From NCBI GenBank assembly GCA_964016885.1, contig OZ024742.1:80476001-80540000 (forward strand): DNA of 64,000 bases. The letters run 5' to 3'. Below, piece after piece: positions 1 through 64,000 of this stretch. Below the pieces are notes generated by a model. The model was not told the origin of the DNA. It saw only the letters and a list, made by a program, of their open reading frames with translations, and did no database searches. How positions within the stretch are numbered: position 1 is the first letter of the stretch; each line of letters starts with the position of its first letter. Source of the stretch: Eledone cirrhosa (Eukaryota). The position numbers and the translations under genes are program-made.

Positions 1-3000
1 TCGACATAATTCCACAGGTCGGTCACCCCTGGGCACTGAACAATCGTGCAGAACGCTTTTGATGTCCTGCTTGCATCTTGGACAGGTCCTTTTGGTAGGA
101 TCTCTGCCAGGGCGTCAGTTACTGTACATGTTGTCTCGAACTGGTAGAACTCCTCGTTAGCACTGCCAGGCCAGATATCTCTGGAAGTTATCCATAGGCC
201 ATGGACGGAAAGTCCTCCCGAACAGACTGGTTAGTTCGTCCTCTTCGATACCTAAGCTTTCCCCGAGAACGTCGTCCCACATATCCTCCACTACTCCCCC
301 AAAGAATGTCGAAGTGGAGTCTCCGCTGATTGTCGTTTCTGCTTGGTGGAGGGGTGTGAATGCTTGAAGGCACTCGAGGTACCCGGCACACGTTTTCGGT
401 TGTCGCTTGACCCAGGACTGCAGCTCTGTTAGTGAGACGAGTTGTAGAAGAGCTTGTCTCACAAACGAGAGCCACACCGGTTCACCTGTCAGGAATACCT
501 GGGTGAGTGCAAACACCATCAACCTGACCTTGTTCCAGTTCTTGACCTCCTGAAGGTCTGGACCAAACCAGACCCCGATCAATTTCACCGGTCTTTCCGT
601 CCTGTGTCCAACGACACTGTCGGAGGGCATGGGTTTGCCTCTCCATGTGCCGATGGTACACCGAAAGACTTGTTCTCATCTTTTCTGATCAGCGTTATTA
701 CGCCTCACCCTACAGAACTAGGAATTCTCTCGTTCTGCTGCCAGTTGCAGTAGACCGCTTCGAGGACGCCAGAGAACAAGTCTGGCATGCCTATGTAAAA
801 CTCATAGGATAGACCATCTAAACCGGGTAATTTGCGTTTCCCGCAGCGGCCTAGGGATCTTCTATTTCGCCCGCTGTGATCGGCCCTTCGCAACTCTCTG
901 CATCGGTGCTCGAGAGTCGTGGTACGCCGTTGAGGTAGGAGCTGAAGTCCATCACCTCCCTCGACGTACCGCTTTGCCCGAACAGTTGTGCAAAATGCTG
1001 CTGGAAGGCGGTGCACATCTGCTTGGATTCAATTAGAACGCGTCCATCTTTGTCTTGCAAAGACCGAATTGTGGATTTGTTGCCACTTTTCGCCTCTGCC
1101 ACGCGGGCCCAGCTAACAGCTTTGTCTCCCTCGTTTCTGACAATACCACCTTCGTTTTTCACGATGGAGAACTGGTCTAGTGCCGTTCTCGCCGCTAGCA
1201 CGTCAGATGTACTGCCATTCCAAAGTGCCTCTTCTACTTTAGCTACCAGTTCCTTTTCGGTTTTTATTTTTGTCTAAAGCTACTTCCTTGCTAAATGCTA
1301 TCGATTCTATTCTATTTGCTCTCTTGAGAGAGATCCACCATCTGTTGTTGACGATCGCCTCCGTCAACTGGCACTTAAGTAAGGTGCTAATCCGTTTACT
1401 GTAGGCCTTACGCACCGGTGGTGACATGTATACATTCCATTATCCGGGTCCCTGCCTATGTGTTCTATCAAGGTCGACTATGCAGGTGACTAATTTGTGG
1501 TCTGAATAGGCAACCATATGCATTTGTGGACAGCTTGATGTTTCGTTATCATTCTGTCTAATTAAAATCTATCTAAATACGATCTAGAAGACCCAGTACG
1601 GTTGCTCTACGTCCACACTGGTGCAATTGGGAAGTCTAGACGATGTCTATCAGCCAGTTGGAATTCACTGATGAGATTTTTTAGGCTATTACACCTTCTC
1701 TATTATCACAAGCTACTACATATTCCCAACGTGCGTCTAAAATGCGCCCCCCCCATCCGCTAACACTAACGAGCGAGACGTTCCAGGAATGGCTCCAGAC
1801 GCGTGAAGAACTCTGGTGACGTTGTCCCAGTCGGGGTATATACGGCCACCAGTCTGAAAGCTCCACCTTCACTACCATTCCAAGTTTTTTCGAAACAGGA
1901 CTGCAACTCTCCCTCCACCTACTGGCTGACAGAGAGATGCGCAGAACTCGAAATCATCGAACATGGGGGTTAGCTGCTGCCTTCGTGAATCCTGGACATG
2001 GTGACGGCTATCACATCAATACAAAGTACGTTGACATGAGATCATTTAAAAGCTGGCCCTGTTTCCAGAGCCTGCCCAGGCCACGTACATTTAAACATCC
2101 AACTTGTATAGTCGCCATATTGGCGAAGACGTATTAAGGAGAGAAAAGGCAGGAACACTTACCTTTTCGTTTTCTGGAGGTTTGGTTGTTCGATCTTCAA
2201 GTCCAGATTGGGGGTGTTTGGGGAGGGAGGGAATCATTTTAGCAGGACACTGTTAAGAAGTTTTTGACAAGGTGGGGGGTACATCATGTGGTAAGTTCCC
2301 TTTTAAAGTTTCGTACTCTCGGGTTGTTACTCTGATAGGTTTGAGGTTTGGGGGTGGGTCGTTAGTGGGGATGGTTTTCCCTTCCGTTTGTATTGTGGGG
2401 TCCTTTCGGACAGTTTCCACCATTTCTTTGTTTCTTGTTTTTATGCATGTGTAATGTGTTTTGTTTTTTATGTGTACTGTTTCTCTTTGTAGTTTTCATT
2501 TTGAGGTTGGGGTTTGTGATCGTGGTGGTGTGGATGTTTGTTTTGCTGGTGGAGTGTATGGTTGTGTTGATGGTGTGGTTGTCGTTTGTGGCGGTATGTT
2601 TGTCAGTGTTGCGTGTGTGATGTTTTCAGTTGATGTTTTATTTGTAATTATTCGAAAGCCGTTACGCTCGAAAGTTATATGTTGCGCAGCGTCCTTTAGG
2701 AGCAGCGCTTGGTTTCACAGATTTATTTCTATAAACTCTGTCTCTTTGGCAAAGCTTTCTGCAAACGTTTTTCTTTTGGTGGTGGTGGTGGGGGGTCGTT
2801 TGTGCTGGAATTGTTTTTGGTCTTGTTATTGTTGTTGTCTTCGTTGTTGTAGGTGTTGTTTTCATTCATATCATTGTTCTTGTTGTTACTGCTGGTGACG
2901 GTCGTGTTGTTTTTGTTCATTGTTTCACACTTTTGGTTTTGGTTTGTTGCCATGACAACGTAAAGTTGTCAGTCAGCAAGTGACCTTTGTCTGAGACATC

Positions 3001-3120
3001 TGCTACTATGACTGTGGAGGGGAAGCTGTAAGCATATCTTCCTGCTTCGAATGGTGGTGAAGAAGTTGTTGCTTCTGTTATTTTATTTTAAAACGTTAGT
3101 TTTTCCAAATTTTTCTTTTT
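1..3120 (-). mobile_element. Decayed L1/Tx1-clade non-LTR retrotransposon (3' part of ORF1 plus fragmented ORF2; runs off left edge)
   Basis: ORF fragments 157-630, 705-1016, 851-1201 and 1239-1427 are homologous to the intact ORF2 at 35576-38995 (LIGVWFGPDLQ, PGLDGLSYEFY, AIVNNRWW). ORF2 starts MATIQVGCLNVRG at 2118. Low-complexity ORF1 tail at 2160-3100; many frameshifts and deletions. Confidence 0.9.
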
Positions 3121-3130
3121 CATGAACTAA

Positions 3131-3460
3131 GGAGCAAGTCGTTCCCAGGAACGGCTCCAGACGCTTGTAGAACTCTGGTCACGTTGTCTCAGTCCGGGTA
3201 TATACGGCCACCAGTCTGAAAACTCCACCTTCACTACCATTTCAAGTTTTATCGAAACAGAACAGCAACTCCCCCTCTACCTACTGGCTGACAGAGAGAT
3301 GCGTAGATCTCGAAAGCATCGAACATGCGGGTTAGCTGTTGCCTGTCGTGAATCTTGAAGACGGTTACGGCTATCACATCAATACATGTGACCTGAAATC
3401 ATTTAAAAGCTGGCCCTGTTTCCAGAGCATGCCTAGGCCACGTACATTTAAACAGCCAAC
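3131..3460 (-). mobile_element. Second fragment of Tx1 endonuclease N-terminus
   Basis: Diverged direct repeat of ~1771-2100 (ggctccagacgc...ccaccttcactaccat...aaaagctggccctgtttccagagc). Confidence 0.85.
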
Positions 3461-4118
3461 GCCTAAGGGCGTAGGGTATTTTGAGAGACTGACCAGATCA
3501 AAATTTGACATGGTAGTCCCTCTAGAAATTGGTATGAAAATGAAGGCTCACAGTCAAGAATTTCTATAGAAATTTAAGCAGACTTACCCAGAAAGTTTTA
3601 CACGTGTGTCCACCCCATTAGATAGATAGATAGATATATAGACAGATAGATAGATAGATAGACGGAGTGACCTCGAATCAAAGAAGAAATTGATATATAA
3701 TAAGACGTAGAATGGTTGTATTAGTAAAATTAAAGGATCCACCGCGAGCTCCGGCAATTCGCCGACTTAACTGAAAAGACTTAACTAACCGAATCCACCG
3801 ATCTCTCTTATACTTTTAGTAATCTCCTTATAATATATAACCAGCAATTTCTCTGTCTGTCCGACAGTGGAAACACGTGCGCGCGTGGTTGCTATCTCTC
3901 TATCTCTCCAGTTATCTCTCTCTTTTAGTCTGTCTGTTTCTCTCACTCTCACTCTTTCTCTTTGTAACACACTAACATTCCTCCCCTCTATCGCTGTGAC
4001 GAATGGGGAGATGGAGGAGGAGGAGGAGGAGGAGGAGGAGGAAGAGAGAGTCACTTCGTCACTTCACCTCTGCCTTTCTTTCTCTCCCCTCTCACTCCCT
4101 CATTACGTACAGACATTA

Positions 4119-4312
4119 GGGCGGTGGATTGGCAGAATCTGTAGAGAGTCGGACACCATGCTTCATAGCATGGAGTTGCGTCCCTTTACGGTCTGAGTTC
4201 AAATACCGCCGAGGTTAACTTTGCCTTTCATCCTCACGGGGTCGATAAAATGAAGTACCAGTAATGTACTGGGTAATTGCTGGCCTTGTGCCAAAAGTAG
4301 AAACAATTATTA
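4119..4312 (+). mobile_element. tRNA-derived SINE (full length)
   Basis: A-box-like TGGCAGAATC, B-box GTTCAAATAC, central CCTTTCATCC..GGGGTCGATAAA..AGTACCAG block, tail GGCCTTGTGCCAAAAGTAGAAACAATTATT. About 14 copies in the window. Confidence 0.9.
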
Positions 4313-4429
4313 GAAACATTGCTTCATTTTTACATATCTAAGCATCAGTAAAATAAGTAATAATTTCAAAAGTAATTTTTCAATTCCAATTGTTATGAAC
4401 AGCAAAACATTAATAATAATTTTGTTCTA

Positions 4430-4563
4430 AGAAATATATATACATTTCTGTGTGTGTAATATATATATATATACACTCAGAAATATATATACATTTCTGT
4501 GTGTGTAATATATATATATATATATATACACACACAGAAATATATATACATTTCCGTGTGTGT

Positions 4564-4633
<70 letters not shown>

Positions 4634-4659
4634 GAAATATATATAAATTTCTGTGTGTA

Positions 4660-4690
<31 letters not shown>

Positions 4691-4700
4691 GAAATATATG
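4430..4700. repeat. Palindromic minisatellite (CACACAGAAATATATATACATTTCTGTGTGTG separated by (TA)n), about 5 units
   Basis: Read directly; each unit is a hairpin. Confidence 0.85.
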
Positions 4701-5243
4701 GGCATTTCTCTGTTTGTCTGTCTGTCTGTCTGTCTGTCCTTCCCTAAAACTCAAATGTAGGTGCGACAGAAATATTACCTTCCCCTTCCTTTCTCCACTT
4801 TGGTACTACCAAGAGAAACGCTATCGCTATAGAAGCATTACCTTCCCCTCTCCACTGACTTTGGTCCCTGAGGCCAAGGGAATCACTGGTTGCTATAGAG
4901 ACACCTTGCACAAGCCAGAAGTAACCAGTTCGAGGCGGTTCTGACTTGTCCCCATGCCAAGGACCATTTGAAGATATATTTCCATCGTTATATCATAACG
5001 TTTATGTATCATAACGTTTATATTTCCGTCTCTAATCTCTTTTTCTTCTTTTTCCTTTTAACATATATTTATTTCAAAGATTTCACCGTATAGAAAACAT
5101 ATATATTTATACATGCATAAAAGACACACCGAGAGACGGTGAACATGTGGTGCAGAAAACATTTCTCATCCAAATATCAACAATATCAGTATATACACTA
5201 GATTTGCTAGCAGAAAACCGCCCACCGGGTGGTTTTCTGCTGG

Positions 5244-6148
5244 TCTATATATATAAACCTGAGGATGTCTGTCTGTGTGTGTGTGAGTTCGAATCCCTAA
5301 AACTCGAGAATCACCCAATCGACTGTTTTCAAACTTTACACATGTAATACTTATGTTTCAGGGAGTGTTCTGAGCAAAAACAATTTCAAATTTGCTATGC
5401 CCCAGGGACCACATTATGTGATTTAGCGATCTCGTTCTATAATTCTTAGTCTTCCTCTTTTTAGATAGATACATACTTATAACATCGCGCCCTTATACTA
5501 TCTATCTGTATGTCTGACTGTCTGAATAACGTCACTTCCTTGAGGATGTGTGTGTGTGTATGTGGATCCCTAAACTCGAGAAGTACCCAACCGATTTTTT
5601 TTCAAACTTTACATATGTATTACTAATGTTTCATGAAAAAATGCACATGAAAAAATTCAACTTTTTTTATCTCCTAAGACCCGCATTATCTCCTAAGACC
5701 TGCGTTGTTTAACATGTTTAGGTGTTTTTTGAGGCGTTACGTCAGACCGAGTTCCTTGAAATTGTAACTATGTATTAGTCAGTCTCTTCTTCATACCGTA
5801 AGCAAAGAGAATTCAACTTCCTTATGGCATAGGGCCCGCATTAAGTGAAAAACTTCATTTGTTCAGCTTCTTAGGGCTTTTTGGAGGCGTTACGTCTAGC
5901 GGATTTTCCTGAAATGTCAAGGCATGTTATGCACATAAAAAAAATTAATTTTCTTGATCCCCTAGGATAGGTGAAAACCTGCATTTTTCCTGCATCATCG
6001 AGGAAATTCTTAAAGATTATCCACCCTCAGAGTATTCGGTTTATTTTCTTTACATATTGTCCAGGCATGCAGTTTTCCATGATTAGGTCTGTTGGCGGCC
6101 CGCGTTCCAAAATACATTATCCCGTGCAACGCCGGGTACCACTGCTAG
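5244..6148 (+). mobile_element. Non-autonomous Helitron
   Basis: 5' TCTATATATATAAA followed by a GTCT/GT microsatellite. 3' hairpin CCCGTGCAACGCCGGG, then CTAG (6145-6148) and T. Internal duplication 5258-5360 / 5538-5635. Confidence 0.75.
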
Positions 6149-6219
6149 TATATAGTTATATACATATAGGAGTATATATAAATATATAAATATATACACA
6201 CCCCGCCACACACACATAT

Positions 6220-6267
<48 letters not shown>

Positions 6268-6299
6268 ATAAATATATATATATTTTATATATAGAGTTG

Positions 6300-6513
6300 T
6301 TAGCACAAATTCATTTGTTTATCCTCTAGGGCCCGCATTAGGTGAAAACCAGCATTTTCCCTGCTTCATCGAGGAAAATCGTAAAGATTATCCACCCATC
6401 AGAATATTCGGTTTATGTTCTTTACATATACTCCAGTCATGCAGTTTTTTTATCTATTGGCGGCCCGCGTTCCAAAATACATTAGCCCGTGCAAAGCCGG
6501 GTACCACTGCCAG
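6300..6513 (+). mobile_element. Second Helitron 3' end fragment
   Basis: Repeat of ~5950-6148 ending CCCGTGCAAAGCCGGGTACCACTGCCAG-T. Confidence 0.7.
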
Positions 6514-6859
6514 TATATATATACAGTAATGTATGTATATAATTTGATATTATGATTATTTATTGCCTTGTCGTTATGTATTACAAGATATAATTCATGT
6601 AGTGTCTGTAAGATTACTGTATGATTATGCACTTCTATATGATTTGTATTTGCATCTAATTTCTATTGTGCTATTACGGAACAACGAAATCGAGTGTTTT
6701 TATTTCGATTCATTTCATATATATCCGAAAGAAATTATTTTTACAGTACCATACACTTGAAAAATGATAAGAATCTGGTGTTTTTGGTAGGATTCCTAGT
6801 TTAATGATGAGATGCTTCAAAATGCGAAGTTGTAGTAACTATTTAGTTTGATCATAAAT

Positions 6860-7165
6860 TTGAATATTATCCCGATTTCGCGGAGGAGCTGGACAGTATA
6901 AAACCCAAGTACTCGTGAGTTCTCAACGGTGACCGGTCCGAAGAGGAGGCGGTCGTACAGTCACGGGTAGTTGTTTATTTTCTGTTTCTCTGCGAGGCAG
7001 GGCGCTGTATCGGGTTTTATGGCCGAAATGATAAGTTGGAGGTGGAGAGCGTGTCGCAACAGGTGGCGTCCCAGATGAGGGATCAAACTCCTTCGAATGG
7101 AAAGAGGCTAGTTCCATCAAGACGCTTGGCTTCTACGCAGTCCAGGCTTGCTGTTCGTCGTGTAT
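6860..7165 (-). pseudogene. CRE-clade non-LTR retrotransposon, RLE-domain fragment
   Basis: Manual minus-strand translation: KRLDGTSLFPFEGV*SLIWDATCCDTLS...AEKQKINNY...PVTVENSRVLG, the CRE-type RPDG/WDATC/AExxKxxKY/PxxxE motifs. Confidence 0.75.
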
Positions 7166-7399
7166 CTGTTACATTTTCACTGCCAGCACCTACAGTATTT
7201 TTTCTTCGATCTCTATTTAATGGCTGATATTTCAAGATTACATTTCATTATTATTAGATAAGTGTTTGTGAATTGTGTCATTTTGTATAATAATTGTTTC
7301 TACTTCTATCATTGTGCATAATAATATATACATATATATATTATGGAGGTTTCAGTGTTCGTTGCTTTTTCCTAATAGTTGACTTACTTCTTGTATAAT

Positions 7400-8300
7400 A
7401 TTCACAATGCACCTTGTAACCCCACTAGCCGCAGATCAACTCGGTGTAAATCTGCCACCATCCAAAGCTGTGCAGAACGCATCTGCAATGTCAGATTCGC
7501 CAGCATCGGCTGGCAACAGGGGAAGTTCCCAGCGATGTTCGTTGGCCTCAGCCTCCGACCTGCCTCGGCTCTGGCACTACTCGAATAACTTTCCCCAATC
7601 GCCTCATGTCGCACTCTCGTCAGCGAGGTCCTCAGCAGGTCGGCCGAAACCAAAGTGGCCCCAGACTCTCCTAGGCACTGGCCCACTGGAGAGGAGTAAG
7701 CCCTGTCTACAAATGTACAACGTAACAGGGACATTAAATGCAGGTCTTCTTTCAAACCTATCGAATTTGGCTTGGACCAACACCACATCGCCAGCCTTAG
7801 GCGATAAGTGGCATTATTCAATGCCCTCCCCATCAACCGGTACCCTTCTTCATGACGTGTGCATTCACATCGCAGGGGCCCAACGTCTCGGTCCACCTTT
7901 GTGAGCCACATACATGCTATTGGTGGTCTGTCGCTGACAGGTTGGGCGTCAGAGCGCAGGCCAGTTTCCCCGACATGCCACTCACAACGACATAATGAGA
8001 GGATGCCTGGACGCAACTGGCTTCCAATAACAACTGAATCCAGCAGGCCTCGAGACAACGGATAGGGCAAGCACCTCGACGGAATTACTCTCTTCCCATT
8101 CGAAGGAGGAAGCTCCCTCATCTGGGATGCCACATGTGGCAATTTCTCTGCATCCAACTTAACCACTTCGGCCACAAACCCCGGTACTGCGGCCCGCAAT
8201 GCAGAGGAAAGGAAGACTAATAAATACCTGGGATTGACCAGTCGCATTTTTTCTCCCTTGTTAGCTAGGGACATACGTTCATTCTGGGAATTTGCGACAT
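7400..8300 (+). pseudogene. CRE-clade non-LTR retrotransposon, C-terminal (zinc knuckle + RLE) fragment
   Basis: GTLLHDVCIHIAGAQRLGPPL in ORF 7407-7904, then GKHLDGITLFPFEGGSSLIWDATC..SATNPGTAARNAEERKTNKY; stops and frameshifts. Confidence 0.75.
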
Positions 8301-8448
8301 GAGAAGATTTGTTGTTTACCTGTCATTCAAAATCCAGCTGTTGAACTGATTAAGTTACCTTTCTTTTGCGGCACAGCAATATTGAGATTACAGCATTTTC
8401 CCTACACATTTCAATAACTCATCCATTACAAACGAATTGCATTATCTC

Positions 8449-8634
8449 CGTGGATTGGCAGTATCGGTAGAGGGTCGGACGCCATGCTTTCCAGCATCGT
8501 TACGTCCCTTTACGATCTGAGTTCAAATCCCGCCGAGGTTGACTTTGCCTTTCATCCTTACGGGGTCGATAAAATAAAGTACCAGTAATGCACTGGGTAA
8601 TTGCTGGCCTTGTGCCTAATGTAGAAACAATTAT
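8449..8634 (+). mobile_element. tRNA-derived SINE
   Basis: Same family as 4119-4312; flanked by ATTATCTCC (8441-8449 / 8630-8638). Confidence 0.9.
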
Positions 8635-8648
8635 CTCCTATACACCTT

Positions 8649-8840
8649 GGGCGATGGACTGGCAGTACCGGTAGAGAGTCGGACCCCATGCTTTGACTCA
8701 TAGAGTTACGGCCCTTGCCATTCTGAGTTCAAATCCCGCCGAGGTTAACTTTGCTTTCATCCTTACGGGGTTGATAAAATAAAGTACCAGTAATGCACTG
8801 GGATGATTGCTGGCCTTGTGCCAAAAGTAGAAACAATTAT
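8649..8840 (+). mobile_element. tRNA-derived SINE (tandem with previous)
   Basis: Same family; 19-bp TSD ATTATCTCCTATA(C/A)ACCTT (8630-8648 / 8836-8854). Confidence 0.9.
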
Positions 8841-9709
8841 CTCCTATAAACCTTGGATTTCTGGATATCAGACTCTCTGTAGTACTTTGAGTTGTGTTTG
8901 TTTTCTTGTAGTGCTTCGCCTAATGTTTGGGGTATTCCTCTTGAATAGCTTATACGAGGTAAGTTCATTTGGGAAATATATCCTTATTAACGGGAGGGAT
9001 GTTTTTCGATCCCATTATATTGGGAAAATTGTTGCATCAAATAATACTTCTTTGATTGTGTCTGGCTCATAGTTTTCTTATCTCTAGATATGGATTATTT
9101 CTTGTGACTGTATATTATACGAGAATATGTTGAATTAACCTATAGTGATTGTCAATCCTGTTTTGTTGACAAGAATATTATTTGGTAAATTGTTAGGAAA
9201 CGTATTTATATATGTCACGGTTTTTGTTTTGATTTCAAATATTGAGTATTACATTTTGTGGTTAGGTATAATGTAATATCACAAGAAAATTATATATTGT
9301 CCGAGGAAGATATCGAAATGGTCCAATGTATGCACAAATACTCCAACAAGTAGTAGGATAACTCACCAAATCAACAGAAGATAGAATATAGAAAATTCAA
9401 TTCGGGAACAGCTTCCTAATATGGTGTTATATTGAAAAAAGACGGTGGCGGTCTGCTATCGATATATCACCATATTAACAGGCTGTCGCCGAATCAAATT
9501 TTCTATTTTCTAACTTCTACTTCTTCTCTATCTACAATTTTCCATTTCATGTTTGTGTTCAACGTAATCCTGTTACATAACTCTGCAAATAGCACCCGAG
9601 GAAATCACCTAGTCTTGCAGCATAATCAGATGATGGAGCAGAGCCATCGAAATATGTATAGTGCTTTTGGGGAATACAAATTTATAAAGTAGATTTTCCA
9701 GACACACGC

Positions 9710-9872
9710 ATAACACACACATGTGTGTGTGAGAGAGAATGTACATACATATATATATATGTTTATAAACATACGCGCACACATACACACACACACAGGC
9801 ACACACACGCACACACACAGACACACATACACACACACACACACAGACACACATACACACACACACACACAT

Positions 9873-9930
<58 letters not shown>

Positions 9931-9950
9931 GGAGGGAGAGAGAGAGAGGA
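9710..9950. repeat. Compound (CA)n-(TA)n-(GA)n microsatellite
   Basis: Read directly. Confidence 0.95.
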
Positions 9951-10067
9951 ACGGATAAATACATAGACGCTGTTTTCGACCTATACAGAAATTCTGTCTC
10001 TAGTCATTTTTTCAAGTTAATTGGAGTGTAGAAATGACAACTCCTCATTGGCAGTGTATTGACGTCA

Positions 10068-10129
<62 letters not shown>

Positions 10130-10163
10130 AGAAAATAGAGGTGTAACACACGAGTTGTGATAT

Positions 10164-10551
10164 ATTAGTAAAAAGGAAAAGAAAATACTGACAAATTGTT
10201 CCCAGTAGAAAATAGTTTATTTAGGAATAAGTAAAAATTAGTAATAAGTATTGGTTAGTATTCAGTTTTAGTTTTAAGTTTTTACCGGTTGCGCATTTCT
10301 AATGCTTTTAAAAAATAATTTTGAGATAGAGCGCTTGTGATGTTTGCTGTAATCTGGTGTGATTAGAGCAAACATCACGAGCCCTCTATCTCAAAAATTA
10401 TTTTTGAAAAACATTAGAAATGCGCAACCGGTAAATATTTAAAACTAAACCTGAATACTAACAAATACTTATTACTAATTTATAATTATTCCTAATTAAA
10501 ATATTTTCACTGGGAAAAATTTGTCACCATTTTCTTTTCCTTTTACTAATA
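10164..10551. mobile_element. Fold-back (palindromic) remnant of a PLE terminus
   Basis: Arms 10164-10352 and 10362-10551 are reverse complements. Each has GAAAT-GCGC-AAC (hammerhead 3' half). The same terminus recurs at 63095-63295. Sits between (TA)n tracts. Confidence 0.7.
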
Positions 10552-10966
10552 TATATATATATATATAAGGGGTAACAAAATATTGTCATGGTTAATGCAG
10601 TTAGTGGTTGTGAATACTTCTTATTATAGATAGTATTAGCGTACAGCGTTGTTTGACTCAACAATATGTTTACGTAGATGACGAGTTTATGATTTCACTT
10701 GTAAGTTAATATTGGAGTAATAAAATTGAAAAAGTAGAGAATAACATGGCGAACAGTACCAAAAAGGGGATTTATTTACAGTCTAACAATAGTAATAAAA
10801 AATATATAAATAAATTAATTAATCATATATAAATTTAATAAATAATATATAAATAAATAAATAAATTATATCTAATGATATAAAATGGTATAACATGTGA
10901 AAAACGAAAAATGAAAATATGAAAAAAAAAAAAATGAAAATATTAAAATATTAAAATAAATAAGTT

Positions 10967-11032
10967 CAAGGGCGGTGCCCCAGCATGGCCTCAGCCGGAT
11001 GGCTGAAACAGGTAAAAGAGTAAAAGAGTAAG
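10967..11032 (+). mobile_element. 5'-truncated short retroposon (3' tail of a second SINE/LINE family)
   Basis: GGTGCCCCAGCATGGCCTCAGCCGGATGGCTGAAACAGG-(TAAAAGAG)2 is present in the left PLE arm and absent at the matching point of the right arm (~14350). Confidence 0.7.
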
Positions 11033-11444
11033 TAAAAAAGTGAAAATATGCGGAGAAAATTTATACATATTAAGATTATTTAGAGTGGTTTTTGAGAATG
11101 GCAACAATACATAGAACTACACGAATGTATAAATATGATAATGTTACATATATTTATGTGTGTATTGGTTATTTTAATAAATAAATCGATTAATTAGTTG
11201 TAAGTTATATTATATGATAAAATAAAATGCCAGAGATGAATTAAATTTAGGGAAAGTAATATAAAGATAGAGAGTGCAAGATGGAGATATATAAAATAAG
11301 AATGTAAATATACGAGGTTTTGATGTTGCTCATAGATAGATGATGACAATTATAATAATGATGATGATGATGATGATGATGACGATGTGATAATAGATAT
11401 AAGTGGTACAATTTGGGTTATGGAATAGATAAGATGAAAATTAA

Positions 11445-13511
11445 GCTAGTCTAAAGTTCTCAAATTTGCTCGCTAATTCATGCCGACAGAAAATAGTTCT
11501 TTCAATTTTACTTTTAAGAAGCATTTGTTGTAATTTAAAATTTGGAAAAGTTCCATATTACTGAGACCGCTGTGGGACATACCAATTTGATAGACCGTTG
11601 CTTTTGATAGCTTCGTCCAGCTGATTTTATATTCCATGTTTGCATCCTTGAGTTGCCAGATTTTATTGGCGAGATTCGTTGTGTTTAAGAGATTCCTGTT
11701 AATCATAGAGTGTCTGTGGACTTACCGCCTTTTCTTAAACTCCCCAGCTGAGGAGCCAATGTAATGCCATGCTAAGCTACCTGGATTTATAGTACATAGG
11801 TATACTATATTTGTCTCTAGGCATCTCTTTTGTAAAGGGCATTTCTCAGGTAGATGGCAGTTACATTTAGATGCTTTTCTATGTGCCGGTTCTTCGATAT
11901 GGTTTTGTAGGTTGCTATGTATGGGCTGAGAATTGGGTTTGTTGATGTATTGTGGTGATGTGTTCTGACGTGTGTTTGGTTGTGATGATTTTATATACTT
12001 ATGTTTTGTATTTGGTGTTATGGTACTTATTTGCCGGCTACTTGTATTTTATATTATTTTGTAGTTAATTGTATGTATGTGTGATTCTATGGTGTTGGCA
12101 GTGGAGTATGATAGTTTGATAGTTTTTCTTTTAAATATTTAATGATATTTATGAATTTTAAGAAGTGTTTGTCAACCAATTTGAAGAAAGTTTAAGGTTG
12201 TTTTGTTTTTATAGAGGAGTTAAACATTGAATTGAACCATAAGTAGTTTCTATTTCTGCATCTTCTATAGTTATTAATTGTCTTTACATTAGTATTCTGT
12301 TCATTTAATTTACGTGCTTGTTGCCAATTTCTGTTTAGACCTAGATTTGTTGCTTCTATAGGTGTGGATAGTGTTATTAATATTAAGAATGTTGTTATTT
12401 TGTGTATCTGGTATGTATTTGAGTATCTCTTTATGGCCTGCCTTATGTAAAGCTATGTTGTAATAGTTAGCGTGTTCGTTAAAACTCTCTAGGTTAGAAG
12501 ATAGGCGCGAGATTCTAAGTGATATACTATGTTCTATGGAGTTAATTATGGATCGAGGGTGATTAGAGTTATAGTCAATGTAAGCTAAATTTTCATTGTT
12601 TTTATGGAAGGGTTCTATAAATCCTGTGTTAAGGTTGAGAGATACATCTAAGAAGTTAGCTTTTTTAGAGTTGGGTTCAAAAGTGATGTTGAAGAATTTT
12701 CTAATCTTTCTAAGTTTTGATTATTTACGATTTTAGCTAAAAGTAGTGTATCGTCTCTATACATTTCTCCTTGTAGGTTATCAAATTCTCTATGTAACAC
12801 ATGTCTTATATAAATTCCGACAATGTCTGTAAGTTGGGCTGAATCATTTGATCCCATAGTTATATTGAAGTTATTCTGTCTATTTTTACGCCTCCAGTAG
12901 TTATTTAATGATTGTTCTTCTTGCAGCTAGTATTATTTTAATTTTCTGTGGTGAAAGGTCAGAGTTTTGTGTGCAAAGGATAGTGTCTTATTTAGGGTTA
13001 CTGTGGAAATAGAAGAGTAGTAGTAAATTATGTCAAATTGTATAAAGTCGTAAGATTCTCTATAGTCTAATTTATTAAACCAATCTATTGCTTCATTTGT
13101 GTTACCCCAGAGCTTGATAATTTAGTTCTTTAATTTGTGGTATTATTATATCTATTATAAACATACTAATTATGCCTATATCTGATTTTGATGAACATAT
13201 TAATCTAATAGTATGGTTAGTTTCGAAATTACATTTATGATCCTTCAGATTAAAATGGGTTCACAAGGTTCGGTTCTATCAGATATTTTAAGTTTTTTTA
13301 CTATGTTAAGACCTTCCTTTTTAATGCTATTGAGTGTAGACTCAATAGCATTAACAAGATTAATGCTAAAGAGTGTAGACTCAATAGTATTAACAAGACA
13401 CTTGTATTTTTTATGTAATTCCCGGCGTATAAAGTTGTATGTATTAAGGCTCATGGTGTATACATTTGATGTTTTGTCTGCCTTTACTATAATAACGTTG
13501 GTGTTACGCAA
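11445..13511 (-). pseudogene. PLE reverse transcriptase + GIY-YIG endonuclease pseudogene
   Basis: ORF fragments 13245-13511, 12648-12857 and 11473-11706, with stops and frameshifts. Confidence 0.85.
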
Positions 13512-14851
13512 TTTTTTAGTAGTGCATTGGTGTTATTTTGCACCAAGCTGGGCTACCTTAATTTATAGTAGGGACACATATAGTATACCTGTGTACATTC
13601 AGCATGGCATTACATTGGCTCCCCAGCTAGGGAGTTTAAGAAAAGGTGGTACTTCCACAGACACTCTATGATTAACAGGAATCTCTTAAATACAACGACT
13701 CTCGCCAATAAAATCTGGCAACTCAAGGATGCAAACATGGAATATAAAATCAGCTGGACGAAGCTATCAAAAGGAACGACCTATCAAATTGGTATGTCCC
13801 ACTGCGGTCTCTGTAATATGGAAATTTTCCATATTTTAAATTACAACAAAATGCTTAACAGTAACATTGAAAGGACAATTTTCTGTCGGCATAAATCAGC
13901 CACCAAATTTGAGAACGTTATACCAGCTTAATTTCAGCTTATCTATTCCATAACCCAAATTGTACCACTTAGATCTATTATAATATCACATCATCATCAT
14001 CATCATCATTATTATTAATTGTCATCATCTATCAATGAATAACATCAAAACCTCGTATATTTACATTCTTATTTCATATATCTCCATCATTCACTCTCTA
14101 TCTTTATATTTCTTTCTGTAAATTTATTTCATCTCTGGCATTTTATTTTATCATATAATATAACTTACAACTAATTAATTAATTTATTTATTAAAATAAC
14201 CAATACACACATAAATATATTTAACATTATCATATTTATACCTTCGTGTATCTCTATGTATATCTCTGTATATCTCTATGTATATCTCTATCAAAACCAC
14301 TCTCAATAATCTTAATATGTTTAAATTTTCTTCGCATATTTTTACTTTTTTAATCTTTTATTTTAATATTTTAATATTTTCATTTTTAATTTTTTTGATA
14401 TTTTCATTTTTCGTTTTTCACATGTTACACCATTTTATATCATATTAGATATAATTTATTTATTTATTTATTTATATATTTTTTATTACTATTTTTATTT
14501 TTACTTACATGTATCCATGTATTAACGTTTATTGAATTATTGCTGATATGATTTCCCTTCTATTTTTCTTTCTCTCCTACGTTATACCTTTCTCTCCTCT
14601 TTCTACCATCAATTTTCCATATATTTTCTTCTTTCTGTACTTTTCTCTGTATTCATTTCTCCTTTTTCTTCTTCTTTCTTTTTTCCATTTTTCTTTTTCT
14701 TTTTCTCTCTTCTCTTTTTCTTTTTCCTTTCTTTCTCCCCCGTACCTATCTCCCTTTCTTTCTCTTTCTCTCTCTCTATCTTTATTATCAATATTATTAT
14801 TGATGATGTAATTCGAATTTGTAAATTTGCCGGTTATATATATTTTTTCTA

Positions 14852-14963
14852 ACAGTTTCTGAAGATTTGATCGAGCTAGCATTGTATACAATATTGAGTG
14901 CCACTGCTTGTAGTTTTCAGCAATTTTTAGACAACTTTATCAGAGAAACAATTGTTAGACTGT
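14852..14963 (+). ncRNA. Type I hammerhead ribozyme motif with 79-nt stem II region
   Basis: Stem I ACAGTTT/AGACTGT; core CTGAAGA (14859-14865); stem II TTTGAT/ATCAGA; GAAAC-AATT-GTT (14945-14956). Confidence 0.7.
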
Positions 14964-15018
14964 AAGTAAATCCTCCTTTTTTGTACTGTTGACCATGTTA
15001 TTCTCTACTTGTTCAATA

Positions 15019-15078
<60 letters not shown>

Positions 15079-15089
15079 ATATATATATA

Positions 15090-17347
15090 CAGTGGTGTAG
15101 CTAGAGTAAACGGCGCCCAGAGCAAGCATCAAAATTGCCCCACCCCCATTAAAAAATCAAGATCCACAAAGACGAAATTGCGGTAGAATGTATAATAAAA
15201 AAACAAAAAAACGGTTACTACTGATATTTCTGGCTTTTAATGAGGCAAACTGGTTGATAATTTCCTCGAAATCAGTTCGTTCAAACTCTTCGATTTCTAC
15301 ACTCAAAAGGGCGAGGTCACTCAGCCGTTGTTGGCCCATTGAGGTTCGCAAATACGAATGTATTATCTTCAGCTTGCTGAACGACCTCTCGTAACTGGCA
15401 ATTGAAATAGAAATCGTCAACATTATTTGAATGCTGATTCGCAAATTGGGACAAACACATTCATCGCCGTATTGTATGATAAATTGGAGAAGTGCCTCCA
15501 GCTTTAAAATTGGGTCAGCTGTCGTAGTAGCCAGAAAAGATCGGCAGTCCAAGATTTCCTCATACAATTACTCTCCGTCGATGTCGGAGTTGTTTAGTTC
15601 CGCAAGTCTGTTGCACCTTTGTTTAAGGACAAGGTTATCAGGAGCAGCCAAATAGAACAGATAGTTGACATCAAGAAGAAAACCAAAACTTGAGTCGGTT
15701 TCCTTAAGTCTAATAAACTGTTCTTCCATTTCTGTTTGAAAACGATTGAGTGAACTTTGCATTGCTCTCTCTATCTTTTTTTCTGGCAGCCACCTCGACG
15801 TCCTCAGTAATTTCGGTATTGGTTTGTCGTCTTCCGCGTCTCAACGGAAAATAGACATTCCATTTCTACAAGTGGTCGAATCCCATTTCAAGAGACTCGT
15901 GGATTAAGGATGTTCCTTCTTCTTTAAAATAAAGTTGAAGGGCTCCTATATCAGCTGCAGCATCGTGAACATTCATTCTTGGATCTTGAAGACTCTTTTG
16001 AACCCGGTCAATTCGTGAGAGAATCGTGTTCCAGAATCCAATCAAGTTCAGGAATGCATAACTCAGTATCCGATTATGGAGATAACTGGCATCACTTCGG
16101 CTCTCGCATGTCTCAGTTTCATCATCAATAATTTCTTCGAGAACTTGAACAATCAGCGTCAAATAATTCGCAACCGGTCTGACTGCGGTGCATCTAGCAC
16201 TCCGCCGCGTATCGGAAGGATATTTAACAACAACTGGAGCAACTTCTTTAAGGACTTCCCATCGTCGTGTTGAACAAGAAAAACAGTTGTATAACGAGTC
16301 AATGTAACTGAAAAAGGTCATCATAGCAGAGTCGTGTTGGGCTGCATGAAGATCAGCCAGATTAAGTGAATGGTTATCGCAACTAACGAAGTGAATCAAA
16401 TTATTCTTCTCTCTCATTCTCTGCTGAACCCCAACTGAGGTGCCCAGCCATTATGGCAGCATTGTCGTAGCACTGCGATCGATAGTTCTACAGTGGTAGG
16501 TCATCTTTTACTAGCTGTTTCACGATTGTTTCAACGAGGCTGGCGGCATCTTTTTTGACTACTTGAATGAATCCAAGAAAAGATTCCCTCACAACGACCG
16601 TCTTCGTATTGAAATCAACATCGACATATCGCACAACGTTTGACAGTTGTTCTCGGTGCGCCTGGTCAGGGTTCAAATCAATCAGCAGACCATAGTATCT
16701 TGCTTTTTGGATACGATTTAGTAAATTCTGACGAACTATATTATAGAAGAAAACATTGAACCATCTAAACTGGAGTCAAATTGAATTCCTAATAGACGCT
16801 ATCCGATTCTATCTGGCCATTTAGATTATGATACCTTTTCTATACGTCTTATGTACCAGTTGTAAAAGACAAACTACTCTGTTTTGTAAACGAGCTTCAT
16901 AATTATAATTATCTTTTATTGGTCATTGTAATGCATTGCTAAAAGTAACGCCTGCTTGTCCACCAGTTGCACGTCTAAAACTACGTCCCTTCAGTCAGTG
17001 TATATGTGTGTGTGTGGGGGGGGGGGGGTGTAAGGTCAAGTGAGGTATCCGCTGTTTTGCAATGTATAGCTAAAGATAGCGCCCGCATAATTGCAACCCA
17101 CCCTGCTGTCAGTGTGGAGGGGGTGGGCGCGTTTTTGTGAAGTCAAATCAGACATCTGCTCTGTCTAGTGCACTAGACATGGCGTGGAAGGCGGCTATCA
17201 AGAAATCACATGCTTCATTTTTGGCTTATATTTTTAAAAGTGATAAAAACGTCATGAATGTAAATCGATCTAGGTCGAAATTGCGCCCCACCCCCTAAAT
17301 ATGGCGCCTGTGGCATGTGCCCTGCTTGCCAATCACTAGCTACGCCA

Positions 17348-17350
<3 letters not shown>
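15090..17350 (-). mobile_element. hAT DNA transposon (decayed)
   Basis: TIRs CAGTGGTGTAGCTAG (15090-15104) and CTAGCTACGCCAATT (17336-17350); flanked by (TA)n. Confidence 0.85.
15157..16730 (-). pseudogene. hAT transposase pseudogene (ZMYM1-like type)
   Basis: EQLSNVVRYV..ESFLGF, CDNHSLNL (CxxH), DTRRSAR (TRW-like), and the dimerisation domain ASYERSFSKLKIIHSYLRTSMGQQRLSDLALLSVE. Confidence 0.88.
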
Positions 17351-17377
<27 letters not shown>

Positions 17378-17378
<1 letters not shown>

Positions 17379-17852
17379 AGATGTGTAACTCAACAGTTTA
17401 AAATTAACTTCGTTTATACATATTCACTGCTTTACATATTTCAGTGCTAGGCAATATTCAACAGCTATGTCCTCATCAGGCAATTAGAACTTGAACAGAA
17501 GAAAAAGAGGAAAACATAATGTTGGAATATGTTTTACCTTGTTAGTTCGTTGACATGTTCAGATCCACGCTGTGGTGTGCACATATCAATAAGGTAAAAT
17601 CAATACCAACATTATATTTTGCTGTTTAATTCTGTTCAAGTTCTAAATGCCTGATGACATCATAGCTGTTGAATAATGCCTATCACTGAAACGTATATAG
17701 CAGCCAATATGAATAAACGAAGTTAATTTTAATCTGTCGACTTACACTTCTTGATATTACTTTATTCCAGAGTAAACAGAGCAACCCGCGCACTTTGTTG
17801 AGTTCCCTAACCTATATACTGAAGTGTCGGTAAATAACCAATACATATTAAA
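17378..17852. mobile_element. Fold-back PLE terminus with hammerhead-like motif in each arm
   Basis: Arms 17378-17558 and 17581-17752 are reverse complements. CTGATGA (17651) ... GAAAC-GTAT-ATA. The right arm extends ~100 nt further; (TA)n on both sides. Confidence 0.7.
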
Positions 17853-17890
17853 TTATATATATATAAGTATTATATATATATTTATATATA

Positions 17891-18069
17891 AGGACGGTCC
17901 CCCCCACCGCTTTCAAGCGATGGGAGGGACCGTCCTAAAGAAGGCCAGTCAAGCCTGAAATTCATAGACGGCTGTCCCCCTTGCTTCTGCTGGACACCAC
18001 CAGAGTGCATTATTCACGGTGTTTGCATAGTTACAGCTTCCTTAAACCCTGTTTCTTTAGAATTACGAA

Positions 18070-18070
<1 letters not shown>
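17891..18070 (+). mobile_element. Short PLE-terminus remnant with minimal (mutated) hammerhead
   Basis: Hairpin 17891-17936; stem I CCGTC/GACGG, core CTAAAGA, stem II AGGC/GCCT, GAAA-TTC-ATA; between (TA)n tracts. Confidence 0.55.
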
Positions 18071-18140
<70 letters not shown>

Positions 18141-18463
18141 ACATTTTTTCAATACAAGTTTGTACGTTATCACAGATTCAAGTACCGTATGGCGGCTGTA
18201 GAGTGACATGTGTATTTCTTGCTAAATTATATAATTTTTTTATATACATATATATATGTATATATATCTATACATATATATGACTCTGCTCGTTTGTGTG
18301 GATTGTTAATAACAATTTTATAGATTTGTAAAGACAGTTGTAGATGGATATGTATCTAAATACACTGTTAATAGTAAATAAAAAACCTCAGCATCAAGTT
18401 TCATAATATTGCGTTTTCTTTTGATGTAACCTTAAATCGTATATAGAAAATTATACACACACA

Positions 18464-18532
<69 letters not shown>

Positions 18533-19018
18533 TATATATGTGTGTGTGTGTGTGTGTATGCATATATATATGTCTGTACATTGGATAGTGGATAGAATTT
18601 ATGTTCTGGTAAAATATATTTTAAGATTTAATTTAAAAAAAGAATGTTCAAAATTTATTAATAATCAATATAGAAGTTGGCAAGACTTCTTTTCTAGAAT
18701 AAAATTAAAATCGTATTTCCTATCGCGTATGTGACTTTCAATGAATCTGTTAAAACACCATAAACGTTTTGCCTCATTAAGTCAATGAAATAAAAGTAAC
18801 ATTTCGTGATTAGAAACAAATATATATTTTATGAGGTGGAAGGGAATAGATAAAACAAAAATATATATTTAGTCGCTGTCACTCTCACCATCGCTTCAAA
18901 CAACATACAGATATAAACGACAACATAGCTATTACAAAACGCAGGCATTTAAAAAAAACGTGTTAGACATATGAAATCCTCCGGGTTCATATAGAAGTCG
19001 TAAATCCGAAATGTACAT

Positions 19019-19079
<61 letters not shown>

Positions 19080-19178
19080 TATACGTGCATATAATGTGCA
19101 TGAGTGCGCACGTGCATGTGTGCGTATGGTGATATCTATTTATATATCTAACTATAAACACACACAAACGCACCCCAC

Positions 19179-19221
<43 letters not shown>

Positions 19222-19619
19222 CAATTTTACGATTAATTTCCCCATAGTATCAATATTCCTGTATATGATAATTCAGATATTATTTTCTATTGTGTAACGT
19301 CCTCACAATCGTATTATTTTATATACAAAGTAGCTAAAAATGTATATGTTTCGTTGAGATGTTCGAATAGTAAAGTACTCTCTCAATTTACTCTAAAATT
19401 CGTTGAAGGTAGTTGAAATGTTAAGAACATTATATAGCCCCAGTTTTAACCCGTAAAGTTCGAAACGATTATGCCGAGATGACGATGTTTAACACGAACA
19501 TATCATATCTATGTTGCCCAATTTAATTGCTCGCCCAAATTATATTCTCTGCTTAATATGATAATCACGACATTTGCAGGAAATTACTTCCTATAAAATC
19601 TGTCTCGAAGTCTGAGGCT

Positions 19620-19820
19620 CGGCATGTCGGTGCTTATCTTGGTTTCCGTTGTGTTATGTGATGGAGAGTAGATGATTTCCTGCCATGAGGAGGACGCCAG
19701 ACCATCACAGGCTTAAACCCCCATCTATTACTGGTACTCATGTCCAGCTGCGTATACTGGAGCAACATGAAATGAACTGTTTTGCAAGAATACACGACAC
19801 ACAACCGAGTTCAGGAATCT
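19620..19820 (-). mobile_element. Old SINE remnant of a different family
   Basis: CTGGTACTCAT..CAGCTG.GT..ACTGGAGCAACATGAAATGAA.TGTTTTGCAAGAATACAC resembles the reverse strand of a conserved-domain (V/CORE-like) SINE. Confidence 0.45.
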
Positions 19821-21084
19821 GCATGGTTTGATTTGTCATACATTTGTTTAAAGCCTGTATTTTAATAGATATTTGGGTATTTTTTCGAGCACGTCGAGTG
19901 ATCAAACACAAGTCACGCGTGATTTTCTTTCATAGCTCTTTTCGTACGTGGAATTATTACTGAAGTGTATTCCGTTGTATATAGACACGAATAAGATTAG
20001 GTATTATAAATCGCTTACTTAGTGCATCTCTTTCTTCAAAAAAATTCATAGTTCTCTTTGATCCACGATTTACTGATTGCTGTTCTACAATAAATATGTA
20101 ACTTTTGGCTAATACGTGTGAAACATATTTAATTACATCGAACGTGACAAATTTTAACTCAACCACATTACATTCTAACAGATATGTTCACTATTGCAAG
20201 TTGTGTGAAATTTATTTCATTTCTACTTTATGAGGGAAAAAATAAAATGAAGTTTAGTTATAACTTTCAAAGGTAATGCTCACTTGAGAATTTATTTTAT
20301 TGTATGACAAAATGCAGGCTACCAAATTTATAGTAAATTAGGTTAGTTTCATTATTCATAAAATTACTTCTTCAAAAGGATGTTTTTTAATAACCAATAT
20401 CGCATTGCAGTCGAACATTCTTAGTGAAGTTAAAATACGCATACTCATACACAGAATTTTAATCATTAACATAAATGTCTTACACGTAGGCAATGAACAT
20501 TTCTTGTGTATTTTTTATATATTGTTTTCTCCGATGTTACCGAAATGTTCATGGAATAAATATATCGACCTAAAATACCAAAGAACGAATTGCACATCTT
20601 ATGTTGTTGTATATAGATTTTGATCAGCTTAACTGACTGTTAGCCATAACAACAGGTATCCACCCCGAAAAGGTTTTTTACCGGAGGACTTGGTCTTTTT
20701 GATCCGATCTATATCATACTTCTGCAAACATTTCAGCACATATAATTAACATCATTTATTCCGTGATGAATATTCGTAGTTGATGTGTTAAATGTGTAGA
20801 TATCACAAATTCAACATACCATGAATCAGATTCGAAGCAGCTGCTAGGAAATCTAGAAACAGCTATGAAATTCCCTATTAGTTCTCTGATATAAATATAC
20901 ATATATATGGGAGCTTCGGCAAGGTGTTCTCCTACAAATCACCCGCTACCCAGAAAGCATTATTCAGAACGAGAGAATAGTGGATTTACATTATCAAATG
21001 CTATCGATTGTAACGGAAACAATGAGTTTACAAAATTAACATTTTAACCACACACTTTAATCTGCACTAAAGCGGAAAATTCTC

Positions 21085-21220
21085 AGTCATTAGAACGTCG
21101 GATAGAGTGCTTTGCGCTATTCATTTCCGCTTTCTGCTGTCTGGATTCGAATCCTACCGAGGTCAACTTTGCCTTTCATTATTTTGAGGTGAATAAAAAT
21201 GTACCAGTCAAGTATTGGGG
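21085..21220 (+). mobile_element. Diverged SINE remnant
   Basis: ATTCGAATCCTACCGAGGTCAACTTTGCCTTTCAT...GTACCAGTCAAGTATTGGGG. Confidence 0.7.
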
Positions 21221-22029
21221 TTGGTTCTTTCACTATATTACTTTCTTCTTCCCATTATCTATCCCTCTCTCTCATGTTGTCTTGATCAACACTAAATGTG
21301 TTTAAACCCGGACACGGATAGGCTCCGCCAGTTTTAAAAGATGACATAGAAACTCCATATGACAATGCGGCACCCATAATACTGCCTGCATGCATAATTC
21401 TATGTTCATAAATGGAGAATTTTAATCTAATGCATGAGCTAAGAAAATATACTTAAACATTCATATAAATAAATATGTTTTTCTCGTATTAGCCAAAGGT
21501 CATATATTTACTGCAGAAATATAGTCTGTTTTAATGGATCAAACATAGCTTATTTGTCCATAAAATGTAGTGTAAAATACTCATAGTTTCCCTTTCATTT
21601 TTCATTGTGTCACGTTAGAGAAATAGTCCGTTCAGCTCTAGCCTTGGAGTCGAGTAATCTCATAAAACAAGGAAAAATATTGACTCCTTTTTTATAGCAG
21701 AATTCATTATGTTTTTCTCTGAAAAAATATTTTTCGGGGCATTTGTTTCATGTTATTTTTTTATGTTTACACTCGTTTTAAATATAATTGGTTCCCAAAA
21801 ACATTTAATCACATATATTATTGTAAATTTGTCATATATTTATTGTTCAATTATAATCCATATTTCTTATCTGCATCGTTCGAATAAAATGATGTCGATG
21901 AAAGACAATATTCAACATTGAGGGACCTAAATATATGCATGAGACAAATGAAACCCATACATACAAACATACATAAATGCGTACATACATACAAGAACAA
22001 GGTCAGCAGCCATCTTACCCAGGTCTATG

Positions 22030-22310
22030 AATATGAAGGAAACAATATCATTAGGATAGCCACTGATCTGGAGATAACCAGAGATATGGAATAAGACCTG
22101 ATAGAGATCTCTCTCCCAAGGAAATTGGAAGATCTTATTGAAAGTTCGAACATGATAAAAAATAGACCAATTTACAGAGAAAGATTTGCATGGATACCTG
22201 AGACGAACAGCACAGACCATAGAGGGGATAAATCATTCAAAAAGCTTCGCATGGAGTTCCGACAAGTTTATGACATCCCACATTGAAGGATATATTTATG
22301 CAATACATAC
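22030..22310 (+). pseudogene. R4/Dong-like retrotransposon relic
   Basis: Manual translation DLHGYLRR...SFAWSSDKFMTSHIEGYIYAI matches the LHG..W..ETEG.I.AQ region of 41343-43253. Confidence 0.5.
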
Positions 22311-22534
22311 CCATCATTATTAGAGCTACAGGTTTACATACCAGCCCGCTTGGACCAAAGTATAACTGAACTTGGATTTGTGGACAAAGAGCGCAACTCC
22401 CTAATTCATAGACTACAAAACGTCTCCAAAGCTGGCACCTTCAAAATGAAATGACAATTTCTTTTCTTTTACAACCTTGCCACCAGGAAGGTGGCAGGTC
22501 AAAAGTATACTCGACATTAAGAGAAAGAGAAACG

Positions 22535-22655
22535 TACATACTTACATACATACATATATAAATACATACATACATACATACATGCATACATGCATACATG
22601 CATACATACATACATACATACATACATACATACATACATACATACATGCATACAT
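22535..22655. repeat. (CATA)n microsatellite
   Basis: Read directly. Confidence 0.95.
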
Positions 22656-23399
22656 ATTACTCGAATCGATCAGTCGCACATATATATATTTAAGATGAAT
22701 ACTATCTCCATCAGTAATGCTACTGCTACCAACTTTTATAAATAACTGGGTGATATTTTCTGAAGACAAGTTTTATTAGAAGAATAAGCAACAAAGAGAC
22801 GAAAAATAAAAACACCGATTAAGGTAAGAATATTTTTAATTTTAGTCTCAAAACGAACCGAAACTATAAATCATATATCTTTTGGAGTTACGATCTGAAT
22901 AATGGCCTATTTAATGTTTATAATATGGCAAAAGGACACACCTGTTCGCTATTTGAACAGAATGTAGTTACACTGGGCGAACTTTATGTAGGGCTAAAAT
23001 ATTTTTTCAGCTAAATCTATGTCGAAACTTAAAATAAGATAAACATTATTCAAACCAATAATTAAAGTATGAAACCCTTACAAATGACAACACAGTGAGC
23101 AGTCTACTAGATCAGATATATAATCAACACGTATCACAAAAGGACGTCATGTTACTCTGCTTTCTTGTAGACAGTCCTAAACTCAACAACAAACAGAATT
23201 AATACACAAACAGTCCCTTGAACCAGCCATGTTGGCGACAGGTTTGAAACCACATTAACAATAGACGTTACTTCGAGAAAATAAAGTCAATAATAATAAG
23301 ATGAAAAGTGAAAATTATATATAACTTAGATATATCCTTAGCAGAACTTTCTAAACAGCGATTAAACTGTATATGGAACTTTCTCTCGAGAAAATATAT

Positions 23400-25650
23400 A
23401 AATTGAGAGTATTGAACAAGAAACAAAATTACAGAATTCTACGAGTAACTGGAACTGACTATATGCGACAAATTAAGGAACCCTATTATTCTGGCAGTTA
23501 AACCTATTCCTATATGATGTAGAAATACGTGTGAAGCATTAACTTGGTTATAATTGTGATGTTATCAGAAACAAAACAACACAAATATGCCGTGGTATAT
23601 TTCAAAAACAACGATCACTGACCGACGAAAATCTAGAGGCAATGTGACAATCTTTATCATATGTAAACAAATAGAAAAAAAGAAAAATACACTCCTCACT
23701 ATCAAAAACAGAGGAAAATAAAAATGATGTCTGGAGATAATACCAACAGAACGTTTCAATACAAGTTGGTCATATTCAAACATGAATTGGGAGCTGCCAA
23801 CAAGAAAGATCATGCCTAAAGGAGAGTGTCTAAAAGAAAAAGAAACATTAGTAAAAGATACAGTCGAGGTCAAACAACAGCTTACAGAGTTATGAGGGGA
23901 AAATCAATAAATATCACTGAGACCCCATCCCATATAAACAGATTCCTTTTGGAGAAAACATGTGAGTCGAAAGAAAATAAATTCAACAGAGATACAGTGT
24001 GTGTGAAAGAGATTAAAAGGAACAATTTCCCCATTACATAAGAAAATACATCATCAATGATAATTCAATTAAGATGTGATAGAAATGAGAAAAGCTACGA
24101 AAACAAAATAAAAATCTTGATTGTCGAATACTGGTACAAAAAACTGACTTTCCATCTGATGTATCATATCAATCATAACCAGCAAGATCTCAAAGGAGAT
24201 GTTTATACACCAAGTTGGTTGACACTAGCAGAAAAAATGGTCCACGAAATCAAAGAAAAACACTTGCCAAAAAAAACACTGAATTATTGTATGCCAGACT
24301 ACCACCGGTCTGAAAATATTCCTACAAAATCACTGTCACAATAACACGCAGCAAGGAAGAAAGGAATTTTTGGAGATCTTGAACAACCTTTAATTAACAA
24401 AACGACAATGTCAGAAGTTCGACCTCATAGAGGGAATTTGGTTACGGTCAAGCTGAACTACACGGGGGCATTCGTCGATTCTGTTCCTTACACCTGGATT
24501 CAAGAGGTATTTTGACTCGATGAAGTCCCCGATACCAAAGCGAACCTATTTTCGCCCTAGGCAAATATCAAGATGTTAAATACTGAGAAGGAGGAATATA
24601 TTGTCACAGATAAAACAGAATATTGCAAAGGTATATTTCAAGAAGACAGTGTATCTGCGACGTTATTGATACTGTCAGTACAACTCTTTATACTAAGGAA
24701 AGATGAAGGCTACGTCATTGACTCACAGGGAGTCAGAAACACAAACCCAAAACATAGCTTTCCTGAGTCTGACAATAACATGAGAGTTTGGAAGGAGCAC
24801 CTTGAAAAATACTCTTTGCATGATAAATAAAATCTCACACACAGGATGATTTCACAGCAATACCGCAAACGAAAATATGGATGAAATGAATGCCAGCTTT
24901 ATGGCCAGAATAGGTAACAGAGTAAAAGAGTAAGGAAATCAGACTATATTGGATCAACAACCGGTATATTGGCTCTCAATTTGAAGGATATGCTTTTGCA
25001 ATCCAAGAACAGGAAATAACAGTGAAATATCTAACACACAAAAGGGATAGGGATATAGGCAAAAGAACAAGATGTGAAAACAAATGCAGACTCTTCAGAA
25101 TAAAAATCGAAGATGTCATCCATGTCAAAAGCTGCTGTTTAAAGATATCATCACAATACTATCCACCTATGATGCACAGTGCTTTGGCCAAAACATTATA
25201 CAATGCTATCCGGAAATATTATAGCCCTGTGAATAATCATATAAAAGGTTATGTAGAGTATACATGCCTAGATAATATACAAAGGTACTGGTGGAATGTT
25301 CAAAACCAAAATGATATGCAAAAATGATAGGCCAGAAATAGAGATATGGGATAGAGAAAATATCGCATGCGCAATATTGGACATTAGCTGCACACTATAT
25401 GTCAATATGATTCTAAGGACTAACGAAATTGAGAATATTTATGCTGAAATAATGCGGCAGGCACTCCACACTGACTGTACCGTTAAATGTATCCCTGTGA
25501 TCTTTAAGTTTCTGCGATATGTTACTTACTGACTCTGTGCACATCTTGAGAACCTGGACTATACATGTCTTGGCTAGTACGAAAGCTGTAAATACAGGTC
25601 ATTAATGGATTTGTAAAAATATGTCGAATACTTCTGGAATTCAGCATCTA
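23400..25650 (+). pseudogene. Heavily decayed R4-clade (RT + RLE) non-LTR retrotransposon
   Basis: Fragments KGIFQEDSVSATLLIL (QGD motif), QEQEI..KCRL, and NDRPEIEIWDRE..ILDISC (RLE PD..D motif). Confidence 0.7.
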
Positions 25651-26094
25651 ATAACGGTATATATACATCTATAGATAGAAATACATATGCATGTGTAAAT
25701 ATATAACTCAAAACATAGATCCACTCATGCAATAACACCCTTATCTGCACATACATACACAGACACACACAAACATACACAGACACACACAAACATACAC
25801 AGACAAACACACACATACACATGCATAGGTATTTACCAACTTGATAGTTTCTAAATTACAATGAGAGTCATGTTTCTCTTAGAAGCCAGTTAGATCTCGT
25901 TCTTTCACTATTTGTGAAAAGTTGTAAGATACGAACATTTTATATATACTCACATACACATGTTAATTCATATATACACACATACAAACATACACACACA
26001 ATTACACACATACCTTCATATATACGTACGTATGCAATACACATGTAATAATTACATACATAACAATACGTATACATCCGCATGCATATACTGA

Positions 26095-26149
<55 letters not shown>

Positions 26150-26179
26150 GGAATATATATATATATATATATATAAACG

Positions 26180-26216
<37 letters not shown>

Positions 26217-26693
26217 CCTATACATGCTCACTATTAAATCTATGTGAATATTATAGAAATATATATATATATATATATGAGAATGAAGCTGTTATCTTTT
26301 GCAATTGTTATATCAATATATTTGTTACTAATAGATTTGCATAGTCGATGATACGGCAATCTTCATTAATATTTCAGTAGTATTCATAGAAACAATTCCA
26401 GTTATTATCCCTCGTATATAACAGAATGCTTATATTATGTAGATTCATGTTTATCGGTGTTTCCAATATTCTTTGGTGATTTGACTCTGCGCTTCAATTA
26501 CTTATGGATCAAATCATTTTCACATGATATTCCACAGATAAATGCTCATCGCTTTGAAGATGTGTATTATTAGCATGGCTGGAATTATATAAATGTAAAA
26601 GCTTAAATCTAAGTGAAAACTCCTGAAAACATGGAAACAACTGTATTAGAAGACCACCGACTAGTTATTTAAATAACTAGTATATTGGATAGA

Positions 26694-26860
26694 TAATTGT
26701 TTCTACTTTTGTCACAAGGCCATCAATTAACCCGGGGCATAACTGGCGCTTTATTCTATCGATCTCGTAAGTATGAAAGGCAAACTCTTTTGTAAAGGGT
26801 CGTAATTATATGCTGCAAATTATGGCGTCCGGCACTCTACCGATACTGCAATTCCGCTTC
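26694..26860 (-). mobile_element. Diverged SINE
   Basis: AATTGTTTCTACTTTTGTCACAAGGCC...CTCTACCGATACTGCAAT, with an internal deletion. Confidence 0.8.
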
Positions 26861-27199
26861 TATTTAAAGCGGTTAACAATTTGCGTGGAATTTCAGCCTC
26901 CCAAGAAAATGTGGAAGGGGCAAGCTGTTGAGAAGATTACAATGAGACATGCATATACTATTGCAGCCAAATTCAGAGAGCACTGAACAAACTGAGGGCG
27001 TTGAAACTAAGTAGAGACGATTTAACTGCGCATTCTCCGATTCGAAACCTAGTAGCGGATACAAGGGTTAGAAGATACGATACGTGCAACGAAATATGCT
27101 TATAAAACTTGCCTTGGAAATAAGTCACCCAAGGTTAAGACATGGGAGGGCTCTAGAGTCAAGGTGGAATCTGTCATGAGATCTTCGGCTGTTCATTAT

Positions 27200-28410
27200 T
27201 AGATCTGAAAGCGCTCGACATTTCTGGAGCATTATTTACTTGGGTTTGTTGGTTCACCACTGGATAGAACTGGTCATTCTGTGTGGTCAACCTCGATGTA
27301 ATATTATGGAGAGCACTCAACGTAATGCAACTCACCCGTCTTCGTTTGTGTAGTTGGTGGTGCGAGTACGGATTTAATTATTATAAAATAACAGGAGGCT
27401 GGACTGGTGGAAATCCTTGAAAGGTTTATTATACTATGGTCATTTCAATGACCGAGTTCAGCATGAATACGGTGACATCATCAGGTAATTCAAAATATAA
27501 CGAAGGAATCTAACAGATAAAAATCCATGGTGCTGAACTTTAGAGACAGGAGGGCGACCGGCACTTTAGTAGCTTCTACGTCTGTCGGCCGCCCTCAAGT
27601 GTTGATTATTAGGTCTACATATGACCATCTGGTGTGGGTGCGCAAGCTTTTAATGTACTACTACCATCCCGTCAGATGGAAATGTCAGCGCTGAGGTCAC
27701 GCGTCGTCAGGCTGGTCAGGCATGCTCGAAATTACTCGATATTACTCGGAACTGCTGGTACGTTGGAAGGTGTGGCTGACGTCGTTGGTTATTCACCGCT
27801 AGAAAGGGCCTAATATGTACTCTATATACTACACTGAAAATGTATCGTGACTATATATATTATACTTAAACTTGTTCATAAAAGCCTCCTTATGTTAATT
27901 ATCATCTTCTCTCTATATCACTTACACACACACTCTCTTTCTCACTCTCTCTGTCAATCTCGCTCTCTTTTTCATTCTCCCACACTCTCTCTCATTTTTA
28001 CTCTCTCTGTCTCTCTCTCTCTCTCACTCTCTCTCATTCACACACACTCTCTTCCTCTTTAATCTCTATGCGTGTCTTTGTTGATGATATTTGTTCTTGA
28101 AAAAACCTTTTTCGCGGCAATTTCGAGCATGCCTGACCAGCCTGATTGGCGCGTGACCTCAGCGCTGACATTTCCATCTGCCGCGATGGTACGAGTACAT
28201 TAAAAGCTTGCGCCCCCGCACCAGATGGTTATATGAAGATCTAATAATCAACACCTTGAGGGCGGCCGACAGACGTAGAAGCTGCTAAATTGCCGGTCGT
28301 CCTCCTGTCTCCGATTTTCAGCACCATGGATTTTTATCTGTTATATTCCTTCGTTTTATTTTGAATTACCTGATGATGTCACCGGATTCATACTGAACCC
28401 GGTTATTTTA
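27200..28410. mobile_element. PLE terminal-repeat fold-back
   Basis: 27455-27732 and 28118-28405 are reverse complements. Hammerhead on minus at 27432-27490: TAC-CTGATGA..GAAAT-GACC-ATA-GTA. Same family at 59141-59447. Confidence 0.7.
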
Positions 28411-28437
28411 TAATATATATATATATATATATATGTA

Positions 28438-28496
<59 letters not shown>

Positions 28497-28549
28497 TTTA
28501 CAGGTAACGTCTTGCACCGACCAACAGTGAAATCATTCTTCTATATTTC

Positions 28550-28592
<43 letters not shown>

Positions 28593-29596
28593 CATAGACC
28601 AAGAGATAAAATGTCCTCATCGGTAGTCTGGTGATTATCGTCGGTATTTCGACACATTAAAGATTAGATACCTAAAATCAGTGCGAACGATAACTCAATT
28701 AAGTTATCGGGACAGTGGGAAAACAGAGGGAAGGAAAGAAACACATGGTAGTATGCAACGTAAAAAAAGGAAAATAGAGACAAGTCAATGAATCCTGTGG
28801 CCTTATGTCCGACAAATCAAATTGACGAGGAGAAATAGACACGTCCTAGGTGCGAGAAGATTGGAAGAGGAAAGAAATTCAAGCAGGTCAGACGGGAGGA
28901 AGAGAGAGAGGGGGAGAAGCAGAGAGAGAGAGTGAATGAAAGTGTGAGGAAGGGGCTAGCCGAGAGTGAGCGACCATCAGCGGGAGTTGAGGAAGGCCAC
29001 ATGTGAAGGAGAGAGAAAAGGTGATAGCAGTAAAGTGACAGAAAAAATACGAACCACAGCGAAGGGAAAACATGTGAATGAAGAATGGTGTGCTGCGTTG
29101 TTGCGAACATGAACATATGAATAAAAATAGACCAAGAGATAAATATATGTATATATATTGAAATGAACGAAATAAACACTTCTTTCTCTGATTCTTTATC
29201 TGCTTTGCTACACCGACGTATTATCCTCCTTCCTCAACCTCCATCTCAACATTTCTCCTTTCCCACTCTTCATTAATCGAGTGAGCTTTCTCCTTTTCCC
29301 TGCTCTCATTTTTCTACCCACCAGCACATAATACCCCTCCCACACACGCACCACCACTCTCAAGTACTAATTGAGGCAGCTCTAAATGATTAGAACTGAA
29401 CAACATTATCTGACATTCATGATGATTTCATACGAATGAAACAGTTCTAGTCAAGTAGAATTCATATCTATATATAATAAAGATGCTTTATTCTAACGAA
29501 TGCTGGCATCGAACTATCATGGAACAACTCATAATTGTGATATTATATACAGCAAAAAGCAAAAAAAAAAAATAATAATAATAATAACAATAAAAA

Positions 29597-29704
29597 TAAT
29601 TGTTTCTACTTTTGGCACAAGGCCAGCTATTACACAGTGTATTACTGGTACTTTATTTTATCGACCCCGTAAGGATGAAAGGCAAAGAGTAACCTCGGCG
29701 AGAT
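29597..29704 (-). mobile_element. 5'-truncated SINE joined to the Tx1 3' UTR
   Basis: SINE 3' half up to CTCGGCGAGAT, directly continuous with the Tx1 3' UTR. Confidence 0.85.
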
Positions 29705-32700
29705 ATATACAAGGGCCGACATAGGGGACAATACAAAAGACGGCGACAGTGGGGTTTTACAGAAAAATCGAGTAAGCAGTATGAATAACAATAACAAAGT
29801 AACAAGAAAAATACAAGAAAAATTCCCCAATAGAGGGGATGGCCACCCAGGGTTCGCTCAGGTACCCCACCAATCCTGAACGACACGACGCTTCGAGAGC
29901 ACCCTGGAAGGGTAACTCTCTCCTCCTCAAATTTACCCACCTACAGGCGCATGACCAGAGTAGGCCACTCACACGGGCCATTCTCGCAACATTCACCCAC
30001 CTTTCAGTAAACGTACAGGGGGGAAGCACTTCTCTCCCCACCCTCACGTTCCTTTCCAGGTTAAACTTGAAAAAGTTGATACGGGATTAGCCGAAGAGAA
30101 AAGTGTCTGTCTTCAGTTCTTTCAACCTCGTCAACCATACAACCTCTTTCGCTACTGCCACCAGACAGAGGAAAATTGCCTGCCCTTCCTGGCCAAAAGA
30201 AGGCGGTGGGTCAATCTTCACTATGGACTCGGTCGATAGCCGGACCGTTCTACACGCGACAACAGCTGGTCGATATAACTCCACAAATTAGTAATGCACG
30301 GACACTGGACGAGTGCGTGCACAACGGTTTCGTCGCGCTGCGCGGATCTCGGGCATGTCCGTCTGACAGCACTTCAGTGCCTATAGAGTTTATCTCGAAC
30401 CGGCAGTGACCCCGGGTAGCACTGCCAAGCGAGGGATTTTTGGAAATGATCCATCGTCCCCGGGTCGAAAGTTCTCCGGAAGAGACTGGTTAGTTCGACT
30501 TCGCCGACTGCTAGAGCCTCTCTGAGTGCGTCGTCGCACTTCCCAGCACTAATCCTCTATAGAACTCGAGAATGGAAGTTCCACTGACCGCATTGCCCGC
30601 CTGGTAGAGGGCAGTGAGTGCCTGGCAACATTCCAGATGCCAGTCACCCAGTCTAGGTCTCTTCTTGAGCCAGGGCTGCAGCTCAGTCAAAGAAACGAGC
30701 TGCGGAACGGCCTGTCTGACAAACGGCGACCACCCCTGTTCACCGTTTAAGCAGAATATCTGGTGATGCCGCAGGCTCAGCACATGTCTGCGTATCATTA
30801 GCCACGGCATGCCTAGCCTTCCACGTAGAGGGTGCTGGCATCAGATGGACCGCCTCACCAGCGGAACTTGACCCCTCCAAAAGAATTTGAAGAGGAGCCG
30901 CTCCAAGATGGCGAGGCGCCAACGGGGGCAAGGGACGACGGTCAGAGGGTAGTAGATGACGGACGCGTTCGCCACTCCGCCCGACCTTTCAGTGATAGCT
31001 CTCTCGCAGCCCATTTCTGGGTGAGATTGGCTACCCTGCGCGTCACCTCGTGCCAATTCTTATCCACCTGGAGGTCTGGCCAGGAACCAAACACCGAGCA
31101 ACTTTTCCAGTCCTTCAGTCCAGCGCCTAACGACGCTGTTTTACGGCATGGACTTGCCACTCCAGGTGCCGAGTTGCAAGCCCACTGACTTTTCCGGGTT
31201 AAGTTTTGCCCCCGTCAAACTTTCATATTCCTCCAATCAGTTGCCGACCACCTCGATTTCTGAGGTGTCCTGCACCATCACGGTGATGTCGTCCGCATAA
31301 GCCGACACAGCCTTTCCTAGTCCCGGTTCTAGCGGGATACCCTGCAATATCTCCATCTTCCGCAGTCGCCAAGAGGTTACCATTAATTTTGACCACTGAG
31401 CAGGTGCCGCTGTGCATTGAAGCGATCCAGCTTCTGAAGACGGGGCCGAAGCCAGCCCAACCAAATCCCCGATGACAAGCGTCAACCTCTCCGCTAACTC
31501 TCTGTGTTGAGCAGAGTTATGGGCCTGAAATTGTCTAATGTGCCCTCGTGTTCTCGTCTTTCCTTATCAGCGTCACTACACCCGGTTCACAGGACTGGGA
31601 ATGCTCCCGTTCTGCTGCCAGCTGAAGTAGAGCGCTTCGAGGAGATCGGAGAACATGTCTGGCATATTTACGTAAAGATCGTAGGGCAGACCATCCAAAC
31701 AGGGAGGGTTGCACCTCATGCAGCCGACAAGGGCATCCTGAATCTCGGCTGAAGTAATCGTCTGTTCTTAGCGCCGAGCGTCAGCCGTCGAGAGTTGCGG
31801 CAAGCCATCGAGGTAGGGACTGAAGTCCGCCACCCCCTCTGACCCGCCACTTCCCCCGAACAACCTAGCATAATGTTGGCGTAAGGCCTCACACATCCGC
31901 GTGGGTTTTACGTTTGAGGTTCCCGGGATCCGAAGAGAGCTGTGTAGTATCTCTTTGTATAAATCGAGCGACATTCGTACCAGAAACAAATCTCCCGGCA
32001 CGCGAAATGTGCTCGATTTAAAAAGTCCTCCCCTTGTTGTATATTTTCACATGTGCTACAAGGGCCATCAGTTCCTTATTGGCCCTCCTGACCAGCACGA
32101 AGTTTTGTTTGTTTTGTTGGTGTGATTTTATTTGATTGCGTGGTTGTGATGGTTTTGGTGGTGTTGTTTCGGTTGTGTCTGTGTTTGTTGTGAGTGCGGT
32201 GTCTGTGGTTTCAGATGTTTGTGTGTGTATTTGTTCATGCGTCTGTTTAGGTTGTTTGTTGATGGTGATGGTGATGTTGATGTTGGTGTTATTGGAGAGA
32301 TGTTTGCGTGGGTGGTGCCTGCATTTTTTATTGTGGGTTATTTTGTGTTTTGTTGAGTTATTTTTTCCTTTTTGTGTTTCCTTTTTTGTATTTTGGGGGA
32401 TTTTCGTTTTCCCTCATCTTCACAACTGGTAGATGAGGTGTCTGTGTCTGTAAGTGTGTCTGTGTGTGTGTTTATGTTTTTATTGATGTGTGTATTTTTT
32501 TTTTGGGGGGGGGGGAGACAAAATTTGACAACTTTCCTCATTTCCCCCCTAGGTGGTCAATGTTGGTGGTAGTCTTTCTATTGGTGTTGTTGTTGGTGGT
32601 TTTTCCCGGTGCTGGTGTTGGCTGTGGTCCTCGCCCCGGCGTCGGTAGCTGTGGAGTCCTTCGACCCCTTGCATCTTTCAGCAGTTGAGGGCAGAAGGCT

Positions 32701-33971
32701 TGCAAATGGGTTTTTTCCCCACAAACAAGACAATGCGGCCATTCTGAAGGCGGATGTCGTCCGGGATTGTCTTCACATTCTCGGGCCTCATCTGGAGAAG
32801 TATCTCCAGGTCAACCCCGGACCAGTCCTCTCTGGCCGTTCTTGTCACTTCTATCGGGACGGTATCCTTCCCCTCCACAATCACACATGCCAGAAGCCAC
32901 CACATGTCAAGTCCTGTTGGGATTATGGGAATGCGGAGACGGGCCGTTCTTTTTCCCATGTGGGAGGGTTACATTTTGACCTTGCTGGTTTGCAAGGGGT
33001 CACAGTGAGTTTCATAGCGAGGGCTTCTGACTTGAACAGCACCGAAATGGTGCCGTACTGTCTGCCCCTCGCTATATATTCGGTGTCATCTCTAATGCAC
33101 CTCAGCGTGACTTCGACATCTGCTTGTGGAATTAAAGCTGCCCTTTTTGTTTGTGCTGAGATGCATATATAATGCACCGTTCTGCGCTCCACTGCCTCAA
33201 TAGCTTCTTCCGGGACAGTTAACTTGGCCCGGGTTTGCTCTTGCTTGTTGAGCTTCCAGGCCTGGGCCAACTTTTCATCTTTGTTTGAGAGGTCCATGCT
33301 GAAGCATGGCCTCTTTTTTGCTGCTGCCGCAGCGAAAGTGTTCTTCTTGTTGTCGTTGGGGGTGTTGTTGTTGTCGTTGTTCTTGTTGGTGTTGTTGTTA
33401 TCACTGTCGCTGTTATCATTGTTGTCTTTGGTGCCTCCGTTGTTCTCGGTGCAGTTGGTATTGTTACTGTCGGTGTTGTCGCTATTCGTTTTCATGTTAG
33501 TGGTGTTGATATTGTTATTGCATTTGTCATTTTTTTTTGTTATCTGTATATTTTGTTATCTGTATATTTTCGTTGTCGGTGTTACTTTCATCCTTTTCAA
33601 AATTAGAGTTCTCAGTGTCGTTATCATTGCTGTCTCTGTTCACATTGTTTGTGGTGTTGTTTGTTGTATCAATTTCTGTTAATTTCGCCGTAGCGTTCCT
33701 CACAACTTTTACGTCGTTGTCGCACGACAGCAGACATATCATTGGGGACGTGCCTCAGCCATGTTTTCTATTGTTTTTTTCGATAATTTTTTTAAAATGT
33801 AAGAGAAGTCAAATATTTGGGCGAAAAGGCCCAAATATTATTCTTTCCCTTTCACAGGGCAAAGTCGAATGATTTGTATGCCTTATACAACAACAAAAAA
33901 GTCAATAAATAAGTTTTGACAGGTAAATAAATAAACTTACGGGAGCGGCAGAAAGATGTCCGTTCAGACTC
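29704..33971 (-). mobile_element. Tx1-clade LINE, internally deleted (endonuclease domain and parts of RT missing)
   Basis: ORF1 fragments 32678-33742 (YIARGRQYGTISVLF). ORF2 fragments (RMCEALRQH, SAYADDITV, WPDLQVDKNW, MPWLMIRRH). 5' end GAGTC follows (ATT)n. Confidence 0.88.
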
Positions 33972-33980
33972 AATAATAAT

Positions 33981-34168
33981 TGTTTCTACTTTAGGCACAA
34001 GGCCAGCAATTATCACACTGCATTACTGGTACTTTATTTTATCGATCCCGAAAAGATGAAAAGCAAAGTTAATCTCGGCAGGATTTGAACTCAGAATGGC
34101 AAGAGCCGCAACTCTATGCGTCAAAGCATGGCGTCCCACCCTCTACCGATACTGCCAATCTACCACCG
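33981..34168 (-). mobile_element. tRNA-derived SINE
   Basis: Full length; TSD GACTCAATAA(T/C)AAT at 33967-33980 / 34169-34182. Confidence 0.9.
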
Positions 34169-34182
34169 GACTCAATAACAAT

Positions 34183-34360
34183 AATAGTTTCTACTTTGGC
34201 ACAAGGCCAGCAATTACCCAGTGCATTACTGGTACTTAATTTTATCGACCCCGAAAGGATGAAAGACAAAGTTAACCTCGCCGGGATATGAACTCAGACC
34301 ATAAAGGGGCGTAACTCTTTGCGGCAAAGCATGGCATCCGACCCTCTACCAATTCACCGC
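34183..34360 (-). mobile_element. tRNA-derived SINE
   Basis: Same family, tandem with the previous copy. Confidence 0.9.
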
Positions 34361-34374
34361 TCTTGTGATAAAGA

Positions 34375-35250
34375 ATAATGTCAATAGAGTAGGGGATGTT
34401 CAAGGAGGAAATAACAACAAGAAGGTAGAGCAACCTTCATGAAAAATCCCTTCATAGTACCTTTTTTAAGAAAACTGAATTTAGAGATCCAGAGACATAG
34501 AACTGGTTAAAAAGTGGAGACCTTAAAAAGGCTACAGAAGCATTGTTAATGGCTGCGCAAGAGCAGGCCCTCAGAACGAAGTGTGTGAAACATCATATTT
34601 AGAAGGATGAGGCTAGCCCACTGTGTAGGATCTGTGGAGAGAGAGAGGAGACTGTGGCTCACATTGTATCAGAGTGTAAACACCTAGCCCAGACTCACTA
34701 TAAAGGCTGGAGACATGATGTGATAGGCAGGGTGATCCACTGACACCTATGCAAAGTAAACAATTTACCATATTCTGATAAGCCAGAGTCGGTGATAGAA
34801 AACGATCAGGTGAAGGTGCTATGGGGTATTAGGATACTGACGGACAAGAAATTAGAAACAAATAGGCCTGACCAGGTGGTTTTGAACAAGGAAAAAAGAT
34901 CGTGCCTGATTGTAGATGTAGCCTGCCCATTTGACACGAGAGTGCAAGAAAAGGAGAGGGAGAAAATTAACCGAAACCAGGACTTAAAGTGGGAGGTAAA
35001 AAGAATTTGGAACTGCCATGAAGTCAAGGTCGTCCTGATTGTCATAGGCGGACTAGGTACTATCTCAAAGAATTTCCAAGTTTGGTTAAAGAAGATTAGT
35101 CCAGCCCCTTTTTTGGAACACTTCAAAAGGCATGATTGCTGGGAACAGCAAGAACCCTCCGATACGTCCTGCATATATGAGGCTACATGTAGCGCTGGAT
35201 ATTCATTTCAACAAACTTTCCAGTGAAATAGAATCAATGACTGAGACACA
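34375..35250 (+). mobile_element. 5'-truncated R4/Dong-like retrotransposon (family 2), decayed
   Basis: LKKATEALLMAAQEQ, CRIC..ETVAHIVSEC, NRPDQVV..IVDVACP..EKEREK (RLE); ends in (AAT)n. Confidence 0.88.

Positions 35251-35313
<63 letters not shown>
35251..35313. repeat. (AAT)21 microsatellite shared by Dong and Tx1 3' ends
   Basis: Read directly. Confidence 0.95.
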
Positions 35314-35315
<2 letters not shown>

Positions 35316-35575
35316 TTTCTTTATTAACCACAAGGGTTTACATAAAGTAGACATTAAGGACAGTGCAGGACAATGCAGGACGGTACAAATGGGCATTTCT
35401 GCGTGTAAAAAAACAAAAACAGAGGATGTAACAAAAATAACAATGAAAATAACAATGAAAAATTCCCCAATAGGGGGGAGACTTCGGAGGGACATTTGTG
35501 GAGAAAGCCCAGTAAAAAGCCACAATGACCCTGACCACCAAGGCAAGTGCCCTCTCCCAGTTTTCCACCTTTAGT

Positions 35576-38500
35576 TTACAGATATATACTCAGAGTCGGC
35601 CCATTCACTCGGGCCATTCTTGCTTCTCTCACCCATCTTTCAACAAAATGCTGGGAAGAGAGCACTTCCTTCTCTACTCTGATTTTCCTTTTCAAATGAA
35701 ATTTGAAAAAGTCAATCAGAGCATCACCGAAGAGGTAAGTGCTCGTCTTCAGCCCTTTCAAACGTGTCCACCATACTATCTCTTTCGCCATGGCCACCAG
35801 ACAGATAAAAACTGCCTGCCCTTCCCGGCTAAAGGAGGAGGGCGGGGCAATCCTCACGATAGACTCAGATGATAGCTGGATCCGTCCTAAACGCGACAGC
35901 AGGTGTTCGACATAAACCCACAAGTCAGCAATTTTCGGACACTGGACGAGTGCGTGCAGGACGGTTTCGTCGCCCTGCGCGCATCTCGGACATGCCCGGC
36001 TGACGGCACCTCCATGCCTGTAGAGTTTATCCCGAACTGGCAAGGCTCCTCGGTAGCACTGCCAGGCCAGAGATTTCTGGAAGTTGTCCATAGGCCCTGG
36101 CCCGAAAGTTCTTCCGAAGAGATTGGCTAGTTGATTTTCGTCGACGCCTAGAGTCTCCCCAAGTACGTCGTCGCTCTTCCCCTCCACTAATCCTCTATAG
36201 AACGCCGAGGTGGAGTTTCCACCGATCACATTGCCCGATTGGTCGAGGGCTGTGAGCGCCTGAAGACATTCCAGTCTCCAGGCGCTCCCTCTCGGTCTTC
36301 GCTTGACCCAGGACTGCAGCTCCGTCAAGGTAACGAGCTGGGGAAAAACGCGTCTAGCAAACGGCGACCACACCTGATCACCGTCGAGGAAGAGGTGGAG
36401 ATGTCGTAGCCTGAGCGCGTGCCTGCGCATCATCAGCCACGGCATGCCCAGCCCTCCACGTAGCGGGTGTTGACAACAGATGGACCGCCTGACCATCGGA
36501 GCACGTCCCTTCCACAAAAAGCGAAAGAGCAAACGCTCCAGCGCAGTCAGGCGAGGCTTAGGACAAGGTACGACGGTTAGGCGGTAGCAGATGACAGACG
36601 CGATGTACGCGTTAGCCACCTCCGCTCGACCTTTCAGGGATAGCTTCCTCTCCGCCCATTTCTGGGTGAGAGAAGCCACCCTGCTCGTCACCTCGTCCCA
36701 GTTTTTGTCCGTCTGGAGGTCCGGACCGAACCAGACCCCTAGCAATTTAACCGGTCCGTCCGTCCAGCGCCCGACGACGCTGTTGGACGGCATGGACCTG
36801 CCTCTCCAGGTGCCGAGCTGCAGGCCCACTGACTTTTCCTGGTTGATCATTGCTCCTGTCACCGCTTCGTATTCTCTTAGTGTAGTGCCGATCGCCTCGA
36901 TGTGTTTGGCGTTCGACACCACTACGGTGACATCGTCCGCATATGCTGACACGGATCTTCCGCATCCTAGTTCGCGCGGGACTCCCCTCAACGTCTCCAG
37001 TTTGTGCAGTAATGGCTCGAGAGTCAATACGTACAAGAGGGACGAGAGGGGACATCCTTGGCGGACCGAGCGCATGATGTTGAACGGTTCCGACAGGTGA
37101 CCGTTCACTCTCACTACAGAGCAGATGTCGCTGTGCATGGCAGCGATCCAGCCTCTGAAGACGGGCCCAAAGCCAGCCGCGCTCAGGACTGCCGCTAGGT
37201 AACGATGGTCGACCCTATCGAAAGCTTTCGACTGATCTAAATTGATCAAGGACCCACCCGTGCCAGGTTCCCTAGCTACCCTCTCTACGATGTATCGCAT
37301 GAGGTGGAGGTTGTCGTGGATGGATCTGTCGGGAATGGCGCATGTCTGCGCCTCTCCCACCAGACCACCAACGACAAGCGCCAACCTCTTTGCTAGCACC
37401 TTGGCCAAAATCTTAAACTCTGTGTTTAGCAGAGTTATGGGCCGGAAATTGTCTATGTTATCCCCCTTGTTCGGATCCTTTCTCAGCAGTGCAACCGCTC
37501 CTCGGCTCACAGAACTGGGAATTCTCCCGTTCTGTTGCCAGTTGCAGTAGACGTCCGCCAAGAGGCCTCCGAACAAGTCTGGCATCTGTACGTAAAGTTC
37601 ATAGGGCAGACCATCCAAACCAGGCGATTTACCCCTTGTGCAGCCAGTCATTGCCTCCCGTACTTCAGCGGCTGTTATCGGCTTTTCGCAACACTTCGCC
37701 TCAGTGGCCGAGAGCCGCGGCAGTCCGTCGAGGTAGACACTAAAGTCCATCCATCTACCCGGCCCCCCGCTGCCCCCGAACAGCTGAGCGAAGTGTCGCT
37801 GAAAAGCTTCACACATTTGCCCGGGATCGAGTAGCATGCGCCCGTCGTGGTCCACCAAAGACCGGATCGTGGCTTTGTTGCCACGACGCGCCTCCGCCCC
37901 TCGGGCCCATTGAACGGCTTTCGTCCCCTCGTGTCTGAGAGCACGCACCCTAGCTCTGACAACGCAGCCTTCGTGCTTTGCATTGAAGAATTGGTCAAGG
38001 GCCAATTTCGCCGCAAGCACGTCGGTCGCAATGCCTTTGCTAAGCGCCTCGTCTAATTTTCTAACTAGTTCTCCCTCTGCTCTATTTTTCTCTATTGCTA
38101 AAGCCTTACTAAACCTAATCGATTCTATTCTAATCGCTCTTTTCAGAGCAAACCACCACTTGTTGTTGACGATGGCCCCCGTCAACGCCCGCTTAACTAG
38201 TTCGCTAATCCGGTCTCTGTAGGCCTTGCGCGCTGGTAAGGACGCGTTTAGCTTCCAGTAGCCGGGTCCTCGTCTATGAAGCCTATCTAAGTCAAGCACA
38301 CAGGTCACGAATTTGTGGTCCGTGTAGCTGACTATCTTGAATTGTGGACAGCCTATGCTAGACCTATCTATTTCCCTACAAAATACTCTATCTAGATATG
38401 ATCTGGATGACCCTATGCGGTTTGTCCAAGTCCACATTGGTACATTCGGGAAATTCAATCGGTACTTGTCAGACAGTTCAAAACGTGTGAGCAGGTTGGT

Positions 38501-38995
38501 GAGGCTCTTGCAACCTCCTCCCCTATCCGCTAATCCCACACAGTCCCAGCGTGCATCTAAGATCCCGTTCCAGTCGCCCACTAACACTAAAGAGCGGGAC
38601 GTTCCAAGAAAGGTCTCCAGACGCCGGAAGAAATCAGGCCGCCCTGCTCCTGTCGGGGCATAGACGGCCACTAGCCTGAAAGCTTGCCCGTCTCCGCTGG
38701 TCACGTCCAGCACCACCAGCTTACCCTCTGGGTCCAGGAAGATGGCCCGTATGGCGAGATCCAAACCTCTCCGAAAAAGCACAGCAACTCCTCCACCCGA
38801 TCCAGGACGGCTGGGAGATGCGTACACATCGTAGCCGCCGAAGATCGGTGCGAAGGCCCGTGCTTCGGAGATTCTGGTCTCGCTGATGGCCACTACATCT
38901 ATGTTTAGTGACCTGAGGTCGTTGAGCAGGTGACCCTGCTTCCATGACGACCCCAAGCCACGCGCATTTATGCTGCCTATTCTGAGTGAGGTCAT
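35576..38995 (-). CDS. ORF2p: APE endonuclease + reverse transcriptase + C-terminal CCHC (1139 aa)
   Basis: SINARG, SETR, GDWN, SYLDR, TDH (APE). PGLDG, FRPITLLN, DQSKAFDRV, QGCPLS, YADD (RT). CPRC-x7-H-x4-C. Confidence 0.97.
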   Translation of the reverse strand: MTSLRIGSINARGLGSSWKQGHLLNDLRSLNIDVVAISETRISEARAFAPIFGGYDVYASPSRPGSGGGVAVLFRRGLDLAIRAIFLDPEGKLVVLDVTSGDGQAFRLVAVYAPTGAGRPDFFRRLETFLGTSRSLVLVGDWNGILDARWDCVGLADRGGGCKSLTNLLTRFELSDKYRLNFPNVPMWTWTNRIGSSRSYLDRVFCREIDRSSIGCPQFKIVSYTDHKFVTCVLDLDRLHRRGPGYWKLNASLPARKAYRDRISELVKRALTGAIVNNKWWFALKRAIRIESIRFSKALAIEKNRAEGELVRKLDEALSKGIATDVLAAKLALDQFFNAKHEGCVVRARVRALRHEGTKAVQWARGAEARRGNKATIRSLVDHDGRMLLDPGQMCEAFQRHFAQLFGGSGGPGRWMDFSVYLDGLPRLSATEAKCCEKPITAAEVREAMTGCTRGKSPGLDGLPYELYVQMPDLFGGLLADVYCNWQQNGRIPSSVSRGAVALLRKDPNKGDNIDNFRPITLLNTEFKILAKVLAKRLALVVGGLVGEAQTCAIPDRSIHDNLHLMRYIVERVAREPGTGGSLINLDQSKAFDRVDHRYLAAVLSAAGFGPVFRGWIAAMHSDICSVVRVNGHLSEPFNIMRSVRQGCPLSSLLYVLTLEPLLHKLETLRGVPRELGCGRSVSAYADDVTVVVSNAKHIEAIGTTLREYEAVTGAMINQEKSVGLQLGTWRGRSMPSNSVVGRWTDGPVKLLGVWFGPDLQTDKNWDEVTSRVASLTQKWAERKLSLKGRAEVANAYIASVICYRLTVVPCPKPRLTALERLLFRFLWKGRAPMVRRSICCQHPLRGGLGMPWLMMRRHALRLRHLHLFLDGDQVWSPFARRVFPQLVTLTELQSWVKRRPRGSAWRLECLQALTALDQSGNVIGGNSTSAFYRGLVEGKSDDVLGETLGVDENQLANLFGRTFGPGPMDNFQKSLAWQCYRGALPVRDKLYRHGGAVSRACPRCAQGDETVLHALVQCPKIADLWVYVEHLLSRLGRIQLSSESIVRIAPPSSFSREGQAVFICLVAMAKEIVWWTRLKGLKTSTYLFGDALIDFFKFHLKRKIRVEKEVLSSQHFVERWVREARMARVNGPTLSIYL

Positions 38996-39030
38996 GTTTA
39001 AAATAGAGTGGAAAAGATGGGAAAGACCAC

Positions 39031-41115
39031 TTACCGTACTTTTGGTAGAGGAGGGATGGTTTTTACATCCCTTTTCACTTGATCGTCTGGTGAAGGGACC
39101 GTTGAATCGTCCCTTCGGCTGGTCGTCGGCTCTTCTAAGAGAATGTCTGAATATACTCTTCGATTAGTGGTTCCTCCTAGGTCCCTGAAATCACCAACTG
39201 CGTTGGGGAATTTCGTTTTAATGTTTGTGTATTGTTTCTGTGCTATTTTTAGCAGTCTTATGTTAGTTGGCGTTTTGATTGGTGCTGGTATTATGTAGTC
39301 CTGTTGTGAAATGTCTGTGTGTTCAATTATGTAAGTCATTAGTTTCTTGTTGTGTGTGTTTATTGCCGTGCATTTGTTTTTCTGGGGGTGGGGTGTGGTT
39401 CTGCTATATTCTTGTCGTTGTTGCTGGGTGTGTGTGTTTTGTTGTTGTGTTTGCGATGTTGGTGCTTGTGGTGGTGGTGTTGAAGGTGTTGTTGGCGGTG
39501 GGGTTGTCGCCGGTGGTGATGGTGGTGCTGGTGTGGGTGGTGATGCTGTTGGTGGTGTTGCTGCTGTGGGTCTCTTTGCAGTAGACTTTACCCTTTTCTC
39601 ATTTCTTTCCTCCCTTTTCAAAGGCGACGATGCGCTGCTTCTGCGTTTGTGCCTTCTTGCGACCTTTTGCCATCCCTCTCCCACCTCACACTCCATGTCT
39701 GATTCTGTAAGGTCGGGGAGGGGTACCAGCTCCACTCTTTCACTTGTTGTTGTTGGTGATGTTTGCATTGGAGTCTCTGTTGCAGCTGCATTTGGTATTG
39801 CTGTTGTTGTTGTTAATATTTCCACTGCTGCTGCTGTCTTTGATTTCCGTGGAGTGGGTATGGGTGCCACGGACCTTTCGTTCCTGGTTGCCGCTTGTCC
39901 TGTTGCTGGTAGCCGTGGAGCCGGATTCGGAAGGAGGGGGGTTTTCTCCTTTCTCAGGGTCTTCTCGTTGCAGAAGGCCCTGAGGTGAGTCTTCGATCCA
40001 CAGCGAAAGCATTTCGGGCGTTTGCCCTCAACACTTATGGGCAGTTGAGTGCCGTTATCGAAGTCTATCACATCCGGGATAGCTTCGATGCACTCCTGGT
40101 TGGTTTGGATTAGCATCTCAATGGAGGAGCCGACCCAATCTTCTCTTACTTTTTTCTGTACTTGCAGTACAGTTGTTTTGTCCTCGATTCCGACGAGGAC
40201 AGACGCGGCCAGCCAAGAAGGGGTCATTCCGGGGGGGACGTGGGTTAGTTTGACCCTCACAATTTTTTGCCCACAGTAGGAGGGCACCAACACCATTTCC
40301 TCGCTCCTTAGGGTCACTACTGATTGGGCCTTTGCCTCCTGGGGTGTGGCAAAAAGTACGTCTACGGTGGCATATTTTTTGCCTCGGGTGATGTGCGTTT
40401 TCCGCTGCCACACAGACCCCAAGGCTTTTTGTATTTGGGCCTCTGTGGCTCTTTCCACCCTACGGGATTTTGTACTTACTGTACGGTACGTGACCGTACA
40501 GTGCTCTTGGGTTTCGAAAAATTTTCCCGCTGCCTTGCAGATTGCTCGGTGTCCGTTCTTTGTAACCATCTTCTTCGCTTCCTCTAATTCCTCATTTGTT
40601 ATGAGGATTGTTTCCAAGTTTTTCGCAATACCTGCAAATGAGATTGGTTTTTCTCTGCTGTTGTTGTTGTCGTCAGAGCTGCTGGTACTTTTGTTGTTGC
40701 TGCAGGTACTACGACTACTGCCTCCGCCGCTGTTGCTGTGGTTGTTGTTGGTGTTGCTGCTGCTAATGCTGTTGTTGTTTATGCTGCTGCGGCTGCTACT
40801 GTTGTTTTCATTGTCACTGTTGCTGTTGTTATTACGGCTGCTACTGCTATTATTCCTGACGTCAGACGAATGAACTGGGTTTTCGTATTTCCCGCACACC
40901 TGTTTCGTCGCTGTCGTCGTCGTCGTGGAGAAACTTTGCACGCTTTGCACGAGACTTTTCTTTTCTTTCGTCACTTGCGAAAGAGAAGGGAGGGAGAGAG
41001 ACACATTTAAAGAAGGGAGGGGGAGAGACAATCTTCTCTCTGCTGTAGTGATGATTGAGGAAGAAGAAGACGGAATGAGTGGGAGTGACGTATGAAATTT
41101 CTTTTTCGTAGCCAT
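39031..41115 (-). CDS. ORF1p: gag-like nucleic-acid-binding protein (694 aa)
   Basis: CX2CX4HX4C knuckle (CFRCGSKTHLRAFC), N/S-rich and P/T-rich low-complexity regions, basic patch; lies upstream of ORF2. Confidence 0.9.
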   Translation of the reverse strand: MATKKKFHTSLPLIPSSSSSIITTAERRLSLPLPSLNVSLSLPSLSQVTKEKKSLVQSVQSFSTTTTTATKQVCGKYENPVHSSDVRNNSSSSRNNNSNSDNENNSSSRSSINNNSISSSNTNNNHSNSGGGSSRSTCSNNKSTSSSDDNNNSREKPISFAGIAKNLETILITNEELEEAKKMVTKNGHRAICKAAGKFFETQEHCTVTYRTVSTKSRRVERATEAQIQKALGSVWQRKTHITRGKKYATVDVLFATPQEAKAQSVVTLRSEEMVLVPSYCGQKIVRVKLTHVPPGMTPSWLAASVLVGIEDKTTVLQVQKKVREDWVGSSIEMLIQTNQECIEAIPDVIDFDNGTQLPISVEGKRPKCFRCGSKTHLRAFCNEKTLRKEKTPLLPNPAPRLPATGQAATRNERSVAPIPTPRKSKTAAAVEILTTTTAIPNAAATETPMQTSPTTTSERVELVPLPDLTESDMECEVGEGWQKVARRHKRRSSASSPLKREERNEKRVKSTAKRPTAATPPTASPPTPAPPSPPATTPPPTTPSTPPPQAPTSQTQQQNTHTQQQRQEYSRTTPHPQKNKCTAINTHNKKLMTYIIEHTDISQQDYIIPAPIKTPTNIRLLKIAQKQYTNIKTKFPNAVGDFRDLGGTTNRRVYSDILLEEPTTSRRDDSTVPSPDDQVKRDVKTIPPLPKVR

Positions 41116-41342
41116 GTTGTTTTTTGTTTAAAATGAATATTGGGTACAAAACCCCAATAACTGGTTATTTAGCCCCGAAGGGCCAAATAACGGACAGAAA
41201 GACCCCTCTCACGAGGAGGAGGGTATCTTTATCAACAATTTGGTTCAAGTTTTAAACAATTTACAATTGTTTTAACGGTTAAAAATTACTATACCTTACA
41301 GAGCCGAGCCTCCGTCAACCATGGCATTCAATAATAATAATA

Positions 41343-43253
41343 ATGATACTGGAAGATTGTCATAATAGACACAAAAATCTATCGATTGCTTGGATAGATT
41401 ATAAAAAAGCATTTGATAGTTTGCCACACAGTTGGATTGAAAAATATTTAGAGATTTTCAAAACATCCCCCGTTGTCAGGAGGCTTTTGTCATTCAGTAT
41501 GAGGACATGGAGAACGACACTCCTTTTGAATAGTGAAACAAAATCACTGGATGCTGGAGAAGTTAACATTAATTGTGGAATTTTTCAGGGTGACTCTTTA
41601 TCACCGCTTTTATTCTGCATCGCACTTATACCATTAAGTAAAATGCTCTATGAAACAAAATATGGATATAGAGTCTATGACAAAACCATTAATCACCTGT
41701 TCTACATGGATGACCTGAAACTATTTGCAAAATATGATGAACAATTGCAAGGGCTATTATCCACTGTGAAGCAGTTCAGTGATGACATTAAAATGGAGTT
41801 TGGATTGGATAAATGCGCCAAAGCAACGTTCACCAGAGGAAAGCTGCTGAAGAGTTCAGACATTAATCTTGATCGGGGGAACGTGATAAGAGAGCTTGAT
41901 CAAGAACAAACTTACAAATATCTAGGTGTTTGTGAAGGAGACGGAATCAAGCACTCGACAATGAGGGAAAGGATAAGGAAGGAATGTTACCGCAGAGTCA
42001 GAGCAATCTTAAGAACGGAATTGAATGCAAGGAATAGGATCGATGCCATAAACACGCTTGCCATACCAGTAGTAACCTACAGTTACAATGTCATCAACTG
42101 GTCAAGCACAGAGATCCGTAGGCTCGATACAAAAATCCGAAAATACTTAACCATGCACAGAATGCATCACCCTAAGGCAGACATAGATAGAATATATCTC
42201 CCTAGGAAAGAAGGAGGACGTGGGTTAATCCAGTTAGTCATTGCGTTGAAAACTGCAACAATTGGATTATCCACATATCTAAGGGAATCACATGATTGGA
42301 TGATCAAACTCGTTTTGAAACACGAAAGCACCAACAGATCATATTCCATTACAAAAGATGCACAAAGATACAGTAATGGACTACACATTTCAGAAGTCCC
42401 ATTTACTGCTGAAATAGAAAACACAGAAAAAGCAAAGCAGGTAAAAGTAACTGCAAAGAAAGAACTGCTACAGAAACTGGCTAAGAAATGGCAAGAAAAG
42501 CCTCTGTATGGAAAATACCCAGAGCGAGCTAACAATCCTGATGTTGACAAAACTTTAACCCATCAGTGGTTGGCATCCTCTGGACTGAAATCGGAGACTG
42601 AAGGACTGATTATATCCGCACAAGATCAGTGTCTGCCAACAAAAAATTACCAAGCCAACATAATAAAAAATGGGTGCAGCCCATTATGCCGTGTATGCAA
42701 AAAACAACCAGAGACCATTGACCATATAATTTCAATGTGCAGTCCTATAGCTCCAACCGAATACCTAAACAGGCATGACAGAGCTGCACAATACATACAT
42801 TGGATAATGTGTAAGCCTTTTGACCTGCCCCATCAAAAGAATTGGTGGGAGCATCAACCACCTCCCATACTTGAAAAAGATCACATCTCAATTTTGTGGA
42901 ACTTTAGCATCCAAACAGACCGAAAAATAGATGCAAATAGACCTGATATAATATTGAAGGACTTTCAAAGGAGGGTATGCCTGCTAATTGATATGTCTGT
43001 TCCAATAGACAAGAATGTATCTATAAAAACATTTGAAAAATTGAGCAAGTATAAGGACCTGGAGATAGAAATTGGAAAAATGTGGAAATTGAGAACTAAA
43101 ACAATACCAGTGGTTGTAGGCGCTCTGGGAATGATACCTAAGGGGTCTAACGACTACTTATCGCAAGTCCCAGGAAACCCGCGTATACGAGAAATACAAA
43201 AGATAGTACTAATGGGAACTGCCCATATACTAAGGAAGATCCTGTCAATATAA
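41343..43253 (+). CDS. Open but 5'-truncated RT + CCHC + restriction-like endonuclease ORF (636 aa)
   Basis: WIDYKKAFDS, GIFQGDSLSP, YMDD, CRVC..ETIDHIISMC, RHD, NRPDII..IDMSVP..EKLSKY. The ATG is created at the microsatellite junction. Confidence 0.9.
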   Translation: MILEDCHNRHKNLSIAWIDYKKAFDSLPHSWIEKYLEIFKTSPVVRRLLSFSMRTWRTTLLLNSETKSLDAGEVNINCGIFQGDSLSPLLFCIALIPLSKMLYETKYGYRVYDKTINHLFYMDDLKLFAKYDEQLQGLLSTVKQFSDDIKMEFGLDKCAKATFTRGKLLKSSDINLDRGNVIRELDQEQTYKYLGVCEGDGIKHSTMRERIRKECYRRVRAILRTELNARNRIDAINTLAIPVVTYSYNVINWSSTEIRRLDTKIRKYLTMHRMHHPKADIDRIYLPRKEGGRGLIQLVIALKTATIGLSTYLRESHDWMIKLVLKHESTNRSYSITKDAQRYSNGLHISEVPFTAEIENTEKAKQVKVTAKKELLQKLAKKWQEKPLYGKYPERANNPDVDKTLTHQWLASSGLKSETEGLIISAQDQCLPTKNYQANIIKNGCSPLCRVCKKQPETIDHIISMCSPIAPTEYLNRHDRAAQYIHWIMCKPFDLPHQKNWWEHQPPPILEKDHISILWNFSIQTDRKIDANRPDIILKDFQRRVCLLIDMSVPIDKNVSIKTFEKLSKYKDLEIEIGKMWKLRTKTIPVVVGALGMIPKGSNDYLSQVPGNPRIREIQKIVLMGTAHILRKILSI

Positions 43254-43394
43254 GTACATCACAAGTCTAAACACTAAGGATGCATGTGTGAATATGTATG
43301 TTCTTTCTTGAACATGGCGGACCTTGTTGTCTCTTGAGGTCACTGGTTGTGACTTGGTGATAACTAGTATAAACATAAAGCAAGATAAATGCAA
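41343..43394 (+). mobile_element. 5'-truncated R4/Dong-like retrotransposon (family 1)
   Basis: Starts right after (AAT)5 and ends in (AAT)6; ~140-nt 3' UTR. Confidence 0.92.
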
Positions 43395-43411
43395 ATAATA
43401 ATAATAATAAT

Positions 43412-46400
43412 GCTTTCTTTATTAACCACAAGGGTTTACATAAAGTAGACATTAAGGACAGTACAGTACAATACAAGACAGTACAAATGGGCATTTCTGC
43501 GTGTAAAAAAAAAACAGTGGATGTAATAAAAAAATAACAATGAAAAATTTCGCAAAAGGGGGGAGATTTCCGAAGGACATTTGTGGAGAAAACCCATTAA
43601 AAGGCCACAGTGATCCTGACCACCAGGGCAAGTGCCCTCTCACAGTTTTCCACCTTTAATTTACAGACACATACTCAGAGTAGGCCCATTCACTCGGGCC
43701 ATTCTTGCCTCTCTCACCCATCTTTCAACGAAATGCTGGAAATAGAGCACTTCCCTCTCTACCCTGATTTTCCTCTTCAAATGAAATTTGAAAAAGTTAA
43801 TCAGGGCATCACCGAAGAGGTAAGAGCTCGTCTTCAGCCCTTTCAAACCATACTATCTCTTTCGCCATGGCCACCAGACAGATAAAAACTGCCTGCCGTT
43901 CCCGGCTAAAGGAAGAGGGCGGGGCAACACTTACGATGGACTCAGCTATTAGCTGGATCCATCCTACACGTGACAACAGGTGTTTAACATAAACCCACAA
44001 GTCCGCAATGCTCGGACACTGGACGAGTGCGTGCAGGACGGTTTCGTAGCCCTGCGCGCATCTAGGACTTGCCCGGCTGACGGTACCTTCACGCCTGTAG
44101 AGTTTATCCCGATCTGGCAAAGATCCTCGGTAGCACAGCCAGGCCAGGGATTCTGGAAGTTGTCCATAGGCCCCGGGTCGAAAGTCCTTCCGAAGAGATT
44201 GGCTAGTTGATTTTCGTCGACGCCTAGTGTTTCTCCAGGTACGTCGTCGCTCATCCCCTCCACTAATCCTCTATAGAACGCCAAGGTGGAGTTTCCACCG
44301 ATCACATTGCCCGATTGGTCGAGGGCTGTATGCGCCTGAAGACATTCCAGTCTCCAAGCGCTCCCACTCGGTCTACGCTTGACCCAGCACTGCAGCTCCG
44401 TCAAGTAGACGAGCTGGGGAAAGACGTGTCTAGCAAACGGCGACCACACCTGATCCACGTCGAGGAAGAAGTGGAGATGTCGTAGCCTGAGCGCGTGTCT
44501 GCGCATCATCAGCCACGGCATGCCCAGCCCTCCACGTAGCCGGTGTTGACAGCAGATGGACCGCCTGACCATCGGAGCGCGTCCCTTCACAAAAAGCGAA
44601 AGAGCAAACGGTCCAGCGCGGTCAGGCGGGGCATAGGACAAGGTACGACGGTCAGGCGGTAGTAGATGACGGACGCGATGTAAGCGTTAGCCACCTCCGC
44701 TCGACCTTTTAGGGATAGCTTCCTCTCCGTACATTTCTGGGTGAGACTATCCACTCTGCTCGTCACCTCGTCCCAGTTTTTGTCCATCTGGAGGTCCGCA
44801 CCGAACCAGACCCCTAGCAATTTACCCGGGCCGTCCGTCCAGCGACCGACGACGCTGTTGAACGGCATGGTCCTGCCTCTCCAGGTGCCGAGCTGCAGGC
44901 CCACTTACTTTTCCTGGTTGATCATTGCTCCTGTCACCGCTTCGTATTCTCTTAGTGTAGTGCCGATCGCCTCGATGTGTTTGGTGTTCGACACCACTAC
45001 GGTGATATCGTCCGCATATGCTGACACGGATCTTCCGCATCCTCGTTCACGTGGGACCCCCCTCAACGTCTCCAGTTTGTGCAGTAATGTCTCGAGAGTC
45101 AATATGTACAAGAGGGACGAGAGGGGACATCCTTGGCGGACCGAGCGCATGAAGTTGAACGGTTCCGAAAGGTGACCGTTCACTCTCACCACAGAGCAGA
45201 TGTCGCTGTGCATGGCATCGATCCAGCCTCTGAAGACGGGCCCAAAGCCAGCACCCCTATCGAAAGCTTTTGACTGATCTAAATTGATCATGGACCCACC
45301 CGTGCCAGGTTCCCTAGCTACCCTCTCTACCATGTATCGCATGAGGTGGAGGTTGTCGCTGATGGATCTGTCGGGAATGGCGCGTCTCTGCGCCTCTCCC
45401 ACCAAACCACCAACGACAAGCGCCCACCCCTTTGCTAGCACCTTGGCCAAAATCTTGAACTCTGTGTTTAGCAGAGTTATGGGCCTGAAATTCTCTATGT
45501 TATCCCCCTTGTTCGGATCCTTTCTCAGCAGCGCCACAGCCCCTCGGCTCTCAGAACTGGGAATTCTCCCGTTCTGTTGCCAGTTGGAGTAGACGTCTGC
45601 CAATAGGCCTCCGAACAAGTCTGGCATCTGTACGTAAAGTTCATAGGGCAGACCATCCAAACCAGGCGATTTACCCCTTGTGCAGCCAATCATTGCCTCC
45701 CGTACTTCAGCTGGTGTTATCGGCTTTTCGCAACACTTCGCCTCAGTGGCCGAGAGCCGCGGCAGTCCGTCGAGGTAGACACTAAATTCATTCCTCGATC
45801 CGGCCCGTCGCTGCCCCCGAACAGCTGTGGGAAGTATCGCTGAAAAGCTTCACACATTTTCCTGGCATCGAGTAGCATGCGCCCGTCGTGGTCTACCAAA
45901 GACCGTATCGTGGCTTTGTTGCCACGACGCGCCTCCGTCACTCGGGCCCATTGAACGGCTTTCGTCCCCTCGTGTCTGAGAGCACGCACCCTAGCTCTGA
46001 CAACGCAGCCTTCATGCTTTTCATTGAAGAATTGGTCAAGGGCCAATTTCGCCGCAATTACGTAGGTCGCGATGCCTTTGCTAAGCGCCTCGTCTAATTT
46101 TCTAACTAATTCTCCCTCTGCTCTATATTTCTCTATTGCTAAAGCCTTACTAAACCTAATGGACTCTATTCTAATTGCTCTTTTCAGAGCAAACCACCAC
46201 TTGTTGTTGACGATGGCCCCCGTCAACGCCCGCTTAACTAGTTCGCTAATCCGGTCTCTGTAGGCCTTGCGCGCTGGTAAGGACGCGTTTAGCTTCCAGT
46301 AGCATGGTCCTCGTCTATGAAGCCTATCTAAGTCAAGCACACAGATCACAAATTTGTGGTCCGTGTAGCTGACTCTCTTGAATTGTGGACAGCCTATGCT

Positions 46401-49223
46401 ATACCTATCTATTTCCCTACAAAATACTCTATCTAGATATGATCTGGATGAACCTATGCGATTTGACCAAGTCCACATTGGCACATTCGGGAAATCCAAT
46501 CGGTACCTGTCAGACAGTTAAAAACTCCTGAGCAGGTTGGTGAGGCTCTTGCACCTTCCTCCCCTATCCGCTGATCCCACACAGTCCCATCGTGCATCTA
46601 AGATCCCGTTCCAGTCGCCACTAACACCAAAGAGCGGGACGTTCCAAGAAGGTCTCCAGACGCCGGAAGAAATCAGGCCGCCCTGCTCCTGTCGGGGCAT
46701 AGACGGCCACTAGACTCAAAGCTTGCCCGTCTCCGCTGGTCACGTCTAGCACCACCACTTACCTTCTGGGGCCAGGAAGATGGCCCGTATGGCGAGATCC
46801 AATCCTCTCCGAAAAAGCACAGCAACTCCTCCCCATCGATCCAGGACCACTGGGAGATGCGTACAAATTGTAGCCGCCGAAGATCGGTGCGAAGGCCCGT
46901 GCTTCGGAGATTCTGGTCTCGCTGATGGCCACTACATCTATGTTTAGTGACCTGAGGTCGTTGAGCAGGTTGCCCTGCTTCCATGACGACCCCAAGCCAC
47001 GCGCATTTATGCTGCCTATTCTGAGTGAAGTCATGTTGAAATGGAGTGGGAAAGATGGGAAAGACCTCTTACCTTACTTCTCGTAGAGGAAGGCTGGTTT
47101 GTCCATCCTTTTCACTGCTTGTGGCCTCCTCCGAAAGGATATCCTTATACATCCTCCTGGAGAGTGTTTGTCGGAAGTCTCCGATGTCTTTGGGGAATTT
47201 TTGTTTTAGTGTCGTGTACGTTTTCTGTGTGATGCGAGTGATTTGTATGTGTGGAGGTGGTTTGAACTTTTGGATTGTTGTATCATCTTTTTCTGTGATG
47301 CTGGTGTTGTGTTGGATGTAGTGTAATAATTGGTTGTTGTTCAAATTTAATGCTGTGTAGTGTGTATCGTTTTGGTTGTTTTGTTTTGTTTGCGTTTGTT
47401 GTGGGTTTGTTTCTGTTTCGCTTTTTGGTGACTTTTGTGGTGTTGGTGATGGTGGTGATGGGGTTAATGATGGTGATGGTGTTGGTGTTTGTGGTGATGG
47501 GGTTGGTGATGCTGGTGTGGATGGTGGCATATCTGTCCTAACTTTTTTGTTTGTTAATTTATTTGTTTCCCTCTGTATTTTGTTTTTTGAGGGGGAGGGA
47601 AGAGAATTTTTTCTTTTTTGGTTTCTTTTTTTCTTTTTTCCTGATACCGTTTCCCACTCCTCGCCGTCACAATCTGTCTCCAGTTGTGATAGGCCGGGGA
47701 GTGGAAAATCCTCCACAGGCGTTGGTTTCGATTGTGGCGTGGTGGATGATGTAGGCGCTGGTGCTAGTTCTGGCGCGTTGGGTGGTGGTGGTGTTGGTTT
47801 TGCTACTGTTGCTGGGGTTGTTGCTGTTACAGTTGCTTCTGTTGTTGCTGCTACAATTGTTGCTGCCATCTCTGCTGCTGGTGGTGTTGATGGTTGAAGC
47901 ACTGAGGTGGGTAGGAGAGGTGGCCTCAACCTTTTATCCTGAGGGCAGAAAGCCCTTAGCTGGGTTCCTTCACCACAAACGACACACCTAGGCCTTCTGC
48001 CCTCGACAATTACGGTGAGGTGGCTGCCGTCAGTGAGGTATATTACCTCTTGGATCTCCTCAATGCTTTTTTGATCCGCTTGGATCAGGAGCACCATCCC
48101 ATATCCGGACCAGTTCTCCTGCCTTTCTTTCGCTATTTCGATTATCTTGGTGTTGGCTTCGATGCCGGCGAGAACGGCAGCTATTAGCCAGGGAATTTCG
48201 GTGGCCGGGAAAAGTGGGTGACCCTGATCTTAGGAGTCTCTGGCCACAATAGCTTGGGACGAGTGTGATGTCGTCACTTCTTAATGGGGCCCTGGGGTGT
48301 TCTTTAGCCTCCTGTGGTGTTTAAAAGAACACGTCCACGGTTCCATATTTCTGCCCACGTCTGATGTGGGTTTTTTTTGCCCACATATGTCCCAAAGCTT
48401 TTTAGATTTGGGACTCGGATGCCCGTTCCACTCGGCGTGATTTTATATTAATCGTTCTATAAGACACGGTGCATAGGCGCCGACGCTCCATTTTTTTGGG
48501 GGGGAGGGGGGGGGGGTGACCCTGTCCCATCTTTCTTTACCATTTTTTTGGCTTCTTCTAATTCCTCCTGAGTTACCTGAAATGCTTCGCATTCTTTTGC
48601 TACTCTGGCAAAACTCAGGGTGGTTGTCTTAATGTAATTGTTGTTGTTGTTGTGATCGTTATTTTTGTTATAATTAATTTTAGTTTCAGTTGTGGTGGTG
48701 GTGGCGTCAATGGTGGTCGGTGTGGAAGAGTTCATTTTGGTTGAATTCATTTCTATATCACGAGTTAACTTATTTTTTTACTTTTGTTTCAGTTGTCGCG
48801 GTGGTGGTGAGGGTGGTGGTTGTCGTGGTGGTGGTGGCTTTAACACCTGCAGTCATTGATAATGGCGGGAAATGAATGTCTGCCTGAGACAAATTTAAAA
48901 TATTGCTATTGCTTATATTTTTAGTGTTTGCAAACGTAGTAATATTTACAATGTTGGTGTCGGTGTGAGGTGTTAGTTTGTGAGAAAGGAGTGATTCTGA
49001 GTCAGCCATCATTTTTCAAAGAAACATTTTTGTTTGATAATTATAAAAGTTTAAATTTTGGGCTCAAGGCCCCAATCTTTTTGGGTGTCCTTTTCAGATA
49101 ACAATGTATGTGCACGTATATACAGTTAACAATAAAAATTTTCCATGAATGGCAATTTTAAACAACTGAAAATAACAAAACTTTGCGGAGCTCACGAAGA
49201 AACGATTTACTACGTAGGTCGCC
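43412..49223 (-). mobile_element. Full-length but frameshifted Tx1-clade LINE
   Basis: ORF2 fragments 43640-47034 are nearly identical to 35576-38995. ORF1 fragments at 47069-49012 are divergent. Flanked by (AAT)n and (ACT)n(AAT)n. Confidence 0.93.
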
Positions 49224-49228
49224 AATAA

Positions 49229-49278
<50 letters not shown>

Positions 49279-49300
49279 ATAATAATAATAATAATAATTA
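49224..49300. repeat. (ACT)n/(AAT)n microsatellite
   Basis: Read directly. Confidence 0.95.
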
Positions 49301-49301
49301 T

Positions 49302-49656
49302 GCTTTCTTTATTAACCCCAAGGGTTTACATAAAGTAGACATTAAGGACAGTACAGGACAATACAGGGCGGTACAAACAAAAGATGTAATAAAAAATAAC
49401 AATAAAAAATTCCCCAATAGGGGGGAGACTTCGGAGGGACATTTGTGGAGAAAGCCCATTAAAAGGCCACAGTGACCCCTGACCACCAGGGCAAGTGCCC
49501 TCTCCCAGTTTTCCACCTTTAATTTACAGACACATACTCAGAGTAGGCCCATTCACTCGGGCCATTGTTGCTTCTCTCACCCATCTTTCAACAAAATGCT
49601 GGTAAGAGAGCACTTCTCTCTCTACCATGATTTTTATTTTCAAATGAAATTTGAAA
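49302..49656 (-). mobile_element. Severely 5'-truncated Tx1 copy (3' end only)
   Basis: Matches 35314-35707. Confidence 0.92.
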
Positions 49657-49665
49657 TATAATAAT

Positions 49666-50669
49666 TGGAAGATGTCTTATCAGTATAGAGTCTGTGTTCA
49701 GATGGAAGAAAACAACCTACACAAATACGTGACTGATAGTAAGTAGCCAATGATCAGAAATGTACTGTAGGAGAGGACAATACACCAGAGGATGTCCAAG
49801 GAGGAAATAACATCAAGGAGAAAGAGCAGCCTTCAGGAAAAATCCCTTCATAGTACCTTCTTTGAGAAAACTGAATTCAGAGATCCACAGACATGGAACT
49901 AGTTGAAAAGAGGAGAACTTAAAAAGGCTACAGAAGGAATGCTAATGGCTGCGCAAGACCAGGCCCTCAAAACGAAGTGGTTGAAACGCCATATTTACAA
50001 GGAGGAGGCTAGCCCACTGTGCAGGATCTGTGGAGAGAGAGAGGAGACTGTGGCTCACATTGTATCCGAGTGTAAACTCCTAGCCCAGACTCACTATAAA
50101 GTCTGGAGACATGATGTGATGGGCAGGGTGATCCACTGGCACCTATGCAAAGTAAACAATTTACCACATTCTGAGAAGTGGTATGAGCATAAGCCAGAGT
50201 TGGTGATAGAAAACGATCAGGTGAGGGTGCTGTGGGATTTTAGAATACAGACGGACAAGAAACTGGAACACAATAGAACTGACCTGGTGGTTGTGGACAA
50301 AGAAAAAAGATCGTGCCTGATTGTGGATGTGGCCTGCCCATTCGACACGAGAGTGCAAGAGAATGAGAGGGAGAAAATTAACCGATACCAGGATTTAAAG
50401 TGGGAGGTAAAAAGGATTTGGAACTGCCATGAAGTCAAAGTGGTCCCGATTGTCATAGGCGCACTAGGTACTATCTCAAAAAGTTTCCAGGGACGGTTAA
50501 AGAAAATTGGCCCCTTCACGCTTTTTGGAACGATTCAAAAGGCATGCTTGCTGGGAACAGCAAGAACCCTCCGATACGTGCTGAATATCTGAGGCTGCAG
50601 GTAGTGTCTTGATATTCATTTCAACAAACTTTCCAGTTAATTAACATCAATGACTGAGACTCAAAGAAC
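49666..50669 (+). mobile_element. 5'-truncated R4/Dong-like retrotransposon (family 2)
   Basis: ORF 49903-50592 has CRIC..H..C, WRHD and HNRTDLVV..DVACP..EKINRY; paralogous to 34375-35250. Confidence 0.9.
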
Positions 50670-50675
50670 AATAAT

Positions 50676-52349
50676 GCTTTCTTTATTAGCCACATGGCTT
50701 TACACAAAGTAAGACATTAAGGAGAGTACATGACAATACAGGAGAATACATGACGGTACAAGTGGGCATTTCTGCGTGTAAAAAAAAAACAAAAAAAAAA
50801 ACAGAGGACGTAATAAAAAAGGAACAATGAAATATTTCCCAATAAGGGAAGACTTCCGAGGCCCATAGTGGAGAAAACCCATTAAAAAATCCACGGCAAG
50901 TGCACTCTAACAGTTTTCCACCTTCAATTTACAGGCACATACTCAGAATAGGCCTATTCACGCGGGCCATTCTTGCTTCTCTCACCCATCCTTCAACACA
51001 ATGCTGGGAGGAGAGCACTTTCCTCTCTACCCTGATTTTCTTATTCAAATAAAATTTGAAAAAGTTAATCAGGACCGAAGAGGTAAGTGCTCGTCTTCAG
51101 ACATTTCAGACGCGTCCACAATTCTATCTCTTTCGCCATGGCCACCAGACAGATAAACACTGCCTGCCCTTCCCGGCTAAAGGAAGAGGGCGGGGAAATC
51201 CTCATGATGGACTCAGCTGATAGCCAGAAATAAACCCACAGGCCACGCTCGGACTCTGGACGAGTGCTTGCAGAACGGTTTCGTCGCTATGCGCTCATCT
51301 CGGGAAGGTCCGTCTGACAGCACTTCCATGCCTGTAGAGTATATCCCGAACTAGCAAAGATCCACGGTAGCATGCCAGGCCAGGGATTTCTGGAAATTGT
51401 CCATAGGCCCCGGCCCGAAAGTTCTTCCGAAGAGATTGGCTAGTTGATTTTCGTCGACGCCTAGAGTTTCCCCAAGTACGTCGTCGTTCTTCCCCTCCAC
51501 TAATGCTCTATATAACGCCAAGGTGGAATTTCCACCGATCACATTGCCCGACTGGTCGAGGGCTGTGAGCGCCTGAAGATATTCCAGTCTCCAAGCGCTC
51601 CCTCTCGGTCTTCGCTTGACCCAAGACTGCAGCCGCGACAAGGAACGAGCTGGGGAAAGACGCGTCTAGCAAACGGCGACCACACCTTATCACCATCGAG
51701 GAAGAGGTGTAGATATCTGCGAATCAACAGCTACGGCATTCCCAGCCCTCCACGTAGCGAGTGTTGACAGCAGATGGACCGCCTGACCATCGAATCACGT
51801 CCTTTCCACAAAGAGCGAAAGTGCAAACACTCCAGCGCAGTCAGGCGAGGCTTAGGACAAGTCACGACCGTCAGGCGGTAGTAGATAACGGACGCGATGT
51901 ACGCATTTGCCACCACCGCTCTACCTTTCAGGGATAGCTTCCTCTCTGCCCATTTCTGCGTGAGAGAAGCCACCCTGCTCGTCACCTCGTTCCAGTTTTT
52001 GTCCGTCTGGAAATCCGGACCGAACCAGACCCCTAACAATTTAACCGTTCCGTCCGTCCAGCGCCCGACAAGGTTGTTGGACGGCATGGACCAGCCTCTC
52101 CCGAATGCGGAGCTGCAGGTCCACTGACTTTTCCTGGTTGATCATTGCTCCTGTCACCGCTTCGTATTCTCTTAGTGTATTGCTGATCGCCTCGATGTAT
52201 TTGTCGTTCGACACCACTACGGTGATATCATCCGCATATGCTGACACGGATCTTCCGCATCCTAGTTCGCGCGGCACACCGCTCAATGTCTCCAGTTTGT
52301 GCAGTAATGGCTCGAGTGTCAATACGTACAAGTGGGACGAGAGGGGACA
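50676..52349 (-). mobile_element. 5'-truncated decayed Tx1 copy
   Basis: Homologous to 35314-37056 (YADD region to 3' end); the 5' junction is in a SINE tail. Confidence 0.92.
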
Positions 52350-52350
52350 T

Positions 52351-52730
52351 AATTGTTTTTACTTTTGGCACAAGGCCAGCAATTACCCAGTTCATTAGTG
52401 GTACTTTATTTTATCGACCCCGTAAGGATGAAAGACAAAGTTAACTTCGGCGGGATTTGACGTCAGAATGGCAAGGGCCGTAATTATCTGCGTCAATGCA
52501 TGGTGTCCGACCCTCCACCAATACTGCCAATCAACCGCCATTACTAAACAGTAATAATTATTGTTTTTACCTTTTGCACCAGGCCACAGTACATTACTGG
52601 TACTTTATTTTATCGACCCCGTAAGGATAAAAGGCAAAGTTAACCTCGGTGGGATTTGAAATCAATAAAGGGATATAATTCTATGCTGGAAAGCATGGTG
52701 TCCGAGTCTCCACCGATTCTGACAATCCAC
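52351..52730 (-). mobile_element. Two tandem tRNA-derived SINEs (52351-52540, 52557-52730)
   Basis: Same family as 4119-4312. Confidence 0.88.
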
Positions 52731-53313
52731 ATAATGACAACTATAATGTCGGCAATAATAAAAAAGGGAAACAAAACGAATGCCAGTTGGCTTTGTTAGC
52801 CTTTAATCTGAGACGCCCAGTTCAAATATTCATCGTATACATATATATCTTAAATATTTCACTATGAATGTAACACGTTTAAAAGAAAAAAAAATGTTAC
52901 AATGTTATATATATATATATAAATTAATAAAGTAATGAATAAACAAAGAAACAGTTCCTTATATTAAAAAAAATTCATCATTTTATGATCGTTTCTAGGA
53001 TATATATGTGTTAGTGTTGGTATGCATATTCTATAGATCTATGTAAAATATTTATACAAACTATCAGAGGGAATATACATACCTACACATATATATGCTG
53101 TCTTCAAAAATAATGATATTTGTTTATTGAAAAAAACAACAAAGATTTAATACAATAGGTCTGTTTGGGAACAGGTTTTGAATTGACCAATAGAAAGATA
53201 GTGAAGGTCAAGATAGTAATATAGTAGTAAAAGAACCTTAATTTATGGGTAGAGGAAGGTAGATTTTAGTTTTGGATGGAAAAGAATATTATGAATGAAA
53301 GATTATTTTAGGG

Positions 53314-54021
53314 ATGAAAATAGGTCGTATGCTGACATCAGAAATTTGTTCATTGAATAAAACCAACAATATACATAAAAAATTCTTTAATATCCTTGAG
53401 AAGAACTTCCCGCCAAACCACAAATACCATCAAATTTTAAATATATCAACGGTTAAATTCTCCTACTCAACAACCAAAAACATAAAACAAAATATAAGTG
53501 CCTACAATGCATATAAATGTAAAAAAAACATGAGTATACCACCAGTACATCAAAGTAACCATAATATCTCCTCAGATACAGGATTCACGAAAAGTTGTAA
53601 CTGTAGAAACAAGGCAAACTGCCCATTAAAAGGAAATTGCCTTGTTATTAACATAGTATATAAATGTAAAGTTAACACTAAGGACTCAATTTATTCATAT
53701 ATAGGAGCTACCTCTAACAAATTTAAGGTAAGATTTAATACCCACAAACATAGTTTTAAAAATGCCGCACTAGCTAATACAACATCTCTAGCTGAAATAA
53801 TTAATAATTATAGAAAGAGGAATATAGATTATGACCTGACCTGGAGTGTGCTCAAAAGGGCCACCCCTTATCAAAATAATAGATATGAATGTAGATTATG
53901 TTCCCAAGAACTTTTTGAAATAATGAAATCTAAGGATATCCTATTAAATAAGCGACAGGAATTAATAATATCGTGTAATCATAAACTGAGAAAAACCCTT
54001 AAATATTATAAACCTAATTAA
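53314..54021 (+). CDS. PLE linker + GIY-YIG endonuclease (5'-truncated; first ~18 codons come from the inverted arm)
   Basis: CNCRNKANCPLKGNCL, IVY-x12-YIG, R..H, CRLCSQE, LLNKRQEL..CNHK. Confidence 0.88.
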   Translation: MKIGRMLTSEICSLNKTNNIHKKFFNILEKNFPPNHKYHQILNISTVKFSYSTTKNIKQNISAYNAYKCKKNMSIPPVHQSNHNISSDTGFTKSCNCRNKANCPLKGNCLVINIVYKCKVNTKDSIYSYIGATSNKFKVRFNTHKHSFKNAALANTTSLAEIINNYRKRNIDYDLTWSVLKRATPYQNNRYECRLCSQELFEIMKSKDILLNKRQELIISCNHKLRKTLKYYKPN

Positions 54022-54168
54022 TATACATTTTAGAAATTAATATATAAACTGTTTTTAATTTAGTTAACCTATAATTAATATTCTACTACTGATGAACTAC
54101 ATAATTTTACTTTCCTTCTTACAACTATCATTTCCTAAAACTGATACCATTAAGTAAACATATATAAT

Positions 54169-54226
54169 TGTTTCTACTTTAGGCACAAGGCCAGCAATTA
54201 CCCAGTGCATTACTGGTACTTTATTT
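54169..54226 (-). mobile_element. 58-bp 5'-truncated SINE with TSD
   Basis: TSD TAAACATATATAAT at 54155-54168 / 54227-54240. Confidence 0.85.
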
Positions 54227-54374
54227 TAAACATATATAATGCTTTAATTTCAGGTTTTGACTCTATGTTCCTTGAAATCTCTATATATTTATTATTTCTC
54301 ACTAATAAATTTACCTTCCCCCTCCCCCAATAATTATCTGTATGTGTATGTATTTGTGTATATATATATGTATA

Positions 54375-54419
<45 letters not shown>

Positions 54420-55177
54420 GTGTGTGTGTGTGTGTGTATGTGTGTATGTGTGTATATATATATATCTATATATATATATATTATTTTTATTTTCTTTTAA
54501 TTTCCCCTCATCTTTAACAGCACTCTTCAACTACATCTAACTCTTATTTATCATATCTATATGCTTTAGTATAATTTTATCAATATAAATATACACATCA
54601 ATTAAATTAATTCATATTCTTTTCATGGATGTATGTTTTTCACTAACACTCTTATCGTAAAACTTTAGTCTCCTTAGATATTTGCATTGAATTACTATTT
54701 TATAACAGCAACTGTTCGTATACCTTTTACTGACCTGACCTATTTTCACCCCTAAAATAACCTTCTCATTCTTCACACTCCATTCAAAACTGAAATCTGC
54801 CTTCTTCAACCCCTAAAATAAACTTCAATTACTACTATTTTACCATTTGGCCAATTATTAACTTTCTATTGGTTAATTCTAAACCTGTTACCAAACAGAC
54901 AGACTATATTAAATCTTTGTTGGTTTTATTCAATGAACAAATATAATTATTTCTGAGGTCAGCATACGACCTATTTTCATCCCTAAAATAATCTTTCATT
55001 CATAATATTCTTTTCAATCCCAAACTGAAATCTACCTGCCTCTACCCATAAATTAAGGTTCTTTTACTACTATATTACTATCTTGATCTTCACTATCTTT
55101 CTATTGGTCAATTCAAAACCTGTTCCCAAACAGACCTATGGTATTAAATCTTTGTTGTTTTTTTCAATGAACAAATA

Positions 55178-55319
55178 TCATTATTTCTGAAGACAGCATA
55201 CATATGTGTAGGTATGTATATTCCCTCTGATAGTTTGTATAAATATTTTACATAGATCTATACAATATGCATACCAACACTAACACATATATATCCTAGA
55301 AACGATCGTAAAATGATGA
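55178..55319 (+). ncRNA. Type I hammerhead ribozyme motif with 105-nt stem II region
   Basis: 9-bp stem I TCATTATTT/AAATGATGA; CTGAAGA (55187-55193); GAAAC-GATC-GTA (55299-55310). A mutated mirror copy lies at 52975-53115 (-). Confidence 0.75.
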
Positions 55320-55504
55320 ATGTTTTTAATATAAGGAACTGTTTCTTTGTTTATTCATTACTTTATTAATTTATCTTGACTCTGTTTTCCGTTAATTTTC
55401 ACCCAAAATAGTTTTTGAATCCATCTTCTCTTTTCATGATATCCGGATTACATTGAGTTCTTCATACGGATTGGACACTACCGTAAATTTTTGGTAGATT
55501 TATC

Positions 55505-55572
<68 letters not shown>

Positions 55573-55648
55573 CGTGTGTGTGTGTGTATAGGATCCGCTA
55601 ACGTGAAACAATTGTTCTCGGTATGGTGAACTAACTCTTGTGTAACCA

Positions 55649-55735
<87 letters not shown>

Positions 55736-55736
<1 letters not shown>

Positions 55737-57723
55737 CATGAAAGAAGAGTGACACGGTTTGCTATACAAAAAAGGTTTTTAATCTCATTGCTGACAATTG
55801 TTTCTCAGAACTGGTAGGTCTAGAAATCGCTATCCGCTTATTTTCGCGTTACTCGATCGCCAATACAATATTGTAACCAGTCATTTCATCGGAGCTTGCG
55901 AGAATGAGGAGAATATAGAGGCAATGAAAAGAATATACAGGCTTCTATATGTATTAGTAATGGCATTCAGTTAGAACAATAACACCAATATCAACAATGC
56001 TAGCAATAAATTATTTGAAATTATCACAACATCAATCTAGGTGGGAAGTATAGTATATCTATGATTTTAGCGTGTAAAACTAGCTGACATGAGGGAGATC
56101 TATAAAATTGACATGTAAAGACTGTCGTAGGGTGTATTATATCAAGTGTAAAGATAAGCTGGTGTTTTTAAACAATGTAGGTCAGGTGGCCGTAATAGTC
56201 GGTTTTTATCTGACCGATGAGGTATTTATCACTGTAGTAGAATGTGTGTGGTCTATATTAGATGAGAGTTCTGTCTATCTGTTCCATACTCAATAACATA
56301 CATGTATAAGACAACACTAACAAAGCTAAATAATGGGAAAGTTAATACATAGGTTATGGAGGTAATATATATATATATATATATATACATATATATACAC
56401 ACACACATGCACACAAACATATACATATATATACACACACACTCATACAAATACATACATACAAAGAAAAAACATGCTGACTATAATTATAGCAAGAGGA
56501 AGGTAAAGTTCCGTTGTAGTAGTATGTTGAAATGTTCTTGGATTTAGGATCAAGTGATGACAGCATCTGAGAAGAGATTAATTTTTGGGTTGATGAGGTA
56601 CTTACAGAAATTAGTGTTGTATAGAACTAAGGAGGCTAGAATATACTTAATGATTATATTTCTGTGGTGATTCGTGCAGAGTAGTGGCTATTCTAGTTGA
56701 AAGCTATGTTACGTCGGTTCGATTTATGGGGGTTTCAATCTTATGAATTTATTGGCAATCTTGTGTCTGCAGAAGATATATATTTCTAACTTGTTGTTAA
56801 GTAGCCTTTTTACATTTTTAAGGATATACTGTAGTTCTAGATCACATAGCCCACATTTGGACATACCTGTACTGTATGTTTTAGCAGCCGACAACCTCGA
56901 CCAGTTGATACTGTAGCTAGTGTTGTTGTCCTTCAGTTCCCATATTATTTTGGCGAGTGTTGTAGAACCCACAAGTGCACGATTTTCCATCGAGTGCCTG
57001 TGCACATACCATCTTTTTTTAAAAGAACCCGCGGCGGATCCAATATAATGCCAGGTGGAGTTGTCTGATTGACCGTACACATGTACACTAGGCTCGAATC
57101 GAGACATCTATTCGCCAATGCTAACGAGGCGATTGAATGGTTCAATAAAATACAAAATAGGGAGACGTGTAACTTCATACAATTTGATATAGACGACTAC
57201 TATGCATCCCTATCCCCAGCCACCCTAGATAAAGCGCTAATATTTGCCCAAAATAACTCCGATCTTACCCCTGAGGAAATTGAAATAATAATAGCGGCTA
57301 GAAGGACTATCGTAACATTTGAAAATAGCTACTGGGTAAGAAGAGATAGGATAAACAGCTTCGATATAACAATGGGATCAAATGACTCTGCGCAAATCCG
57401 ATGACTGGTTATAATTTTGTATTGGCGATCGAGTAACGCGAAAATAAGCGGATGGCGATCTCTAGACCTACCAGTTCAGAGAAACAATTGTCAGCAATGA
57501 GATTAAAAACCTTTTTTGTATAGCAAACCGTGTCACTCTTCTTTCCTGATTTATTATTACTCCAAGTGTTTACAACATAGGAATTACAGCGTACTCGCAG
57601 CATCACTATGTAAACGCCTCGTTGAGTCAAACTTAGCCAAGCGTTGATATCATCCAATACCCGGAGTACCATAACTGGACTACACCTAAGTGGACTGCAT
57701 ATAACCATTATTTATTACGCCGC
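55736..57723. mobile_element. Rearranged PLE: GIY-YIG + 3' UTR on minus, RT fragment + terminus on plus
   Basis: ORF 56724-57107 (-) has YIG, FKKRWYVH and CGLCDLE. ORF 57069-57404 (+) has QFDIDDYYAS and ITMGSNDSAQ. 55740-55885 is the reverse complement of 57401-57550. (TA)n on both sides. Confidence 0.88.
55784..55908 (-). ncRNA. Hammerhead motif variant (CCGATGA core, 81-nt stem II region)
   Basis: CTCATT..GCT-CCGATGA...GACTGGT/ACCAGTT...GAAAC-AATT-GTC-AGC-AATGAG. Mirror copy at 57398-57501 (+). Confidence 0.65.
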
Positions 57724-57760
<37 letters not shown>

Positions 57761-57767
57761 TATATGT

Positions 57768-57828
<61 letters not shown>

Positions 57829-59093
57829 TCTATGTCTATATATACAGATTCTCTTTTAAAACAGAAACATTTGATTTCTAACTGATAAGCATTGTCCTTT
57901 AACACAACTATATGTTTTATCAATCGTCCCCAATTTTGCCATTTCGCTACCTTAACATCATGGGTACATATTGACAAATGATCAAATAGCTAGTCAATGT
58001 TTGCTTGCTGAAATGGAAGAAGGAAAAGAAAAGAGAAAATTATGAGAAATGTGAAAGCGTGTTCTCTTTATCTCCCCACACCTATTTATTTATTTATTTA
58101 TTTATATATTTATTCAACAACAAAAAAGCTTTGAATGGTTATAGATTGATCAGCAATGATTATTAACGAAATGCAAGAAGAGCCATAATATATAGCTAAA
58201 TCAATAAAATGATATCAAAGAAGGGCGTGAACCATGTATAATTCATAAGAATAATCGAACTGTAATATTTGTTATAATTTGGGGATGAAATTGTATCAGA
58301 ATTAATTGTTCAGTTTCACAGAAGCATACGTGTGAAGTAATGGGTAAACATTACAAAGTCAAAACGAACAGGCTTTGAAGTTAACTAGCGTTATTTAGAC
58401 CAATAGAGTCGAATAGTTGAAATTTTATATGATTATTTATATTTTTATTTCAATTTTTTTTTTGCCTTTTTTAAAAATAATTTTGTACAAGACAAGGAAA
58501 ATTAATAATGCGACTGTTGATCGATTATTGATTTTCTCTTGAGAAAGTGAAGTAAAAAAACTATTCACACGAGTTTGCGTTCACACACTTGAATACGTAT
58601 ATATATAGAGAGAGAGATAGGGGGGGGGAGAATGTGTGTGAAATAGGGAGGAGCTGAGACATAAGCAAAGAGGAGTGTTGCTACATTGGATGAGTGTCTT
58701 TCGTGTTAGAGATAGAAACTGCGTCAAATTTGATCAAGTGATAACTACAAAAGGTTAATTGTGACCCACATCGCGTTGGTAATGATGATGATGTTTCATA
58801 CTGCTGATGATGGTGATATTGTTGTTGATTATTATGATAATGATTAAACTTACACAAGCATGCAATTCGACATTTAAACTGAGAGAAAGAAACTTCGGCT
58901 GTTAATTATCAATTTATTCAATAATACGCTACTGATGACTGTCTCACATGTTGTATCTTCAACACATCCACCTCTATAGCGCATATAAGCTCCCTGTAGT
59001 TTCAACTTAGTAGGCCACAACCTGGCAAACCATATATTGCTTGTTATCCTTATCGAGCCCTCTTTGGATTTTAGTCTTCAAATTTATTATTTT

Positions 59094-59140
<47 letters not shown>

Positions 59141-59146
<6 letters not shown>

Positions 59147-59444
59147 AATAACAGGAGGATGGATTGGTGTAAATCCTTGACAGGTTTATTATACTATGAT
59201 CATTTCAATGACCGGATTCAAGTATTCAAAATATAACAAAGGAATATAACAGATAAAATCCATGGGGTTGAAAATCAGAGACAAGAGGACGACCGACTAT
59301 CTGCAGCTTCTACCTCAGTCGGCTGCCCTCGAGCTACACAAACGAAGACGGGCGAGTTGCATTACGTTGACTGCTCTCCATAATATTACATCGAAATTGA
59401 CCATACAGTATGACCAGTTCTATCCAGTGGTGAACCAACGAACC

Positions 59445-59447
<3 letters not shown>
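59141..59447. mobile_element. Short rearranged PLE terminus (same family as 27200-28410)
   Basis: 59141-59330 matches 27381-27597 with a deletion; 59334-59445 is the reverse complement of 27241-27353; between (TA)n tracts. Confidence 0.75.
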
Positions 59448-59524
<77 letters not shown>

Positions 59525-60372
59525 TGTGTGTGTGTGTGGCCGGGGGTGGGGGTGTACGTGTGTGTGCCTGTGCATGTGTGTATGTGTGTATGTGTGTATG
59601 TGAATGTAATGTTTCAAGGCCACAACAATGCAAAATGGATGAACAAGTAAGTAAGATGAAATAAGATGTTATGTGTTACCTTATTTATCTGTTCTGATAT
59701 TTCGACATAAATCTTTTTCCCCAGATGTCTATAACAAGGAACAGGTCTGGAATCCGTAAAGATTCTAAATCACACAGCTGGAAGCATTTCAGAATGCCAG
59801 AAACCCGCCACACTACGCTAGAAATATATAAAGAGCAAAGGATCACGAAAAAAAAAGAAAGAAAGAAATGTGAATAAAAAAAAGTAATGATTTTCTTTAA
59901 AAGTCAAACAAAGTAATGCTTTTCTTACCCGGAATATCTCAAAATAACATTTCAAGGGTGTAAATCCCTTTTCAAATACGCAATCGAGATAATTGTAACA
60001 TTCATTGAAGAAAATATATTTCGTTTTCTTTTGCACCCTTCTTTGTTGTTGTTGTTGCTGTTTTGCTTTTGAAAAGAGGGAGTTAAACCTCAAATATTAT
60101 GTTGAAATATACTGGGTAAGAAGAATGTTAATTCGATTTGGTTAATTTGTCATACTTTGTCCTTTAAATATGAACAGCGCAGTGTACTGGCCTTTTGAAA
60201 TACATCGCAATCATTGTTCAGGGGCGCTGCAATATATATATATATACATATACACATACATATTTATATATATATGTATATATAACCAAGAATGACGATG
60301 TTGTTCTACTCCAAAGGCTAAGGCAGTTGTTTGCATGATTGCAAACGAATTGAATTGTATCATTAATATAAT

Positions 60373-60547
60373 TATTTTTACTTTTGGCACAAAGCCAGCA
60401 ATTATTCCAGTGCATTACTGGTACTTTATTTTATCGACTCCGTAAGGATGAAAGGCAAAGTTAACCTCGGCGGGATTTGAACTCAGACTGAAAAGGGACT
60501 GTAAAGCAGGGCATCCGACTCTCTACCGATACTGCCAATCCACCGTC
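60373..60547 (-). mobile_element. tRNA-derived SINE with 19-bp TSD
   Basis: TSD ATTGTATCAT(T/A)AATATAAT at 60354-60372 / 60548-60566. Confidence 0.9.
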
Positions 60548-60589
60548 ATTGTATCATAAATATAATGGCTGTGGATTGCAACAAAGAAA

Positions 60590-60703
60590 TTTGGCCCTTT
60601 ACAGTTTGAGTTCATTTCCTACCAAGGTTAACTTATTTTTCATCCTTACGGGATCGATAAAATAAAGTACCAGTAATAGACTGTGCCAAAAGTACAAACA
60701 ATT
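60590..60703 (+). mobile_element. Partial SINE
   Basis: TTTACAGTTTGAGTTC...CATCCTTACGGGATCGATAAAATAAAGTACCAG...GTGCCAAAAGTACAAACAATT. Confidence 0.8.
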
Positions 60704-60749
60704 TTTAATATTCGAAAAACTCAGATTTATATTTCTTATATATATATAT

Positions 60750-62097
60750 ACTACAAAGCCACAGACATACTACAAGCCCACAGACTCCAAGCAATATCTT
60801 CCTTTCAACTCTTGCGACCCTAGACACGTTAAAATTAACATTCCCTACAACTTAGCCAAGAGAATCTGTACTATAGTCTCCAATAAAAACACCTGTTACT
60901 TACGGCTACAAGAACTAAAGTACACACTCATAGGCATGGACTACCCTGCATCACTAATTGACAATGGAATCCAACGTGCCCTAAAACTCAGTACCCAGGA
61001 CCTTAAACACCCTAAAGTAAATCAACCGAAACTAAAAGCTCTTCCATACATCTCCATACACAACCTCCTCAACAATGAGGCTTTGACACCATCCTCCAGA
61101 ACATGGCTGTGTTAAAAAAGGACCATAGAATGAACCAAATCCTTCGAACACACGATATCATAAAGAGCAAAAGACAATCTAAGTCAAGGAAAAACATCCT
61201 AACACATGCCAACCACAACAAAGAAACCCACAGTAAAAAAATGCGATGGACTCAACCGCGGCATATCCATCAACCTAATAGAGGGTTCTGAATTCTATTT
61301 TAAAGAAGGACAACGTTTTATAGTAAAACACAATTTCACATGCGCATCAGAAACATTTAATATATGTATTAACTTACTCAGGTTGTCGAGAACAATACAT
61401 AGGCCAGATTGAAAACAGCCTCCGCTACCGCGTGACTGTCCATAGATCCCAAATTAAAATATGGGAATACAGAAACATACCACTGAGTGAACACATTGAT
61501 ATCTGTGCCGCCCCAAATCATCCCAACTTTAGAATCTTTCCCCTCTACAAATTTAAAGATAATTCCACCCACACCCAGCGCATCAGCAAGGAATCTCACT
61601 TTATTAATAAATACGGACCCCGTCTAAACACTTCTCCCTAAGACGAACCCACAACATACACACGTCAACATACATACCTACATCAGCATACATCCTACAT
61701 ACATTTCTATCCACATATAAACACAATGACGTACGTAAACACACATGTTCTGTGGTGCAACACAAATATACACAAATTGGCATACCTTTTGATGTCTATA
61801 GATAATAACGTGCCGACACACACATACATATACGCATACATGCATTGCACACTGATGGGCACATACATATTTGCACACAAGTATTCCCATACGGCAGGGC
61901 CTAATGGATTCCCTTTGCAGTACGTACGATCTGGACACTTACACACACCTTGGTGTTATGACAATACTATACACAATTTCACCCCTTTTATTATTAATGT
62001 TTTTGATGTTCTTTTGGGAGAATCGTTTTTTGCAAATTACTGAAAATATCGAAAAATGTACACCATTTGTACCAGTATCACAAAAATACTGGTCCAT

Positions 62098-62138
<41 letters not shown>

Positions 62139-62592
62139 CACACACACGCACACATACACACATATACACACACACACATACACACGCGTGCACTAACATA
62201 CAAACAGACATACACACACCCACGCACACACACATACACTTCTCCGTATAAGACAAGAGCTGAAAAATATCTTTCAACATGTTAAAATATCCCCCTACTC
62301 ATACACACACATTCCTACTGACCGAATTTATTCCCTGCTACACACACACACACACACACATATTTCTCTTAATAGACACCTGAACTGTTGACCTTTCAAC
62401 ATGACTGCAATTCACACACACATCCCTACTGACCATTATCACAACAATGAACTTCTTTACTACACACACACACACACATATTTGTCTTAAAAGACTTATT
62501 TTTCAGTGACTTCTCAATCAGGTGAAAAAGGACACTCTTCGACAAACCTACATTTGGCGCAAAATCATTTTTGCTCCAAATTCCTATTACTA

Positions 62593-62593
<1 letters not shown>
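60750..62593 (+). mobile_element. 5'-truncated PLE of a different clade (Neptune/Poseidon-like RT thumb + GIY-YIG), decayed
   Basis: Manual translation: YYKPTDSKQYLPFNSCDPRHVKINIPYNLAKRICTIVS; YVLTYSGCREQYIGQ; HRSQIK..LSEH..ESHFINKYGPRLN (ends 61641). CA-rich 3' UTR; flanked by (TA)n. Confidence 0.8.
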
Positions 62594-62624
<31 letters not shown>

Positions 62625-62636
62625 ATATATATATAT

Positions 62637-63287
62637 TTAATTAGAAAGTGAACGAAAAAATATTGCTACTCCATTACCAAAGGTTTCTGGATCCCAGAAA
62701 ATAGTAATATACGTCTGGAACAGTTATCAGACAGAGATGTTATGGATAAAAAATATGAAATGAGATTTATAATGTGTTAAAAATTGTAAGTGAGGCTTGA
62801 AAAATAACGGGAAATACACATAAGAAAATAACACCCTTTATAATATAAATAATTGTTTCTAGTTTTGGCACAAGGCCAGCAATTAACCAGTGTATTACTG
62901 GTACTTTATTTGATCAACCCCATAAATAAATTAAAAATTGATAATAGAATTGTTTTGACTACAAGCATTTCTGCAACACGAATTGGCGCGAAATTTATAG
63001 TACTCATTCACGTGACATTCAACAACCAACCAAATCTTAATACCTCTGGAGCCACTTTTTTCACATAAAACAGGAAGAATTTCCAAAAGTGATCAGATTA
63101 GAGCAAACATCACCAGCGCTCTATCTCAAACTTATTTTTGAAAAGCATTAGAAATGCGCAACCGGTAAATACTTAAATCTAAAACTGAATACTAACGAAT
63201 ACTTATTACTAATTTAAACTTATTCCTAATTAAACTATTTTTCACTGAGAAAAATTTGTCAGCATATTCTTTTCCGTTTACCTTTCA

Positions 63288-63295
<8 letters not shown>
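62637..63295. mobile_element. Composite PLE remnant (inverted terminus, SINE fragment 62850-62926, plus-strand terminus)
   Basis: 62637-62852 is a direct repeat of 63355-63562 with a degenerate minus-strand hammerhead. 63095-63295 matches the 10362-10551 arm. Confidence 0.65.
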
Positions 63296-63354
<59 letters not shown>

Positions 63355-63357
<3 letters not shown>

Positions 63358-64000
63358 ATTAGAAAGTAAATATAGCTACTCATTAGCAAAGGTTTCTGGA
63401 TACCAGAAAATAGTAATATACGTCTGGATTGGTGATCAGACAGAGATGTTATGGATAAAAAATATGAAATGAGATTTATAATCTGTTAAAAATTGTAAGT
63501 GAGGCTGGAAAAATAACGGGAAATACACATAAGAAAATAACACCCTTTATAATATAAATAATGAAGCAAAAGACATTGCAAATAACTTAAACATTGATAA
63601 TAGAACTGAAAGCCTAGCTAAACGTAAAGCCTATATGACACTGAAAGACCACAACATAGATTTTAATAAGGGACCTAGTTGTAGACTCATTAATCCTGCT
63701 AAATGAGAAATTAGTCTTGCCAGTAAAAAAATATTAAGAAATATAATATTAAAAATAACAATTAAAACAGAACTTTATCAATGGCTTAATACATCTTCAG
63801 TAGTTTCATGGTTTAATATTATACCTGAATGAAATAGATCTAGATTCACTCAATTCGATATAGTAGACTTCTAACTCTCTATTGCTCAATCCTTATTAGC
63901 CAAAGCATTAGAATTCGCTAAAAATTACACTAATATATTTGATTTAGAAGAGGAAGTAATTTTACATGCCCGGCAAACTCTACTTTTTGCCAAAAATGAA
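63355..64000 (+). mobile_element. PLE with inverted terminus followed by RT pseudogene (runs off right edge)
   Basis: Manual translation from ~63570: AYMTLKDH..PSCRLINPAK*EI..SKKIL..QWLNTSSVVSWF..FTQFDIVDF*LSI..LLAKALEFA. Confidence 0.85.

What the first reader, a model, noticed from the sequence alone, without database searches (positions are those of the whole stretch)
4119..60566. The dominant SINE looks like the non-autonomous partner of an (ATT)-targeting Tx1-clade LINE
Seen in sequence: every readable SINE TSD begins ATTA on the SINE sense strand (8441/8630, 8630/8836, 33967/34169, 54155/54227, 60354/60548), and the Tx1 copies sit in (ATT)n in the same orientation. The SINE 3' end also aligns without gaps to the Tx1 3' end: SINE at ~8607 GCCTTGTGCCTAATGTAGAAACAATT versus Tx1 at ~50698 GCCATGTGGCTAATAAAGAAAGCATT (20/26 by eye). 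The shared pattern is CCWTGTG-N8-AGAAA-N2-ATT. Established: SINEs borrow the 3' tail of stringent-type LINEs (L2, CR1, RTE), whereas mammalian L1 recognises only poly(A). Inference: this is an L1-group element with stringent 3' recognition and a sequence-specific SINE passenger. The SINE's ATT tails would also seed new Tx1 targets.
Basis: partly seen in the sequence, partly recalled or inferred. Interest (0 to 1): 0.8.

Follow-up and report, generated by a model that had tools for sequence, protein, structure and literature searches.

The report
SINE mimics Tx1 retrotransposon tail hairpin
A short repeat present in well over 100,000 copies in this animal genome ends like, and inserts at the same ATT-type sites as, one group of long retrotransposons (likely the Tx1 group), so it likely copies itself by borrowing their enzyme through a small predicted RNA hairpin.

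Summary
The ~190-nt SINE has 134,138 exact tail copies. In 990 kb of evenly spaced genome samples, 59 of 116 copies have a 9-22 nt TSD starting at the tail (permuted mean 11.5). A non-circular test finds ATTAT at 20 of 26 target starts. Of 20 LINE tails compared, the 8 Tx1-like ones match the SINE's last 24 nt at 13-19 positions; the 12 others match at 7-14. Seven Tx1-like families and the SINE share a predicted 3-4 bp hairpin with a CUUGU-type loop and compensatory stem changes. A CR1-type family also ends in (ATT)n, but its tail differs and 0 of 34 copies show such TSDs. Corrections: the partner is the group, not provably this ORF2. SINE sites are mostly lone ATTAT (99 of 116), whereas young Tx1-A sits in (ATT)n arrays. 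Tx1-mobilised SINEs and stringent L1-clade tails have precedents; an animal Tx1/SINE shared tail was not found in my searches. Recognition itself is untested.

The parts
8448..8634 (+). Full-length SINE copy used as reference: tRNA-like head with B-box-like motif at 8521, central body, 3' tail ending in ATTAT; no run of 4 or more T inside
   Evidence: ARAGORN finds no tRNA gene, Rfam only chance hits; promoter-box consensus is recalled
8605..8629 (+). SINE terminal motif: predicted hairpin (stem TGGC/GCCW, loop CTTGT) at 8605-8617, then AGAAA in the same register as in Tx1-A
8650..8840 (+). Second SINE copy in tandem, TSD of about 21 nt beginning ATTAT
4119..4310 (+). SINE copy, only a weak TSD
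26693..26856 (-). Diverged SINE copy, no readable TSD
29596..29704 (-). 5'-truncated SINE that follows a Tx1-B-like 3' end cut at its hairpin loop
33976..34362 (-). Two tandem SINE copies with an ATT-starting TSD
52349..52732 (-). Two tandem SINE copies; a 5'-truncated Tx1 begins in the tail of the downstream one
54164..54228 (-). 5'-truncated SINE (65 nt) with a 14-nt TSD beginning ATTAT
60368..60547 (-). Full-length SINE with a 19-nt TSD beginning ATTAT
62849..62925 (-). 5'-truncated SINE
35314..41329 (-). Full-length Tx1-like LINE (family A, about 6.0 kb), flanked by (ATT)21 at its 3' end and (ATT)5 at its 5' end
35576..38995 (-). ORF2, 1139 aa, intact: APE endonuclease, reverse transcriptase, zf-RVT; best solved relative LINE-1 ORF2p
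39031..41115 (-). ORF1, about 690 aa, with one CX2CX4HX4C knuckle seen in the translation; no Pfam hit
35314..35338 (-). Tx1-A terminal motif: predicted hairpin (stem AACC/GGTT, loop CTTGT) at 35326-35338, then AATAAAGAAA and the ATT tail
43412..49210 (-). Second, broken Tx1-A-type copy; ORF2 region 92% identical to the first, different ORF1 and 5' end
49290..49656 (-). Tx1-A 3' fragment with ATT/AGT tail
50670..52345 (-).
29705..31900 (-). Tx1-B-type copy, about 75% identical to family A
41349..43393 (+). 5'-truncated R4/Dong-like LINE (label recalled) ending in (AAT)n, into whose tail the second Tx1 copy sits antisense
34382..35250 (+). R4/Dong-like 3' part whose (AAT)n tail hosts the intact Tx1-A; a related copy lies at 49778-50668

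Best explanation
This SINE is likely copied in trans by the ORF2 protein of the genome's ATT-type Tx1-like LINEs, which likely recognise a small predicted 3' hairpin that the SINE shares with them and likely prime reverse transcription at ATTAT sites. Shown: shared terminal motif in register, covarying stem, TSDs of 9-22 nt that start at ATTAT, intact and young Tx1-like ORF2s. Inferred steps: (1) Pol III transcribes the SINE from its tRNA-like head through the tail into the flank. (2) ORF2p binds the loop and stem, as shown for zebrafish L2 elements, where loops confer specificity and stems are swappable (PMC4176376). (3) The APE endonuclease nicks the bottom strand 3' of ATAAT, most often before G (C precedes 14 of 26 target ATTATs on the top strand). 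(4) The RNA's AUUAU pairs with the freed end and primes synthesis. (5) A top-strand cut 9-22 nt away makes the TSD. Which Tx1-like family drives it is unresolved; families A, B and E share both the CUUGU loop and the ATT ending.
For: Tail test: 8 of 8 Tx1-like tails score 14-19 of 24 against the young SINE, and 12 of 12 other LINE tails score 7-12; the null mode is 8. Seven Tx1-like families keep 16-22 of 24 identity in the hairpin block but 7-13 of 24 just upstream, while their ORF2 C-termini are 60-77% identical to family A. Stem: 85% of cells pair, 3 of 4 pairs change on both sides, 0 of 500 shuffles reach the 7 compensatory cells, and slid controls pair 17-58%. The SINE flips a C-G pair to G-C and keeps the loop. 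Targets: for the SINE; all 30 Tx1-A 5' ends follow at least 5 ATT units; only 9 genome-wide follow a non-T base. Two truncated Tx1-like copies have non-repeat TSDs that start ATTAT (L136; L177, by eye). Ages overlap: SINE groups median 2.0, 4.3 and 6.5% from their majority, Tx1-A and Tx1-B 4.3%, and 141 near-identical Tx1-A ORF2 ends were scored. RTE-a sits in (AT)n and R4-a in (AAT)n of its own sense; 0 of 13 and 0 of 9 have ATTA-starting duplications.
Against: The match is short (about 24 nt) and imperfect; no LINE with the SINE's exact tail was found. Against the GCCA-type SINE one RTE tail scored 14 of 24, equal to the weakest Tx1-like scores. The best raw match (19 of 24) is family D, which ends in ATCT/AT repeats, not ATT. 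SINE targets are mostly lone ATTAT (99 of 116 have at most 2 ATT units), whereas 19 of 19 full-length Tx1-A copies read have at least 5 units on both sides. TSDs of truncated Tx1-A copies (4 of 10) do not beat the permutation (3.9) because they lie in repeats, and most truncated Tx1-B copies show none. The stem is only 3-4 bp, the shuffle control ignores relatedness, the SINE flip is one event, and the GCCT-type SINE copy folds differently in its minimum-energy structure. 57 of 116 SINE copies show no TSD. L2, Hero, CRE, RTE-X, Proto2 and Ingi tails were not sampled. Age does not exclude the CR1-type family, which is also young.
Confidence: 0.65

Rival explanations
1. Tx1-like ORF2p does mobilise the SINE, but loosely: the hairpin is an inherited relic or serves another role (3' end formation next to AATAAA), and the match to targets comes only from AUUAU pairing with the nick.
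For: The SINE lacks the AATAAA that the Tx1-like tails keep; only 13 genome-wide hits combine the SINE stem with AATAAA. SINE sites are far looser than Tx1-A sites. SINEU is thought to be Tx1-mobilised with no shared tail reported (PMC4494074).
Against: The SINE keeps the loop and a re-paired stem across subfamilies: 71 of 108 sampled tails have the intact TGGC-CTTGT-GCCW form, and older long variants keep it too. A relic has no reason to show a compensatory flip.
Confidence: 0.2
2. An unsampled or extinct LINE family outside the Tx1-like group (L2, Nimb, Hero, Ingi or similar) is the true partner, and the likeness to Tx1 tails is shared ancestry of tails or convergence.
For: Only 990 kb (0.03% of the genome) plus targeted loci were read, and 12 non-Tx1 tails compared. 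Bivalve SINEs use CR1, CR1-Zenon, L2 and Nimb partners (PMC11481361).
Against: A partner for a SINE with copies near 1% divergence should be young and visible; the families seen in the sample all fail on tail or target. A pattern joining a Tx1-type upstream word to the SINE tail gave 127 hits; the 100 listed look like SINE variants or truncated SINEs, one of them joined to a Tx1-A 3' end (by eye).
Confidence: 0.1
3. The young CR1-type family (957-aa ORF) that also ends in (ATT)n mobilises the SINE.
For: Same terminal repeat in the same sense, many intact ORFs, young copies.
Against: Its tail scores 7-9 of 24. 0 of 34 truncated copies have a TSD at the tail boundary versus 59 of 116 SINEs (Fisher p = 2.5e-9). 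Only 1 of 34 has ATTAT in the upstream flank versus 60 of 116 SINEs.
Confidence: 0.03

Closest known systems
SINEU and Tx1-Mar of crocodilians (PMC4494074; passages and section 16 read)
   Same: A SINE inferred to be trans-mobilised by a target-preferring Tx1 group, from shared targets and overlapping ages; tandem SINE insertions around a TSD.
   Different: SINEU has snRNA heads and a poly(A) tail, targets a Mariner element, and the paper reports no LINE similar to the SINEU-1 3' half. Here there is a tRNA-like head, an ATT ending and a shared terminal hairpin.
Maize LINE1-1_ZM with ZmSINE2/3, and Chlamydomonas L1-1_CR with SINEX-3_CR (PMC3747384, PMC3472496; passages read)
   Same: L1-clade LINEs with a conserved 3' end shared with SINEs; in maize a hairpin with conserved loop and variable, compensated stem.
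   Different: Plants and algae, L1 clade rather than Tx1, longer shared tails (45-80 nt), no microsatellite targeting noted in the passages read.
Zebrafish ZfL2-1/ZfL2-2 stringent L2 LINEs (PMC4176376; abstract and passages read)
   Same: Gives the tested mechanism: ORF2 reads the 3' stem-loop, the loop carries specificity, stems can be swapped.
   Different: L2 clade, longer stem, shown by experiment; here only sequence evidence.
Microsatellite-targeting Tx1 families Kibi (TC)n and Koshi (TTC)n (as described in PMC4494074)
   Same: Tx1-clade LINEs inserted specifically into short repeats.
   Different: Target here is (ATT)n; no SINE passenger is mentioned for them in the passages read.
Octopus tRNA-Deu SINEs and L1-Tx1, Dong-R4, RTE, CR1 LINEs (PMC13282606 part 1 of 3 read; PMC8967140 passages read)
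   Same: Same repeat cast; tRNA-Deu SINEs are named as main octopus SINEs. The SINE itself is probably already catalogued.
   Different: The parts read assign no partner LINE, tail structure or target motif. That this genome is an octopod and that the body is a Deu domain are inference and recall, not tested.

Membership tests
L1 group non-LTR retrotransposon (LINE at 35314-41329) | Two ORFs; ORF2 with APE endonuclease, RT and C-terminal zinc motif, closest to L1 ORF2p | tested here: met
   Pfam Exo_endo_phos, RVT_1, zf-RVT; best PDB hit LINE-1 ORF2p E=4.6e-52 versus R2 E=1.8e-21
Tx1 clade | RT phylogeny groups with named Tx1 elements, apart from the L1 clade | not testable with these tools
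The tree only shows that this genome's families group together with two unnamed homologues.
Tx1 clade | Target-sequence preference | tested here: met
   30 of 30 5' ends follow at least 5 ATT units; 19 of 19 full-length copies read have ATT arrays on both sides (1 of the 20 fetched was not recognised)
Tx1 clade | ORF1 with a CCHC zinc knuckle (feature recalled) | tested here: met
   CX2CX4HX4C seen in the 39031-41127 translation; no Pfam hit at 1e-3
tRNA-derived SINE (SINE2) | Short, non-coding, high copy, TSD-flanked | tested here: met
   About 190 nt, 134,138 exact tails, TSDs in 59 of 116
tRNA-derived SINE (SINE2) | tRNA-derived head with A and B boxes | tested here: inconclusive
   B-box-like motif found, strict A-box pattern not matched in the reference copy; ARAGORN and Rfam negative
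Deu/Nin-domain SINE superfamily | Central domain homologous to the Deu/Nin consensus | not testable with these tools
   Likeness is recalled; a full-text search for an 11-letter word of the body listed only unrelated papers among the 20 shown
Stringent-type LINE/SINE pair | Shared 3' tail sequence in register | tested here: met
   13-19 of 24 for Tx1-like tails versus 7-14 for others
Stringent-type LINE/SINE pair | Conserved stem-loop with compensatory changes | tested here: met
   short stem, relatedness not controlled
Stringent-type LINE/SINE pair | Tail required for retrotransposition and bound by ORF2p | not testable with these tools
   Needs an assay
CR1-mobilised SINE | Tail homologous to a CR1 3' end and the same insertion signature | tested here: not met
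   Four CR1-type tails score 7-11 of 24; CR1-ATT 0 of 34 TSDs at the tail
RTE- or R4-mobilised SINE | Tail homology and the same target strand and repeat | tested here: not met
   Tails at background except one RTE score of 14; targets (AT)n and sense (AAT)n

The most novel reading that the evidence does not exclude
Tx1-clade LINEs in this lineage are stringent-type elements that read a minimal 13-nt hairpin by its CUUGU loop. The genome's dominant SINE captured that signal with a flipped stem, outnumbers its helpers more than tenfold, and relaxes their (ATT)n specificity to single ATTAT sites because site choice depends on RNA-target pairing. This would be the first animal L1-group LINE with a SINE-shared recognition tail.
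Probability: 0.45. Interest if true: 0.7.

Novelty: new variant of a known kind. Interest (0 to 1): 0.58.

Why it matters
Whether the ancestor of L1-group elements read a specific RNA tail or only poly(A) is an open question raised for plants and mammals (PMC3472496, PMC3747384). An animal Tx1-like element with a tiny conserved hairpin, thousands of near-identical copies and a natural passenger makes it directly testable. It also names a likely engine for a SINE of the kind that dominates octopus genomes. The gap between array-bound LINE and loosely targeted SINE offers a clean test of how endonuclease preference and RNA-DNA pairing each set insertion sites.

Tried and rejected
Searched for a LINE carrying the SINE's exact tail with two genome-wide patterns: 127 and 13 hits, no family seen; the 13 loci were fetched but not read one by one. 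CR1-type (ATT)n family, RTE and R4-like families tested as partners and rejected. ARAGORN and Rfam found no tRNA or RNA family for the head. Naming the clade through protein collections failed: no names. The tree's tail labels failed, so tails could not be mapped on it. The RTE control found no copies through a script error and was redone. The automatic count of 3' neighbours undercounted Tx1-A neighbours; by-eye counts are used and marked. TSD statistics for truncated Tx1 copies are uninformative because the sites are repeats. Twenty planned extra Tx1-A 3' ends were not obtained. Expression: no RNA holder listed; contigs laid say nothing on transcription or RNA 3' ends. No earlier scan notes exist for this genome.
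Full report
Setting. The window lies in a 3.0-Gb animal genome. Its repeat cast (Tx1-like, R4/Dong-like, RTE, CR1, Penelope-like, one very abundant SINE) resembles that published for octopuses (PMC13282606, part 1 of 3 read; PMC8967140, passages). That it is an octopod is inference. Clade labels other than 'L1 group' are recalled from motifs unless a call is cited.

Observation. The window has 14 SINE-like hits. The five TSDs cited are present and start ATTA; four hits have no readable TSD and two have weak ones. The 8607/50698 alignment is 20 of 26. A full-length LINE spans 35314-41329 on the minus strand with an intact 1139-aa ORF2 (endonuclease, RT, zf-RVT) whose best solved relative is LINE-1 ORF2p. 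It is flanked by (ATT)21 and (ATT)5.

SINE genome-wide. An exact 27-nt tail pattern occurs 134,138 times. In 99 evenly spaced 10-kb stretches there are 208 SINE-like hits; 118 have a usable 3' end and 97 of these read ATTAT right after the tail. Two copies near stretch edges were dropped, leaving 116. Of these, 59 have a TSD of 9-22 nt starting at the tail; permuted flanks give 11.5. Because the SINE itself ends in ATTAT, I ran a non-circular test. The 8 bases beyond ATTAT were sought upstream, after excluding 31 low-complexity cases. They were found in 26 of 85 (permuted 0.57), and ATTAT preceded them in 20 of 26, with 4 more one mismatch away. C precedes the target in 14 of 26 against 17% background (p = 2e-5). 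So the target carried ATTAT before insertion. However, 99 of 116 copies have at most two ATT units after the tail.

LINE genome-wide. The family A tail occurs 7,591 times and the family B tail 2,628 times. The 141 ORF2 ends scored are near-identical, many in intact frames and in 6-kb tandem arrays. All 30 5' ends read follow at least five ATT units, 19 of 19 full-length copies recognised have arrays on both sides, and only 9 5' ends in the genome follow a non-T base. By eye, the 30 3' flanks are 10 antisense R4-like tails, 8 tandem Tx1-A, 4 SINEs in the same orientation and 8 other. For family B, 8 of 40 by strict pattern and 11-12 by eye are followed by a SINE. 115 full-length Tx1-A 5' ends sit within 30 nt of a SINE tail. 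The denominator was not counted; 2 of 30,303 candidates suggest under a tenth. SINEs also follow CR1-type ATT tails (3 of 30), so co-location reflects shared ATTAT, not partnership by itself.

Which LINE matches the tail. I collected 3' ends of 8 Tx1-like and 12 other LINE copies, one per family or variant: 4 CR1-type, 4 RTE-type, 2 R4-like, 2 I-group. Over the last 24 nt, shifts of up to 2 allowed, Tx1-like tails score 14-19, 14-17 and 13-18 against three SINE variants; the others score 7-12, 7-14 and 7-12. The null of 4,991 genomic windows before ATTAT peaks at 8, with 0.5% at 16 or more; these are probably diverged SINEs, not checked. The top single score belongs to family D, which ends in ATCT/AT repeats. 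No LINE with the SINE's exact tail turned up. L2, Hero, CRE, RTE-X, Proto2 and Ingi were not sampled.

The hairpin. The shared block folds as a 3-4 bp stem around a 5-nt loop in most rows. Family A has AACC/GGTT, B GGCC/GGCY, C TGCC/GGCA, and the SINE TGGC/GCCW, nearly all around CWWGT or CCTGT. On 12 aligned tails, 85% of cells pair and three of four pairs change on both sides; no shuffle of 500 reaches the seven compensatory cells, and slid pairings give 17-58%. Among seven Tx1-like families the block is 16-22 of 24 identical and the 24 nt upstream 7-13, with ORF2 C-termini 60-77% identical to family A. Limits: short stem, relatedness not controlled, one flip event in the SINE, and an alternative fold for the GCCT-type copy.

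Rivals tested. A young CR1-type family with intact 957-aa ORFs also ends in (ATT)n. Its tail scores 7-9 of 24, and 0 of 34 truncated copies have a TSD at the tail; a looser search finds 5 matches, all in simple or local tandem repeats and none starting ATTA. RTE-a copies sit mostly in (AT)n and R4-a copies in (AAT)n of their own sense, the opposite strand to the SINE. Ages overlap for SINE, Tx1-A and Tx1-B but also for the CR1-type family, so age does not discriminate.

Mechanism. Shown: shared terminal motif, covarying stem, ATTAT-starting TSDs, intact helper ORFs. Inferred: Pol III transcript, ORF2p binding of loop and stem as in zebrafish L2 (PMC4176376, passages), bottom-strand nick after ATAAT, priming by AUUAU pairing, second cut 9-22 nt away. 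The looser SINE sites may reflect its short RNA tail, selection against 6-kb insertions in unique DNA, or an older helper family. Two truncated Tx1-like copies with non-repeat ATTAT-starting TSDs (L136; L177) show that the machinery can use such sites, but most truncated copies read give no informative TSD.

Known and new. Tx1-mobilised SINEs are proposed for crocodilian SINEU without a shared tail (PMC4494074). Stringent L1-clade tails shared with SINEs are described in maize and Chlamydomonas (PMC3747384, PMC3472496). In the review listing 58 SINE/LINE pairs, 'Tx1' occurs five times and the passages shown are all outside the table. Term look-ups found no 'Tx1' in PMC5786205, PMC7245038, PMC3531059 or PMC11481361. 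PMC4758252, PMC4824008 and PMC10294476 were read as passages only. Seven literature searches listed no report of a Tx1/SINE shared tail or of a partner for this SINE. Repbase, Dfam, subscription papers on octopus and squid SINEs, figures and all supplements were not seen and could hold such an assignment.

Verdict. The feature is real and the Tx1-like group is the likely helper (about 0.85, adding the best reading and the loose-recognition rival). Stringent hairpin recognition is likely but untested (0.65). New variant of a known kind; interest 0.58.

Noticed in passing
window 34382-35313, 41330-43411, 49778-50680; L085, L135, L197: R4/Dong-like LINEs use the same microsatellite from the opposite strand (7 of 9 truncated copies have (AAT)n on both sides). 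Tx1-like elements nest antisense in their tails, giving long alternating arrays.
   Followed up: partly
window 43412-49210; L165, L299: Tx1-A-type copies share ORF2 (92% in the window) but carry a different ORF1 and 5' end, suggesting 5'-module swapping.
   Followed up: no
L173, L263-L292, L301-L312: A young CR1-type family with a 957-aa ORF ends in (ATT)n without TSDs; several intact copies carry a duplicated 3' end of about 130 nt.
   Followed up: partly
L069, L217, L033, L173: Other Tx1-like families keep the hairpin but end in AT or ATCT/TCTA repeats, some with loop variants, so target repeat and loop may have shifted together.
   Followed up: partly
L063, L064, L081, L162, L172, L198: An abundant RTE-type family ending in (ATG)n sits mostly in (AT)n repeats.
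   Followed up: partly
L068, L076, L090, L097: An older, longer SINE form has about 30 extra nt before the hairpin; the short dominant form looks like an internal deletion of it.
   Followed up: no
G000 C1 and C2: Tx1-A forms head-to-tail arrays of near-identical 6-kb units with intact ORF2, pointing to very recent activity.
   Followed up: no
window 12310-13097, 53299-54150, 56724-57400, 60666-61115: Several Penelope-like ORF fragments (label recalled; no Pfam hit); the SINE at 54164 sits just after one.
   Followed up: no
window 7402-8322 and 15157-16450: Fragments resembling an LTR-element RT/RNase H and a hAT-like transposase (labels recalled; no Pfam hit for the two frames scanned).
   Followed up: no
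L293, L294: An I-group LINE with an RNase H-like domain (label recalled) ending in (AAC)n.
   Followed up: partly

Follow-up and report, generated by a model that had tools for sequence, protein, structure and literature searches.

A candidate type-I hammerhead motif with a 105-nt hairpin stem II near the 3′ end of a Penelope-like element of Eledone cirrhosa

A discontinuous hammerhead is found in the 3′ UTRs of mammalian Clec2 genes; it belongs to a cellular mRNA, acts as a monomer, and has a stable helix III. Work by Lunse, Weinberg and Breaker in 2017 reportedly dealt with minimal type-I hammerheads of metazoan Penelope-like elements (PLEs). The hammerheads of PLEs are of type I, with a helix II of 6–8 bp, a small loop, and an unpaired nucleotide after position 9; the G10.1–C11.1 pair is highly conserved, and helix III is palindromic, such that these motifs are expected to act as dimers, yet in vitro cleavage of the minimal forms is poor even as dimers (Cervera and De la Pena 2014, PMC4209133). 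Wider spacing of the two halves of the core has also been described: the text of Perreault et al. (2011, PMC3088659) refers to a discontinuous hammerhead with “a very large loop structure”, and in Naiad PLEs, eight cases named “HHR_half_core” have halves 35–50 nt apart, with relaxed descriptors yielding no more motifs according to the main text (PMC8557442). Our literature search, which covered listings and main-text passages, returned no description of PLE hammerheads with a stem II longer than ~10 bp.

Here we describe a motif from a 64-kb stretch of Eledone cirrhosa DNA (the window), which is probably a type-I hammerhead of a PLE pseudo-LTR (pLTR) with a 105-nt hairpin as stem II, predicted from its core and its modeled fold to cut after A55310 as a dimer paired through helix III. 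Hammerheads in PLEs are known; stem II arms of 58–126 nt distinguish the forms described here from the published helix II of 6–8 bp.

Core motif and host element

The motif spans positions 55178–55319 of the forward strand and reads directly, in order, TCATTATTT / CUGAAGA / 105 nt / GAAA-C-GAUC-G-UA / AAATGATGA. Stem I comprises 9 bp, one of them G·U, between a 5′ strand at 55178–55186 (TCATTATTT = UCAUUAUUU) and a 3′ strand at 55311–55319 (AAATGATGA = AAAUGAUGA), and this pairing is present both in the minimum free energy (MFE) fold and in the pairs of the family alignment A1, described below. The 5′ core box C3-U4-G5-A6-N7-G8-A9, at 55187–55193, reads CTGA[A/G]GA in 19/19 family sequences aligned. 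On the 3′ side, the letters are GAAA (55299–55302), C (55303), GATC (55304–55307), G (55308), T (55309), and A (55310). This stretch (55299–55310) contains the 3′ core box GAA, the palindromic helix III ACGAUCGU, and A17: G12-A13-A14 is followed by the A15.1–U16.1 pair (the last letter of GAAA with U55309) and by an H17 that is not G (A55310), and the predicted cut falls between 55310 and 55311. Apart from H17, which is either A or U, the 3′ box and helix III are invariant among the 19 sequences of A1. Three helices thus surround the core in a type I topology, with stem I open-ended and stem II a long rod, and helix III has just two intramolecular pairs. The hammerhead core, the 9-bp stem I, the 105-nt gap, and the predicted cut after 55310 are therefore all as an earlier sequence-only reading had placed them.

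That reading had also suggested, as a check, a motif search allowing a loop II of up to 150 nt. We searched both strands of the window with a descriptor consisting of CTGANGA, 8–160 nt, GAAA, any short helix III, UH, and a stem I of at least 5 bp, which gave two matches in the whole 64 kb, at 55178–55319 and at 14852–14963. Both matches have an 8-nt palindromic helix III (ACGATCGT and ACAATTGT), a feature that the descriptor does not require. In 150 first-order Markov simulations, a window had on average 0.31 matches when stem I was set to ≥5 bp and 0.027 when it was set to ≥7 bp, and a stem I of at least 9 bp occurred in 0/150 simulated windows. The expectation that standard motif searches miss the expanded form was borne out with Rfam, which returned no hammerhead family at the gathering threshold across the whole window and none at E ≤ 10 across 54700–55700. 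At E ≤ 1, the short-stem PLE forms in L095, L101, L103, and L120 were likewise without a hammerhead match; because the short-stem forms are missed as well, the null result of Rfam mainly reflects a blind spot of its models. Separately, Rfam places mir-297 and mir-466 matches over the insert at E values of 0.35–3.4, far below gathering, and we rejected these as low complexity driven by microsatellite sequence.

The motif is located 64 nt from the 3′ end of a 5′-truncated PLE. Upstream of it, on the same strand, a 240-codon open frame at 53299–54021 represents the C-terminal part of the element ORF, with a CX..C zinc-finger-like linker and a GIY-YIG-like endonuclease region. The 3′ UTR follows at 54022–55177 and comprises a microsatellite (~54340–54480), about two units of a ~235-nt tandem repeat (54739–55200), and the repeat families D10, D13, and D14. 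A partial duplicate of the motif at 54923–54967 of the same strand (D14, 91% identical to 55157–55201) carries the 5′ half, with TTTCTGAGGTCAGCATAC, and lacks the 3′ half. Other copies of the element also show a 5′-half duplicate, some 234 nt upstream of the motif, that belongs to the tandem repeat.

Downstream of the predicted cut, the 3′ terminal segment is 64 nt long (55311–55374), as delimited by the ends of BLAST matches and contigs. Many family copies stop at 55374 against (TA)n (BLAST; query position 235), and some copies, the one in the window included, extend a further ~20–35 nt, from 55375 to about 55400. In the short, high-depth contigs of one sample, loose ends at 55374 are (TA)n, and depth drops after 55393. 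At its other end, the window copy is truncated near 53346, where it adjoins an inverted copy of its own 3′ end. This inverted, 5′-truncated copy, on the reverse strand at 52906–53345 (inverted repeat I1, 379 nt, 97% complementary), ends at 52917 against (TA)n and contains its own hammerhead at 52975–53116 of the reverse strand, in which C3 is changed to U (TTGAAGA) and which the descriptor missed.

A full copy of the element is available in L031, where the protein encoded at 53299–54021 continues as frames of 651 and 189 aa (ORF at 4456–1984 of the reverse strand). Two motif anchors on the reverse strand of L031, at 786 and 4786, are in direct orientation, 4.0 kb apart, and lie within 1.3-kb direct repeats (93% identical) that flank the ORF; a third anchor, at 7369 on the forward strand, is located in an adjacent inverted repeat (97%) and belongs to an inverted truncated copy. 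Direct motif copies thus flank the putative RT-endonuclease ORF of L031, as in the pLTRs that carry PLE hammerheads. PLEs are characterized by pseudo-LTR partial tandems, an adjacent inverted 5′-truncated copy, an optional tail, and a bias toward (TA)n (Craig et al. 2021, PMC8557442, from the text of that paper), and the partial tandem, the adjacent inverted 5′-truncated copy, the optional short tail, and the microsatellite target are all present here.

The protein sequence gives less direct information. Pfam reports no significant domain in the 651-aa ORF or in the 240-aa fragment; YxDD-like and ..YIG.. motifs in this protein are seen by eye only. The nearest clusters in the ESM Atlas (score 0.96–0.97) have RVT_1, GIY-YIG, and HTH_animal assigned to part of their members, and these neighbors may be taken as a lead to a PLE. 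More weight for that identity comes from the genomic layout. In another element, at 61327–61641 of the window, and only there, PF01541 is matched below the cut-off (E = 9.5e-4).

A first look at the genome yielded 1339 candidate copies of the family, 40 of which were scored; all 40 are 93–100% identical and have the 105-nt arm. This is a large and young family. The earlier assignment of the motif as a Penelope-type hammerhead is upheld by its intact CUGANGA / GAAA / UH core, its palindromic helix III, and its location in a pLTR.

It could be argued that the motif is a chance match, or a generic foldback or MITE-type hairpin unrelated to ribozymes, as AT-rich DNA easily yields short complementary runs and no curated RNA family matches the locus. 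This account has next to no probability: a 9-bp stem I was absent from every simulated window, the motif is located at a PLE 3′ end in a pLTR arrangement, its 8-nt palindromic helix III is common to the published PLE motif, and GAAACAATTGT occurs 57,976 times in the genome vs 1,734 times for a reversed control. Chance is excluded by these controls.

Structure and conservation of the stem II arm

Folding the insert (55194–55298) by itself or within the full 142-nt motif gives, as the MFE structure, a single long hairpin, imperfect and without branches, whose pairing begins one nucleotide away from each core box: C55194 and A55298 stay unpaired, and A55195–U55297 and G55196–C55296 are the first pairs. 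The MFE of the whole 142 nt is −27.8 kcal/mol (z = −2.59), with stem I and the rod both retained, and the fold constrained to the hammerhead is merely 1.7 kcal/mol above it. The same hairpin is recovered by RNAalifold and by pair counts in an alignment of family sequences, A1, in which four subfamilies (arms of 99–126 nt) are represented by 19 sequences sampled with the anchor GAAACGATCGT (22,419 occurrences in the genome vs 9,873 for the reversed control).

In A1, stem II has 29 pairs, its helices are 98–100% paired, and two of its pairs show compensatory changes by RNAalifold and pair counts. In stem I, 8/9 pairs are kept, with at least 17/19 sequences paired at the inner seven positions, and there is one compensatory change from UA to CG. 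Three pairs are compensatory in all, for example a change from A–U to G–C at the fifth position of the arm, and several more pass through G·U intermediates. Mapped onto the hammerhead structure, A1 has 97.5% of its cells paired, compared with 22–61% after sliding the partners, and 3/500 shuffles reach its covariation score. Taken alone, A1 gives moderate covariation support, since its subfamilies are closely related and also supplied the sequences from which the structure was derived.

Arm lengths of 105, 116, and 126 nt differ between subfamilies by a duplicated unit of 10–11 nt. The substitution C55201 is private to the window copy; all contigs aligned there, from one sample, have a T, which restores a pair.

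This fold departs in several respects from the arm as it had been read from the window alone. The insert had been described as not closed by a helix at the core, whereas the MFE fold closes it one nucleotide from each box, in agreement with the comparison of subfamilies. Pairing within the short hairpin GCATACATATGT, with which the insert was thought to open, finds no support in that comparison, and the proposed TAGG...CCTA pairing would be broken by substitutions in subfamily 1b. The suggestion of an expanded, possibly multi-branched stem II stands with regard to the expansion, which is great, and falls with regard to branching, as the family has a single imperfect rod.

The G10.1–C11.1 pair is not at the core. 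After A9, there is the unpaired C55194, the nucleotide expected between A9 and stem II, then an A–U pair (G·U in other subfamilies), and then G–C, which occupies this third position in 18/19 sequences of A1; on the other strand, an extra A precedes G12. There is also a competing conformer: unconstrained RNAalifold favors pairing of UUUCU, from stem I and the core, with AGAAA of the 3′ box, a conformation that is inactive.

Long-arm motifs elsewhere in the genome

We further investigated 94 distinct anchors of the form GAAAC(AATT/GATC)GTH, taken from the window, from the 200 kb beside it, and from the matches listed first in three pattern searches. For 53/94 of these sampled anchors, there is an upstream CNGANGA whose flank makes at least 4 contiguous base pairs with the sequence after H17, compared with 11/9400 when the upstream 150 nt are shuffled and 0/94 when they are reversed. 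Three of the 53 inserts are 11 nt long, ten are 20 nt long, and 40 measure 58–126 nt. With a 70% identity cut-off, the inserts form 13 clusters, and in 11 of these the inserts are 58–126 nt long. The sequence of stem I is different in every cluster, and its complementarity is kept. Fifteen of the 53 matches, among them several high-copy sister families with CCGAUGA cores, carry a C at core position 4, where the canonical core has U.

The long inserts share a closed layout. A helix closes within 2 nt of both ends in 35/40 long inserts, vs 38/1200 shuffled inserts and 0/240 shifted windows. The mean number of in-register pairs at insert positions 2–7 is 5.2/6 within clusters and 3.0/6 across clusters, where the 5′ side of one cluster was combined with the 3′ side from a different one. 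In 7/11 representatives of the long clusters, the first position of the insert is unpaired. Among the sampled anchors, the layout of a core split by a long arm thus appears to be general in the Eledone cirrhosa genome.

A second alignment, A2, of 10 sequences from five related families, including the window motifs at 14852–14963 (forward strand) and 55786–55899 (reverse strand), provides more extensive covariation. Compensatory changes are found in 12/25 pairs, and 0/500 shuffles reach the score; these pairs include 6/7 of stem I and a distal helix inside the arm. The arms of A2 also share the invariant internal blocks TGTA, T.GAGT, AGC, and T.TAGAC. Unconstrained RNAalifold missed the proximal stem II helix in this alignment because MAFFT had placed a one-base bulge in different columns, and for this helix only the four pairs shared in register were counted. 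Covariation across genomic copies, which had been put forward as a check on the motif, is thus seen in both alignments, with compensatory changes at three pairs of A1 and at the 12/25 pairs of the sister families.

The remaining 41 anchors, which lack the full motif, comprise 11 with a one-mismatch core or a 3-bp stem I, 10 head-to-head stubs, 3 that adjoin simple repeats, and others that are decayed or unrelated. In the 10 stubs, the two arms meet inside the 3′ strand of stem II or just upstream of it (e.g., L171 and L121).

The same data bear on the notion that a secondary insertion of unrelated AT-rich or microsatellite-like DNA into loop II disrupted and inactivated a once-normal short hammerhead in this copy or lineage. 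The insert is indeed rich in TA, TG, and CA runs and draws the weak mir-297 and mir-466 matches; the genome also contains short-stem forms (11 and 20 nt); and the length of the arm varies by the duplicated 10–11 nt unit (105, 116, 126 nt). However, every family copy scored has the arm, so that the family has been amplified to over a thousand candidates with the arm in place, and the arm is preserved by compensatory changes. Ten other clusters have the same closed-hairpin layout with unrelated arm sequences, and closure right at the core would not be expected of a random insert (it is seen in 3% of shuffled and 0% of shifted controls). A killing insertion is therefore very improbable, and we regard this reading as largely refuted. 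For the same reasons (an arm in every family copy scored, compensatory changes, and ten further long-insert clusters of the same layout), the word “insertion”, used for the arm at the outset, is not an apt description of it.

Predicted cleavage and relation to known systems

The reading that we favor is that of a PLE hammerhead with a hairpin stem II that would cleave as a dimer. In place of a stable helix III, the motif has the 8-nt palindrome ACGAUCGU (55302–55309), and cleavage as a dimer is predicted because the published minimal hammerheads of PLEs have an 8-nt palindromic helix III of this kind. The unconstrained MFE of two strands is −67.0 kcal/mol, vs 2 × −27.8 kcal/mol for the separate strands, and all 8/8 palindrome positions are paired between strands in this fold. 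In such a model, a read-through transcript of a partial tandem like that of L031 would carry two motifs, and the helix III strands of the two motifs, or of two RNAs, would pair into an 8-bp helix III and create two active sites. A cut after A17 would then free a unit-length RNA whose 5′ start is the 64-nt terminal segment and whose 3′ end is ...GAAACGAUCGUA with a 2′,3′-cyclic phosphate. The long stem II would be tolerated because it points away from the core, and it would likely stabilize the fold without loop–loop contacts.

Several observations weigh against cleavage activity. One is the displaced G–C pair together with the extra A before G12; A9 and G10.1 form a metal site in the hammerhead, and displacement of G10.1–C11.1 could lower activity. 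The competing UUUCU/AGAAA pairing, as modeled, would also count against activity. Most of the genomic arrangements seen are inverted pairs, which outnumber tandem ones; two sense motifs would thus not be located on one transcript, which again counts against activity. Finally, the text of a study of one PLE reports that cleavage is not needed for insertion in vitro and that no RNA-seq ends fall at the site (PMC11167929).

A serious alternative, which we nevertheless hold to be unlikely, is that the motif is a hammerhead-derived relic that has lost cleavage, with the long hairpin and the 3′ half-core kept for retrotransposition itself. The hairpin might be a structure recognized by the RT/endonuclease, or a site at which reverse transcription starts, stops, or switches template such that inverted copies are made. 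The arms of the sister families, with their invariant blocks and covarying distal helix, exceed the needs of a passive spacer, and the 10/41 incomplete anchors that are head-to-head stubs are joined in the 3′ strand of stem II or just upstream of it, both as such a role would have it. The displaced G10.1–C11.1 pair and the reported dispensability of cleavage for insertion in vitro (PMC11167929) point in the same direction. In the element's own family, however, every invariant core nucleotide is kept in 19/19 sequences, and stem I, which is relevant solely to the hammerhead fold, covaries across families (6/7 pairs). The change of U4 to C in 15/53 matches, several of them in high-copy families, can be read as a sign of lost cleavage; according to the text of Perreault et al. 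(2011, PMC3088659), however, a U4C hammerhead variant has lower activity in vitro and keeps enough activity in vivo to support viroid infectivity. A role in retrotransposition and cleavage are, moreover, compatible rather than exclusive.

A related and tentative proposal, which we rate as doubtful, is that the arm is a second functional RNA domain placed on the ribozyme, namely a hairpin for binding of the RT/endonuclease or for a cDNA snap-back or template switch that makes inverted copies. If so, one structure would couple RNA processing with integration, and PLE clades described as “hammerhead-less” may carry still longer arms. An arm that is conserved and covarying, and within which truncation and inversion points are frequent, offers a handle on the unsolved mechanism of PLE integration.

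A PLE hammerhead with a hairpin arm, which remains our preferred reading, would have consequences beyond this locus. At least 11 repeat clusters with split cores and covarying stems, to which Rfam is blind, are present in one 3-Gb animal genome. If this layout holds more widely, genomic counts of hammerheads are underestimates, and claims of hammerhead-free PLE clades would need to be re-tested. The families with C at core position 4, which exist in short and long forms, provide natural material on the question of cleavage in vivo.

In terms of classification, the PLE minimal hammerhead is the simplest neighbor for the Eledone motif, which departs from it in the length of helix II and in the lack of G10.1–C11.1 at the core. 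The two have in common the pLTR location, the type-I topology, the CUGANGA...GAAA...UH core, a poorly defined loop I, a helix III palindrome that pairs only between two copies, and an unpaired nucleotide after A9. In contrast to the 6–8 bp helix II of the minimal form, however, the Eledone stem II is a 105-nt rod (58–126 nt in 11 clusters), its first G–C pair is displaced from the core with an extra A before G12, and its stem I has 9 bp rather than 4–5 bp.

The Naiad “HHR_half_core” cases resemble the Eledone motif in that the halves of a core are found in a PLE 3′ UTR at a spacing beyond that of standard descriptors. In the main text of PMC8557442, with which the comparison is made, neither stems nor covariation are reported for them and they are classed as without canonical hammerheads, whereas the Eledone halves are 58–126 nt apart and are accompanied by stems I and II.

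The Clec2 hammerhead shares with the Eledone motif a complete core whose strands are parted by a long intervening sequence. In Clec2, this sequence is an unconserved loop of hundreds of nucleotides, whereas in Eledone it is a covarying rod, within a retroelement, and helix III is not stable.

Animal non-LTR retrozymes, as described in the texts of Cervera and De la Pena (2020, PMC7229834) and of a preprint by Li, Clavereau and Pollet (2026), likewise have type-I hammerheads with a weak palindromic helix III in PLE-linked repeats. Retrozymes are short, non-coding tandem units (PMC7229834), whereas the Eledone motif is located behind the putative RT-endonuclease ORF of an autonomous element.

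Tandem repeat and alternative pairing in the studied element

The 3′ UTR of the studied PLE (Penelope-like element) contains a tandem repeat of about two ~235-nt units (54739–55200, plus strand), each of which terminates in a copy of the hammerhead stem I 5′ strand and the 5′ core box; the arm, that is, the insert that folds as stem II, and the 3′ half of the motif come after the last unit only. The same repeat arrangement is present in other copies of this family. In alignment A1, which comprises 19 subfamily sequences of the hammerhead family, columns 4–12 can pair with columns 150–158 (about 55180–55188 with 55298–55306 in the window). Pairing of UUUCU, from stem I and the core, with AGAAA, from the 3′ box, would lengthen the rod through the core, and such a modeled fold could possibly represent an inactive conformer or a switch.

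Across the Eledone cirrhosa genome, the word GAAACAATTGT occurs 57,976 times versus 1,734 times for its reversed control, and GAAACGATCGT occurs 22,419 times versus 9,873 for its reversed control, a control count high enough to indicate that the reversed word also lies within some repeat.

Further hammerhead motifs and half-hammerheads

A second PLE family lies on the strand opposite to the studied element, with its end adjoining (TA)n. Its motif (55786–55899, minus strand; AGCT-CCGATGA-81 nt-GAAAC AATT GTC-AGC) has the split layout of the studied hammerhead, and it is accompanied by an ORF fragment (56724–57107, minus strand) and an inverted arm (57401–57551). Core position 4 is invariably C in this family (35 copies), for which the genome yields 1847 first-look candidates. 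A third full motif (14852–14963, plus strand; ACAGTTT-CTGAAGA-79 nt-GAAAC AATT GTT-AGACTGT) and the second family have homologous arms; a (TA)n tract is found ~70 nt beyond this third motif.

Yet another family is represented by a stub, an element end keeping only part of the split core (55590–55650, plus strand), which is flanked by (TG)n and (TA)n and retains only TCCGCTAACGT, GAAACAATTGTT, and CTCGG in succession. Full copies of its family, sampled at genomic loci L119, L120, and L127, have an 11-nt stem II, CTGA[A/G]GA, and a stem I of 4–5 bp. At loci L085, L121, L127, L130, L162, and L171, element ends are paired head-to-head, with the arms joined within the stem II 3′ strand or just upstream of it, resulting in mirror-image half-hammerheads with 20–100 nt between them.

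Other repeats and similarity to a known RNA

Among the other retroelement pieces in the window are a PLE-like GIY-YIG ORF fragment (61327–61641, plus strand; PF01541, E = 9.5e-4, below cut-off) and a PLE-like piece at the window's end (63580–64000, plus strand), whose ORF start resembles the N-terminal part of the protein of L031, a full copy of the studied PLE. Upstream of this ORF start is a 709-bp direct repeat (62672–62853 and 63381–63562), each copy of which is preceded by (TA)n. ORF fragments of other retroelements are located at 47069–48229 (minus strand; a low-complexity frame rich in proline and threonine), 49903–50592 (plus strand; a weak zf-RVT match), and 51731–52358 (minus strand). 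A short interspersed repeat with five copies in the window (52349–52477, 52548–52676, 54164–54240, 60369–60497, and 62849–62925), one of them within the 3′ UTR of the studied element, contains GGCACAAGGCCAGCAATT, GGTACTTTATTTTATCGACCCC, and GGGATTTGAAC in that order and looks like a tRNA-derived SINE.

At locus L101, positions 1323–1487 give a sub-threshold score against the Rfam family WsnRNA46 (E = 5e-7, below gathering). This region is a long near-perfect hairpin, with a hammerhead carrying a 62-nt arm just downstream, and is most likely an inverted repeat rather than a homologue.
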